DNA from: Mobula hypostoma
Lineage: Eukaryota
Assembly: GCF_963921235.1 (NCBI RefSeq)
Contig: NC_086109.1
Coordinates: 11,718,001-11,782,000, forward strand
Reading direction: 5' to 3'
DNA length: 64,000 nucleotides
The notes beneath the pieces are model-generated. The model did no database searches. It saw only the letters and a program-made list of their open reading frames with translations, and had not been told where the DNA came from. The position numbers and the translations under genes are program-made. Positions 1 through 64,000 of the stretch are shown piece by piece. How positions within the stretch are numbered: position 1 is the first letter of the stretch; each line of letters begins with the position of its first letter.

Positions 1-471
1 TAATATTTTTTGCTTGGTTTTAATTGCCACATATACCAAGAAACAGTTAAAAACTTGTCTTGCGTAATACAAGTCTAATCTACACAGTGCTTTGAGGTAG
101 AATGAGGTAAAGCAATAACAATGCAGAATAAATTGGAAAAACCACTGAAAATTGCTGTGCAGGTGAATGATAAAGTGCAAGATCGTAACAAGATAGCTGC
201 GAGGCCAAGAGTCCATTGTACTTTACAAGAGATCTGCTCAAGAATCTGAAAATAATTTGAGTGCAGTTCCTTAGACACTGTGCTAAGAAACTGGAGCTGG
301 AGTGTGATGACTTCCGGTTCATATGGAAGAATGAAAAAGTGATGGGTAGGAGCTACAGGAAGGTAGTGACCCTAAGTTGCAGAAGGGAGATACCTGGGTG
401 ACTGCCAGGAGAGGAAAATAGAATACGAGTCAGTACAGAGTGTCCCCATGGCCGTTCCCCTCAATAATAAA

Positions 472-1116
472 TGTAATGTATGGACCTATTCCTTTTAGAG
501 CAATGACTCCCTTTAGCACTAGGTATGGACTGTCTCTGCATGCATATTGATCTGTGTCTATGCATGTATATTGATCTGTGTCTATGCATGTATATTGATC
601 TGTGTCTATGCATGTATACTGATCCGTTGTCTACGCATGCACATTGACCTGTTGGCTATGCATGCGTATTGTTCCATCTCTCTCACTGCAATGCGAATAC
701 ACCAGTTAAAGCCATCTCCCATATACGTGCTTTTATTTACTTGATGTGCAGTTGCAAAGGCACAACGAGTTGGCAATGTGTATGAACCTGAATGTCAGAA
801 AATATCTTGAACTGCACTGACAGTTACAGGACGAGACAGTGAGAGGAGAGAGTTAAACAGTACAGAGAAGGCTGCCACAGACACTAACAAAGGGTCGCGT
901 GAGTAGCTGCGTAGAACACAGTGAAACACAGCAATAGCTTTAGTCAAAATTTAATAGTGCTACTGAAAGCTGGAGGTCATATATTGAGAGGGTTGAACTG
1001 TATTGTAAGGCAAATGATGTGGATGAGCAAAAAAATAGTCCCAGGCTTCTTAGCTTAATGGGTGCTAGGACATACAGTCTCTTGTGCAACCTAGTAACCC
1101 TTAAAAAACCAGTCAG
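472..1116 (+). mobile_element. Gypsy/Ty3 LTR retrotransposon fragment: LTR-like segment plus gag N-terminus
   Basis: Begins TGTAATGTA at 472; about 950-1116 translates FNSATESWRSYIERVELYCKANDVDEQK..LLSLMGARTYSLL.NLVT..KP, a typical Gypsy gag N-terminus; CR1 sequence resumes at 1117. Confidence 0.7.
537..672. repeat. 24-bp tandem repeat (tatgcatgtatattgatctgtgtc), about 5 copies, decaying 3'
   Basis: Directly visible; gives the MICVYACIL repeat in ORF 547-744. Confidence 0.9.
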
Positions 1117-2361
1117 CTGGCTCTGTGGCTCAGAAGGGAAGAGTGGAAAAGAAAAGTGCAACAGTGATAGGGGTTTCCATAGTTAGAGGGGTAGGCACAA
1201 GATTCTATGGACACGCTTCAGATACCTGAATGGTAGGTTGCCTATCAGATGCCAGGGTCAGAGATCTTGGATTGGGTCCACACCATTCTAAAAGGGGAGG
1301 GTGAGCAGCTAGAAGTCGTGGTACATATTGGTACCAACAACACAATTGGAAAAGGAAGGAGATTCTGAAGAGAGGATATAGGGAGCTTGGAAGAAAGCTG
1401 AAAAGCAGGACCTCCAGGCATAATCTCTGGATTGCTGCCTGTGCCACAAGCCAATGGAGATAAGAATAGGGTGACTTGGCAGATGAATGCGTGGCTGAGC
1501 AATTTGTTCAGGGGCAGCATCTCTGAGTTCTCTTCTGGAGCAAGTGTGACCTGCAGAAAAAGGACAGTTTACACCTGAACCCAAGGGGGACCAATATCCT
1601 TGCAGGCAGGTTTGCTACTGCTGTTGGGAGGGCTTAAACTAATTTGACAGAGAGATGGGAACCAGAGGATGGGGAAGTTGGTATATAAGCGGATGCAGTG
1701 TGTGGTGTTACTGTAAAGAAGTGCAGGCAGATGATAGGGCAAAGTTGAAGTGTAACATGGGAGCAAAATCTAACAGGGTGATGAACACAGGACTGAAGGT
1801 GTTATATTTCATTGCGTGCAATTTATGGAATAAGACAGATGATCTTGTAGTGCTGCTAGAGATTGCCAGGTACAACATTGTGGGCATCACTGAGCCGTGG
1901 CTAAAAGAAGATCCTAGCTGGGAGCTTAACATCTAAGGATTCATATCGTATCGAAAGGACAATTAGGCAGAGGGGTTGGGTGGCCGGGTTGGTAAAAAAA
2001 AAATCTAGAAAGAGGTACATAGGATCACGGATGTAGAGTTCTTGTCGGTAAAGTTAAGAAAATGCAAGGGTAAAAGGACCCTGAAGGGAGTTATATACAG
2101 GCCTCCAAACAGTAGCCAGGATGTGGGATATAAATTACAATGGGAGATAGAAAAGGCATGTAAAGAGGGGATATTACGATAATCATGGGGGTTTCAGTAT
2201 GCAGGTAGATTGGGGATAATAGGTTGTTGCTGGAGCCCAAGAGAGGGTATTTATAGAATGCCCATTGTTTGGTTTTTGAGAACATCTTGTGGTTGAGCCC
2301 ACTTAGGAAAAGGTAATTCTGGATTGGGTATTGTGTAATAAACCAGATTTGATTAGGGAAG

Positions 2362-3150
2362 CGGAACAAGTGCTACACATGCCCTTACACTTCCTCCCTT
2401 ACCACCATTCAGGGCCCCAAACAGTCCTTCCAGGTGAGGCAACACTTCACCTGTGAGTCGACTGGGGTGATATACTGCGTCCGGTGCTCCCGATGTGGCC
2501 TTTTATATATTGGCGAGACCCGACGCAGACTGGGAGATCGCTTTGCTGAACACCTACGCTCTGTCCGCCAGAGAAAGCAGGATCTCCCAGTGGCCACACA
2601 TTTTAATTCCACATCCCATTCCCATTCTGACATGTCTATCCACAGCCTCCTCTACTGTAAAGATGAAGCCACACTCAGGTTGGAGGAACAACACCTTATA
2701 TTCCGTCTGGGTCGCCTCCAACCTGATGGCATGAACATCAACTTCTCTAACTTCCGCTAATGCCCCACCTCCCTCTCGTACCCCATCTGTTACTTATTTT
2801 TATACACACATTCTTTCTCTCACTCTCTTTTTTCTCCCTCTGTCCCTCTGAATATACCTCTTGCCCATCCTCTGGGTCACCCCCCCCCCCGTCTTTCTTC
2901 CCGGACCTCCTGTCCCATGATCCTCTTGTATCCCCTTCTGCCTATCACCTGTCCAGCTCTCGGCTCCATCCCTCCTCCTCCTGTCTTCTCCTATCATTTT
3001 GCATCTCCCCCTCCCCCTCCAGCTTTCAAATCCCTTACTCACTCTTCCTTCAGTTAGTCCTGACGAAGGGTCTCGGCCTGAAACGTCGACTGCGCTTCTT
3101 CCTATAGATGCTGCCTGGCCTGCTGCGTTCACCAGCAACTTTGATGTATG
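2362..3150 (+). mobile_element. Penelope-like element 3' fragment (GIY-YIG endonuclease plus terminal repeat)
   Basis: ORF 2434-2760 GVIYCVRCSRCGLLYIGETRRRLGDRFAEHL is GIY-YIG with the PLE CCHH-like motif; near-identical to copies at 52533 and 61071. Confidence 0.92.
3056..3091 (+). ncRNA. Minimal type I hammerhead ribozyme motif in the Penelope terminal repeat
   Basis: agtc-CTGACGA-agggtctcggcct-GAAA-C-GTC-gact: intact core, stem I agtc/gact, stem II agg/cct, palindromic ACGT stem III, GUC cleavage triplet. Confidence 0.8.
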
Positions 3151-3529
3151 TTACATCAGTAATACCTACTGGCTTCTTGATATACAGGATGGTGTCCTGT
3201 GGGGGGCATGCCTTCTTCTGATGGTCAAAAGTTGGTTCTGTTGTGATTGTCTAGTTTAGAAACTGCAGCTACTTTTCTCATTGTTTAGCTGCCTTGGTGT
3301 CCAGTTTCATATATCCTGACTATATAAAATAACACGTGGAAGGGGCTTGCTCTCTCCTCTTTTGTTTAACTCAAAGGTGCACATGGCCATTGGGAAGGTA
3401 TGCTCTGTGCACTCTTTTAGCTAAGTAATGTTTGTTGAATATTTAGCTTTGTAGTGTCTGTAACCTGGAGAACATACTGTAAATGTTTCATTGAATGTTT
3501 TACTCTTTGTAAATTAATGTCTAATATAC

Positions 3530-4930
3530 CTATTCATGGAGACCAGAAAACCATAAGACCTAGGAGCAGAATTAGGCCATTCAGCCCATCGAGTCCACTC
3601 CGCTGTCCCATCATGGCTGATCCCAGATCCCACTCAACCCCATACACCTGCCCTCTTGCCATATCCTTTGATGTCCTGATCGATCAGGAAATGATCAACC
3701 TCCACCTTAAATATACCTATGGACTTGGCCTCCACCACAGCCAGTGGCAGAACAGTCCACAGATTCACTACTCCCTGGCTAAAAAAAAAAAATTCCTCCT
3801 TACTTCCATTTTAAAAGATCACCCCTCAACTTTGAGGCTGTGCCCTCTAGTTCTGGATAGCCCCACCATTGGAAACATCCTCTCCACATCCACCCTTTCT
3901 AGTCCTTTCAACATTCAGTAGGTTTCAATGAGATCTCCTGCATTCTTCTAAATTCTAGAGAATTTGGCCCCAAACTGCCAAATGTTCCTCTTATGTTAAC
4001 CCCTTAGTTCCTGGAACCATCCCTGTGAACCTCCTCTGGACTCCTCCAATGACAACACATTCTTTCTGAGATATGGGGCCCAAAATTGTTGACAATACTC
4101 CAAGTGTGACCTGATTAGTGTCTGATAAAGGCTTAGCATTATCTCCTTGTTTTCATATTCTATTCTCCTTGAAATAAATGCCAACATTGCATTTGCCTTC
4201 TTTACCACAGACTCCACCTGTAAATTAACCTTCTGGGAGTCTTGCACAAGGACTCCTAGTCCCTCTGTACCTGTGATGTTTGAACCTTCTCCCCATTTAG
4301 GTAATAGTCAACACTATTGTTCCTTTTACCAAAATGTATTATCATATATTTCCGAACACCGTATTTTATCTGCCACTTTTTTTGCCCACTTTTCCAATTT
4401 GTCTAAGTCCTGCTGCAATTGCATTGCTTCCTCAATACTACCTACCCTTCCAGCTGTCTTCGTATCATTCACAATCTTTGCCTCAAAGTCATCAATTCCA
4501 TTATTTAAATCATGGACAAACGTAGCAGTCCCAATACTGGCCCCTGAGGAACACCACTAGTCACAGACAAACAACCAGAAAAGGCCCCTTTTATTCCCTC
4601 TCGCTGCTTTCTGCCTGTCAGCCTTTCTGCTATCCACGCCAGTATCGTTCTGGTAATGCCATAAGATTTTATCTAGTTAAGCAGCCTCATGTGGAACCTT
4701 ATCAAATGCCTTCTGAAAATGCAAGTTAATGACACCCACTGCTTCTCCTTTGGCCACCCTGCTTGTTACTTCCTTGAAGAATTCTAACAGATTTGTCAGG
4801 CAAGATTTCCCTTTACAAAAACCATGCTGACTTTGACTTATTTTAACATTAGTCTCCAAGTACCCTGAAGTCTCACCCTTAATAATAGACTCCAATGCTT
4901 TCCCAACCACTGAGATTAGGCTAACTGGAC
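3530..4930 (-). mobile_element. CR1 LINE RT and 3' end, degenerate
   Basis: Minus-strand ORFs 4677-4910 (..QHGFCKGKSCLTNLLEFF..FQKAFDKVPH) and 3996-4247 (VVKKANAMLAFISR); CR1 3' tail near 3540. Confidence 0.88.
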
Positions 4931-4949
4931 AATAATTTCCTTTCTATAT

Positions 4950-5500
4950 CATTAGCCGAACCCACAAACCTGATTCAACATTACAGATAGACTGAACTGC
5001 TGTTTCAGAGAAGGCTAAAGGTGGGAGGGGTTGGGAGGGGTGCTGTCTGTGTTTCATGATAAACGCTTTGTGGTGCTCAGATGTGGCAATTTTGTTGCAC
5101 TCTCATTCCCCCTGACTCAAAAAATCTAATGATTAAGTGCCGACTGTTCAACTTACCAGGAGAGTTCTTCGCTGTGATCCTGTCAGCAGTTTACATACCA
5201 CCAAAAGATGACACTAATCAGGGGCTCAAAATATTAAATACTGCCATTGCCAAACAAGAAACAGTCCGCCCAGACAAATTTCAAATCATGGTCAGGAAGT
5301 TCAGTCAGGATTGTTTGAGGAAATCTCTGCCCAGTTATCATCAGCATACAGCCTACAGCACCAGGGGTCTCAACACAGCTATACTATGATAAAGAACACC
5401 TACTGTTCCATGCCCAGACCACATTTTGGGAAATCTGATCGCCTGGCTGTTCTTCTTCTACCTGTATATTGCCAGAGTCTAACGAGCAGATCCAGAGATT
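4950..5500 (+). mobile_element. Rex1/Babar-like LINE endonuclease fragment
   Basis: ORF 5081-5389 IKCRLFNLPGEFFAVILSAVYIPP resembles the CRPFYLPREF..VYIPP APE motif. Confidence 0.7.
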
Positions 5501-5689
5501 GTTGCCTTTTGCACATTGGCTCTTTGTTCATCCTGTTGGGCGCAGTCTCATTGATTCTATTATGTTTCTTCAGTTTACTGAGTATGCCAGTAAGAAAAAA
5601 ATCTCAGTGTCGTATATGGTGACATATAGAGTATGTACATGGGAAATAAATTTACTTCGAACTTTGATCGGAAATGGTCTTTCTGGAAT

Positions 5690-7430
5690 GGCTCTGGAAG
5701 ACTGGAAAATTACTCTTTAAGAAGGGATGGAGGTGAAAGAAAGGACATTGGAGGCCAGGACTCCAGATGTTGGAATCCATTTTCAAGAATGAGGTTTCAG
5801 GATACTTGGAGGCACATGATAAAATAGGCCAAAGTCAGCATGGTTTTCTTTAAGGGAATCTTGCCTGACAAATCTGTTCGAATTCTGGAGGAAGTAACAA
5901 GCAGGATAGACAAGGGAGAGTCAGTGGATGTCATTTACTTGGATTTTTGGAAGGCCTTTGACAAGGAGTCACCCATGAGGCTGATAAAGAAGCTAAGAGC
6001 CCATAGTAGTATAGGAAGGATACTTGCATGGATAGAAAATTGGCTGATTGGTGGGAGGCAAGGAGTAAGAAATAGGAAGCTTTTTCTGGATGGCTGATTG
6101 TAAATAATGGTGTTCTGTTCTGTTATATGTCACTGATTTGGATGACATAGAAACATAGAAAATAGGTGCAGGAGTAGGCCATTTGGCCCTTCGACCCTGC
6201 ACTGCCATTCAGTATGATCATGGCTGATCATCCAACTCAGAACCCTGTACCAGCCTTCCCTCCATAACCCTTGATCCCTTTAGCCACAAGGGCCATATCT
6301 AACTCCCTCTTAAATATAGCCAATGAACTGGCCTCAACTGTTTCCTGTGGCAGAGAATTCCACAGATTCACCACTTTCTGTGTGAAGAAGTTTTTCCTAA
6401 TCTCGGTCCTAAAAGGCTTCCCCTTTATCCTCAAACTGTGACCCCTCGTTCTGGACTTCCCCAACATCGGGAACATGTCAGAACTGATTACTTTGTGGTG
6501 AAATTTGCAGACAATATGAAGATAGGTGGAGGGGCAGGTTGTGTTGAGGAAGGAGGGAGCCTGCTGATGGACTTAGTCAGATAGGGAGAATGGACAAAGA
6601 AGTGGCAGATGGAAACAGTGTAGGAAAGTATATTCCCATGCACTTTGGTAAAAGGATTAAAGGCGTAGACTATTTTCTAAACAGGGAGAAAATTCAAAAT
6701 CAGGGGTTCAATGAGACTTAGTAGTCCTCAAACAGGATTCCCTAAAGGCTAACTTGCAGGTTGAGTCAGTGGTGAGGAAGGCAAATGCAATGTTCGCATT
6801 CATTCTGAGAGAACTGGAATAAAAGGGCAAAGATGTCATGCTGAGACTTTATAAGGCATTGGTCAGACTGCACTTGGAGTTTTGTGTGTAGTTCTAGTCT
6901 TATTGAAGAACAGATATGCTGGCATTGGAGAGGTCCAGAGGAGCTTCATGAGAATGATTCCAGGAATGAAAGGTTAACATATGAGGAATGTTTGATGACT
7001 CTGGGCCTGTATGTACTGGAATTCAAAAGAATGGGGTGATCTCATAGAAACCTATCGAATGCTAAAAGGCCCAGAGAGGGTAAATGTGGCGAGGACGTTT
7101 CCAATAGTGGGGAGTCTAGAACCAGAGGGCACAGCCTCAGAATAGAGGGACATCCATTTAGAACAGATATCAGGAGGAGTTATCTTAGCCACATGTTATT
7201 GAATCTGTTAAATTCTTTTCCACAGATGGTTGTGGAGGCCAAGTCGTTGAGTATATTTAAAGAGCGGTTGATAGGTTCCTGATTAGTCAGGGTGCCAAAA
7301 GTTACAGGGCGCGGGCATGAAAATGAGATTGAGAGGGATAATAAACCAGCTACGATGGAATGGTGGAGCAGACTCACTGGGCTGGACGGCCTAGTCCTGC
7401 TCCTATGTCTTGAAGTTTTATGGTCTTATA
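5690..7430 (+). mobile_element. CR1 LINE RT to 3' end, with an inverted CR1 3' fragment inserted at about 6148-6476
   Basis: ORF 5840-6097 VDVIYLDFWKAFDK; minus-strand ORF 6237-6476 is a CR1 C-terminus ending in a (tttctatg) tail at about 6148-6160. Confidence 0.85.
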
Positions 7431-8459
7431 ACAGTGAGATGGAAGCTGCACTTGATCATGGTGATACAGGTTTTCTAGCTCTTGTACAATTTTAAATCAC
7501 GGAGAGCTTGTGCTGGCAATCAGGCACTACTTACATCACAGTATTTTACTACATCAAAGGCCATTCAGCCCATTGTATCTATGTTGTTCCTGGAAAGGGA
7601 TATTGCCACCCAAGCATGTTCATAAATTACTCTTCATTTTCAAAGTTCAGCTATTTCCTGCTTTGCCAGGCAAAAGGAGAGGATGGCAAGAGAATTCATT
7701 TGTTTTAACCAAGCACTTCACTCTGGTTTAGTTCCAGACTCAGATTAGTTTATTGTGATAGATAACCTGCTGCCACGAAGTGCCTTGCTCGCGTGAACCT
7801 CATGAACTAAATAGTTTATGGAGTTTGATTTAGCTGAGTGTCAGCCATTGCATTTGGGAAAGTCAAATCAAAATAGTACTTTCACAGTAAATGATAGTGC
7901 TATAGAACAGAGGGATCTTGGAATTCAGGTACATGGTTCCCTGTCTACCTGTGACTCCATTTTCAGAGAACAATGAGAACAATGTTGTGCTGATCTTTTC
8001 GCCCACTCCAAGGTCATTCTAGTGCTTCTCTCCCAAATAGCCCTTCTTTTTTCTTTCACCCATGTGCCTATCTAAGATTTCCTTGAATGTCCTGAATATA
8101 TCTACCTCTTCTATTACCCTCGGCCCTGTGTTCCACATATCCACCACTCTTTATGCAAAAAAAACTTACCTGTGACATCCTGCCTACACTTTCCTACAAT
8201 CATCTTAAAATTATGCCCACTCATGTTAGCCATTTTTGCCATGGGATAAAGGAGCTGGCTGCCCACTCTGTTTATACCCTTTGTCATCTTATACACCTTT
8301 ATGAAGTCACCTTTCATCCTCCTTTGTTCCAAAGAGAAAATCCCTATTTCCAACCTTTCTTTTTTATCATGGTCTCTCTGACAAACTGGCTTAGGGTCTG
8401 CACCCAAAAATATTGGACCAGTAATCTTACAAGAATGTGCATGCAGTTATCAGTGGGAG

Positions 8460-9110
8460 TTTATTACAAACAAGAGAAAATCTGCAGATGCTAGAAATCC
8501 AGAGCAACACACACAAAATGGCAGCATCTGTGGAAAAGAGTACAGTCGAAGTTTTGGGCCAAGACTCTTTGGCAGGACTGGAGAAAAAAAAGATGAGGAA
8601 TAGATTTAAAAATGTGAGGGAGGGGAGAGAGAAACACAGGGTGATAGGTGAAACTGATCAAGAGCATGTGAAGTGCTGTGGATATAGGTGGGAAGGAACT
8701 GAACCAAGGGGGATAGAATGGAGTTGAGGCATGAGGGACAGGGGGGCAGGAGCAGGCGGAAACAATAGACCTACCAGGACAGTCAGGTTTGTGGATCTTA
8801 CGTAGGAGGTAGAAGCAAGCAGTGAAGGGTAAAGGAACTATGAATTTGGTGGCACTGAATGGGAGATCTCCAGAGTTGATGAGGTCTGTAATGAAAGTTG
8901 TTTTGTATGGATTAGCAGAGAGAGAGGTTAGGACATTTTCTTTTAATGAGAGAAGACAGATAGTACAGAATAAACACAAGAGATTCCTCACGTGCTGAAA
9001 ATCCAGAGCAACACACAGAGGAACTCAGCAGGTCAGACAGCATCTATGGAAAAAAATAAACAATTGACATTTTGGGCCAAGATCCTTCACCAGGACTGGA
9101 AATGAAGAGA
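8460..9110 (-). mobile_element. Penelope-derived element with RT N-terminal fragment between terminal-repeat pieces
   Basis: ORF 8491-8991 contains FYLLRKIHKPDCPGRSIVSACSCP, a PLE RT motif; flanked by degenerate terminal repeats. Confidence 0.75.
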
Positions 9111-10751
9111 AGAGCAGACGTTGTTTTGGGATCCTGGGGTTCTGAACCATGAGAACTCTGTGCATATCAGAGATTCAGATAAAGCATTGAAGTAAATACA
9201 GTTGAAGATTACATGAGCAAATTAATCAGAAGATTAAAGGAAGCTCCCGGTGCTTTCTGGTAGGGTGCCGAACATGTAAGATAAGTAAAACCTTTGCCTT
9301 TTAATTATGTTCTGAATAGAATAAGGCTTGGATTTAACTGCTGTCCTCAAAAAAAGCAGTTGAAGAAGAATGAATCATGGCAATTTTGGGCCAATTACTT
9401 TGCAAAGAGTTGTCATCACAGAGCTGAAAGATGGCTTCCTGCATTGTTTCATTGCAAGCCATCTAATCAAACTAGGCGATTTAACAGATGACCTAGAGGG
9501 TGTTCACCGTCCAAGGTTGAATTCAGGCACATTAGCTGAATCAGGACGTCAAACAATTTGCCTTGACATTGACATGTTACTTGTTTCAATCTGATTCAGG
9601 CAAGCAGCCATCTGCACTTAAGAGACTGATTTCCCACTCCTCAGTCATTTACAAATTGTTTGAATCTTGTCCTACTCTAGGTTGTGAACAAAGAGTGAGC
9701 TGAACACGCTTCCATGTTCCTTCTATCCATTGGCATGTTTGTGAGAAATGTGTAATTTGCAGGACATCAGCATGTTTCTAAACATTGAACCACTGCGCCC
9801 TCCCCAGTTGGGAAACAAATGATCACTGACATAGACTTTAACCAGCATTGCTGGGAAGTTTGCCAGTGGCTAGTTTCTCAATCACAGCTGGAGCCTGTAA
9901 CTTCTTTTTTAAGTTGTGGGGCCTGATGCATTTAACAAATGCCCCAGCATCAAGGGCATCTTCAAAAGGTGAAGCCTGAGAAAGTTTATATCTGTCCTGA
10001 AGGAGCCTCACCACCCAGGACGTGCCCTCTTCCCATTACCACCGTCACAGAGGAAGTACAGGAGCCCGAAGAAAGATACCTGACATTTTATGAATAGCCC
10101 CTTCCCCTGTGTCATCAGATTTCTGAACGGTCCATGAGCCCGTGAGGACTGCTTCAGTATCTTGCTCTCTTTTTGCACTACTCATTGATTATTTTTATAC
10201 TTCTTATGTAGCTCGTGATTTCTGTCTGTACTTCAGTGATCTATTGCTGGAAAACAACAAATTCCATGCCATATTTCAGTGATAATAAAGCTGGTTCTGA
10301 TTCTGCCTCCCACCACCTCTTCTTCTCTTTCTTCTGGATGCTCATTGTGATCACTGCTGAAAAACTCTATAGCACAGTTAGAAAGTATTACACCTGGGCA
10401 AGTGGGACCGGTATAGATGTAATGAACACCTAATGAAATGGCTGTAACTACAAGATTTATGACTCAATAAACCCAACAACTTGATTCCCTGACCGAGAAC
10501 TGAATCTGGCTCATGGCGATGAGAGTGATAAATCCTAACCAGGAGGCGTTGGGTCAAAAGGCTTGATTCCATCCTGTCTCAAGGATCAAATTTATTCGCC
10601 AATACATTTACATATATTAGGAATTCGCTATGGTGTGTTGATGCGACATGCAACAGGAAAACAGCACCATCCAACAATAACGAATAAAGAACTTTATAAA
10701 AAGTGAAGTTAGAGGTTAAAGTACAAATATGGAATAAAATGTGCGCCAATA

Positions 10752-10819
10752 CAGTTCTGTGCAGGAGTCTTAGGCACATTTATATGGCTAAGGTGCCTAA
10801 GAGTGTTGCACAAGTGCTG
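10752..10819. mobile_element. Tc1/mariner-derived palindromic mini-MITE (similar copies at about 31284-31350 and 31765-31833)
   Basis: TA-CAGTTCTGTGCAGGAGTCTTAGGCAC..GTGCCTAAGAGTGTTGCACAAGTGCTG: inverted arms around a short spacer, CAGT terminus after TA. Confidence 0.65.
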
Positions 10820-12438
10820 TGCTAATTTTATGTATTGCACTGTACTGCTACAGCAAAAAAAAACAAACTTCATGACATACGTGAGTGTTGATAAACCTGA
10901 TTCTGATATGGGTCTTTATTGTAGATTGAGAGTGGGAAGGGGTCAGGGAGAAGAGAATTATGGTAGGGAAAAGGGAAAAGAAGAGGGCAGGGAGTGGGAA
11001 GCACCAGAGAGACATTCTGCAACGATCAATAAACCAATTGTTTGGAATCAAATAACCTTGCACCCTGTCTCAGGGTTGGGTGTGTCTGCACCTGTTGCAC
11101 CCCCTGATTCCCTTAATAGCCAAAATTTCATTGTAATACCTGAAGAACATCTCCAACAGGAGAAAGCCAAAACACTCCTTGATAAAGCAAAGTCCCCCTA
11201 TTTATTATCAAAATCAGGGGGAATTGGTGACAAGAAGTAATCCACTTCAGCCACATCAACACTGGTTACAAACAAATGGACGGGTTGCCTTATTAATTTT
11301 CACAAAATCATAGCTGCATCTACAAGGCACCAATCAGGATTACAGTGAAAAGCCATGACTTGCCTGACAGAGTGCCTTCAAAGGTAAATCTCTTTGTTTG
11401 CTTAGAGCTCCTAGTAATTGGTATCTCATCCACCGCTCACCTACTGCAGGACATGCTACTTATGGGAAAGAGTGATAGTTATTCCTTGGTAATAATCAGT
11501 AGAGTATGAAGGAATGTCTGGTCATTATTATATTGCTGTCTGTGAAAGCTTGAAGATTTGCAGAGGGGATAATATCTTTGGAGATGTGAGGGGCAAGTTC
11601 TTTACACAGAGAGTGGGTTGGGTGCTGCCTGGGGTGGTGGTAGAGGCAAATACATTAGGGATTCTTTAAGAGACATTTAGATAGGCACAAGAATGTGAGG
11701 GAAATGGAAGGATGTGGACATTGTGTAGGCAGAGGAGATTAATTTAGTTGGCCATTTGATTGCTAATTTAATCGGTTTGGCACAACATTGTCGGCACAGG
11801 TCTGTTCCTGAGCTGTGCTGTTCTATGCTCTATATTCTATGTCTTACATTATAACAATTACTCTATATACCATAGGGCTATGGGTAACCCTAGGTAATTT
11901 CTAAGGTAAGGACATGTTCTGCACAGCTTTGTGGAGCCTGTATTGTGCTGTAGGTTTTATATGTTTCTGTAAGCATAAAGACATTGGGGATCATAAAAAA
12001 ATTGCTACATGAAAGTAAATATTCCTTCAATTTTTAAACTTTAATGAGAATTAAAACACCTTTAATTTTATTTTATTTATTGAGATACAGGGCAGAGAAG
12101 GTCCTCATGCCCCCCGCCTCCCGCCCCAGCTGCACCACCCAGCAATCCTCCGACTTAGTCCTAGCCTAATCACTAGACAATTTACAATAACCAAGTTATC
12201 TACCAACTAGTATGTTGGTAGGTTGATTGGTCATCCTAGATTGTTAAAATCAAACTGATTTTGACAGCATCAACTTTAATGAGTACACCCACTCATATCA
12301 CTGACTAATAAGGTAATGCAAGACTTGTCAAATATGAAACATAAGCTTTAAAAGTCATTTTATAAGTACGGGACAGAGTTAATAAATTAATTCCTCTTAA
12401 CATTCGAGATGGAACACCATTGTAATTGTTTTGCTTAC

Positions 12439-12487
12439 CTGCCAATGAAATGCTGATGAAGATGAAGATAAGTTGAATGAGTTTCAT
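12439..12487 (-). CDS. Gene C signal-peptide exon (MKLIQLIFIFISISLA, phase 1); downstream exons not identified
   Basis: aaacATG start, hydrophobic leader, strong donor GCAG|GTAAGC; same strand and phase as the gene A leader. An in-frame upstream ATG exists at 12517. Confidence 0.7.
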
Positions 12488-12557
12488 GTTTAATAATAAT
12501 CTACTAATACAGGACATGATTGCCACTTTGCACAGTCCGACTTTATCCAGAAAATGT

Positions 12558-12724
12558 TATTTGCTTCTTATCTGGATATCACGAAATGACATGTTTGTTC
12601 TCAATTGCGCAAAGCCCCTGCAAGGTTATTTGATGGCAAAGATGATACTGTAAACATCACTGAACTTTTTCGCTGGAGCGAGATTGTACTCCATCAGGTG
12701 ATATTTCAGGGCTTGCTTATTTGC
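12558..12724 (-). promoter_or_regulatory. Putative gene C promoter with C/EBP, FOX, GATA and HNF4-like motifs
   Basis: TTGCGCAA 12605-12612; TGTTTGT 12592-12598; TATTTGC 12558-12564 and 12718-12724; GTAAACA 12650-12656; AGATAAG (minus) 12567-12573; AAAGTTCA (minus) 12661-12668. Confidence 0.45.
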
Positions 12725-12989
12725 TGTCCTTCCTGGAGTCTCAAAGGTCGATCACCACTACTAGAAGTCGGGAATCAGAGCCAATGAATGAGGGGGTTGT
12801 GCCTAGAAATTCACCTATATAATATCATACAAGAGAAAACCCGCAGATGTTGGAATTCAAAGTAATACACACAAAATGCTGGCGGAACTCAGCAGGCCAG
12901 GCAACATCTATGGAAAAGAATAAACAGTTGACGTTTTGGGCTGAGACCCTGATCTTGGCCTGAAGTATTGACTGCTTACTCTACAAAAA

Positions 12990-13700
12990 TGAAACGTTGG
13001 AAGATTTGCGAAATCCATAATGTGGATTGTTGGCCGCTGAGGAGTGCAATAGAACAAAGTGATAGGGGTAGACAGATGCATAATTCCTTGGAAATGACAT
13101 CACAGCTATATAGCATATTAAAGAAAGTTTTTGGCACATTAGCCTTCATAAATCAATGCATTGGGTAGAGGAGTTGGGATTGTATAAATTGTTGAGATTA
13201 TATAAACCATTGTTGAGGTTTAATTTGGAGTAATGTGCACAGTTTTGGTCACCTACTTCCAGGAAAGATGTAAATAAGACTGAAAGAGTGCAGAGAAAAC
13301 TTATGAAAATGCTGCTAGGACTTGAGGACCTGAGTTTCCATGCAAATTTGTAAAGGTTAGGACATTATTCCTTAGAGCTTAGAAAACTGAGGGGAAATTT
13401 GATAGAGCTATACAAAATTATGAGGGGTATAGAGAGGGTTAAGGTAAGCAGGCTTTTTCCACTGAGATTGGTTGAGACTCTATCTAGAGGTCATGTGTTA
13501 ACAGTGAAAGGTAAAATATTTAAGGGGAACATGAGGGGGAAATTCTTCACACAGAGGGTGGTGAGAGTGTGGTACGAGCTGCCAGTGGAAGTGGTTATGG
13601 ACTGGGTGCAGGCTAATAGGACCAGGCAGATTAATGGCTTGGCATGAACCAGATGGGCTGAAGGGCCTGTTCCTATGCTGTAGTGTCCTATGATTCTATG
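12990..13700 (+). mobile_element. CR1 LINE 3' fragment, degenerate
   Basis: ORF 13399-13647 LIELYKIMRGIERV..RGH..FFTQRVV is a CR1 ORF2 C-terminus. Confidence 0.8.
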
Positions 13701-16700
13701 ACTATGAACTGCTCCCACAAACTAAGGGCTCAATTTCGAGGACTCTTCAGCTCGTTGTCTTGATATTTATTGCTTATTTATTATACTTTCTTTTTCTTTA
13801 TATTTTTGTATTTGCATAGTTTGTTGTCTTTTGTACAGTGGTTGTTTGTCTGTCCTGTTGGATGCAGTCTTTCATTGATTCTATTGTGTATCTTGTATTT
13901 ACTGCAATTGCCTGCACAAAAAAGGGAATCTCAGGATTGTACATGGTGACACATACGTACGTTGATAATAAATTTACTTTGTTCTTTGGATGCAGGCTTC
14001 AATATCTGAGTGATGAAAGATGGAAAGGAAAGCCACATACAATAAACATGTGTTTGTAAAATTTTAATATCATCATGGAAGTAAAGAATAGCACAATCAT
14101 TTAAACATGAAAAGTGATCCCACAAATAATAAAAAAAACTGGAGACTAGTAAATCCTTTTTCAGCTGTGAAATTAGATTAAAAAATGTAAACTAGCCTGT
14201 CATTAGTACTATAGAAAATACATTAGGTAAATTATATTCTGATTTCTAAACAACTGAATGTAGATTTCATGTTTTAAATTCAGTAGCTATTACATTTGAC
14301 ATTTTAAAACATAATTCTATGGGTTATTGTCAAGTTCTAGATGAAAATGCACAAAAACAAATCGGATTTCAAAGTCTCATTTTGCAGAAATGCAGACTTC
14401 AGTGCTGCTTATGCATCAGGGAACACTTTTTGTTGCTCAAAAAGAGTTTAGAATACAATTTATTATTAACTTGGCATAAAATGCAATGCTGTCTTCTTCC
14501 CAGTTACCCATTCTAACACAGCTAATAGATTCAATGAAGCCTCAGATCCCCTACATGATAAATTATGAAGATTCAGTTCATTCCCTGCCTCTGATTGATT
14601 GTGTGTTTTACACTATACACTGTATGTTTCTTCTTTACACTCTTACACTGTAAGACACAATGTCATACAGATAAGCCATGCTGCTCAGCCAGGCAAAGGG
14701 TTTTGACTACATAGTCTAAGATTATAATACTTAAATTAAAAGAAAACTCATTCTACTTGATTTTTCGGTGATTAAAGTATCCTATTGTCTGGATGCCAAT
14801 TGGCTTTCCACTTGAAGGCATCTTGCAACGGTGCTAATTGGTGATCATTATGTCGTATTACACAGGCGTCCTCATCAATTCCAATCTGAGTTATACGTTA
14901 ACGGTTTATTAATGTTAATTCTTAAATAATCCATTTTACACATTGCAGATGTAAATCTCCACAGATGTGTGTGGGCAATGCATGATGTTGAACTGCGGAC
15001 AAATTAATACTTCAAGTTTGATTTTTGGTGAAATTAGTTGGAGTTTGTTCCTTGAGGATAATAATCAGACTGCGTTCAATATAAAGACCATGTGAAGATT
15101 CAATTTCTGACTATACCATTCAATATAGAAGTTATGAAAGAATAACTGGCCTTTCAAATGTTTATGTTTCATATGAGTCTCACCCCAGCCCAGGCACAGC
15201 TTTTCTTTATTACTACATATTTTGTCCCTTATCTCTTATATTCTTAAGGAAACTGGTTATCAACCTTAACCACACCATTTTGCGATGCATTCTTCATTCT
15301 GCCCCCTCATTGGCCTGCTTAATCTAAAATGATTGATGAAAAATATTCTTTCACAGATGTCTTCCCTGCTCAAAACTCCCATTTATCTGTCTTTTCTGCA
15401 AATGGAGCAGTACTGGAACAAAGCTGATCAAAGATTTACTGGGAAATAAATATTTAATTATTTGAATTCAAGATTTCCGGGATGGAACTCATCCTGGTGT
15501 GGGAGGGCCATTTATATCCGTTATTTTGAGAGTGTTGCTTTAATTTTAAATTAAGGAACATTATCTTTGCTAAGTCAACACTCCACATAAAGGAAGTGTC
15601 GGAAAAATGAGAAACACCAAGGAAATTGGTGACCTTCTGAGCTCCTCCAACATTTTTTCTGCGTTAATCTGGATTTCCAGCATCGGCAGAATCTGTGTTT
15701 GTGATGATCAGTTGAGCTACTGTGTAGTGTCACTGAGAATCATTTCAGGCTGCCACCACTCATCGTCAAATGCTGTGATAGAGTGGTGCTAACACAATAC
15801 ATTCCCAAGCACATTATCATTGCTGACTGTAGTACAAATGATCTTTAGCAATATTCAGCTGTAAATTCTTAACTCTTGGTTCCTGCAGTTGGCAATGTGT
15901 GTTAATTGCTGCTTAGTTATTGGTTACAGCAAGATGGGGATGGCATCCAGTTGTAGGAACCAAGAGTCTAATTTCTACTCCTCTCTAAATGTGCTAATGA
16001 AGAATATGAGCAGCACTCATTCAGGGCTGGAATAGCAAGTTGTGTCAATGCTGCATTAACATTTCTTAGGTTTCCAGCAGGGTCCAGGTGTCAATTTTAA
16101 CCGATATTTCGATGACAGACTCCCTGAGTTTGTCATTGAAGTGTCACTTAAAATCGACACCTGACCCAACTAGAAGCCCGAAAAGAGTTTGTGTGTAATA
16201 TACGCCATGAAATCACGAGATCATTGTGTTAATACCAGTTCTTTCCAATGTAGTAACAACTTGTGTTAACTCCACTGATTACCAAATTTAGTAATTAATG
16301 GTATATTACCTCCTACTACCAAACTCTGTAAACAATAGCTATAATACCATTTATACCCAGCTGCAATATTTACTGATGGTAACACAATTCATTCCCAACT
16401 ACAGTAAATAATAAACTTGAGAACGTCTGCAGGTGCTGGAAATCCAAATCAACACACACAAAATTCTGGAGGAACTCAGCAGGTCAAGCAGCATCTATGC
16501 AAATGAATGAACAGTTGACTTTTCAGGCCGAGACCCTTTTATCAACACTCATTCCCAGTTTTGAAAACCATTATTACTAACACCCCTTATACCTCACTAC
16601 AGTAACTAATGCTCCAAACATTTCCCATTAACAACTTGAAATAGGAAAACAATAGTGTAAATGGCAATTAATTGTCAACTGCAGTAACTGACAATAGCAT

Positions 16701-16711
16701 TATCTCTTACG

Positions 16712-16875
16712 AAATGCTGGAGGTCAGGCAGCATCTATGGAGAGGATGAAAGGTTTCAGACCAAAATGTCGGCTCTTCGTTCCTTTCCATAGATGCTGCC
16801 TGAGCTGTTGGATTCCTCCGGCATTTTGTGTCTGTTGCTCTGGATTTCCAGCATCTGCAGAATCGCTTGTGTTTA
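16712..16875. repeat. Fold-back element built from inverted Penelope terminal-repeat halves
   Basis: Left arm aaatgctggagg..tcaggcagcatctatgga pairs with right arm tccatagatgctgcctga..ttcctccggcattt. Confidence 0.75.
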
Positions 16876-17459
16876 TGGCATTATCAGTGCTGTACTTACT
16901 AATAGTGTTCACACCCCTGATTTCTAACATATTTTAACAACAATGTAACCACCAACCACAGTAACCAGCTGGTTTAACACCACTCAGCTCCAGTTGCTGC
17001 AACCACTACTAATTCCCAACTGAATGGTAACCAATGTTACTCTTCATCAACTATTGAAAACATTAATACTATCACGGACAATTACTCACTTCAGTCATAA
17101 TTAGTCTCGACACTTTGCATCCCCAATTGCAGGAAACAATTGTGTAAGCATCCCTTATTGCCAGCTGTGACAACCAATAGTGAGAATGCCATTCATTCCA
17201 ACTGCAGTAGCCAATGGTATCATCACCATTCTTTGACAACTCTATTTGCAAATTATGTTAATGCCTTTCAGTTGCATTGCCCAGTGCTAATAGCAACATG
17301 CCCTCGCATCTGCACCAAGAATTACGTGTCAATATCACCCATTTTGAACTGTGGTTACTAACTTGTCTCCAGTTACACTAGCCAATTTTTTTTATTGACT
17401 CATGGTAATTGCCGTGACCATTTGCGCTCATATCTCATTTCCAACTCAAAAGCAGAAGA

Positions 17460-17625
17460 GATTCTGCAGAGGCTGGAGATCCAGAACAACAGAGACACAC
17501 AAAATGCTGGAGGAACTCAGCTGGTCAGGCAGCATCTAAGGAGAGGAATAAAGAAAGAATGGCTGATCCCCCTCTCCATAGATGCTGCCTGATCTTCTGA
17601 GTTCCTCTGGCATTTTGTGTATGTG
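17460..17625. repeat. Fold-back element (inverted Penelope terminal-repeat halves)
   Basis: cacacaaaatgctggaggaactcag..ggcagcatcta pairs with tagatgctgcc..ctgagttcctctggcattttgtgt. Confidence 0.8.
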
Positions 17626-18879
17626 TGTCATTCACAATTGCAGTACTTAAGTGTAGTTTTGAAAGAGGCTTTTACCAAGAGGCAATATTGACAAGTCTCA
17701 TGGGACAGTTGTTCGGAACCCCTCTTGTTTATCAGCAGCTCAGCCTGGAGGCTGGCAGTGAAGCAAAAGGCTGGACAGTCCAGTTGGCTAACAGAGTGTG
17801 AGGAGGTGTTTCATGATGCTGCACCACAGTAAATCAAGTGTGACTACTGTATCTGAGCACTTTTAACACAGAACAAAACCTGAAGTGAAGAACGCCAGTC
17901 GTAGTATCTAACTCACATGAAGTGCAAGCATACGCACTACCTTCAGGCAATGAAGCACTGTTAGGTGTAAGATAAACTAAATCTTAAATAGTGAAGAATC
18001 AGGAAGAAATTATAGTTGTGCACCTTTTTGCATGCTATTCTGGGGTACTATGTATCAGAATGGCACAGCCATAGTACATGAGACACCAGAGAAAAACTTA
18101 GGGACTGACTGTTAGTTATTGTGTTTCATCCCTTCACTCCCCCACTTCTCATCTAATGGAGCTTTATCTTTCTGTCTGTCCCTGATTCAGAGAAAAGGCT
18201 TTGACTGTTTGTCTGAGACTAACTTTCTAGTTACTTAGGAAGTCAGTGTTGACTATTAGGTTATGTAGGTAGGTGAAAAAGTAGGTTATAGAGTCATAGA
18301 ACGCTACAGCACGGAAACGGCCTTTCGGCCCATCTGCTCATTCAGTTACGAAAGGTCATTCAGCCTTACAGCCCATTCCGTGATTCGTGATTCAGTTGGA
18401 TCATGGCTGATTTGTTTCTTGGATCCAGATCACCCAGCCTTATAAATAACTAACAATCTCTGTTCTGAGTTTTTCAATTGACATCCCCTCCCCCCCTCAC
18501 CCCATAAGCATGCATACCTCAGCAGATTTTTGGGAGAGAGAATTCCATATTTCCACTCCATGTTCGGTGAAGAAATGATGTCTAATATTTCCCCTGAAAA
18601 ACTGAGTTCTGACTTACTTCCCCTTAATCCTGAGCCCTTCATGAAATGAAGTAGATTCTCTCTGTCCACCCAACGTAAGTTCAAAGGGCAAATGCGTGCC
18701 TAGGATTCGTGGCATGGGTACACATTGGGAAAATCTGGCATTATGTTCTGTGACTTATCTGATATGCAGTGGCTGGATAGAACGCACAAAGTGATAAACG
18801 TATCCAAATGGAGCAAGTTATGATTTACAGGGACGCTGTTCTGCAGAAAACGGGTCAAACGTTAGGTGGAGAAGAATTT

Positions 18880-19071
18880 TTACTTTTTGAATGCAATTGT
18901 AGAATACTCTATCGGCTCTGAAGCTGGAGGCTCGATAACTGATGGCTTGTTCTCCTCCGGGCTGCTGGAAGGGTTCACATTATCGTATGTGGCGGAGTCT
19001 TCCTGAGGGTGGCCAGTAGGCTGAATTGCCACAGTGGCGTAGGTAACTCCTGCTTCCTTCTCTTTGGAGAG
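18880..19071 (-). CDS. Gene A terminal exon 7, ITIM-bearing cytoplasmic tail
   Basis: Acceptor tctcattctctgtctgcag|, phase 0; LSKEKEAGVTYATVAIQPTGHPQEDSATYDNVNPSSSPEENKPSVIEPPASEPIEYSTIAFKK then TAA. Confidence 0.92.
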   Translation of the reverse strand, partial: LSKEKEAGVTYATVAIQPTGHPQEDSATYDNVNPSSSPEENKPSVIEPPASEPIEYSTIAFKK

Positions 19072-19159
19072 CTGCAGACAGAGAATGAGACAAAGTGTTA
19101 ACTCTTCAGTGAAATTATATTGGCTTTAATTGCTCCCATAGTAAAAAAAAAAGGGGCTA

Positions 19160-19810
19160 TGGTATAAAACTATGTAATTGCTATTTATACAGTCTGGTAC
19201 TGTGGTGTAGCAGGTACTGCTGTGGTCTCCATATCAAGAGGGCAGATATATAACCTGGAGTATTGTATACAGTTCTGGTCGCCCATTATAGGAAGGATGT
19301 TGAGGCTGTGGGGAGGGTGCAGAAGAGATTCACCAGGATGCTACCTGGATTAAAAGGAATGTGCTACACCGAGAGGGTGGACAAACTTGGGTTGCCTTCT
19401 CTGGAGCGGCAAAGGCTGAGGCGTGATCTGATCGAGGTTTATAAGTTTATGAGAGGCAAAGGCAGAGTAGACAGTATCTTTTTCCCAGGGTTGAAATGCC
19501 TAATATCGGAGTGCATGCATTTCAGGTGAGAGCGGGTAAGTTTGAAGGATATGCGAGGGGCAAGTTCTTTTTTTTGCGAAGAGTGGTGGGTGTCTGAAAT
19601 ACGGTGCCTAGGGTGGTGGTAGAGGCAGATACATCAGGGAATTTAAAGAGACATTTAGAGAGGCACTTGAGTGTGAGGGACATGGATGGATATGGACATT
19701 GTGTAGGCAGAAGGGATTAATTTAGTTAGACATTTCATCACTAATTTAATTGGTTCAGCACAACACTGTGGGCCGAAGGGCCTGTTCCTGTGCTGTACTG
19801 TTCTATGTTC
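19160..19810 (+). mobile_element. CR1 LINE 3' fragment
   Basis: ORF 19263-19529 YRKDVEAVGRVQKRFTRMLPGL..RRDLIEVYK; tail ttctatgttc. Confidence 0.85.
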
Positions 19811-20079
19811 AATTAGCCGGGGAACAAAATGTTAAGGATATTCATATCTGGGATAAGTTCCTTGGAGAGGGTTAACCAATACACGGGAGTTTTAGAAGAC
19901 CAAGAAAGAATCCTGTAGAATCATAGAAACAGCACAAAAACATTCCTTCACACCACTGAGTGTATGCAACCATTAAGCAGCCATCTTTACATTAATCCAG
20001 CCTAATTCATTTCATCTTCAACTTACTGAAGGTTCTGTCCACTCCTGTCAACTCACTGAAGATTCTGTCCACTCCACTC

Positions 20080-21460
20080 CACTCTTCAAGAAGGGAGAAA
20101 GACAGAAGAAAGGAAACTATAGGCCAGTTAGTTTGATCTCGGTGACTGGGAAGAAGTTGGAGTCAATTATTAAAGATGAGATTTTGGGTACTTGGAGGTA
20201 CCTGATAAGATGGGCCATAGTCATTATGGTTTCCTTAAGGGGAAACTCTTGCCTGACAAATCTGTTGGAATTCTAAGAAGAAATAACAAGCAGGATAGAC
20301 AAATGGAAATCTCTGGATGTTCTGTAGTTTGGATTTTCAGAAGGCCTTTGATAAGGTGCCACGTGTAAGGCTGCTTAACATGTTATGAGCCCATGGTATT
20401 ACTGGAAAGATTCTAGCATGGATAAAACTGTGGCTGATTGGCAGGAGGCAAAGAGTGGAAATAAAGAGAGCCTTTTCTGGCTGGCTGCTGGTGACTATTG
20501 GTGTTCCACAGGGGTCTGTATTGGGACCGATTCCTCTTACGTGACATGTCAATGATTTGGATGATGGAATTGATGGCTTTGTTGCAGTTTGATGATGATA
20601 TAAAGACAGGTGGAGGGACAGGTAGTTTTGAGGAAGTAGAGATGCTACAGAAGGACTTAGACAGATTAGGAGCATGGGCAAAGAAATAGCAGATGGTATA
20701 CAGTGTCCGGAAGTGTATGGTCATGCACTTTGGTAGAAAAATTGAAAGGCTTGACTATTTTCTAAATGGGGAGAAAATACAAAAAACTAAGGTGCAAAGG
20801 GACTTGGTAGACCTTGTGCAGGATTCCCTAAAGATTAATTTGCAGGTTGAGTCTGTGGTGAAGAAGGCAAATGTAATGTTAGCATTCATTTCAAGAGGAC
20901 TAGAATATAAAAGTAAGGATGTAATGTTGAGACTTTATAAAGCACTGGCGTGGTTTCACTTGGAGTATTATGAGCAGCTTTCTGCCTCTTATTTTAGAAA
21001 CATGTGGTGAAACTAGACAGGGTTCAAAGGAGGTTCACGAAAATGACTCCAGGACTGAATAGCTTGACCTATGAAGAGTGTTTAATGGCTCTGGGCCTGT
21101 ATTTGCTGGAATTCAGAAGAATGAGGGGTGACCTCATCGAAACCTATTGAATATTTCCTATGGGGGGAGAGTCTAAGAGCAGAGGACAGCCTCAGAATGG
21201 AGGTGTGTCCTTTTAGAACAGAGATGAGACATTTATTTAGCCAGGGAGTGGTGAATCCATGGAATTCTTTGCCACAGGTAACTGTGGAGGTCAAACCTAT
21301 GTACACTTAGTGCAGATTCTTGATTCGTCACAGCATGAAGAGATATGGGGGAAGACAGGAGATTAGGGCTCAGAGGAAAGTTGGATCAGCCATGATGAAA
21401 TGACAGGGCAGACTCAATGGGCCAAATGGCCTAATTCTGATCCTATATCTTAGGGTCTTA
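20080..21460 (+). mobile_element. CR1 LINE RT to 3' end, degenerate
   Basis: DFQKAFDKVP, GVPQGSVLGP and FDDD remnants; ORF 20693-21010. Confidence 0.88.
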
Positions 21461-21799
21461 TTGTCATATTATTTGACTCTACTAACATGTCCTGTACGTC
21501 TTTTGGATTTGGGGGAAGCTGAAGCACTTGAAGAAACTAGTTTCGTAAACGGAAGAACATGTAAACTCAACACAGATACTGTTTGAACCCGGTAGCTGAA
21601 TGTGTGAGTTAGAGGCTCTATGATGTCTCGCATCGGCACAAATTGGTAATTGGTTTATCAGTGTCACATGTACTGAAGTACAGTGAAAATCTTGCTTTAC
21701 CTATTGCCCATACAGATCAATTTATTTTGACTGTGCATTGATGTACTACAAGGTTAAAACATTATGACAATAAATTGCTACAGGAGAGTGGGTTTGAGA

Positions 21800-22085
21800 G
21801 GCATAAGTAGCGTCTGGGTAGCGTGACACTATTAGAGCTCAAGGTATCAGAGTGCAGAGTTCAAATTCATCACTATCTGTATGGAGTCTGTACATTCTCC
21901 TCGTGACTGTGTGGGTTTCCTCCAGGTGCTCCAGTTTCCTCCCACCTTCCAAAGATGTACCGGTTAGTAGGTCAATTGGTTATTGTAAATTGTCCAGTGA
22001 TTAGACTAAGTTAAGTCGGTGGGTTTCTGGGTGGTGCGGCTCATTGGGCAAGAAGGGCCTGTTTTGTGCTGTATCTCTTAATAAA
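21800..22085 (+). mobile_element. tRNA-derived V-SINE (HE1-like)
   Basis: Central gggtttcctccaggtgctccagtttcctccca V-domain; CR1-like tail gggcctgttttgtgctgtatctc. Confidence 0.75.
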
Positions 22086-22388
22086 ACAAATCCATCATGG
22101 AATGGTGGATCACACTCGATGGGCCAAATGGCTTCATTCTCTTCCTATATCTTATGGTGCTATGATCTTAAGTTTATGGAGTACACGGTTCAGGAGAAGG
22201 AGATGGGAAGCTGTTCTCTTGAGCTGAAGGGTACGGAACAATGGGGCACACTCTCAGAACAAGAAGCCAGGCACACAAATGTATCAAAATCTCCTGCAGT
22301 TTAGTGTAAACATTTCATTACACTCGTGAAGTGATGTGAGATGCTTTACTACTTTGACGGCAGTAATTGCAAAGCAATTGTTGGTTTG

Positions 22389-22634
22389 GGGCAGCACAGT
22401 AGCATGGAGGCTAGCGTAATGTTATCACAGTGCCAGCAAACTGGATTCATTCTCTGCCTGTAAGGAGTTTGTACATTCTCCAGTGACTGTGTGCGTTTCC
22501 TCTGGGTGCTCCAGTTTCCTCCCACATTCCAAAGACCTACAGGTTAGTAGGTTACTTGGTCACGTGGGTGTAATTGGGCATTGTGGGCTCGTCGGGCTAG
22601 AAGAGCCTGTTACTGTGCAGTATCTCCAGATAAA
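22389..22634 (+). mobile_element. tRNA-derived V-SINE (HE1-like)
   Basis: ggggcagcacagtagc head, V-domain gtttcctctgggtgctccagtttcctcccacattccaaagac, tail gagcctgttactgtgcagtatctc. Confidence 0.78.
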
Positions 22635-23214
22635 ACATAGAATAGATAGGTCTGATGCGTACTGTATATATAAAACCTACATATCCACAGTAGCAATGTA
22701 TTCTTTAAATGGGATATGTAATCTCTTTAATGTAACGTAATCCAATGTAATTGGATTTCTGAGCTTGGGCAAGGTTTAATTGATGTGGTTTATGGATTGG
22801 ACTCTGTAGTTCATGTTATGATGTGTTTCTAGTTTCTGATCACTCTTTCTTTTGCTGCTACTTTGGGCAATTTTGATCAGGGCAGCCTGCAGATAACGAA
22901 CTGAGCAGAACTGAATATGCCAGGACTCTTTCGATTTTGCGTTTTATATTCTGTTTCTCGCTCACTTTTTTTGCTGCCGTTTGCGCGATTGGATTTTATT
23001 TGCATATGTGGGAAGGAATTTAATGTTTTTCTTTGAACGGGTTCCATTATTTTCTTAGTTTCATAATTGCCTGTGGGGAAGATGAATTTTGGTGTTGTAT
23101 ACTGCGTATGTATTTTGATAATAAGTGTACTTTGAATCGTGAAATGGGTAACATACTCTTCAAATGATATGGCCGACTCCAAAACATCCTATTGTCAAGA
23201 GTGTGCAGCCTTAC

Positions 23215-23267
23215 CGCAGAGTTTGACTTCGGAATAGAATTCTCGGCAGTTGACTCCTTCTCCTTAT
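23215..23267 (-). CDS. Gene A exon 6 (cytoplasmic, 53 nt, phase 1 to 0)
   Basis: tatgtttgtatttttag|AT AAG..GCG|GTAAGG; (D)KEKESTAENSIPKSNSA; supplies exactly the phase change needed before exon 7. Confidence 0.8.
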
Positions 23268-25575
23268 CTAAAAATACAAACATAGCCAGAATAAATAAGA
23301 CTATCTGGAAACATGCTCAGTCAAATGCAAATTTTAACATTCACTGGACCTTCAGATGGGAAAAGGAGAACTGAGATACATGGTGCGTCAATTTTCAGGA
23401 AGAATCTGATCTATTCTTCCTCAGTTGACAACACTTCAGCCTTTGTGTAATGGTTTAAACCACTACTCACAATAAATCTTTACAGGGATGTCATGAGTGT
23501 TAAACAGGGACTTTGTTTTGGCTATTGTTAAGCAAGCTACGTCAGTCATGTGTGTGAACTTAAATCTCTTTATATATTCTGAAACGGTTGCACTGTTTAA
23601 TTTCCATTCATTCACTGTGAACTAGATTGTATAATAATTTTCACATTTGAGTATTGTTGGTGATTGCCTTTTTCTATGCATATTGTCTTAGGTGTCTATT
23701 CATATTTCTTTTGGGTATATAAAAGGCAATTGTATCATTCCTTGTTGTTCCAAGGAAGGTCCATATGAGAATGGTTACTGGGTTGAAGGACTTTGGTTGC
23801 AAACAAAGGCTGAGGAAAGTGGGAATGTTTCTTTTTGGGGAAGGCTGAGAGGATAATTTGATAGAAGCATATAAAGTGCTGAGTTGGTGAACAAAGTGGA
23901 TAATGGGAGACACAGGAGATTTGCAGATGCTGGCTTTCTTGAGTAATGCCCACAAAATATTGGGGGAACTTAGCAGGTCAGACAGTGTCTATGGAGGGGA
24001 ATAAACAGTTGTCATTTTGGTCTGAGACATTTCATTGGGATTGGAAAGGAAGGGCAGAAAGCCAGAATGGCTTCTTCCTTTTCAGTCTCAATGAAGGTTC
24101 TCGACCTGAAATGTCAACTGTTTATTTCTTTCCATGAATGTTGCCCGGCCTGCTGAGTTCCTCAGGCATTTTGTGTGTTTGGATGGTGGGAGGCTGTTCC
24201 GGCTGGCAGAATAGTCAGGGACTAAAGGTATCAATATAAAATAAAGGAGAAGAAAAGTAAAACTCATGTTAGGAATTGCTTTTTTATGCAACATGTGGTT
24301 AGAATCTGGACTACACTGCCTGCGGATGTGGAGAAGGTAGGCTTCCTTGTGGCCTTCAAAACAGAATTGGATAAATGTGTGGTGAAGAAAGGTTTGGAGA
24401 GTGGGCTGGTATGGAACTAGTGAGTTACATTGGTTGAAAGCTGGCAAAGACATGATGGGCCAAATTGCTTCCTCCTGTATTGTAAACATTCTCTGATTCC
24501 ATGATCTGGGCTGATGCTGCATGGTTAACCAGAGGAAATGTTTCAATATGGATGTATATTTAAGGCAGAGATTGATAGATTCTTGATTAGTCAGGGCATG
24601 AAGGGATGTGGGAAGAAGGCAGGAGATTTGGTCTGAGAAGGAAAATAATCAGCCATGATGAAATTGCTGAGCCGACTTGATAGGCCAGATGGTCTAATTC
24701 TCCTCTTATATCTTATGGTCTTATGATATCAAGGGAATGCCCTTCAGCTGGACGAAAATGATTACCAAGGCACCATTTAGAAGAGCAGAAGCTAATCCTG
24801 ATGTCCCTTAACCAACATCACCAAACTGATGATCTAATCGTTATCTTTTTGCTATTTGCTGTACTTTTGCCTTGACTGCCATATTTTCTTTCAATATCAT
24901 TGTGTCAGTATTTCAACCATTATTCATTCTTTATAAAGTAGTCAGGACAATTTGTGGTTGAAAATTGTGCAATATATGTATAAGTCTGACTGGTTGAGTT
25001 GTTCTCTGATCTTGGCAATTTATTTGCAAGCGTTCCATCACCATACACGGAGACATCATCCTCGTATGGTGACGAAACGTTTGAAAATGGATGCCAAGAC
25101 CAGACCCAACCATCAACCACCTGAGCTACACATTTTTCGAGTTATTTCCAAGTATAAATATATTTCTCCATGGAAAAATTCCTTTCAAGGGCATCTGAAC
25201 TGCAATACTGGTCTTATTTTGATGTTGCAGGCTGCTCATTTATTCTCTAATCTTGTAATTCTGCTTACATGTCTGCCTTCCTTTCTGAGATTCCATCATG
25301 ATTTGTAAGTATCCACTGGATTTTTTAGTATTGGCTTGCAGTCTCTCTGGTTGGCTCCACTTAAACCCAACTCACGCAAGAACATTTTCATAAAGCAGGG
25401 AGGCAAACGCGAGGCAAAACTTTTATGAACTGTTACACTGCAGATTTACCATTTCCTGTCTGATGGTTATACCAGCTTTCTATTTCCCTACCATGCTGGA
25501 AAATGCTACTGATACATATGTTAAAAAGCCCTTTCCTGAGACTTTCGAATTCTTGTTAGAATTGATCCCACTCAC

Positions 25576-25647
25576 CTGTCTCTTGCCCTTCAATTGCCTG
25601 CTTCCCTTTAAATTCCACTTTGCAGCCATCCATATGTTCATTCAGAG
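25576..25647 (-). CDS. Gene A exon 5 (cytoplasmic, 72 nt, phase 1 to 1)
   Basis: ttattcacag|CT CTG..ACA G|GTGAGT; (A)LNEHMDGCKVEFKGKQAIEGQET; symmetric, so it could be skipped. Confidence 0.68.
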
Positions 25648-26909
25648 CTGTGAATAATTAAATGCAAAGGCAGACCCTCAAAGATTGAGCCCAGTCAATA
25701 ATTATCATTCCAGTGAAAAGTGAACCAGTTGTGAACTACTTTAGACCAATCGTATTGATTGGGTAGGACTCAGTTGCTATTCAGCTTTTGCTTCACTTGA
25801 AGGAGATGACTCCATTTCCTTAAAATCAAATTTCACACAGAAACCACTGAATTTAAGACCCTCTTTATATTGTGGGATATTGAATATGTTGGAACTTTGG
25901 ACTAATGTAATTTGTGCCTCATCTAATTAGCTACCCTTCTCTGCTCAAACCAAACAAAAATATAGAACACACACACACACACACACACAAAGCTGGAAGA
26001 ACTCAGCAGGCCAGGCAGCATCTACGGAAATGAATAAACAGTCGATGTTTCGGGCCGAGACCTGCCATCAGGACTGAGAAGGAAGGCAGGAGCTGCCAGA
26101 ATAAAAAGGTGGGAGGAGGAGAAGGACACTTGCTAGATGACGATAGGTAAAGGTAGGGTGGGGGAGCTCAAGGGCTGGAGAAAAAGGAATCTGATAGGTG
26201 AGGAGAGTGGGTAATAGGAGAAAGGGAAGATTCTCCTAACAGACCAAAAATGCAATATATGCATTACGGGCAATCAATAAGATTATTTAGCAGGTAATCA
26301 AATGGTGCCTGTTTTAACAAAAGAAGAATTTAATGTGTTCTAGCTCATTCATTCAGTGTGTTGATAATTGTTCAAGTAAGTATAATTGTTTTGTTTCTTT
26401 CTGCAGTCCCAAACAGGAGGATGGCCTTGAGTCTGATAGATTGCTGACAAGCAGTCCTTTTAATTAACAAATAAAAATCACCTTTGTGTTGCTAACGTGA
26501 CTCCCAAACATTTTGTAAAGCATCAGCAAGAAACAATGCACGTTGCATTGTGTCACACACAAATTGTCGCCATGTCACTGGCAATCCTGTCACCATTATA
26601 TTGTGCTGAATAGACAGTGCAACAGAACTCCTATTCTTCCAGAGAGATGAAGGAGGTTCCATCACTTTTGGCTAACTCTTTTATTGAGATCTATGCCAGA
26701 ATAAAATAAAAAAAAGTGAGGTTATTGAAATTAAAATCTGAGGAGACTTGTTCCTGACAACACACATATAGTTCTTGAGTGTAAATGCATGTGCATCATA
26801 GCAAATCAAGATATAATAAGTTAAGTTTGTTTTATATCATGTGATTAGTGTTTCTTTGTAGCAAGGATTTACCTTAATGCAAAAACTTTGCTTTATTTTC
26901 TGAACTTAC

Positions 26910-27010
26910 CTTTATTTTTCTGCTTTCTCACTTTTTTCATAACTAGTACCAGGAGTCCGAGAAACACCATAGTTAGTATTCCAAAGACTAGTCCAAGTAT
27001 TATGAAAAGC
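26910..27010 (-). CDS. Gene A exon 4, transmembrane (101 nt, phase 2 to 1)
   Basis: (W)LFIILGLVFGILTMVFLGLLVLVM-KKVRKQKNK; uncharged TM followed by a basic stop-transfer stretch; donor AAAG|GTAAGT. Confidence 0.9.
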
Positions 27011-27492
27011 CTTGGTTTTTATGAAAAAGAGAGTAAAAAAGAACAGTAAGATAAGGTCAGAATGTATCAATTGAATATGCACCATGAAATATGATGGTAA
27101 TCATATATGCAATATAATTTACCTGATATAATGGCTGTCATTTTCTAACATCAGATTACAATCTAGGACACTGAAGTTAACTTCAGTGCAGCTGAATGTT
27201 GGGAGTGTGCTCAACTGGCAGCCAATAATTTTGCATGTGTTTAACCCTAGCAACCAATGTGGAATTACACCCTCTCACACGCCAAAAGCAATGTGGCATT
27301 GAGTCAGTGATCCATCTACAATGGTTTAATGATAGCTGGAGTTCTGATAAAGAGACATTGATTGCATTCCCGCTCACTTGCTGAAGCCCCAGGGACATAA
27401 TCAATTTCTCTTTATCTATCATAAAGTAACATTGGTTCACTGGTAACAGTGGCATTCCCTAGAACCCCTTTGACACTCGATCCCACTCTTAC

Positions 27493-27544
27493 CAGTTACC
27501 AATGTTACTCTGCTCAGCCACAGAAGGACCTATGACTTCCACGA
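27493..27544 (-). CDS. Gene A exon 3, stalk (52 nt, phase 1 to 2)
   Basis: ttttttctttttatattcag|TC GTG..AAC TG|GTAAGA; (V)VEVIGPSVAEQSNIGN(W); same length and phases as the gene B stalk exon. Confidence 0.87.
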
Positions 27545-30500
27545 CTGAATATAAAAAGAAAAAAATGAACTCCCTTCCTCTTTCCACAACCTCATAAATG
27601 ACTCCACTGCAGCTTTTGTAAAAATTTCCAGTCAAAGTAAATTTATTATCAATGTCACCAAATACTACCCTGAGATTCATTTTCAAGCAGGAACTCAAAG
27701 CAGAGTAAAGAAATACCATAGAATCAATGAAAAATTACAATGACAAACAGCGATTGTTATTTCACAATTGATTGATCCTCTGTACAATTTTTACAGCCTC
27801 AGCCGGCATACGCTTTTGATGAAACATGCTCATGTTTATTGCTATCATGGGCATAAATACACAGAGTACAAATGCCATGAAAATTAACTTTATAATGACA
27901 GATGGACCCTATCAGTGGTAATACCATTATTAAATCTAACAGTGATATCATAAAATCCACTTCAGACATTCTCTCTTCTCTCCCTTCCCGTTGAGCAAAA
28001 TATATAAAAACCTGAAAGCAGGCTCAAGAACAACAACTATCATGCTATCTGGTGAAATGACGATTGAATGGTCCCCTTAAACAAAAAGATGAACTCTTAA
28101 CTTCATAATCAATCTTGTTAGGACCTTGCACCTTATTGTCTGACTGCACTGCACTTTTGCTGTAATTGAAACACTTCTTGTCTTCATTTTAATATTGTTT
28201 TACCTTGGACTATACAATACACCATTGTAATGAAATGATCTGTGTGAACGGCATGCAAAACAATATTTTACATTGTACCCGTGTACACCTGATAATGATA
28301 AGACAATTTACTAAACCAATTGCTAATTTACAAATTAATGAATTGCACTTCCTAGTTTTATTCCCTTCTGTAGATTTATGACATATTATATTAGGATGCA
28401 AATTAAAGTAAAAGCAGAAGTGTGAATGTGGTTTTGTCGTAGAAAATGCAACTCTGCAGTAACACGTTCATGCTGGGGGAACTCATTTGATCAGGCTCCA
28501 TCTATTGGGAAGAATAAACAGTTGATGTTTTGGGCCAAGAGTCTTCATCAGGTCATGATGAAGGGTCCCGGTCTGAAATGTCAACAGTTTATTCCCCAAC
28601 ATTTTATGCGTGTTGCTCCAGATTTCCGACATCTGAAGAATCTCTTATGCTTTGAATTCTGGAAACTAATGTTAAATGAGGTGTTGAAAATTTCTTCCAG
28701 TCTATGCTAAAGATTCGTGCAGACCCATCTGGGCACTGGTGAAAGATGGAAAGACACCCCAAATTTGGTAGTTTGATAGTTTCTTGGTAGGTTGATCTCC
28801 AAGTTTGCTGGTGATTAATGAAAATGATGCAGTTGGAGATTGTCACTAGATTATGCTTAATGTCAGTCTTCTGGAATATATTTTAGTTGTTAACTTATGT
28901 ATAGTAATATTATTTTGTGTTGTGTGAGTTATGTATATATACTGTGTTATGTACCTGGGTCTGGAGGAATGTTGTTTCATTTGGCGTATGCATATACAGT
29001 ATATGGTTGAATGACAATAAACTTGAACTTGATGGGGGGGAGGGTCAATTTCCACTCCTCAGCTGATAGTTCAGCAGAAATCTTGATGGAAATTGGGGAA
29101 TTTCTGTGAATCTCTATAATAGTTAACTGTGCTGCACTGAACTGATGGTTCACTATGTCTGTGCAATGACGTGAACTAGCAGGTGAATAGCAAGACATCT
29201 GGCCCTGAGGACCACCACTAGCTCAGCACTAGGGCTAGCAGTGGTTCCATAACTTGTGGAGCCGGGGGGGGGGCGGGCACAAACTCTTCCCCTCTGCTTT
29301 ACCCCTCTCAAAACTGGTGCATCTGGCAAGATTCTATTCTGTTTAGTGGGGAGTCATTGAGTTTCACAGGAAAGGTCCCTGGAATTACCTGTGTTTCCCG
29401 CCTGAAATTTTAATCCATTTACACATTGCCAATTTTTAGCATTTTATTAATGTTATAAATTAGTTTATTTGTTACATGTACATCGAAGTGTTAACACATA
29501 CAGTGAAATGCGTCATTTTGCATCCAAGAACAATACAGTCCGGGGTTTGAGCTGGGCGCCTGAAAGTGTCATCATGCTTCCAACGCCAAAATAGCATTAC
29601 CATAACTCACTAACTCCAACCCTAATCCATCCGTCTTTAGAATACAGGAGGAAACTGGAGCACCCGGAGGAAACACACAGTCATGAGGATAACATACAAA
29701 ATCCAATGGGAATTGACTCCTGATTGGTGGTTGTTGGTGCTATAGAACGATTGCGCTAATTGGTACACTACTGCACCGCCCCTGATCGATCTATTACTTA
29801 AACTCGGCATAATTTTTTCAAATGGTTTTCAGAGCAACCTGGAATCAGTGCAAGGGACTGTGGCAGGGCGAGCTGTCTGAGGGGTAAAGGGTTGTTTTGT
29901 TGGCCTGCACTCGTTTCCATGGCTGGGTCAGCACTCGCAGAAGGCTCTTTCAGGAAGGCGGGCAGCAGGAGTGAAGGGAATGGGTGGGACGCTGGGAAGC
30001 TTGTGGCTACATAAGAATAACCAGGCTGCCGACATCTCACAAGAGATGGGAGCCGGGCTCGGAACAATGCAGCCCTGCTGAGCAGCTGCTGGTGTTATAA
30101 TGCCCTTTCCCACTATGTGTACGGTCCGCACCAAGGAAGCCATCTCCTTGATGGTAAAGAAAACTGAAAAAAAAAATTGAGCCCACATAAAATTGGAGCA
30201 CCAGCCTCCCCACTATCAAGGACATCTTCCATCATTATGTACTTCCACCATCTGGGACAGGCCCTGTCGTCAGTACGACCAATAGGGAGAAGATATAGGA
30301 GCCTGGAGACCCATAGTTAACATTTTAGAAGAGAGTTTCTTCCTCTCTGCCATCAGATTTCTGAACTGTCCTTGAACCCCTGAACACAACTCATTATTCT
30401 GTATTTTCTCTAAATTATTTATTTGCTTTGTTTTTGTACATTTATAGATCTGTATGTCCTTGCACTGCACAGCTGCCACAAAGCAACAGAACTCACGTCA

Positions 30501-33289
30501 TACGTCGGTGATAATAAATCTCAGTTATAACAGCATGGTTGTAACATCAACATTCCCACCTGAACCCTATAATCTTTCACTCCCTTACCTATCAAATACT
30601 TCTTTCCAAAATTCAGGGGTTTCAATTGAGCTACCCGTTGAGGAAGGAAGTTCCAAAGACTCGTAAACTTCTGAGAGAAATAGCTTCATATTAACTCTGC
30701 CTTGAATGGACGATCCCTTAATTTTAAACAGTGGTTCCTAATTCTAGATTCTCTCACAAGAGGGAGTAGTATCTTTATGTCCAGGCTCTCAACATCCACC
30801 GTCTTGCATGCTTTCATCTAGTTTCCTCTCAAACTTCTCCATTCCAGTGGATACAAACTATCTGCCCAAACTTCCCTTAAAGGACTATTAATCTATAAAG
30901 TTGGATATGTAGTAGGATGAGAGTTTTAGCAGATTGGTTAGGCGGTGTGGGGTGCATTTTCCCGGGAACAAAGAAGCCTGAGAGGTGAGGCGTATAAAAT
31001 TCTGAGAGGCACAGGTAGGTAGATAGAAAATAATCTGTCTCCCATGATAAGGGTGTCTAAAATCAAAGGGAAAAGGTGAGAGGGCAGAGGTTTAAAGGGG
31101 ATAATGGAGTAGTAAAAATAACGACTTTTATGAAGTATCTAGACAAGTAATTGACTGAGCATGACATAAAGGGATATGAAATTATTGAATGGAATTAGTA
31201 CAGATAAACAAGATGGCCAGTATAGAACTGGAGGACCAAATGGCCTGTTCTTTGCTGTACATTTCACTGATTCTATGAGTCTACAGCACAGTGTTAAAGT
31301 CTTAGGCACGTATATATCGTTAGGGCGCTGAAGATTTTTACACAGTACTGTGGTAATTTTATTTATTGCACTGTACAGCTGCTGCATAAAACAAATTCAT
31401 GACATACGTGAGTGATGGTAAATTTAATTCTGATATGGGTCTCTATTGTGGACTGATAGTGGGAAGGGGGCAGGGAGAGAGGAATCGTGGTTGGGAAAAG
31501 GGGATGGGAGAGGGGAGGGAGTGGGAAGAGCTGGAGAGACATTCTGTAATGATCAATAAACTAATTGTTTGGAGTCAAATGACCTTCCCCGGTGGCCTGG
31601 GTATGTCTCTACCTTCAACTTCCCCCCCCAAACCCCACCGCCCCGGCACTCCTACTCTGCCACCTGTTCCACACCCCTTCCACAGCACTCCACCCTCACC
31701 ATTCCCAACATCCTCTGCTCCCACCAGGTTTACAAACTCGATTCCTGCTTCACGTTGACAAATACAGAGCTGTGCTAAAGTCTTCGGCAGCCTAGCTATA
31801 TATACCTGTATGTGTCAAAGTCTTTTACACAGATTCATTAATGTCTCAGTAATATCCCATTTTATTACTTTGTTGTATTTGGGTCGGTCCACAACAGGAA
31901 AATGGACACTCACCTGAGTCTTTGTTTGTCTGAAGGAAGTAACTTTTGAACTGTTAAAACATATAAAAGCATTATTTTGTTATTCATGCATTTCTTGATT
32001 CATTCTCAACTGTTGTGATGCAACACAGACAAATAAAAAGCTCGTTGTGGTAGATTAACAAGGGAAATTATCACAAGAAAACAGAGAAAAAGATGTATAA
32101 TTTGTGTTTTTCAGGTTTTTCTCTGTTTGTTCTTTCTCCAACACCCTTTTACTAATTCACCAACTGCACAGCTCCATAGGAAGAACATCACTCTAGCAAC
32201 ACTGTCGTCACACTCTCAGCGATTTCCCTTAGTCCTATCTATTGTTGGCACCCTCCCTGAAACATAAAAAATAAAAGCTAACTGTTTTCTCACTCTCTCT
32301 GATGTGATAAACGAACGTGAATGATAACTCTGCATCTCTTTCCAAATATGCTCCCTACCCTACTGACCACCATTTTCAATTGATTTCTTCTTGATCCATT
32401 ACAAGGAAAAGAGCAGATGGAGAAGGAGAGAACAAAGCGATATATAAAACTTGATCTACCTTTCATAATCTTACACAACTTTATTTCTTACTCTCCAACT
32501 GCCTTCATAATCTGTCAACCAGGTGGTTTAATAAACAACGTATCACCATGGCAATTCTGCTCTCACTCTCTCAGAGATACCCCAACCCCATCCTTTTGCA
32601 CTTAAAACTAATCTTTTTATTCAGTTTTCCAGTTTGATGAATGACCTTCAAACTGAAATAATGTTTCTGCAGATGGTACCTGACCTGCTGAGTGTTCTCA
32701 GCATTTTCTGATTTTATTTAGGATTTCCAGCATCTGCAGTTTTTAAAATATTTTCATTGTCTATTAAAATGCCTCTGTGATATCAGTTTTCTTCTGTACG
32801 ATTAGATCTACATTCTTTCAGGCAAATGGAGGTGACTCCAGCATACTCCCACCTTGTCAATGGTGAAATGGCATTGGGGAGACAGTGGGTGAGATACACA
32901 ACCTCTGTCCTGATCTTGGGTCCAAAGTGTTAATGCTTATTTCATTTATGTCGAGATACAGCACACTACATGCCCAATGAGGCTACGCTGCCCAATAATA
33001 CCCATGTGACTAATTAACCTACTAACCCATATATCTTTGGAATGTGTGGAAAAACTAAAGCACCTGGAGGAAACTCACACGGTCAGGGAAGAACCTACAA
33101 GCTCATTACAGGCAGTGATGGAATGGAACCTGGGTCCCTGGCACTACAATAGAGTTATGCCAACTGCTATGCCAACATGTCGCCTACTAACATAACTAAT
33201 TCGGCTCAGTTTCTCACGTACAGAAATGTAAAGGTGAATGTCAGACATGTTAACAAACATAAATTTGACCAAACAAATCATTCTGTTAC

Positions 33290-33500
33290 ACACAAAATGC
33301 TGGAGGAACTCAGCATGTCAGGCAGCATCTATGGAAAGGAATAAACTTTCAATGCTTCAGGCCAAGACCTGATAAAGAGTCTGGTACAAAACATTGACTG
33401 TTCATTCATTTCCATAGATGCTAACTAACCTGCTGAGTTCTCCCAGAATATTGTATGTGTTACTCTGGATTTCCTGCATCTGCGGAACCCCTTGTGTTTT
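33290..33500. repeat. Fold-back Penelope terminal-repeat derivative
   Basis: acacaaaatgctggaggaactcagca..gcatctatggaaa pairs with tttccatagatgc..tgctgagttctcccagaatattgt. Confidence 0.8.
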
Positions 33501-33554
33501 AAATCATTCTGACAGATTAATAAAGGCAGTTAGAGAGAGAAAACAGAGAAAGGA

Positions 33555-33740
33555 CCATATAAAAGAACAAACACAAAATAATTCAGCAGGTCAGGCAGCA
33601 TCTATGGAGAAGAATGATGTTTTGGGCTGAGACCAAAACATCGGCTGTTCGTTCCTCTACATAGATGCTGCCTGACCTGCTGAGTTTCTCCAGTATTTTG
33701 TGTTTGTTCCTTTGGATTTCTATCATCTGCAGAATATCTT
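33555..33740. repeat. Fold-back Penelope terminal-repeat derivative next to the gene A Ig exon donor
   Basis: tcagcaggtcaggcagcatctatg pairs with catagatgctgcctgacctgctga. Confidence 0.8.
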
Positions 33741-33796
33741 AAATTTATGCAAAGGACACACAAGTCTGGGACTTGCAGGTCAGAATAATATCTTAC

Positions 33797-34132
33797 CTTC
33801 ACGAATTTTCAGTTCTACAGCACTTGAAGGATCCAGAAGATGAGGTTTATCTATTCCACACCAATACCAACCCTCATCACTTTTTCTTAATCTTTCTATT
33901 CGTATTGTAAGTTCTCCTTTTTTGTTGTTAGCTGCAATTGTTATTCTGCCGTCTCCACTTTTCATCTCAGGGCCTTGCGTTTGTACTAAAACAGTACAGG
34001 TCCTGCGGTAGTATCCCTTGCACCAGTACTTCTGATAGCTTCTGAAAAATGGGTTAAACTTGCAGTCGATTTCAACCTCATTTCCCACCGTTCCGGTTTT
34101 CGCACTTGGTCCAGTTATGTCAGCGTATGTCA
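33797..34132 (-). CDS. Gene A exon 2, Ig V-set domain of CD300/pIgR (CMRF35-like) type
   Basis: acttacag|TG ACA..GAA G|GTAAGA, 336 nt, phase 1-1; canonical C..W..DEGWYWC plus the family-specific extra pair in KYWCKGYYRRTC. Confidence 0.95.
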
Positions 34133-34395
34133 CTGTAAGTGTGAAATTATAACATGTTGTAAAGTACAAGAGATAGATGCTTATACTGCTGTGCACAAAA
34201 TAGCTTATGTAAAGAAGTAAGGGATAGCATGGAAAGGGTGGCTGAAGGGCCTATTTATGAGCTTTATGAGTCTTTGACTCCATTTAATTGAAACCCTCAT
34301 GTAATTGCCATATACACGCAGTGGCCACTTTATTAGGTACCTCTGTACCTTATAAAGTGATTACTGAGTGTATGTCAATAAGGCCATAAGATATA

Positions 34396-35095
34396 CAGTC
34401 AGACAGACAGACATACTTTATTCATCCCGAGGGAAATTAAGTTTCATTACAGTTGCACCAACCAAGAATAGAGTATAAATATAGCAATATAAGACCACAA
34501 ATAATTAAATAATAATATGCAAATTATGCCAGATGGAAATAAGTCCAGGACCAGCATATTGGCTCAGGGTGTCTGACCCTCCAAAGGAGGACCTGTAAAG
34601 TTTGATGGCCACAGGCAGGAATGACTTCCTATGATGCTCAGTGTTGCATCTCGGTGGAATGAGTCTCTGGCTGAATGTACTCCTGGGCCCAACCAGTACA
34701 TTATGTAGTGGATGGGAGACATTGTCCAAGATGGCATGCAACTTGGACAGCATCCTCTTTTCAGACACCACCGTCAGAAATTCCAGTTCCATCCCCACAA
34801 CATCACTGGCCTTACGAATAAGTTTGTTGATTCTGTTGGTGTCTGCTACCCTCAGCCTGCTGCCCCAGCACACAACAGCAAACATGATAGCACTGGCCAC
34901 CACAGACTCGTAGAACATCCTCAGCATCATCCGACAGATGTTAAAGGACCTCAGTCTCCTCAGGAAATAGAGACGGCTCTGACCCTTCTTGTAGACAGCC
35001 TCAGTGTTCTTTGACCAGTCCAGTTTTTGTCAATTCGTATCCCCAGGTACTTGTAATCCTCCATCATGTCCACACTGACCCCCTGGATGGAAACA
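34396..35095 (-). mobile_element. Rex1/Babar-like LINE 3' end
   Basis: ORF 34505-34930 MFYESVVASAIMFAVVCWG..HPLH..RKSFLPVAIKLY; (gtct)n tail at about 34396-34411. Confidence 0.85.
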
Positions 35096-38000
35096 AGAGG
35101 TCAGTGTGGACTCATTCAGCTTTTAGACATGATGATATGGAGGAGAATTGGGCCAATTAGTCTATTGAGTCTGCTCCTCCATTCCATCATGGCTGATTTA
35201 TTATCCCTCTCCGTGCCATGTCATTGACTGCTCTACTCATTTTCTTCCTCTGCTCTTCTCTTTCATTTTCCTTGCCCTTCACACTTATCCTCTCTGTGCC
35301 AGGCAATCATCTGGTCTAACTATTTTACTTTTAGTTGATTACATCTCTCCATGCACAGATCTACAAGTTGCTGAATTTGTTCATCTGAAGTCTAACAGAC
35401 ATCCATTAGTCTTGCGAGACCATGGATCTGCGCCTGGAAAGTCTTCACTCTCCAGGGCACAGGCCTGGGCAAGGTTGTATGGAAGACCAGCAGTTTCCCA
35501 TGCTGCAAGTCTCTCCTCTTCATGACACCAATGTTGTTCAAGGGAAGGGCATTAGGACCCATACAGCTTGGCACCAGTGTCGTCTAACAGACAAAGAATT
35601 ACAAAACGACATTAGTTTTAAGACCACAGTCTGGGCCTGGAATGTTGGATGAGCGATCAGCTGGGGAATTCACAGTGATCAGGGCCCGGAGGTTGTACGT
35701 GGGGAAAATTCCAATCTGTATCTAAAATCCTGCCCTTGGACTTGGAGTTGAAGAATGAGGGCCATTATGATATGATACTCTGGTAAAGAGCTGATTCAGG
35801 TTTAGATTTATTTGTCACATGTACAATGAAATGTGATGTTTGCTTTAACAATCAATTTAGTCTTAAGGATGTGCTGGGGATTGCCACAGGCAAGTGTCGC
35901 CAGAGATTAAATACTGTCTAGCTTTGCTGGGCCATTTCCAATAATAGTTAAGATTTAACCATGTTTTTATGGGTCTGGAGTCACAAATAAGCCAAACGTG
36001 ATAAATGTGGCAGGTTTCCTTATCAGAGGACAATTAGTAAAAAGTGTTGATTTTTATTAATATCCTGCAACTTCATGGACACTGATGCCACTTTATCAAA
36101 AATAATCAAGTTTATATTATTATCCACTGTGAGTTTTGAACTATCCAGAGAAATAAACCGCCTACTCATACCCAAGTAAACATCAGCTGGCTGCTACCCT
36201 TGTAGACATTGAAACAACAGACAATAGATGGCTGCTGTGACTGATCAACATAGGCCAGAGTAAACTACAGGATACCCAGGTCTGAAGGTTACAAGAAGTT
36301 GGATGTGAAAGATATGAGTCAGACTGAAACCCACTACATTTACATTATTATACACATCATGGAAGTCTGTGGGGTGATTTTGGTTTAATTTTGTTTTGAT
36401 GATCTGCCTTGTTCTCCAAGTCTTTCCAGTCACTCCGCAATCATAACCATTAAAATGTTTATTGATGGTAAAACGGTCATTCAGCTTTTAGACGTGGTAA
36501 TATTGACCTATTCTTTATTTAAGCTCTGTTGTGCCACGGCCTGTCTCCTCTGAAATCCTTTTCTGGTCATTTGTTATTTGACTCCACCAACACACTTTCC
36601 ATCAGGTTCCCGAGTCCAAGGACATCTGCGGATCTGCTGCCTGTGTTCAAAGTCACTGGAAGTTCCATTCACCCAACCATTACTCAAGGCCCCATTAACA
36701 AGGTCTCAATTTTACCTGAAGAGCATACTGACTGGTTGTGTCACAAACTGGTATGGAGGCTCCAACACATAGGACTGAAAGAGGCTGCAGTGTTCTTGTC
36801 TCAGCCAGCTTCACCATGAGCACAAGCCTCCCCACCATTAAGGGCGGCTTCAGAAGGTAGTTCCTCAAGAAGGTGGCATCCATCATTAACGACCCTTACC
36901 ATTCAGAACTTGCCTTCTTTTAATTACTAAAAAATCCGAGAACCTGAAGACACAGAGCTTCTTCCACTCTGCCATCAGATTTCTGAATGGTCCACGGACC
37001 CAACCACACTATTCCGCTTTTGCACTATCTATCTATTCATAACTATCTTTCTATCCATATATATCTATGTATGTATTTATCTGTTTATTTGTTAACATTA
37101 TTTTTTATTGTAAATTATAGTATTTTTATGTATTGCACTGTACTGCTGCCACAAAACAGCAAATTTTACAACATATTAGTGATAATTAACCGGATTCTGA
37201 TTTTGATTCCTTGTTTACAAATCATGGTCTCACTGTAACACCACCAGCTCTCCCTCTCCTCCATCCTCACTTTCTCCATTCAGTTTCTTTGATATCGCTG
37301 CACGCATTCATTTCTGGCCTTAAATTGATCGCAAATCGATCGATCATTTCTCCCATCAGAAGTCATGACTTCAGCTGCCGAGGCCCTTGGCCCCTGAGTT
37401 CCGACTCTAAGCCACTCCTTCTTCTCTTCCTCTTTTTTTCCATATGTTTCTCTTCAAACTGCCTCTAACTAATCTTTTGATCACTGTCTTATGTGCTTGG
37501 CATCCAAAATTAGTTGTTAAAAATCCTGTGAAGCAGCTTGTGGTACATTGCTTTGTTGAATGTGCCATTTCAGTGGAAGGTCTTGCCCTGACAAGTGCCT
37601 CGGTCAGATTTTCAATACAAAAAAATTTGATCCCACTCGCAGTTAAGTAACTCAAAGTGCTCCAGGAAGCAGGTGACCATAAAATGTATGTGTGATCACT
37701 ACTGCTTTGGGAGGCTGTGCTTTTTTAATGCCTCGATGGCAGGAGAATGGGGAATTTACTAGCCATGATCAAATGGTGGACAAAAATTGATGAACCGAAT
37801 AGTCTAATTCTGCTCCTGCATCCTATAGACTTAATGCATCACATAGCTTCAAGAGGTGGAGCTTCCCCTTAGTTTCATAATAGGTGACCAGAAAAAATTG
37901 GCATCCATTTTCATAAGGCTGGCTAGACTCTTTGGAAAATCCCTCCCCTTTTAGCCAACGGAATTAATGCTGAATATAAAGAGAACAGAAACATTATCTT

Positions 38001-40346
38001 ATCTGCAATGTTTTCAATAGGCTGTATAAAATTCTACATCAGTAATCATTACATCCACACACACAGACACACACACAGTGCTGGAGGAACTCAACAGGTC
38101 AGGGAGAATCTATGGACCGGAAGTGTCTCGGCCCAAAACATTGCTTATTCCCCAATACTTTGTATATGTTGCTCTAGATTTCAAGCATCTGCAGTACCAC
38201 CTGTGCTTTGAATTCTGGAGTCTGTTTTGAAGCTAATGTCAAATGATGTGTTGAAGATTTCTTCCAGTCCACACTGAAGGTTTACACAGAAATGTCTGTG
38301 TACTGGTCAATGGTGGAAAACCACCTCAATTTTGACAGGTTGACAGGATCTGATGAAGGGTCCCTGCTTGAAACATTGACTGCTTATTCCAGTCCGTAGA
38401 TACTTCCTGACCTGCTGAGTTACTCCAGCTTTTGTGTGTTACTCCGGATTTACGAAGTCTGCAGAATCTTTTGTATTTGTTATTTATGCTGAATTCCATT
38501 CAACCAGGCCAGCCTATTAAGAGCATTTAGCAAAGTCTGATAACGACACTTTGAGTTAAAACCGATCAATTCAGGAGATTGGAGATTCTTAGATTCTAAC
38601 AAGTTAATTTCAGTCCACCACCCAGTCCTACCACCAACTACTTAAAGGCTCTTAGCACATTTTTAAAAATCACCAAACATAATGATTCAGTCTATCTTCT
38701 AAATACATAACATTCAGAATAATTTATTGGCAGATGATAATATTAACAGAAGACTGTATATGTAATACTTTCCATGGTCTGACATTGTCTCAAGGTGTTT
38801 CTTTTTGATGAGCAAATGCCATTTTAATGTAAGAACCCTAGCAGCTATGTGTGCACAGCAAGATCTCAGAAATTGTTATGTGCTTGTAACCAGGTTATTT
38901 TCTATGCTGTTCTCTAAGGAATAAAATGGGTTGTGGAAGGAATGACTTCTATGCTCTTAATAGTAATAGTATCATAGGTCTTTGGTTTAACATTTCTTCT
39001 GAGTGATGCTGTCTCTGGCTGCACTACACTCCTTGAAGGAAAGCACTGATACTGCCAAAAGGTGCTTGCAATAACTTGATATTTTACAGAAACTGAAATT
39101 CTTTCACAAAACAATGAATAAAAGCAATCTGTGTTCAGGAAGGAACCTCAGTATAAGAGCACTACCATGGATTTCAAAGTGCTGGTCCTATTGCATATCT
39201 GTGCACTTGTAATGCTACAGTGACACTGTAATTTCCATCGGGACCAAAAAAGTATCTGTCTATCTATTGTTTAAGAACCACCCAAGTAAAATAGGTGTAA
39301 CCCAAGGGTGCCCAGCTAGGTGTCTACAGGCCCCTCAGTTAATGGCACAAAAAGTTTGGTAACCCTGGCATAACTGAAACTTGAGTGGAACCAGGCTCTG
39401 CTGCTAATAATACTGAGCATTGTCCAAAGACATAAACTTTAGACAAACTTGGCCTATTACAAATAAAGAAGTGATTTCTCTTCATTTGAATCAGCTGAGC
39501 AGAATTATTTATAAAGAGGCTGAGTCTTTTAACTAATTGGTTGCCAACTCGTTTTACAGATGCCAGGAACTGAAATTCCCTTGTCAGCTCAAGGGCATAT
39601 AAAATTGCTTCATATAAGCCACAGCTTAATGGCTCATCATTACAAATCAGCAAAGCTGGATGTCAGACATTGCCTCTGTGTTATACAGAATTAAGCAATG
39701 TTATACTGTGTTAACTAGCAGTTAAAATCTCACTTCCCAGAAAAGAGTAACAAATGGTAACAAAAATCTTTATAATTCAGTTCTGTTATTTGAGGACATT
39801 ATAGGAACTGAAAGCTTTAGATTGGTGTTTAGATATATATTTTTTTTATCACTTATGACTCTCCACAACATTGCACATAAATTGATTTTAAAAGATCATT
39901 TTGCATTCTCAATTTTGCTCTTGACAGGAGTATTGTTATCATTTTATCTGGTTTAACATATCAGCGACTTAAATGAGGTACATTGCTGTAAATTTTACCA
40001 AATGAAGCACAATGCCCTTTTAGTCCAAGATTCTGTATGCAGTGCTTTATCTGATGAAAGAATTCAACTTGGCCATGTTTAAATTCTGGTCGCCTGGCAA
40101 TTATACCAAGTGTTTTGTTCCTCTATTGTCACTGCTGGAAAGTGGCACAGATTAACATTTCTCTGAGAGTTAAGAGAGAATTCTGTTTTGAGAGGCATCA
40201 AAAATACTGTTGCCAGAATTCCTCACAGATCTCAGTTCTGGTCAGACAGATGCAAACCTACATTACTTCTTTAACTCAATATTTCACAATACAATACTAC
40301 AGTTACCATACTTCGAAAAATCTAAATAAGATCAATGTTTTCTTAC

Positions 40347-40386
40347 CTGAGAGGAAAGTGACCAATAGTAGAAGAGTCACACCCAT
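40347..40386 (-). CDS. Gene A exon 1, signal peptide (MGVTLLLLVTFLS, phase 1)
   Basis: aaaaATGG Kozak context, donor TCAG|GTAAGA; splicing to exon 2 gives MGVTLLLLVTFLSVTYA-DITGP with a plausible cleavage site. Confidence 0.87.
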
Positions 40387-40467
40387 TTTTAATTACTGTT
40401 GTTAATTCCAGATTGCGAACAGCCTTTTTGTTTGCCCAGTCCTACTTCGGCTCTGCTGTGTCCAAAC

Positions 40468-40477
40468 TTTCACTTCC
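40468..40477 (-). promoter_or_regulatory. ETS-IRF composite element (EICE) upstream of gene A
   Basis: Minus strand GGGGAAGTGAAAGT matches GGAAnnGAAA, about 80 bp upstream of the ATG. Confidence 0.6.
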
Positions 40478-43400
40478 CCTCCACACTTGCAAGATCATGA
40501 CCTCCAAATGAAACTGAGAATAGAAAGTTCAGGTTTTGGTTTTGACAGCCCCAGAGTTTGCAGCATGTTTTGTGTGAATAAATGAGTACCAAGGCATTCA
40601 TTGTACAATACCCAGGCCAATGTGAAAGCCTAATTGTTTTCTTACTGAGCCTTGTTGGAAGAATTGTATCAACTGTTTAATTGTTCGTGCCAAAATGGCT
40701 GCTGTGAGTTTAAAAATTACAGCTTTTGCAATCTCTATTAAATAGTTCCAATCCTGCAAAATGCATTTTAAAGATGTGAATTGCTTTAATATTTGCTGAA
40801 AAAATTGTCCGTTTTCTTTCTTGGGAGTATTTGTCTATGCCTTTGTGCTTTGGAAGGTTTTGAACACTTTCATTTAAACATTCTCAGTGTTTGGAGCCAG
40901 ATAAGATAGGTTTAGGAAGGCATTTTAGGAAGAGTCTTTTTTCGCACTGTGTGTGTGAGTAGACTGAGACGAGTCTGGGTTACCCAAGGGGGTATCGGAG
41001 GTAGAAACTCTCATGAAATCTAAGAAGTGTGAGTGAAAGATGAAGGGTTTATAAGGGACCTGAGGAGCAACGTTTTCATGCAGAAGGTGGTTGTATCATT
41101 TAAAAAAGCACTTTGAGAGGTACATGGGGAGCCTGGGCTTGAAGGGATATTGTCCAAAACTGGAAATGGGGACTATCTGGGTGGACAACTTGATCAGCAT
41201 AGACTGGTTGGTCCGAAGGCTTGTGACCTTGAGCATATGAATGAGCATTTGAATTGCAAAGGCTTAGTCGACTATTTCTGTGCTGGATAACCCTATGATC
41301 TGATAAAATAATGAATTTTAAACTACAGAACATGGCAGTTCTGTAAAATTGGTACAATAGTGATTCATAATCCTGGAATGTCAACCAAGGAATTGAATTC
41401 TAGGTACTTCTAGGCAGCTGGTGAATTTAAATTCAAGTCGTTGAGTAATTAGTAATAGTGACCATGCAGCTACTGAATTGTCGTAGAATCCTTTTGGTTG
41501 ACTAATGCTATATTAGAAGGGAGTTTTATATACTCACTCTATCTCGATGAAGTGTGGCTCCACACTGATCCAAGTCATTTGCCTCTAAACATCTGCAGAG
41601 ATGAACTGGCTTCTCCAAGGCAGAAAGGATTAAATATTGTCATTACACGTTTTAGTGCCAGCATTAGAGGCTCACAATATTCAGCAGAACATGACTGTCT
41701 TGACTGCTCTTTGAAATAGCCATTCCGTGTGGAGGATGGGAAATGAATGTTTTGCTCAAGTGCTTCAAATGGTTCAATAGAATATATCAGAGAATGTGTA
41801 CAGTATACACCCTGAAATTCTTACTCTTCACACACAGTCATGAAACAAGAAGCCCCAAAGAATGAATAATAGCAAATCAGAAAGCCCCCCCTTCCAAGCA
41901 CAAGCAACAAGAAAAACATTGACCCTTCTTCCCCCCTTCTGTCAGCTGTAGCACCGAGCCCCACCTCACCATCATGCAAGCAATAGTAAAAGCCCCCCAA
42001 AGAAATCTTGATCTAGAATCCATCAAAAACTACAGTCCATAACCCAGCACTTCAGTATCTCAGTAAAGCTCTCTATCTCTTCATCATGGGAGAGAGAGGT
42101 CGCTCCTGCAGCGAGAGTGGAGACCAGCAACTTGCTGTTTCAATGTTACAACCTGATGTGTCACTCCTCCTCCCCTACCCGCAACCTGACGAGGATCGAC
42201 AGGCTCTCAACTCCATCAAAAAGAGAGAGGGATTGCTCGAGTGCAGAGGTCTTCTTCTGACAGCAGCACACACTGCCTGATGTCCTAATGTTTCAGTCTT
42301 ACGTGATGCTTCAGTCAGTGAAATCAGCGAGGATCTGGGTGGCCTACAGCATCACTCCCCAAAAGCGCATGTCTTCCAGGCCGTTTCTGAAGATAGCAAA
42401 GCAGCAAGCTATGCAGCCAGTCTGAAGAACTATAGTTTGTGCTGAAGATCATGGACTCTGACAGAACACCAACCACCTTGAAAAGAAAAGAAAGACATAA
42501 GAGACAAAGAATAAGCTGCTTTGTGGATGAACTGGGAGAAGTCGCCTGGGTCTGCAAAAACTGCTGGTGCCATCTTTTTATTTCTTAGAATTTAATTCTT
42601 AGATCAGACTGTTTAATTGTTGTTTTCTTTGCAGTCTAACAATTAAGTATTTACTTATTTTTGAAGTAGTTCTTATATGCACATAACAGTTTAATATGCC
42701 TCTGGTGGCTGTACAAAGTATAATTCTGGAAAGCTCTGGAAGCCTCTTTGTTCTACATTATTTGAGTAATTGCTTTCTCATTGATTAACTTGATACTGCA
42801 ATATTGAACAGGTGATTCCTGATTGGTTGACTCTTATCCACAAATTTAATCATATTTTTATGATCACATGACCATAAGACTCTGTTGAACATTAAGAATT
42901 TAAAATATTGCAGGTCTGCCCCATCCACGAGTTGCTCATTAATGGAGAAAGTGAAGAAGCTGGATTTGTTGTGGATCATGCTGCTGCCTATGTCAGGCAG
43001 GTGCTGGAGGAGTTGGTGTGCAAAGACAGTGTGCAATCTAACAGTATGAGATCATCTTAGTCACTTTTCTTGTGTTTGCAAGATCCTACTGTACATTGTT
43101 GATATGGAATGCTGCAAGTTTAATTCTCTGATTTATTGGCAAACAGCAGGGGCAGATGGAAGGAGAGCTGTGTGGTCTGATCCTAGTCAGGACTAGGCCT
43201 CAAGCCGCAGTGTCACCGGTTTACAGCAGCCCAGGAGAGAGGCGTTAGAGTCAATGCACTCCTTCAGAGGCAGTGTAGTGTGGCATCTAAGCTGGAGTCA
43301 GTGTTGCTCCCCAGTGTTCCCTTGGCAGAGCTCATGTGTTTGAAAGCAGATGCCTACAATATTCAAGGACTTAGCCTCCTGGGCTAAATATTTTTTGTGT

Positions 43401-44245
43401 GACTGTATTTTACTGATATCTTATATGTACTTTCTATCTTATATGAGCCTTGTACTGTGTGTGACTGTTAGTATTGTGTTTTGTACCTTGGCCCTGGAGT
43501 AATATGGTTTTGTTTGGCTGTATTCATGGGTATTTACGTATGTTGAATGACCATTAAACTTGAACTTGAACTTGAATGAAATTTTTCCTTACTTCTATGG
43601 TCGGTTGGCATCCGTCTGTCTCGAAGGACAATGGGTGATGATGATCATCATCACAAACCTGGGCAGAAGGTATGGAGATCCTGAGATGCCCAGTCATCAA
43701 GATCCCCCCTGTCAGCCTCACCAGTGTAGTCCAAAGGAAAACTTATGAAGCAATATGTTAGGAACCAGCCTGGTTGCAGAGATGACTGGAAAGATGTTCA
43801 ATGAAGTTCAGCCACATGAGGGGCTCCACTCCGGATTTGCTGTCTGGGTTTACACCCGTAGCCTTTGTCTCTTCCGAAGCTGCTCACAAGGCATTGGGGT
43901 TATTTACCCATAGCTGAGGATCTGGTTCATGAGCACCAGGACACGTCCACATACCAATGGGCCTGCGTGCTATGTGTGCAGGGGCCAGACCTCCTCCCCG
44001 TCCTCTGTAGTTCGGTCTGAATCCAAAAGGAGTTCAGTTTCCGTGTGTCGCCAGCAAGGAGGCAATGCATGAGGTTTGCTGTTGGAGAGGCTATGTACTG
44101 GCAGGGAGAGACTTACACATTCAGCTCTCCTTTTCGCAAGACTGCTAACCAACAATGGAAGCTGGAAGTGAGAGCGACAAGCACTACCCACTACACTACC
44201 ACACTAGACATGTCATAACAACCATTTTGACACCTTCTCTATGGT

Positions 44246-44559
44246 AAAGTAAAGGCATCCGTTCGTCTTGCGAGACCATGGATCTGCGCCTGGAAAGTCT
44301 TCACTCTCCAGGGCGCAGGTGTGGGCAAGGTTGTATGGAAGACCAGCAGTTGCCCATGCTGCTAGTCTCCCCTCTCCACGACACCAATGTTGTCCAAGGG
44401 AAGGGCATTAGGACCCTTACAGCTTGGCACCAGTGTCATCGCAGAGCAACGTGTGATAAAGTACCTTGCTCAAGGACACAACACGTTGCCTCGGCTGGGA
44501 CTCGAACTCACGACCTTCAGGTCGCTAGTCCAATGCCTTAACCACTTGGTCACGTGCCC
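44246..44559 (-). mobile_element. tRNA-headed SINE (partial copy at about 35400-35585)
   Basis: Minus-strand head GGGCACGTGACCAAGTGGTTAAGGC..GTTCGAGTCC with A and B boxes; body shared with the 35.4 kb copy. Confidence 0.75.
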
Positions 44560-44947
44560 ACGCTATGGTATAAAATAGATGAACACAAAGCAGTATCATT
44601 TTTAATATTAGCTTCCCCTTCACTAGTAAAGCTCTATCACTGTGTCAACTTTCCTCCATTCTATCAACTCTTAAATGATCATAAAGTAGCAAGTTTTGTG
44701 CCTCTTTCCTGACTTCTAAAACAAACTTGGATCAAAAATATCAGAATCCAAGAGTTTGAACACAGAAACAGTATTTTTATTCAGATGCACACCCCTGTGC
44801 AAAAACCACTAAGAGTTAATAAACAGGAGCAGAGAGCAATTTAAATGGCAAACAAGCATTCTGGGCTTTACTGGAAGAACATTTCAGTATAAGACTGGAG
44901 ATACTGTATCTTATATTTGAGTTTTTTAGAATATTCACTTATAAGAT

Positions 44948-45240
44948 GGAGCAGCAGGGTAGTGTGGTAGTTAGCGTAATGCTTTACAACCCCAGCTGTA
45001 AGAGCAGGATTCAATTCCTGCCACTGACTGTAAGGAGTTGATGCATTCTCCCCATGACCACGCGAGTTTCCTCTGGGTGCCCTGGCTCTCTCCCACATTC
45101 CAGAGACATGTGGGTTAGAGATAGTAAGCTGTATGCATGCTATATCGGAGCCAGAAGTATGGTGACACTTACCCCCAGCACATCCTCAGACTGTGTTGGT
45201 CAGTGATTCAAAATTACGTATTGCACTGTACGTTTTGAAG
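44948..45240 (+). mobile_element. V-SINE-like element, degenerate
   Basis: tRNA-like head and gtttcctctgggtgccctggctctctcccacattcca core. Confidence 0.65.
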
Positions 45241-45551
45241 TTTTGAGGTACATATGACAAAAAAAGCTATTCTTTAAATCTTGCTCTGATTATATAGGAC
45301 ACTGCTTAGATCTGGAGTATTTTGTAAAGCTTGGAAAAGAATTAGTGCAATGGAGGTTAGTCATTTGTTGTACAGGGCAGGTTAAGCAGCCTTTGGCTGT
45401 ATGAAAGATAATCTCATCAAAAGCATTGAAACTTTTTATTGATATTGACAACTAAGGTGCAAAGTTCATATTGACTGTTTCATGAGTCCGAAGGCAGGGG
45501 TGTGTAGTCTTAAAATAAAAAAGTTACCTTGAGATGAGATCCAGTTGGTAG

Positions 45552-46140
45552 TGTCAGGGAATGTAGAGGAGGCTTGACCCAAAATCAGGGCAGCGGAGAT
45601 GATTCAGTGATGAGCGATAAATTTAATAACAGACTCCAAAAATAATAAGCCACGCGGGGTCAATAAAGGAGAGAGAACAGATACGAAACACCACTGGCAA
45701 CAAAGTAACTGAAGGCCGGGGGCAACTGGTTGAGGCTAGCTGGTTCTGTGGGTGATAAAAGAGCTGGGTTTAAATAGGCTGCAGGTGATAAGATGGAAAC
45801 AAGTGGCAGGTGACTCCTGTTAACTGAGTGGAGGTTGGGAGGTACCTGCCTGTACAGGCCTGACAGGACCCCTATTCCCCCCACAGCCAGCACCCGATGG
45901 CCCAGGATGATCCACATGGGTCCTGTGGAACTCCTTGATGAGCGATGGATCCAAGATGAAAGTGGATCACATCCAGGGTCTCTCCGGGGTGTATCCCTCC
46001 CAGTTGACCAGGTACTGCACACCCTATCCATCAACCTACAAGCTGTGTACGTTGGACCACCTTTCACCGTCCTAGGTTCTGGCAGTGCAGGCTCAGGTGG
46101 GTTAAGTGGCCCATGAACAACAGGCATGAGGAAACATGGA
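45552..46140 (-). mobile_element. Chromodomain-bearing Gypsy (chromovirus-like) 3' end: integrase tail and chromodomain, PPT and a 314-bp LTR (45552-45865)
   Basis: PEPRTVKGGPTY then, after a frameshift, VQYLVNWEGYTPERPW..ILDPSLIKEFHR; purine tract before TGTCAGG; LTR ends CCTGACA. Confidence 0.85.
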
Positions 46141-46269
46141 ATGTTGGTGTGATCCTGAAGGGTAGTGGCAGCTGGAGATGGATGAGTGACTGAATTTATG
46201 CAATGGGTAACCTTGAAGGAACCAATAAACTGGAGCATTGCTTGTAGGAGCTGGTGCGCACGGTTTGAT

Positions 46270-46560
46270 CGTTAGGTGCAAAGCCAGACAATTTAGAACG
46301 GAGTTGAGGAAAAACTTTTTCACACAGAGGGTTCTGGTTCTGTGGAATGCTTTGCCTCAGAAGGCAGAGAGGCCAATTCTCTGGATTCTTTCAAGAAAGA
46401 GTTAGATAGAGCTCTTAAAGATAGCGGAGTGAAGGGGATACGGGGAGAAGGCAGGAAAAGGGTACTGATTGTGGATGATCAGCCATGATCATAGTGAATG
46501 GTGGTGCTGGCTCGAAGGGCTGAATGGCCTACTCCTGCACCTATTGTCTATTGTCTATTG
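46270..46560 (+). mobile_element. CR1 LINE 3' end with (ctattgt)n tail
   Basis: tttagaacggagttgaggaaaaactttttcacacagagg..cctactcctgcacctattgtctattgtctattg. Confidence 0.85.
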
Positions 46561-46687
46561 TCAGACAGAGTATCCAGGCTAGAGTAGTATGGCTGACACA
46601 AAATAATCTGCAGATGCTGGGATCAAAGCAACACTCACAACACGCTGGAGGAACTCAGCAGGTCGGGCAGCATCCGTGGAAAAGACC

Positions 46688-46723
46688 GGTCGACGTTTCG
46701 GGCCGGAACCCTTCGTCAGGACT
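46688..46723 (-). ncRNA. Minimal hammerhead ribozyme motif, intact core
   Basis: Minus strand agtc-CTGACGA-agggttccggccc-GAAA-C-GTC-gacc within a Penelope terminal-repeat derivative. Confidence 0.72.
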
Positions 46724-49007
46724 GTAGAGGGAAGGGGCAGAGGCCCTATAAAGAAGGTGGGGGGAGTAGCATGGTTGGCTATTGCTGGTGGTTGGCCTTG
46801 CAGCAGCAGGTGCAGTTGGAAGCTAGTGTGGACTCTAGCCATTCGAGCCCTCTTCCAGCCATTCTAGTAGCAGCAAAACAGGTCTCAGGGACTGTGGGAG
46901 AAAGGGAAGGAGGAGGGGCATCAGAGGAGGTGATAGGCAGGCCAGAAGATGAGAAGTGTTAAGGGGGAGAGCCAGAATAAGGAATGGAAAAAGAAAAGGG
47001 GGAAGAGGAAGAAATCACCAGAAGTTTGAGAAATCAATGTTCAAACTTTGATCAAAAATCAAAGTTTATTAAAGGCTAAATCAGGGACAGGGGTCTGAAA
47101 GTCTGACCCCTGCTTCAATTACTTATGCTGTGAGTCACCAGACCATGCCTCTGAATCATAAGCTGAAGTCACAAACTATCATAACTCAAAATGTACCTCG
47201 ATCTCCCTGATCAGCTATGGGAACACCTTTGCCAAAAAGGCTGCAGTGGTTCAAGTGGATATCTACCCACCACTTTATTAAGGACAATAAATTCTGTCCT
47301 TATCAGCAACCCCTAGATCCCCAAAATCACAAACCAAAAAAAACCCAGAGTGACTATAGTGAGGAAGTTCACTATATGTCAGCTCAGCAATAGCTTAGAC
47401 AGATTGCTTGAAGAAGTGGTGATATTTAAAAAAAACAATTGTATGCTGATTTGTTTCTATTAAGTAATTTAACTACAGATCCCATTTTATTAAGTGCTGT
47501 GTATTCAGAAACTGCTTTACTGAAGAATGAATACTTTTGCAGCAGTGGCTTGCTTTAATTAAACTGACTACAAGCATGGCATACGAAGAAATACTGGTGT
47601 TATGCACAATGATGAAGTTAATTCCTAGCACTAAGTTTCAGAGATCTGTAGCTGCTTGCAGGGTGCATCAGCAATCTTAGTGCTGTGTCGATAAAGTGAC
47701 TTCCACCTTTTGCTCCAAAGAATGAAGAAGTGGTTTCTGACTTCCCAAGGCAGTCAACTTCAGCTGTAATTATGTCCTGCCAGACATAAGATTATTGTAG
47801 TATTATATCGGTAGCAGAATCAGATTTACTATGCCATGCCATTAAATTTCATGTAATTCCAAGGAAATCTTCTATTGTCCTTCTGCATACCAGAGAATCC
47901 TCGCAGGTAAATGCCATTAAACTGTGAAAGAAGATCAGAAGACGTCTTGAAAATTTTACAGTCTTGATTACACAATGAAAGGCAGAAAGGCTTTTGAAAA
48001 TTCAAATTGACAATGCAGAAGACTAATTAATCAGTAATTTGGCAGACTGGTGTTCATCACACCAGCCTACCCACCATCAAGTACATAGAAACGGAGAGGT
48101 GCCGGAAAAGCTCCAGTAGCGTTATGAAGGATCCCACCCACTCTGCTCACGGACCGTTTGTCCCACTCCCTTCAGGGAGGAGGCCGCAAAGCCTCCATGC
48201 CAGGACCACCAGTTACTTCCCCCAAGCTGTAAGGCTGATCAACTGCTCCACCTACTAACCCACCCCTTCACACTTCCAACCACCACTACTTTATCATTTC
48301 CTGTCATTCACCTAATGTACAGAGACTCCCATACCTAGTGTCACTTTATGGACAGACTATAGCTATCAGTCTATGTATATAGACTAATAGACAATGTTAT
48401 ATTTTATATATATAGTGTTTTTAATTATTAATGAATTCCTATCTTATTGTGTTTTTTGTGCTGCACTGGATCTGGAGTAAAAATTATTTAGTTCTCATTT
48501 ACATTTGTGTACTGAAATTGACATTAAACAATCCTGGATTTTGAATCTTAAATTATTAGCTATTATGCAGAAGCCAGTCATAACCACTGTTATGAACTGT
48601 CATCATTGTTATTCATTTTTGGCTATTGTCTATAAGGAGTTTATATGTTCTTCCCGTGAGCGTGTGGGTTTCCTCTGGGTTCTCCGATTTCTTCCCATGT
48701 TCCAAAGACACACCAGTTGGTGGGTTAATTGGTTAATTGGTCATTGTACATTTTGTCCCGTGACTAGACTAAGGTTAAATCAGGGGTTGCTGGGTGGTAC
48801 GACTCAAAGGGCCGGAAGAAATAAGAAATAACATGTAAAATAAGCTAATTTGAAATTTGTAAGTCCAGAAAACGCACGAAGTGTGAAGCATTTCCCCTCA
48901 GTAATTAGGGACAAGGGGTTGAAACTGGGACAGAGGCATTGCCGTGGTGAAGCTCCACCCCCATTCATTGAAAACAAAACAAGGTGCAAGTTGATAAAAT
49001 TCAATTG

Positions 49008-49013
49008 TTTATT
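49008..49013 (-). terminator. Probable poly(A) signal of gene B
   Basis: AATAAA on the minus strand followed by T/GT-rich sequence (cttgttttgttttc). Confidence 0.5.
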
Positions 49014-49539
49014 GATATTTTAGGTCTTGGAGCTGTGGGGACCAACTACACTGATGCTCCTATTGAGAAGACCAGCATTGGCTCTCTTACTCTTAGAGAA
49101 GTAAGTTCCTTTGCTTCCTACAATAAATCCAAAAGGTGGTCATCACAACTTGAGGAGTCCCCTTAAGTGTAATTGAAGCTAAAATACATGGTGGTAGGTT
49201 TGTAGCCCTGGACTTTCCTTACAGACTGGTTCCCCACCATTTCTGCTTTCCAGCCCCCAGCTATGGGTCTAATTGAGATTATTGGAAGTTCCATTTTACA
49301 CAGCAAGACACCAGTGTGCAACATTTTCCCTGTGTGCTGTATTTCCCTAGTATTGGGGAGCAGAGACGCAGCAAGATGATCAGCGGTTTTGACAGCACAG
49401 CATCCGTGCGCCAGTCCATGATGTGTGCGTGGTGAATCCGAACACGTCGAGGATAGTTCTTGCTCTTTAGTTAGCTGTATAGTCTTGAAGGTGTTGGTGA
49501 GTTATGGAGCAGCTGTGTAATGTAGCAGACCCTTACACC
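49008..49539 (-). other. Probable non-coding 3' UTR exon of gene B
   Basis: Strong acceptor ttctttgtttttgtcttccag| at 49540; pairs with the donor 14 nt after the gene B stop; non-repetitive sequence ending at AATAAA. Confidence 0.55.
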
Positions 49540-49749
49540 CTGGAAGACAAAAACAAAGAATGACTCATATCTTGCAAAGCAGAATGCGAGCTTTGTGTTC
49601 CATCAATTTCCCCTTAACAATCATTAATTTAAGCACATGCTGATTAAAAGGCACTATTGTGTTAATGAATAAAATCAGAGAGTGCAAGATACCCAGCAGG
49701 TCAAGGAACTGACAGCCTGTCTGTAAATCCTATTGAAAGTTTTACAAGA

Positions 49750-50620
49750 AAATTTTGCAGATGACATAAAGTTGGTGGTGTTGGGTAGAGTAAAAGTTTG
49801 TCGTAAGTTACAATAGGACATAGACAGAATGCAGAGCTGGGCTGAGAAAAGACAGATGGAGTTCAATCCAGAGAGGTGTGAAGTGATCCACTTTGGAAGG
49901 TTCAAACCTGAAGGCAAGACTTTTAGCACAATGAAGAAACAGAGAGATCTTGCTGTGCATATCCATAGGTCCCTCAAAGTTGCCCTGCAAGTTGTTAGGG
50001 TGGTTAAGAAGGCATAAGCCTTCATTAGTCAGAAGACTGAGTTCAAGAGCCACTAAGTAATGATGAAGCTCCATAAAACCACACTTGGAGTATTGTGTTC
50101 TGTTCTGGCCACTTCATTATAGGAAGGATGTGGAAGTTTTAAAGAGGGTGCAGAGGAGATTACCAGGATGCTGCCTGGATTAGAGAGCACGTTTTATAAG
50201 GGAAGGTTGAGTGAGCCAGGGCTTTTCTCTTTGGAGTGAAGGAGGATGAGAAGTAACTTGCTAGAGATTTATAAATGACAAGAGGCATAGGTGGAGTGGA
50301 TAGCCAGCACCTTTTTCCCACGGTGGCAATGGCTAATAGGAAAGGGTTTAATTTTAAGGTGATTGGAGAAAAGTGTAGTAGGAAGGATGTTAGAGGTAGG
50401 TTTTTTTTACATAGAAAATGGGGATGGGTGCATGGAACACACTGCCAGGGATGTTCGTATAGACAGATACTTTAAGGACACTTAAGAGAGGCTTACTAAC
50501 GGATGAAAGAAAAATAGTTATGTGGGAGGGAAAGGTTAGATTGATCTTGGAGTATTTTAAAAGATCGTCACAACATCATGGACTGAAGGACCTTTACTGT
50601 GCTGTACTGTTCTATGATCT
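49750..50620 (+). mobile_element. CR1 LINE 3' fragment, degenerate
   Basis: FADD remnant and ORF 49829-50017 WAEKRQMEFNPERCEVIHFGR. Confidence 0.82.
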
Positions 50621-51041
50621 TTGTTCTAAGTCCACGGTAAGTCTGCAGTTGGAGGCATTAAAAACACATTAGTTATGTCAAGCTGTAATCAAAGAAGAAA
50701 GAAAGAGGATTTGTTTCACAGCAAAGTGCTCCCTCATTTTGATCAACACAGATATGGAATCATTCATGGCATAGGCGTAGCTGGAGTGTATTCAGTCCAT
50801 TGCATGCGATTTAAACTTTGGAGAAACTACTGTTTTAATAGAAACAATTTAAATGCCATTGGTACTTCATAATTGGCAAATGCTTACTTCCAAGGTCTAT
50901 GGTCTATTTACAGTGTTGTGTTTTCATTTCAGAAGTATTTATGAAGATGTTTTCAAAGAATAGCTCTTAGATGTTCTTAAGGATAAACCTGTAAGTACGG
51001 AAACAATCAATTAGAAAGAAACCTTACCAGGTTTTCTTTGT

Positions 51042-51138
51042 CTATATTCTCATGGCCACTATACCCCAGAGAAGAAGAATGACAAAGAAGATCCAACGTA
51101 AAATGCTCCATATGAAATGGTATTTGGAATTATTTTTC
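51042..51138 (-). CDS. Gene B transmembrane exon with Arg and immediate stop (exon continues to a donor at 51028)
   Basis: ctctttcctcacag|G AAA..; (R)KNNSKYHFIWSILRWIFFVILLLWGIVAMRI then TAG; the phase 2 acceptor matches the stalk exon; CTG|GTAAGG donor 14 nt after the stop. Confidence 0.88.
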
Positions 51139-51234
51139 CTGTGAGGAAAGAGGCAGCTAGTTTAATCAAAAACATTTATGACATGTGTGAACCGATATTT
51201 GTATTTGATTGCAAGATAGTTGTGGTGTTAGTGA

Positions 51235-51333
51235 CCTGTTATGCTGTTGGCCTGTTATGTTGCAGGCCCTTTATGCTGTTGGCCTGTTACGTTGTAGGCT
51301 CATTATGCCGTTGGTTTGTTATTATGTTGTTGG
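51235..51333. repeat. 16-bp minisatellite (cctgttatgctgttgg), about 6 degenerate copies
   Basis: Directly visible about 100 bp from the TM exon acceptor. Confidence 0.75.
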
Positions 51334-52532
51334 TCAGTTATTTTATATTATATTTATTTTAACTTTTTTCATGCTCTAGAGCCTTACGGTTAACAAAGGG
51401 GTCCATGGACCCCAGGTTGGGAACCCCTAAGGTAGATGTAAAGGTCATGCAAAGAGTTAAACCATTTCAGTGGAAAATTACAAGTCAAACCCATTGGTTT
51501 GAGTACTGAGTCATACATATACCAGACTATTTAAGGCTGGCAGACTTCCTTCCCTATAGGACTTTGATAAACCAGATGTGTTTTCATGCAAAAAAATCGT
51601 TTTGATATTAGTTTATTTTCTATATCTATTTAAATAATGTAGTTAATTAAATAAGTATACATTTTCTATCTGATTTGCTGGAATTTGAACCCCTGATTTC
51701 CCAGATCAGTGATGCAATGTAATTACTGCCTTGCTTCCAAACCTCTGCTGCAGCCTATGTTGCACAGTGTAATAAACAGAAGGTCTGTGAGGTGAAATTG
51801 ACTCTTTCATGCTTTCTTTGTACAGAGTAACAGATAATGTTACCTTGTGACGTGATGGTGGAGCAGTTAGTGCTGGTACCTCCCATTTCCATGGGCCCAC
51901 ATTCAATCCTGAACTTGGGTGCTTTTTGTGCGGAGTTTCCATGTTGCCTTTCCCCAAATGATCTGGTTTCCTCCCATCACCAAAAGACTTACTGATTGGC
52001 AAACTGAACACTGTAAACTGCCCCTTAGTGTTGGTTAATGTTAAAAAGATTCAAAGGGAGTTGATAGACATTTGTGAGAGAGAATATGTAGCTGGGGTAC
52101 AGGGAAAGAGAGAGGGGACCAGATTGATGAGATTGCCTCCCTAGGAGTCAGCACGGATCTGAAGGGCCAAAAGTGTTGTCATAAGAATACCCTATCCACA
52201 TACATTAAATTAATTTTTAGGGACTGGTAAATTCCCAAAAGGCCATAGATCATTAAAGATAGGAGCAGAATAGGCCATTTGGCCTATCGGGTGTGCTCTG
52301 CCATTTGATCGTGCCCGTTTATTTATTTAGAGATACAGTGCAGACCAGCCCATTCCAGCCCAATAAGCTGAATCCGCCAGCAAACCACCTATTTAACTCG
52401 AGGATAATCACAGAACAACTTACAATGACCAATTAATCTAATAACCGGTACATCTTTGGAATGTGGGAGGAAACTGGAGCACCTGAGGAAACCCACACAG
52501 TCACGGGGAAATTGTACAAACTCCTTACAGCT

Positions 52533-53525
52533 GGTAACAACAGGAATTCTGCAGATGCTGGAAATTCAAGCAACACACATAAAAGTTGCTGGTGAACGCA
52601 GCAGGCCAGGCAACATCTCTAGGAAGAGGTGCAGTTGACGTTTCAGGCCGAGACCCTTCGTCAGGACTAACTGAAGGAAGAGTGAGTAAGGGATTTGAAA
52701 GTGGGAGGGGGAGGGGGAGATCCAAAATGATAGGAGAAGACAGGAGGGGGAGGGATGGAGCCAAGAGCTGGACAGGTGATAGGCAAAAGGGATACGAGAG
52801 GATCATGGGACAGGAGGTCCGGGAAGAAAGACAAGGGGGGGGGGACCCAGAGGATGGGCAAGGGGTATATTCAGAGGGACAGAGGGAGAAAAAGGAGAGT
52901 GAGAGAAAGAAGGTGTGTATAAAAATAAGTAACAGATGTGATACAAGGGGGAGGTGGGGCATTAGCGGAAGTTAGAGAAGTCGATGTTCATGCCATCAGG
53001 TTGGAGGCTACCCAGATGGAACATAAAGTGTTGTTCCTCCAACCTGAGTGTGGCTTCATCTTTACAGTAGAGGAGGCCGTGGATAGACATGTCAGAATGG
53101 GAATGGGATGTGGAATTAAAATGTGTGGCCACTGGGAGATCCTGCTTTCTCTGGCCAGCAGAGCGTAGATGTTCAGCAAAGCGGTCTCCCAGTCTGCATC
53201 GGGTCTCGCCAATATATAAAAGGCCACATCGGGAGCACCAGACGCAGTATATCACCCCAGCGGACTCACAGGTGAAGTGTTGCCTCACCTGGAAGGACTG
53301 TTTGGGGCCCTGAATGGTGGTAAGGGAGGAAGTGTAAGGGCATGGGTAGCACTTGTTCCGCTTACACAGATAAGTGCCAGGAGGGATCCCACCACTAAGC
53401 ACATCTTTCCCTCCCCCGCTCTCTCTGCATTCCGCAGGGATCGCTCCCTACGCAACTCCCTTGTCCATTCGTCCCCCCCCATCCCTCCCCACTGATCTCC
53501 CTCCTGGCACTTATCCGTGTAAGCG
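52533..53525 (-). mobile_element. Penelope-like element 3' part (GIY-YIG plus terminal repeat) with an inverted 5' segment (about 53386-53525)
   Basis: ORF 52962-53402 is GIY-YIG; 53386-53525 is the reverse complement of the sequence that continues colinearly in the 61-62 kb copy. Confidence 0.92.
52633..52668 (-). ncRNA. Minimal hammerhead ribozyme motif, intact core, one stem I mismatch
   Basis: Minus strand agtc-CTGACGA-agggtctcggcct-GAAA-C-GTC-aact. Confidence 0.68.
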
Positions 53526-54159
53526 TTTTATTTTGGGTTATGATAATTTTCCTTGTGGGTCGGGTATGGTACAAACAAATGAGCACAGTCACCTATTCAT
53601 CCTTTGTTGTTAGTTTATTTAGAGATAGAGACTGAGCAGGGTTTGGATATTTTTTGTTGACTGCCTAGTTGCTTATATCATTAATATTGTTTCTCGCTGT
53701 ATAAAATCGTTCGCCTTTGCTGGTTTCGTAATAAAGGATTGAACGTGCTTTTTTTGACTTGGAACACCGTTATTTGGAGGTGTGGCAATACAGTATTGAG
53801 TCGCTCAGTTAGTCTCTTGGCAATTTTGGTTTCCTTTTCAAGTAACCGCTACTGTCCCAATGACAGCAACGCGGGGATTTCCAAATTAAACTGTAGATCA
53901 TCTAAAACCAGCAAGCTGCACTAGTTTCATGGTTTAGTTTCAGCAAGCACTGGTAGTGTCTACATTATCCAAGCCCACTGCCAACATCGAGAGTGCCGAC
54001 TTACCATAGGGATTGAAACATCAAGTCCTAGTAGCTCTACTTATAACATTAGGGCATAGGCATCAGCAGGAGAAATTCAGCACATTGATTCCCTAGCACC
54101 CATTTTACACTTTTGCATGATCAATAATATTCATCTGACTCTGAAATGGTTTAAAATAA

Positions 54160-54960
54160 ATCTTCAATTTCCTAATGCAGATGACACCACTGCTGGTAAA
54201 ATCCCAGATGATGACAAGGAGGCATACAAGATTGAGAAAGATTTGATGGCTGAGTGGTGTTGTAACAACTTTGCACTCAATGTCAATAAAACCAAGGAAT
54301 TAATTGTGGACTTTAGGAAACGGAGCATTGGGAGAACACATACCAATCCACATTGAGGAGACGAGTAGTGGTGGAAAGAGTGAGCAGCCTCTAGTTTCTG
54401 GATGTCAACATCTCCTGGCTTCTATCCTGCGCATAACACGTTAATGTGACTACAAAGAAGGCTCTCCTTCATTAGGAGTTTGAGCATATCAACAAAGATT
54501 TGCTAATTTGTATAGATGTAAAGCGGAGATCATTCTGACTGGTTGCATTACACCCGGGTATAGAGGCTTCAATGCACAAGATCGCAAAAGGCTGGAGAGG
54601 GTTGTAGACTCAACTAGCTCAATGGCAGACACAACCTTCCCCACCATCAAGGGCATGTTCAGGAGGTGGCGTGTTGAGAAAGTGGCATCCTTTATTAAGA
54701 TCACTCACCATCAGGGACATGGTCTTTTCTCATTTCTACCATCAAGGAGAAGTTACAGGAACGTGAAGATCTACACTCAGTGATTTAGGAACAGCTTCTT
54801 CCATTCGTCATCAGAGTTCTGAACAGTCCATGATCCTAAGAATACTACCTCATTGTTCCTTTTATTTGCGCAATTTATTTATTTTGTAAATTATATTAAT
54901 TTTAAGTCTTTGCTCTATTCTGCTGCTGCAAAGCAACAGATTTTACATCACACAAGGCAG
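54160..54960 (+). mobile_element. Rex1/Babar-like LINE RT C-terminus and 3' end
   Basis: ADDTT..WCCNNFALNVNKTKELIVDFRK; ORF 54508-54783. Confidence 0.8.
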
Positions 54961-55119
54961 TGATAATAATCCTTATTTGGAGTCTGATTTTGACCTGTAG
55001 ATCCTCAAAGAATCATTAATCATCCCATGCACAGCAGTAAAATATTATTCATCGTTACAGTTGTGCAGATATAGAGCAAGTGCTTATAAGGTATAATTTT
55101 ATAAAGATTTTGCTTTTAC

Positions 55120-55171
55120 CTGATTTCCTGCGCTGATAAGTTATCTGTGACTGGAGGAAGTAACTGATGAC
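55120..55171 (-). CDS. Gene B stalk exon (52 nt, phase 1 to 2)
   Basis: tttccctcatttttaacag|GT CAT..ATC AG|GTAAAA; (S)HQLLPPVTDNLSAQEI(R); identical length and phases to gene A exon 3. Confidence 0.86.
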
Positions 55172-55529
55172 CTGTTAAAAATGAGGGAAATATCTGTTAG
55201 GTGGTTGTGCAGGTAAATGTTCATTATAATCCATGCCATTTACTTTGCACTAAGCAAGTACTGTATATAAAATATAATGGCATGAAATTAATATCAACAG
55301 GATATAGTTTAATTGCTTAATAGATTTTTATTTATTTTTTAGAATAGTACAGCACATGAAAGGGCCCTTCATTCCTTTGTTTCTGTGCTATGGTGCCAAA
55401 TGAAAGAACTTGCATCTTCCACGCACATGATCCATATTCCTCCCTTCCTTTCATGTTTATATGTCTGTCTAAATGCCTCTTAAATATCGCTCTCATGTTA
55501 TGGGTGGCAGGGTGGAAACATGTCTCCAC

Positions 55530-55855
55530 CAGAGGTGGTGTAAGATGCTCCTTCCCTCCGCTAGCCTGCAGGTCACCCTTGGGCAAGGTGTAGCACCTGC
55601 TTAGCCCCCTGATCAGCATCACGTGAAGCCATGGGAGCAGGCAGTGGATGGTCATATGAGCAGCTGGTGCATATCACAAGCCCTGGTTATGTGACCACTG
55701 ACGACAGGCAGACAATCGCTGAAGAGCTTTGTAAAGACACTGCCCAGAAGAAGACAATGGCAAACCACTTCTGTAGGAAAATTTGCCAAGAACAATTGTG
55801 GTCATGGAAGGACCATGATCGCCTCTGTCTTACAACACGACACGTAATAAACAAA
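55530..55855 (+). mobile_element. RTE-related SINE or LINE 5' fragment
   Basis: gggcaaggtgtagcacctgct..gacaatggcaaaccacttctgtag..ggaccatgatcgcc resembles RTE 5' UTR-derived SINEs, recognised from memory only. Confidence 0.5.
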
Positions 55856-56934
55856 CGAATAATGTCTGCTTGTACAACCACCTCTCACAGCATAAGTGGA
55901 TATGAGCTATAACCTGAGAATGGACAGATTTGAATTGTTTTCTCTGGATCACCGAAAGCTGAGGGGAGATCTGATCGTTTATAGAATTATGGGAAACATA
56001 GATAGGGTAGATAGAGTCTCTCCCAGGAGAGAAATGTCAAATAGTAGAAGGCATAGCTTTAAGACTAAAGGGAGAAAGTTTAGGGGAGATGTACAGGGTG
56101 AGCTTTATTTTACCCAGATGCTAGGTGCCTCTCTTATAGCTCATATCCACTTATGCTGTCAGCATCATGGTGTACTTCCCAGACACCCTCTCCAAATCTT
56201 CTCCACCGTTAATGTTATGGGACAACCAGAACCGAACACTAACTCCAAATGTGGCCTGACCAAACTTTCATACAGCTGCAACATGATTTCTTGAATTTTA
56301 TACCCAATACCCCAGCTGCTAAAGGCAAGCATGCCAAATGCCTTACTTACCGCCCTGTTTATTTATTTTTATTTAGAGATACAGCATGGAATAGGTTCTT
56401 TTGGCCCTTTGAGCTGCACCGCCCAGCAACCCCCGACAACTCCAATTTAACCATAACCTGATCACAGGACTAGTTACAATGACCAATTAACCTACTAACC
56501 AGTACATGTTTGGACTGTGGGAGGAATCTGGGAGGTCTGGAGAAAACCCACAAAAAGTGTCCTTACAGAAGACCCTGGGATCAAACTCTGAATTCTGACA
56601 CCCCAGGCTGTAATATCGTCGTGCTAACTGCTACGTTGCTGTGGTGTCTTTTGATGTTGCCACTTTCAAGAGCAATGGATTTGACCTTAAGATCCCACTG
56701 TGCATCAATGGTCTTAAGGTCCTGCCATTCTCTCAGTACTTTCCCTTTATGTTTGCCCTCCGCAAATGCAACACCTTACACTTTTCAAATTAAATATGAA
56801 CTGCCCTTTCTCTGCCCATATCTACAGTGCAATTCTGTTGAAAGCTTTAAACAATTTAGCAAATTATGCATTAAGCCATACAGCAGTCTATGCAAAAAAA
56901 CATTAATAATTACAGAAGTATATTCAAGCCTTAC

Positions 56935-57267
56935 TTTCAAAGATGTCCAGTTTTACAGGAATATGCAGGTCCATCAAAAATCCGGTAATTCCACACCAAT
57001 ACATGTCTTGATCATTCAGAGTTAGCTGGTCCATGGTGACTGTAAACTCCCCGGCTCTTTTATCATCTTTAATGCTTATCCTGCCTTCAGAGATTGTCTT
57101 CTCAGAGCCTTGAGTTTTTACCAGAATGGTACAGGCTGACCTATTCTTGCCTTTGCACCAGTATTTCTGATAGTTGCGGAAAAACATGCGGTAGGTACAG
57201 GTAATCTGGACTGATTCTCCCTCATTTCCATTTACTACTTGTGGTCCTCTTAGAGTAGCATTTGCAA
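56935..57267 (-). CDS. Gene B Ig V-set exon of CD300/pIgR (CMRF35-like) type
   Basis: tgaacag|TT GCA..GAA A|GTAAGG, 333 nt, phase 1-1; xANATLRGPQVVNGNEGESVQITCTYRMFFRNYQKYWCKGKNRSAC..DQDMYWCGITGFLMDLHIPVKLDIFE. Confidence 0.95.
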
Positions 57268-58860
57268 CTGTTCAATGTGAACATATAATGAACATGTTAA
57301 AGCATAAAAATTGCAACAGATTAATAACTCAGTGGCACATGCAAAATTCTGGAGTAACTTATCAGGTCAGGCAGCATCAATGGAGGGGAATAAACAGCCT
57401 ACATTTTGTGCTGATTTCTCTAACATCTGGTAATTACCACCCCACCCTTATTTCCCCCATTTTTCATTCATTGTTCTGGTTACCCATTCATCCCTTCACT
57501 TCTCCTCTCCCACCCTCATTACCTGCCCATCACTTCCTTGTGGTTCCCCACCTCCTCCCCTTTATTCCATGATCCACTGATCTCTTCTTCAGCCCTTTAC
57601 CTTTCCCCTCCTCATCTCCCAGCTTCTCCACCTCCCCCACCTATCCCTTCACATCGTTTCCTCTATCACCTACCAGCTTGTACGCCTCCCACTCCTCCCG
57701 CGATCTTACTCTTGTTTCTGCCCCGTTCCTTTCCAGTCCTGATGAAAGGTCTCAGCCTGAAATGTCAACTGTTTATTTCCCTGCACAGAAGCTGCCTGAC
57801 CTGCTAATTTCCTCCAGCACTTTGTGCGTGTTGCTCAAGATTTCCAGCAACTTCAGAACCTCTTCCGTCTAATAACTCCAAGTGTTCACTTGAGAACTTA
57901 AGATCATTTGAAATTATGGTCCTTGTGTCCTAACTCGCACCAAGCTCCAATTAGCTGACATCTTTGCAATTGCTGATCTTTTCTATTAAACAGAATCTTC
58001 GAAGTACTCATCCTTGCTTTCGTTTTACTGCATTATCTTGCCTTGTTCTCATCTCCAGAATCTCAAGCCCTTTAACAACCCAGATCTCTGCACTCCTCCA
58101 AATACAGCCTCTCGACCCCTCTAATACTTGCAGGCATGCCTTCAACCTTTTGCCCTTCTACTCCTCTCCAACTCGCTCCCCTTTTAAGCTCTCCATAAGA
58201 CCCCCTTGCCCACACCTTGCTCGTTTACCTAACGCCTTATCAGCAGAGGAAAATCAAGCAAAAAAAAGAAGCACTGTAATGATGGAATTCTGAAATATAA
58301 ATGGGAAGTTCTGGAACCACTCTGCTGGTCAGCAGGTGTCAGTGGACAATGAAGCAGTTAACACGTCAGGCTCTACCCCAGTAGGAACACACAAAACACT
58401 GGAGGGACTCAACACCTCAGGCAGTATCTAAGGAGGATAATGGACAGTTGAGATTTCAGGACACAAAATGTTCCTATGGCATTTTGTGTATTGCCCTCTC
58501 TTGTGTCCATGCTGGAGGTGTCTGACAAAAGACCTAGAAGCTAAAACTTTAATGTTCATTCTTTCCACAGATACTACCTGACCAACTGAGCAAAATGGAT
58601 TCCTGCTTTCACTTCTTACATCTCATCCCATAGCTTTGTGTCAGCATCTTGGCTGTTAAGTCTTGTGAGGTGCCTCATGGTGCTTTCTACGTTAAGAGTG
58701 CTATACAAATAAAAAAATCCATTTTAGGACTGGTTATTACCCCTGGAACATCAGGGACTTGAATCAGAGAGGATAACTTCACACATCCCATCACTGAACT
58801 AATTCCACAATCGATGGATTCAGTTTTAAGGATTCTACTGGTCTTGATATTTATTGCTTA

Positions 58861-59811
58861 TTTATTATTATTACAAAAACACTTTTTTCTTAGCTCAAGC
58901 TGGTAAAACCTGAGGTGCAGGCAGAGCTAAGCACACTCATTTCACAATTGTTAGGAACTTTCGGACTATTCTAGTGCTGGTTAGTATTGTGCCTTTCTGA
59001 AGATTTATATAGAAATTGCTGTGTAGCCCTAATTGTGTAATGTTATTGTGTTGTGCATTTGGGATGATAGCAGTTGTAGACATTGCTATCAGGACAATGT
59101 ATACCCTGTTCATGTTCAAAAGTCTTGACTTTCAATTTCCTCTTTTAATTGAACATATTTCTGGTGTTTTTCACTTATTGATTTCTGTAGGTAATATGTG
59201 TTTGGAATGGCTAATTCTATTAAGCAGGTTGTTCTTTCTTGTTTATCCTGTATTGTTATGGATTGTCCTATCTGTAATAATGGATCAGTTGTAATATAAT
59301 TTGTGGTATTCTGACCCGAAAGCTCGATCATGATTGTATTTATCGTAAGGTATGATTTTTTTGTGTTTGTACTTTAAAGCAAGATTTTGATGAATGATAT
59401 TTGCTACTTGATTGTGCCTGTGTAAGTAATCAGATTGAATTAAACTGCTACAGGATCCTGTAACGTGTTGGATTGTTTATTGTTTTTCTCGTCATTTTCT
59501 ACATTTATCATCTTGAATTTGTTAGTCTTTTATCATGTAATTTTGATTTTTTTTTGAGTGTGTTAACCACCTGGTCCTATATTACCACAAGGAATCCTTT
59601 TGTTTCGGGGAAGAGGTCCCCAATTCTGAGCCAGGCGTTCAACGCTTCCTTGTCGACATCTGATCTGCAAGGATCATGGGAATGTCTTCCATGAAGGGTC
59701 ATGCTCCACCATTGGTTAACTTTTTCTTCAACAATGATAATTTGTTCATTTTCCTGGGTTATGGTCTCATTTAAGTTTAGTGGTGTGTACTTCTTATCAG
59801 AATTGTATATG
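58861..59811 (-). mobile_element. R4/Dong-like non-LTR retrotransposon 3' part (restriction-like endonuclease)
   Basis: TLHGRH..VDKEALNAWLRIGDLFPETKGFLV; QDKQERTTCLIELAIPNT..EKHQKY (RLE); ..TILTSTRIVRKFL; (aat)n tail near 58861. Confidence 0.82.
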
Positions 59812-62800
59812 TCGGTATTTCAGTGGAGTAAAGGAAATTATAGTGGCATGAGAGAGGAACTCGTGAAAGTTGACTGGAAAGGGACACTGGCGGGAAGGAC
59901 AGCAGAGCAGCAGTGACTGGAGTTTATACGAGAAGTGAGGAAGGTGCAAGATAGGTATATTGCAAAAAAGAAGAAATTTTTGAATGGAAAAAGGATGCAA
60001 CCGTGGTTGACAAGAGAAGTCAAAGCAAAAGTTAAAGCAAAGGAGAGGGCATACAAGGAAGCAAAAATTAGTGGGAAGACAGAGGACTGGGAAGTTTTTA
60101 AAAGCTTACAAAAGGAAACTAAGAAGCTCGTGAAGAGGGAAAAGATTATGAAAGGAAGCTAGCAAATAATATCAGAGGATACTAAAAGCTTTTTCAAGTA
60201 TATAAAGAGTAAAAGACAGGTGAGAGTAGATATAGGACCGATAGAAAATGATGCTGGAGAAATTGTAATGGGAGATGAGGAGATGGTAGAGGAACTGAAC
60301 GAGTATTTTGCATCAGTCTTCAGTGAGGAAGACATCAGCAGTATACCGGACACTCAAGGGTGGCAGGGAAGAGAAGTGTGCGCAGTCACAATTACGATAG
60401 AGAAAGTACTCAGGAAACTGAATAGTCTAAGGGTTGATAAATCTCCCGGACCAGATAGAATGCACCCTTGTGTTCTGAAGAAAGTAGCTGTGGAGATTGC
60501 GGAGGCATCAGCGATGATCTTTCAAAAGTCGATAGATTCTGGTATGGTTCCGGAAGACTGGAAGATTGCAAATGTCACTCCGCTATTTAAGAATGGGACA
60601 AGGAAGCAAAAAGGAAATTATAGACCTGTTAGCTTGACATCGGTGGTTGGGAAGTTGTTGGAGTCGATTGTCAAGGATGAGGTTACGGAGTACCTGGAGG
60701 CATATGACAAGATAGGCAGAACTCAGCATGGTTTCCTTAAAGGAAAATCCTGCCTGACAAACCTATTACAATTTTTTGAGGAAATCACAAGTAGGCTAGA
60801 CAAGGGAGATGTTGTGGATGTTGTATATTTGGATTTTCAGAAGGCCTTTGACAAGGTGCCACATATGAGGCTGCTTTACAAGATAAGAGCCCATGAAATT
60901 ACGGAAAAGTTACATACGTGGATAGGGTGTTGGCTGATTGGCAGGAAGCAGTGAGTGGGAATAAAGGTATCCTATTCTATTTGGCTGCCGGTTACCAGTG
61001 GTGTTCCACAGGGGTCCGTGTTGGGGCCACTTCTTTTTACGTTGTATTCAACGATTTGGATTATGGAATAAACAACAGGAATTCTGCAGATGCTGGAAAT
61101 TCAAGCAACACACATCAACGTTGCTGGTGAACGCAGCAGGCCAGGCAGCATCTCTAGGAAGAGGTGCAGTCGACGTTTCAGGCCAAGACCCTTTGTCAGG
61201 ACTAACTGAAGGAAGAGTGAGTAAGGGATTTGAAAGTTGGAGGGGGAGGGGGAGATCCAAAATGATAGGAGAAGACAGGAGGGGGAAGGATGGAGCCAAA
61301 AGCTGGACAGGTGATTGGCAAAAGGGATACGAGAGGATCATGGGACAGGAGGTCTGGGAAGAAAGACAAGGGGGGGGGGGATCCCAGAGGATGGGCAAGG
61401 GGTATATTCAGAGGGACAGAGGGAGAAAAAGGAGAGTGAGCGAAAGAATGTGTGTATAAATATAAGTAACAGATGGGGTACGAGGGGGAGGTGGGGCATT
61501 AGAGGAAGTTAGAGAAGTCGATGTTCATGCCATCAGGTTGGAGGCTACCCAGATGGAATATAAGGTGTTGTTCCTCCAACCTGAGTGTGGCTTCATCTTT
61601 ACAGTAGAGGAGGCCGTGGATAGACATGTCAGAATGGGAATGGGATGTGGAATTAAAATGTGTGGCCACTGGGAGATCCTGCTTTCTCTGGCGGACAGAG
61701 CATAGATGTTCAGCAAAGCGGTCTCCCAGTCTGCGTCGGGTCTCGCCAATATATAAAAGGCCACATCGGGAGCATCGGACGCAGTATATCACCCCAGCCG
61801 ACTCACAGGTGAGGTGTCGCCTCACCTGGAAGGACTGTTTGGGGCCCTGAATGGTGGTGAGGGAGGAAGTGTAAGGGCATGGGTAGCACTTGTTCCGCTT
61901 ACACGGATAAGTGCCAGGAGGGAGATCAGTGGGGAGGGATGGGGGGGACGAATGGACAAGGGAGTCGCGTAGGGAGCGATCCCTGTGGAAAGCAGAGGGG
62001 GGGGGGAGGGAAAGGTGTGCTTAGTGGTGGGATCCCGTTGGAGGTGGCGGAAGTTACGGAGAATAATATGTTGGACCCGGAGGCTGGTGGGGTGGTAGGT
62101 GAGGACCAGGGGAACCCTATTCCTAGTGGGGTGGCGGGAGGATGGAGTGAGAGCAGATGTACGTGAAATGGGAGAGATGCGTTTAAGAGCAGAGTTGATA
62201 GTGGAGGAAGGGAAGCCCCTTTCTTTAAAAAAGGAGGACATCTCCCTCATCCTAGAATGAAAAGCCTCATCCTGAGAGCAGATGCGCGGAGACGGAGGAA
62301 TTGCGAGAAGGGGATGGCGTTTTTGCAAGAGACAGGGTGAGAAGAGGAATAGTCCAGATAGCTGTGAGAGTCAGTAGGCTTATAGTAGACATCAGTGGAT
62401 AAGCTGTCTCCAGAGACAGAGACAGAAAGATCTAGAAAGGGGAGGGAGGTGTCGGAAATGGACCAGGTAAACTTGAGGGCAGGGTGAAAGTTGGAGGCAA
62501 AGTTAATAAAGTCAACGAGCTCTGCATGCGTGCAGGAAGCAGCGCCAATGCAGTCGTCGATGTAGCGACGGAAAAGTGGGGGACAGATACCAGAATAGGC
62601 ACGGAACATAGATTGTTCCACAAAGCCAACGAAAAGGCAGGCATAGCTAGGACCCATACGGGTGCCCATAGCTACACCTTTAGTTTGGAGGAAGTGGGAG
62701 GATTATGGAATAGATGGCTTTGTGGCTAAGTTTGCTGATGATACGAAGATAGGTGGAGGGGCCGGTAGTGCTGAGGAAACAGAGTCTGCAGAGAGACTTG

Positions 62801-63667
62801 GATAGATTGGAAGAATGGGCAAAGAAGTGGCAAATGAAATACAATGTTGGAAAGTATATGGTTATGCACTTTGACAGAAGAAATAAACGGGCAGACTATT
62901 ATTTAAATGGGGAGAGAATTCAAAGTTCTGAGATGCAACGGGACTTGGGAGTCCTCGTGCAGGATACCCTTAAGGTTAACCTCCAGGTTGAGTCGGTGGT
63001 GAAGAAGGCGAATGCAATGTTGGCATTCATTTCTAGAGGAATAGAGTATAGGAGCAGGGATGTGATGTTGAGGCTCTATAAGGAGCTGGTGAGACCTCAC
63101 TTGGAGTACTGTGGGCAGATTTGGTCTCCTTATTTAAGAAAGGATGTGCTGACGTTGGAAAGGGTACAGAGAAGATTCACTAGAATGCTTCTGGGAATGA
63201 GAGGGTTAACATATGAGGAACATTTGTCCGCTCTTGGACTGTATTCCTTGGACTTTAGAAGAATGAGGGGGGACCTCATAGAAACATTTCGAATGTTGAA
63301 AGGCATGGACAGAGTGGATGTGGCAAAGTTGTTTCCCATGATGGGGGAGTCTAGTACGAGAGGGCATGACTTGAGGATTGAAGGGCGCCCATTCAGAACA
63401 GAGATGTGAAGAAATTTTTTTAGCCAGAGGGTGGGGAATCTATGGAATTTGTTGCCACGGGCAGCAGTGGAGGCCAAGTCACTGGGTGTACTTAAGGCAG
63501 AGATTGACAGGTATCTGAGTAGCCAGGGCATCAAAGGTTATGGTGAGAAGACGGGGGAGTGGGACTAAATGGGAGAATGGATCAGCTCATGATAAAATGG
63601 CGGAGCAGACTCAATGGGCCGAATGGCCAACTTCTGCTCCTTTGTCTTATGGTCTTATGGTCTTATG
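59812..63667 (+). mobile_element. Young CR1 LINE (5'-truncated ORF2), split by a Penelope insertion at 61071-62699
   Basis: Long ORFs 60220-60954 (RT) and 62753-63409; GVPQGSVLG and FADD on either side of the insertion; (tcttatgg)n tail 63645-63667. Confidence 0.93.
61071..62699 (-). mobile_element. Penelope-like element (RT C-terminal half, GIY-YIG, terminal repeat) with a 13-bp target-site duplication
   Basis: ORF 62247-62669 MGTRMGPSYA..RYIDD; ORF 61499-61825 GIY-YIG; GGATTATGGAATA at 61058-61070 and 62700-62712. Confidence 0.95.
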
Positions 63668-63968
63668 TTCACATGGAGTGCTGAGTCCTGTTTTCACTGA
63701 TGACAATATATTCTTAGAAGTTTTATGTGACTGTTGTGTAGATTTTTAATATCTGTTATTCCTCTTCCTCCTTCTGTCCAAGGTCGTGTTAATCTAAGTG
63801 CATTAGCATGTACATAACGTTTTCTGAAATCTGTCATTTTTTTCTTCTTATTTTTCTTTGTAAATTTTCTAGGTCTGTTTCAGACCAAGATATCATGTCG
63901 AAAGGATACATTAATATAGATGTAGCAAAGGTGTTTATTGTCTTTGTTATGTTTTTATTGCTGAGCTC
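63668..63968 (-). mobile_element. Upstream part of the same R4/Dong-like element
   Basis: ELSNKNITKTINTFA..WSETDLENLQRKIR..EGGRGITDI..KQDSALHV continues in frame into NIYNSDKKYTPL at 59811. Confidence 0.82.
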
Positions 63969-64000
63969 TACTTAAGGTGGTAAAACCTGAGATACAGGAA

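Follow-up and report, generated by a model that had tools for sequence, protein, structure and literature searches.

Two neighbouring minus-strand genes of the devil ray Mobula hypostoma, here termed A and B, are, with a probability that we put at about 80%, side-by-side representatives of the cartilaginous-fish MDIRs (modular domain immune-type receptors), a group of CD300/pIgR-type receptors with a single V domain, gene A being most likely inhibitory and gene B most likely signalling through an adaptor. Gene B lies upstream of gene A, and both are present in the window, the 64,000-nucleotide stretch of genomic DNA that was analysed (all coordinates are those of the window and all features are on the minus strand). 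Their signalling ends are opposite, as the first-pass annotation had claimed: gene A has a tail with two conserved ITIMs, and gene B is a tailless protein with an invariant arginine in the transmembrane (TM) segment.

That annotation had proposed two tandem genes and guessed a probable cartilaginous fish as host, both correctly. Gene A is listed in RefSeq as "CMRF35-like molecule 7 isoform X1" (XP_062922506.1, 276 aa) and gene B as "CMRF35-like molecule 3" (173 aa); orthologues from numerous shark and ray species likewise go by the RefSeq name of CMRF35-like molecules. The pair was therefore "hidden" from the viewpoint of an open reading frame track only, not from that of gene annotation. Its description as notable in a cartilaginous fish does not hold either, gene B being the ray counterpart of an MDIR of the clearnose skate (ABC86795.1/UniProt A0S0E7). 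Because RefSeq lists both genes and the receptor family was described in skate in 2006, the pair is an ordinary finding, and the novelty of an activating/inhibitory CD300-like pair in cartilaginous fish is not upheld. Beyond bookkeeping the significance is small, the receptors being annotated and both activating and inhibitory MDIRs of cartilaginous fish having been published in 2006. Modestly new are the B-then-A tandem kept in batoids, the age of the A/B split and the invariance of the signalling motifs; of similarly modest value are the corrected exon map of gene A, the fact that an inhibitory and an activating paralogue have remained neighbours while batoids evolved, their signalling motifs being invariant, and the concrete question of which adaptor serves an Arg-bearing receptor in cartilaginous fish.

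Exon structure of genes A and B

The coding part of gene A exon 1 (40347..40386) supplies the initiating ATG and the signal peptide MGVTLLLLVTFLS and ends at a GT donor, and exon 2 (33797..34132; 336 nt, phase 1-1, AG/GT borders) encodes the IgV domain. Exon 4 (26910..27010) encodes an uncharged TM helix followed by a KKVRKQKNK stop-transfer sequence, exon 5 (25576..25647) is a 72-nt cassette, and exon 6 (23215..23267; 53 nt) is cytoplasmic. The coding part of exon 7 (18880..19071, with the stop codon at 18882-18880) completes a cytoplasmic tail of 111 residues and contains, in order, VTYATV (an ITIM), ATYDNV (a YxN motif) and IEYSTI (an ITIM). Splice sites and reading frames are consistent throughout, and the frame is intact. 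RefSeq isoform X2 corresponds to the model minus exon 5, a cassette that is found in ray orthologues and not in the shark proteins of 252-253 aa.

RNA runs from the same organism, marked "RNA?" and with coded tissues, were used to assess this map, contig depth and joints of gene A being taken from the contigs of four runs. The junctions 26910/25647 and 25576/23267, which flank exon 5, are directly seen in the contigs of all four runs, and contigs extend about 560 nt past 23215, from exon 6 toward exon 7. For 40347/34132 and 23215/19071, exact identity to the RefSeq protein points to the same junctions as proposed in the first-pass annotation. All sampled words of the gene A Ig exon are present in runs X1-X3 and all those of the gene B Ig exon in runs X1, X4, X12 and X13, so that run X1 contains the Ig exons of both genes.

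The stalk of gene A had to be revised. A 52-nt stalk exon had been assigned to both genes, and while this stands for gene B, the real exon 3 of gene A is 37 nt long (31914..31950; phase 1-2, AG/GT borders), encodes VQKLLPSDKQRLR and ends in CAG, in agreement with the RefSeq protein. The exon previously placed at 27493..27544 is missing from that protein, and contig depth is zero over 27378-27528 in four of four runs that cover exons 4-6, which removes the junctions 33797/27544 and 27493/27010. Furthermore, that exon ends in TG, whereas the RNA contigs carry exactly two letters, AG, beyond 27010, which is consistent with a 37-nt exon ending in CAG. Direct splicing of exon 2 to exon 4, which would yield a secreted form, was also rejected, since it predicts three matching letters past 27010 and the contigs match two. 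Contig ends and RefSeq identity thus lend indirect support to the 37-nt model, by which exons 2, 3 and 4 would be joined, and a 13-residue stalk exon occupies the equivalent position in Pristis (L002:19492-19530). Because of the shorter exon 3, gene A encodes 276 aa and not 281 as first stated, and the corrected model is identical to XP_062922506.1.

The window model of gene B is equal to residues 15-173 of the RefSeq protein P0001, matching it exactly from the Ig exon onward. Exon 2 (56935..57267; 333 nt, phase 1-1, AG/GT borders) encodes the IgV domain, with 100% identity to P0001, and exon 3 (55120..55171), likewise identical, is the 52-nt stalk exon encoding SHQLLPPVTDNLSAQEIR. The coding part of exon 4 (51042..51138), again matching RefSeq, encodes the TM helix FIWSILRWIFFVILLLWGIVAM with the invariant Arg, followed by RI and the stop codon. 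The Arg is at position 7 of the 22-residue helix, in its outer third, and the stop comes 2-4 residues past the helix, as had been noticed at first pass. The junctions 56935/55171 and 55120/51138 are probable in view of the exact identity of the RefSeq protein, and the reading frame is intact. An exact search of the window for the signal exon of gene B found none; judged by the span of the CDS, it lies near 65.3 kb, beyond the window end.

Within 10 kb of gene A and of gene B there are only V-set genes. One of them, which is not part of the pair, starts 6363 nt after the stop of gene A (12440..12517 in the gene list, with an ATG at 12517 and a signal-peptide-like sequence) and has a product of 247 aa; a search of the window for its Ig exon did not find it, and no further Ig exon of the A/B kind was found in the window.

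Family placement and age of the split

The Ig domains of A and B are 44% identical (48/109, E 8e-34), close to the 43% (48 of 112) obtained earlier by hand, and have in common the motif FFR(S/N)YQKYWCKG. Both match the V-set Ig fold (Pfam PF07686) above the gathering score, with E 1.7e-15 for A and 3e-18 for B, and a Pfam search of the full proteins gave nothing significant except V-set. The closest solved structures in the PDB are those of pIgR, CD300F, CD300A and CLM-6 (E 1e-15 to 1e-50), with single-domain matches to pIgR domains and CD300F/CD300A at E 1e-15 to 1e-25; other V-set groups are weaker, NKp44 at E 1e-9 and TREM2/FCMR at E 1e-4 to 1e-5. Cysteines occupy Ig positions 23, 37, 45 and 91, have aligned counterparts in rodent CLM3, lizard CLM1 and teleost pIgR, and are kept in 45-51 of the 51 domains aligned. 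In addition to the canonical B-F pair, both domains contain the extra disulfide (C to C') within the sequence KYWC.G....C, and the DxGxYWCG motif aligns with rodent and lizard CD300 and with teleost pIgR. Judged by their sequences, both are V domains of the CD300/pIgR type with the extra disulfide, which upholds the family originally proposed. In the tree, the ray A and B domains fall within a cartilaginous-fish clade (support 100/99); the order of the deeper nodes, which involve tetrapod CD300 and other pIgR-like domains, has poor support (84-87) and is drawn open.

The signalling motifs are conserved. All 13 A-type orthologues compared have the first ITIM, VTYA[TSA]V, and all 13 also have xEYST[IV]; the second tail motif is an ITIM in rays, TxYxxV in the sharks Heptranchias, Carcharodon and Rhincodon, and MEYSTI in Pristiophorus. 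Homologues of the gene A tail were detectable in elasmobranchs only, in a search limited by its word index, and the ITIMs are therefore to be regarded as motif matches and not as homology to the CD300A/F tails. In B-type sequences, the TM Arg is embedded in (I/V)(L/M)RW in all seven, which come from rays, skates, one shark and one chimaera-like sequence.

Gene B is upstream of gene A on the same strand in four batoid genera (Mobula, Amblyraja, Hemitrygon and Pristis). No neighbour gene is called within 10 kb in Carcharodon and Mustelus, and no record of a B protein was found for Narcine. Shark and ray Ig domains of the A type group in one clade (support 100/96), and a scenario in which A and B arose by duplication within batoids is rejected (AU p = 0.006). 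The tree and the topology test thus place the A/B split before the divergence of sharks and rays, consistent with the earlier suggestion of an old pair rather than a recently homogenised one. We consider it possible, although on balance doubtful, that the B-then-A tandem is a syntenic activating/inhibitory module that itself predates the shark-ray split and arose independently of the mammalian CD300 pairs. If so, the invariant (I/V)(L/M)RW would be the trace of an ancestral contact between receptor and adaptor, in a lineage with FcR-gamma reported missing, and identification of the partner of gene B would tell when adaptor-coupled Ig receptors originated.

Proposed signalling and alternative explanations

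With its signal peptide, V domain, short stalk, uncharged TM and a tail bearing two conserved ITIMs and a YxN motif, gene A is most likely inhibitory, the ITIM sequences suggesting that, once phosphorylated, they would recruit the SH2 phosphatases SHP-1, SHP-2 or SHIP. Gene B, with a related V domain, a stalk, the invariant TM Arg and almost no tail, most likely signals through an ITAM adaptor of the FcR-gamma, CD3-zeta or DAP12 type, whose Asp in the membrane would pair with the Arg. These steps we infer, as we would any ligands or cell type. It is well established that receptors coupled to ITAM adaptors, such as those associated with DAP12 and FcR-gamma, bear the signature of a basic TM residue together with an almost missing tail. 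The same signature (basic TM residue, short tail) appears in the discussion of PMC4016189, a 2014 survey that reports the FcR-gamma homologue to be absent in cartilaginous fish, and for this reason the adaptor partner of gene B is uncertain.

Whether A and B are paired receptors in the strict sense, as are CD300A/CD300C, KIR2DL/DS or PILR-alpha/beta, is another matter. In such systems the ligand is shared and the activating partner, recent or homogenised, counterbalances the inhibitory one. Adjacency and opposite signalling ends would fit such an arrangement, as would the common C-strand motif, the homologous LLP stalk motif and the joint occurrence of both Ig exons in run X1, but we regard it as unlikely, given that the Ig domains are just 44% identical, that each type resembles its shark orthologues (52-60% for A; 50% for Mustelus B versus the Ig domain of gene A) more than its neighbour, and that A and B had separated before sharks and rays did. 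Because of this low identity and early split, A and B are not paired in the sense of CD300A/C with their near-identical ectodomains; by sequence they are an old paralogue pair and probably not a shared-ligand one.

Somewhat less probable still is that gene B is not adaptor-coupled, its TM Arg serving another assembly, such as a hetero-oligomer with a different membrane protein, or the control of retention and degradation, and the protein being a non-signalling decoy or co-receptor. Conservation of the whole WxILRW segment, beyond the Arg alone, suggests a specific helix-helix interface and would agree with this, but the combination of a basic residue and a minimal tail speaks for an ITAM adaptor. 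The reported lack of FcR-gamma (PMC4016189) would also favour an adaptor-free gene B; the claim was, however, built on early draft genomes, and the same survey missed pIgR-like genes now annotated in rays. A single multi-domain gene comprising both V exons, or a pseudogene or annotation artefact in place of one of the two genes, is very improbable. Rays do have multi-domain relatives, and the Stegostoma model merges an A-type gene with its neighbour, but gene B has a stop codon behind the TM exon, a separate ATG and signal exon open gene A 10.7 kb further downstream, and both reading frames are intact. Moreover, more than ten species have separate orthologous models of 164-173 aa and 252-279 aa, among them a skate protein derived from cDNA. 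The two Ig exons belong to distinct gene models, and none of the outcomes that the first-pass annotation had named as refuting it was seen. Adjacent MDIR-type genes, one inhibitory and the other adaptor-dependent, remain the reading that we prefer.

Comparison with known receptor families

The pIgR and teleost pIgR-like proteins share the V-domain subtype of A and B, domains D4/D5 of pIgR having the top summed PDB scores. They differ in having 2-5 tandem V domains and a long sorting tail, whereas the ray genes have one V domain each and no sign of Ig transport. The mammalian CD300 family (inhibitory CD300A/CD300F, activating CD300B/C/D/E) resembles the ray genes in organisation, with a single V domain, the extra C-C' disulfide, the KYWC.G and DxGxYWCG motifs, and ITIM-tailed members side by side with tailless ones with a charged TM, as in the ray; the structures of CD300F, CD300A and CLM-6 match the ray domains at E 1e-15 to 1e-25. 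These are nevertheless probably not one-to-one orthologues, as rodent and lizard CD300 fall outside the clade of the ray domains, the tail of gene A has no detectable homology beyond elasmobranchs, and the CD300A/C ectodomains are far less diverged than those of A and B.

A third comparison is with the MDIRs of the clearnose skate, whose protein ABC86795.1 is presumably "MDIR1", by the order of accessions and the abstract. A search for literature on CD300, CMRF35 and pIgR in sharks gave nothing relevant except PMC3031540 and PMC4016189; on the authority of Cannon et al. (2006, Immunogenetics 58:362), PMC3031540 describes MDIRs as a multigene family with activating and inhibitory forms and homology to CD300. 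MDIR2 and MDIR3 are the ITIM-bearing forms. The Ig domain of gene A belongs to the same cartilaginous-fish clade (support 100/99). Although the skate protein comes from another species and batoid order, and the ray stalk is longer (proteins of 173 versus 164 aa), the Ig domain of gene B is 59% identical to it (E 2.8e-35, 100% coverage), and the two proteins are alike in their signal sequence (MDFVFLYFMI...), one V domain, short stalk, IWxI(L/M)RWIF TM segment and tail of 2-4 residues.

Exon models and family placement of the two receptor genes

Two neighbouring minus-strand genes of the CD300/pIgR family, both already annotated, are present in the window: gene A (40386-18880, seven exons), with an ITIM-bearing tail, and, upstream of it, the tailless gene B. 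The exon borders, reading frames and paired Ig exons proposed in the first-pass annotation were reproduced by exon extraction, BLASTP and tblastn, and the feature is real, with one exon mis-assigned. Every proposed exon has an AG acceptor and a GT donor in a check of borders and frame; those of gene A give a 281-aa open frame ending at 18880, and the gene B frame, followed from its Ig exon, ends in an Arg-bearing transmembrane (TM) helix, two further residues and a stop. The Ig exons of A (34132-33797, 336 nt) and B (57267-56935, 333 nt) are both phase 1-1, and their products are 44% identical (48/109, E 8e-34, BLASTP) and have in common the motif FFR(S/N)YQKYWCKG. A tblastn search of the whole window revealed no further Ig exon of this kind.

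In a protein search, the gene B Ig exon is 100% identical to the 173-aa RefSeq protein 'CMRF35-like molecule 3 [Mobula hypostoma]', of which the window model represents residues 15-173. The signal peptide MDFVFLYFMITLS has no coding match within the window, and the annotated CDS span of 14,266 nt places the ATG near 65.3 kb, just beyond the window end. The junctions linking the Ig exon to the stalk (55171-55120) and TM (51138-51042) exons are based on identity to the RefSeq model, on the architecture of the orthologues, which repeat it and include a GenBank cDNA-era skate protein, and on the Ig exon itself, which four RNA runs cover in full. With the gene A Ig exon as query, an exhaustive HMMER search led to a 277-aa representative; the cluster of a Mobula birostris protein includes the 276-aa XP_062922506.1 of M. 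hypostoma, and a follow-up search returned 'CMRF35-like molecule 1' orthologues of 252-279 aa from rays, skates, sawfish and sharks. Two entries among the relatives are unusual. P0008, the 638-aa 'pIgR-like' model from Stegostoma tigrinum (XP_059509194.1), is probably a read-through fusion of two adjacent genes merged by annotation: an entire A-type protein, down to the C-terminal ...EYSTVVFKK, is succeeded by another leader, two V domains, a TM segment and a tail. P0033, a 180-aa match from Chiloscyllium punctatum, continues from an A-type V domain into a non-TM tail, which at its start (...EGEKI) resembles the intron that follows the Ig exon; it could represent an isoform that is secreted or retains the intron, or else an artefact of annotation.

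The assignment to the CD300/pIgR family is upheld by three comparisons. Both Ig domains are Pfam V-set; among all PDB sequences they match best the domains of pIgR and the single-domain CD300F/CLM-1, CD300A and CLM-6 (E 1e-15 to 1e-25), with NKp44, TREM2, FCMR and antigen-receptor V domains far behind; and, when 51 domains were aligned, DxGxYWCG and the four cysteines of the canonical and the additional C-C' disulfide fell in register with their counterparts in CD300 (rodent and lizard) and teleost pIgR.

The stalk exon and tail of gene A

The mis-assigned exon is the stalk of gene A, for which the first-pass annotation proposed a 52-nt exon, the same length as in gene B, at 27544-27493 on the minus strand. 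Contigs from four RNA runs, each with the whole gene A Ig exon, were aligned to 23150-27650. The proposed junctions 26910/25647 and 25576/23267 are present in all four runs, and exons 4, 5 and 6 have contig depths of about 0.5 to 26; across 27378-27528, a bin that covers 36 of the 52 nt of the proposed stalk exon, the depth is exactly 0 in the four runs. Contigs over exon 4 extend exactly two letters, AG, beyond 27010 and carry about 500 extra letters without any place in the aligned stretch. The proposed exon ends in TG and so does not fit; this ending and the zero depth rule it out. In all A-type orthologues (those of gene A in other cartilaginous fishes) the stalk is 13 residues long, on the pattern QKLLPSDK(Q/E)RLR, and this peptide is encoded by a 37-nt, phase 1-2 exon at 31950-31914 on the minus strand, which has a good polypyrimidine/AG acceptor and a GTGAGT donor and ends in CAG. 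Including it brings the gene A model to 276 aa, with full identity to XP_062922506.1, so the 52-nt stalk in both genes and the length of 281 aa were wrong. A common LLP motif nevertheless leaves the A and B stalks recognisably related. The rejected stretch is a decoy: its AG acceptor follows a T-rich tract, its donor is GTAAG, and its frame is open and in the correct phase; its zero contig depth is a warning for hand-built gene models.

The 72-nt exon 5 (25576-25647, minus strand) is a cassette, and RefSeq isoform X2 equals the gene A model without it. Of the orthologues compared, those of rays, skates and sawfish include it and the shark ones (252-253 aa) do not, which suggests that the tail gained it in batoids. 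Within the gene A introns, 24509-24659 and 25868-26169 consist of dispersed repeats with high expression: in all four runs their RNA contig depths reach the thousands, with many loose ends.

Conservation, age and linkage of the pair

The first ITIM, VTYA[TSA]V, is conserved in 13/13 A-type orthologues, as is the C-terminal xEYST[IV], which in rays conforms to the ITIM consensus and in three sharks (Heptranchias, Carcharodon and Rhincodon) reads TxYxxV; two sharks have lost the middle YxNV. Homologues of the tail are detectable in elasmobranchs only. The TM arginine lies within (I/V)(L/M)RW in all seven B-type proteins (gene B orthologues), including that of the shark Mustelus and one sequence grouping with Callorhinchus.

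In the Ig-domain tree, the A and B domains of cartilaginous fish fall into a single clade (support 100/99), within which those of the A type from sharks and rays form another (100/96), and the Ig domains of the same species never group together. By the AU test, a batoid-specific duplication is rejected (p = 0.006) and B-type monophyly is not (p = 0.25). The pair is thus old, as initially guessed; it follows that A and B are not paired receptors strictly speaking, a term that implies near-identical ectodomains and a shared ligand.

Four genera (Mobula, Amblyraja, Hemitrygon and Pristis) have the two genes on one strand with B upstream of A, at a distance of about 9.5-10.7 kb. At the Amblyraja locus (L001), where the order is B then A, the gene next to B begins with an A-type signal peptide, and in Hemitrygon B is followed, 9.5 kb downstream, by a V-set gene of 276 aa. 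In Pristis pectinata, the A-type gene has 9.4 kb upstream of it a B-type TM exon (locus L002, 483-581, plus strand), 76% identical to residues 141-173 of Mobula gene B; the gene list has no entry at this position, and the exon may belong to an orthologue that is unannotated or cut off. The NCBI gene list also places a third, minus-strand V-set gene (247 aa) 6.4 kb downstream of gene A, with its ATG at 12517 and a signal-peptide-like segment at 12440-12517; its Ig exon could not be detected within the window, which means that the exon is divergent or located before position 1.

Predicted signalling and relation to skate receptors

The opposite-signalling reading of the pair was judged correct. 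Gene A is most likely inhibitory, its two ITIMs being predicted to recruit SH2 phosphatases, and its tail has a possible Grb2-type YxN site. Gene B would most likely require an Asp-bearing ITAM adaptor. Its arginine is located in the outer third of the TM helix, which in mammals is the FcR-gamma-coupled pattern, a central lysine being that of DAP12-coupled receptors. A 2014 survey (PMC4016189), based on early draft genomes, reports no FcR-gamma or pIgR homologues in cartilaginous fish, and this reported absence counts against a simple transfer of the mammalian pattern to gene B. The claimed lack of pIgR conflicts with the skate entry discussed below and with multi-V proteins that current annotations of Narcine and Leucoraja list as 'pIgR-like'.

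The third-best match of gene B is a 'Modular domain immune-type receptor' (MDIR) of the clearnose skate (UniProt A0S0E7, GenBank ABC86795.1). Among the skate MDIRs, MDIR1 reportedly has a positively charged TM residue, and MDIR2 and MDIR3 are said to carry ITIMs. A carp study (PMC3031540) describes these receptors in a passage citing Cannon et al. 2006 (Immunogenetics 58:362), and lists MDIR2-4 as ABC86796, ABC86797 and ABC86799. Since the skate MDIRs are known, paired activating and inhibitory CD300-like receptors are not new to cartilaginous fish; both Mobula genes are in the annotation, and the novelty first claimed for the pair fails. Gene B and skate A0S0E7 are 59% identical over the Ig domain and alike in the start of the signal peptide and the near-absent tail, and they have the same TM motif, IWNIMRWIF in the skate receptor and IWSILRWIF in gene B.

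Follow-up and report, generated by a model that had tools for sequence, protein, structure and literature searches.

A tail-less CD300/pIgR-like receptor with a single membrane arginine in the devil ray Mobula hypostoma, and its predicted coupling to an FcR-gamma/zeta-family adaptor

Ig receptors that come as activating and inhibitory pairs are central to innate immunity. In cartilaginous fishes, the skate's MDIRs (modular domain immune-type receptors) were reportedly described by Cannon et al. in 2006, and the abstract of that work is said to give MDIR1 a positively charged membrane residue. The pairing of such residues with signalling adaptors has been summarised in a 2026 review (PMC13107469): when the Arg lies in the upper half of the membrane segment, as in CD89, NKp30, NKp46 and TCR-alpha, the receptor joins a gamma/zeta dimer by means of an Arg-Asp-Asp contact, whereas all known partners of DAP12 have a centrally located Lys. 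According to the same review, the Arg of CD89 can be moved one helical turn lower with assembly kept, a polar Gln-Asn pair one turn above it may matter, and exchanging Lys and Arg compromises assembly of the TCR-CD3 complex. The macaque KIRs follow the same division, an Arg at position 4 going with FcR-gamma and a Lys at position 9 with DAP12 (PMC8102735). The catfish receptor LITR 2.6b breaks it: although its membrane residue is a Lys, its partners are FcR-gamma, FcR-gamma-L and CD3-zeta-L rather than DAP12, and its adaptor binding is kept when the Lys is neutralised (PMC4810170). The adaptors of the CD300 family are DAP12, DAP10 and FcR-gamma, the last being associated with mouse CD300h and CD300f (PMC7247439). 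As for the gamma chain itself, a 2014 survey found none in sharks or lamprey and put its origin at the bony fishes (PMC4016189).

Here, a window of 64,000 nucleotides of Mobula hypostoma (contig NC_086109.1, positions 11,718,001 to 11,782,000; coordinates below count from its first letter) was analysed for a gene of this general kind, gene B, which lies on the minus strand. Its last coding exon (51042..51138) was delimited by sequence and splice-site reading and matches exactly the C-terminus of the annotated protein XP_062922510.1 (P0001). The splice acceptor reads cctcacag followed by G, the first exon base being 51138, and the exon then reads (R)KNNSKY in the juxtamembrane region, HFIWSILRWIFFVILLLWGIVAM in the membrane, RI as the tail, and TAG at 51044-51042. 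The interval that the first-pass annotation had singled out thus runs exactly from the first exon base through the final base of the stop codon. Hydropathy scans place a membrane segment of 23 residues (H...M) at 51051..51119, and its sole charged residue is R156 of the 173-residue protein, encoded by CGT at 51096..51098. The cytoplasmic tail is R-I and then the stop, which is short and without signalling motifs. The single arginine and the virtual lack of a tail, both of which had been remarked on in the first-pass annotation, are therefore borne out.

The sequence beyond the stop has two further features. A donor-like gtaagg occurs 14 nt past it (51022..51041), and may mark where the membrane exon formerly ended or serve for splicing within the 3'UTR. 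A second Narcine bancroftii model, isoform X1 (P0263, 197 aa), continues for 26 residues past the ...V-K-M with which the membrane exon ends, and these residues lack a tyrosine motif. Such read-through points to alternative 3' processing at the same donor-like site as the one lying past the stop in Mobula. The first ATTAAA is found 205 nt 3' of the stop (50834..50839) and is a candidate polyadenylation signal on its motif.

Upstream of the membrane exon are a stalk exon of 52 nt with AG and GT flanks (55120..55171), which encodes (S)HQLLPPVTDNLSAQEI(R) and corresponds to residues 125-142 of P0001, and a V-set Ig exon of 333 nt (56935..57267; Pfam V-set, E = 3.3e-18), which again matches P0001 exactly. 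The V exon contains the string C..YWCKGKNRSAC..YWCG, that is, the canonical Cys pair together with the extra Cys pair and the Y-W-C-G motif that mark domains of the CD300/pIgR/MDIR type. Together the three exons give residues 15-173 of XP_062922510.1 with zero mismatches, in an unbroken frame and with canonical splice sites of matching phase. The gene is therefore already annotated, under the automatic NCBI name 'CMRF35-like molecule 3' (Mobula hypostoma, 173 aa). It spans 14,266 bp on a 98.2-Mb chromosome (assembly GCA_963921235.1) and its first intron has retroelement remains, which is why the leader exon lies outside the window. These remains (57300-64000) include two plus-strand ORFs that are reverse-transcriptase-like (60220-60954 and 62753-63409); near-duplicate ORFs are also seen at about 52500-53500 and 61000-62300.

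The product is a small type I membrane receptor, with one CD300/pIgR-like V domain, a short stalk, a helix bearing one Arg, and a two-residue tail. It has the single basic membrane residue and the short motif-free tail by which adaptor-dependent activating receptors are recognised, and it is a real, intact receptor of the MDIR/CD300/pIgR kind, apparently of that activating type. It is worth adding that the length of the stalk exon is not a multiple of three, so that skipping it would shift the frame of the membrane exon, which would then stop after 26 residues and encode no membrane segment. A stalk-skipped product of this sort is modelled by NCBI for the basking shark (P0005, isoform X2, 154 aa), and skipping is a possible route to a soluble form of the gene B product.

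Downstream of gene B on the same strand is an inhibitory-type relative, gene A (18880-19071, 26953-27012 and 33783-34250). Its V exon is CD300-like, its membrane exon is uncharged and leads into K-K-V-R-K, and its tail exon contains V-T-Y-A-T-V, A-T-Y-D-N-V and I-E-Y-S-T-I. Together the two genes resemble an inhibitory/activating pair. An origin of gene B as a recent point mutant of gene A was rejected, the two membrane exons being unrelated in sequence.

The closest named relatives of gene B are found in other cartilaginous fishes. Over the V exon, identity to gene B is 86% for a Hemitrygon akajei 'CMRF35-like molecule 5', 57% for a modular domain immune-type receptor of the skate Rostroraja eglanteria (ABC86795.1 / A0S0E7), 53% for a Mustelus asterias model and 50% for a Cetorhinus maximus model; a Narcine model is a further relative. 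Seven species, the skate among them, have one and the same architecture. In the Mustelus, Rostroraja and Narcine proteins, identity is 60-68% over the 25 residues of the membrane module and 53-60% over the V domain. Between Mobula hypostoma and Mobula birostris the gene B protein differs at six positions, all in the ectodomain and none in residues 139-173. The V domains of mammalian CD300/CLM proteins are 40-45% identical to that of gene B. Among solved structures, the relatives are domains of pIgR, CLM-1/CD300LF, CD300A, CLM-6 and NKp44; the best overall match is pIgR (5e-49, summed over four pIgR domains), and the best single-domain matches are CLM-1/CD300LF (8e-25) and CD300A (8e-17).

The skate protein (P0003) matches gene B with E = 1.9e-36 and 57% identity over 100% of the V exon, and has the same membrane module. 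Its neighbours in the database, ABC86796, ABC86797 and ABC86799, are named MDIR2, MDIR3 and MDIR4 in a published paper, and ABC86795 is therefore MDIR1 by the series. Like gene B, it has one V domain, a short stalk, an Arg within W-N-I-M-R-W-I-F and a two-residue tail; unlike gene B, it has a stalk nine residues shorter. ABC86795.1 would then be the MDIR1 reportedly described by Cannon et al. 2006 (Immunogenetics). Gene B is thus the devil-ray counterpart of a skate MDIR with a charged membrane residue. It is a new member of a family described in 2006, and an activating form within the MDIR family is not in itself new.

To place the arginine within the membrane, the apolar residues above and below the charged residue were counted in gene B, its relatives and several reference proteins, the TCR-alpha sequence being checked against the PDB. 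In gene B there are six apolar residues above the Arg and 15 below (6/15). The Hemitrygon, skate and Narcine relatives have 2/15 and Latimeria has 2/18, with only two apolar residues above the Arg because position -3 is Asn, Arg or Asp. The Asp of FcR-gamma is at 5/15 in primate, bichir and catshark, and the upper Arg of TCR-alpha, which binds zeta-zeta, is at 6/15. The central Lys of TCR-alpha is at 11/10, the Asp of DAP12 (PDB 2L34) at 9/15, and the Lys of the mammalian CD300 Lys-type anchors at 7/14. Expressed as relative depth, the Arg is at 0.32 in Mobula, at 0.14-0.17 in four relatives, and at 0.44 in Mustelus, where the apolar run on the N-side is longer. The family's Arg sits at the level of the FcR-gamma/zeta Asp.

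These counts bear on what the first-pass annotation had proposed from the position of the Arg. Its placing of the residue near the outer face holds for the family, with two apolar residues above the Arg in most relatives and the TCR-alpha-like 6/15 spacing in gene B, and is weaker for Mobula, in which the Arg is one residue shallower than the CD300 Lys. The rule that it used, of an outer Arg for FcR-gamma or zeta and a central Lys for DAP12, is the accepted one for mammals (PMC13107469, PMC8102735), subject to the catfish exception above, and the CD300 Lys that it called central is in fact at 7/14. Since the Mobula Arg is shallower than this Lys by a single residue, the two classes are not told apart by depth alone. 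Residue type does separate the Arg and Lys classes when taken together with the short apolar stretch above the Arg in the relatives. Gene B has an Arg and not a Lys in the top half of its membrane segment, which is what characterises the zeta/gamma class (PMC13107469). The DAP12 class is characterised by a centrally located Lys (PMC13107469), which goes with D-x-x-x-T, and gene B has an Arg in the outer third, a difference that lowers, without removing, the likelihood that gene B uses DAP12. As regards mammalian CD300, the real contrast with gene B is that of Arg against Lys, together with a different membrane module, the difference in depth being small. The further statement that adaptor usage here is distinct from that of mammalian CD300 went too far, given the association of mouse CD300h and CD300f with FcR-gamma (PMC7247439).

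The arginine is part of a recognisable membrane module. It is kept in Mobula birostris, the stingray Hemitrygon, the electric ray Narcine, the skate Rostroraja and the shark Mustelus, and in the ray, skate and shark relatives it reads Y-x-x-W-x-x-[LM]-R-W-x-F-[LF]; behind this come 14-15 apolar residues and then a basic residue, at which the protein ends. Its wider spread was examined with a HMMER search of 1.84 billion representatives, from which the best 150 matches, added to the earlier matches, gave 173 family proteins. The pattern W-x-x-x-R-W is found at 17 sites in 16 of these, in every case opening a membrane-like stretch, as compared with 1.7 sites expected by chance anywhere. The carriers with a looked-up source name include multi-domain 'pIgR-like' models of Hemitrygon, Leucoraja, Narcine and Mobula, and also Latimeria and Acipenser. 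The mammalian and bird matches among the 173 proteins have other modules, mostly F-L-K-[VL]-P with a Lys, and W-x-x-x-R-W was seen in none of them.

Every member that has the module has Trp at -4, although the invariance of W-4, R and W+1 is partly by construction, the pattern having been used to pick some of the rows. Position -3 is polar or charged (N, S, R, D or E) in most relatives; the skate and the stingray have an Asn there, so that their N-x-x-R recalls the QNLIR of CD89. A hydrophobic run of 14-18 residues follows the Arg in the family. The conserved positions do not form a significantly distinct helix face, the observed moment being reached in 3995 of 10000 shuffles. The 'pIgR-like' models with the module have from one to multiple domains (P0231 from Latimeria, P0182 from Acipenser, and P0137, P0225, P0238, P0218, P0201 and P0220). 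The sturgeon model P0182 bears it twice, and P0238 and P0218 bear it in mid-protein; these three may be neighbouring genes fused by annotation.

Coupling to FcR-gamma presupposes that the chain exists in cartilaginous fishes. A search with a 59-residue segment of human FcR-gamma (100% identical to the database entry) returned no fish beyond a bichir. A second search was made with a profile of distant gamma chains, and 120 of its 775 matches were listed. Among these is a protein of the catshark Scyliorhinus torazame (XP_072354383.1, P0324; 'high affinity immunoglobulin epsilon receptor subunit gamma isoform X2', 93 aa, 117 bits). It has one ITAM and the near-invariant membrane segment V-C-Y-V-L-D-A-I-L-F..., and among solved structures it is matched best by FcR-gamma chains (2e-23), with CD3-zeta behind them (5e-12). 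No Mobula chain was obtained from the 120 matches listed. By these sequence measures, at least one elasmobranch has a true FcR-gamma chain, which contradicts the absence from sharks reported in 2014 and argues against an origin of the gamma chain in the bony fishes. For DAP12 in cartilaginous fishes, a literature search gave nothing useful.

The occurrence of the module in cartilaginous fishes, the coelacanth and the sturgeon means that it is older than the split between cartilaginous and bony fishes, and that it is common to receptors differing in their number of Ig domains. We raise, tentatively and as something short of likely, the possibility that W-x-x-L-R-W-[IV]-[LF]-F is an ancient FcR-gamma/zeta docking module. 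It would have predated that split, would have served single- and multi-domain CD300/pIgR-like receptors in sharks, rays, coelacanth and sturgeon, and would have been replaced in tetrapods by modules of the Lys type (CD300) and of the N-L-I-R type (leukocyte receptor complex), with FcR-gamma-coupled innate receptors already present in the first jawed vertebrates. Such a history, if true, would go against the published placing of the gamma chain's origin at the bony fishes. How old and widespread the module is, and the shark FcR-gamma, may outweigh in worth the adaptor finding for gene B itself.

For gene B, the explanation that we prefer is that its partner is a dimer of the FcR-gamma/CD3-zeta family, be it FcR-gamma itself, zeta or a ray-specific relative, and we would give this about an even chance of being correct. 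What the sequences show is how the gene is built, that its Arg is conserved, that the membrane geometry matches and that an elasmobranch FcR-gamma exists; by inference, gene B without a tail would be unable to signal alone, and the buried R156 would be expected to keep the unassembled chain from the surface. R156 would engage the Asp pair of a disulfide-linked signalling dimer in an Arg-Asp-Asp contact, as TCR-alpha does with zeta-zeta and CD89 with gamma-gamma, and the ITAMs of the dimer would recruit Syk-family kinases upon ligand binding. The first-pass annotation had predicted FcR-gamma coupling, and that prediction gains from the choice of Arg over Lys, from a 2-6/15 geometry close to the 5/15 of the FcR-gamma Asp, and from the catshark chain; it loses from the 7/14 position of the CD300 Lys and from the fish exceptions. 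A predicted complex of gene B residues 126-173 with two copies of catshark FcR-gamma residues 19-62 scored 0.16, below the mark of 0.34, and counts neither way. Overall, the adaptor assignment appears a reasonable and testable prediction rather than a discovery, its direction being strengthened by the family comparison. If the Arg module does dock FcR-gamma/zeta, the pairing would be at least as old as the jawed vertebrates.

The main competitor is that the Arg pairs with a dimer of DAP12 or DAP10, in the manner of mammalian CD300b/CD300e and of zebrafish Nitr9, which would leave gene B an activating receptor working through another adaptor family. The geometry lends this some credit, since the Mobula Arg has six apolar residues above it against seven for the mammalian CD300 Lys, and the DAP12 Asp also has 15 residues below it. 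Some known partners of DAP12 or DAP10 (Ly49D/H, Siglec-14 and NKG2D) have an Arg. The NKG2D Arg pairs with DAP10 (PMC13107469), mouse CD300b associates with DAP12 (its pinniped counterpart is among the Lys-type anchors counted above), and in fish, Nitr9, whose membrane segment likewise has a charged residue, signals via Dap12. Against this, the DAP12 partners known to the review all have a central Lys, a Lys/Arg swap is damaging in the TCR-CD3 complex (PMC13107469), and most relatives of gene B have two apolar residues before the Arg where DAP12 has nine before its Asp. We consider DAP12 or DAP10 coupling rather unlikely.

It is also conceivable, and we think quite unlikely, that gene B works without an ITAM adaptor, whether as a tail-less decoy or ligand sink, as the partner of some other receptor chain whose membrane segment has an acidic residue, or mainly as the source of a soluble form through skipping of the stalk exon. 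The survival of LITR 2.6b binding after neutralisation of its Lys indicates that charge pairing is not universal (PMC4810170), family members with Asp or Glu in the membrane segment are among the matches, and the skipped product that lacks a membrane segment is modelled for the basking shark. However, adaptor-dependent receptors are typically marked by just such a combination of one buried Arg and a two-residue tail, and unless there is a partner in the membrane it is difficult to see why this Arg and the Trp residues beside it should be retained from shark to coelacanth and sturgeon. Last, the exon might not be used as annotated, gene B being a pseudogene or the exon belonging to another transcript. 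The leader exon is outside the window, and the sequencing runs listed for the stretch are small-share runs, none of them recorded as RNA; expression and splicing of gene B rest on the NCBI model, the canonical splice sites and the architecture common to seven species. That architecture, which includes the skate ABC86795.1, the intact frame across three exons with its splice sites, and a membrane module identical in two Mobula species set against six ectodomain substitutions all make disuse of the exon very improbable.

Among known systems other than the skate MDIR, gene B can be set beside TCR-alpha (PDB 6JXR, 8TW4) for its membrane geometry. The spacing is identical, with six apolar residues, Arg, 15 residues and Arg, and then a very short tail. 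TCR-alpha differs in having a second basic residue, the central Lys for CD3 delta-epsilon, and in belonging to an eight-chain complex, and is kin to gene B only via the Ig fold. CD89, KIR2DL4, macaque KIR3DS and NKp46 likewise resemble the gene B family: their Arg is close to the upper end of the membrane segment, with a polar residue one turn higher (N-x-x-R), and their tail is short. Their ectodomains, however, are of C2-type Ig domains, their module is N-L-I-R-M, and it has no detectable homology to that of gene B, so that the likeness to the leukocyte-receptor-complex module may be convergent. The mammalian CD300 proteins (CD300LB/CLM-7, CD300LD/CLM-5 and CD300H) resemble gene B in their CD300-type V domain and in having one basic residue in the outer third of the membrane segment, and the activating members use Asp-bearing adaptors. 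Their membrane module is unrelated, being F-L-K-[VL]-P with the Lys at 7/14 as opposed to W-x-x-L-R-W with the Arg at 2-6/15 in gene B and its relatives, and their tail is longer than that of gene B; the likeness seen is one of V-domain similarity. True pIgR, in turn, has an uncharged membrane segment and a long sorting tail, whereas gene B has one domain and no tail, and it is the 'pIgR-like' models of ray, skate, coelacanth and sturgeon that have the same W-x-x-x-R-W membrane module as gene B.
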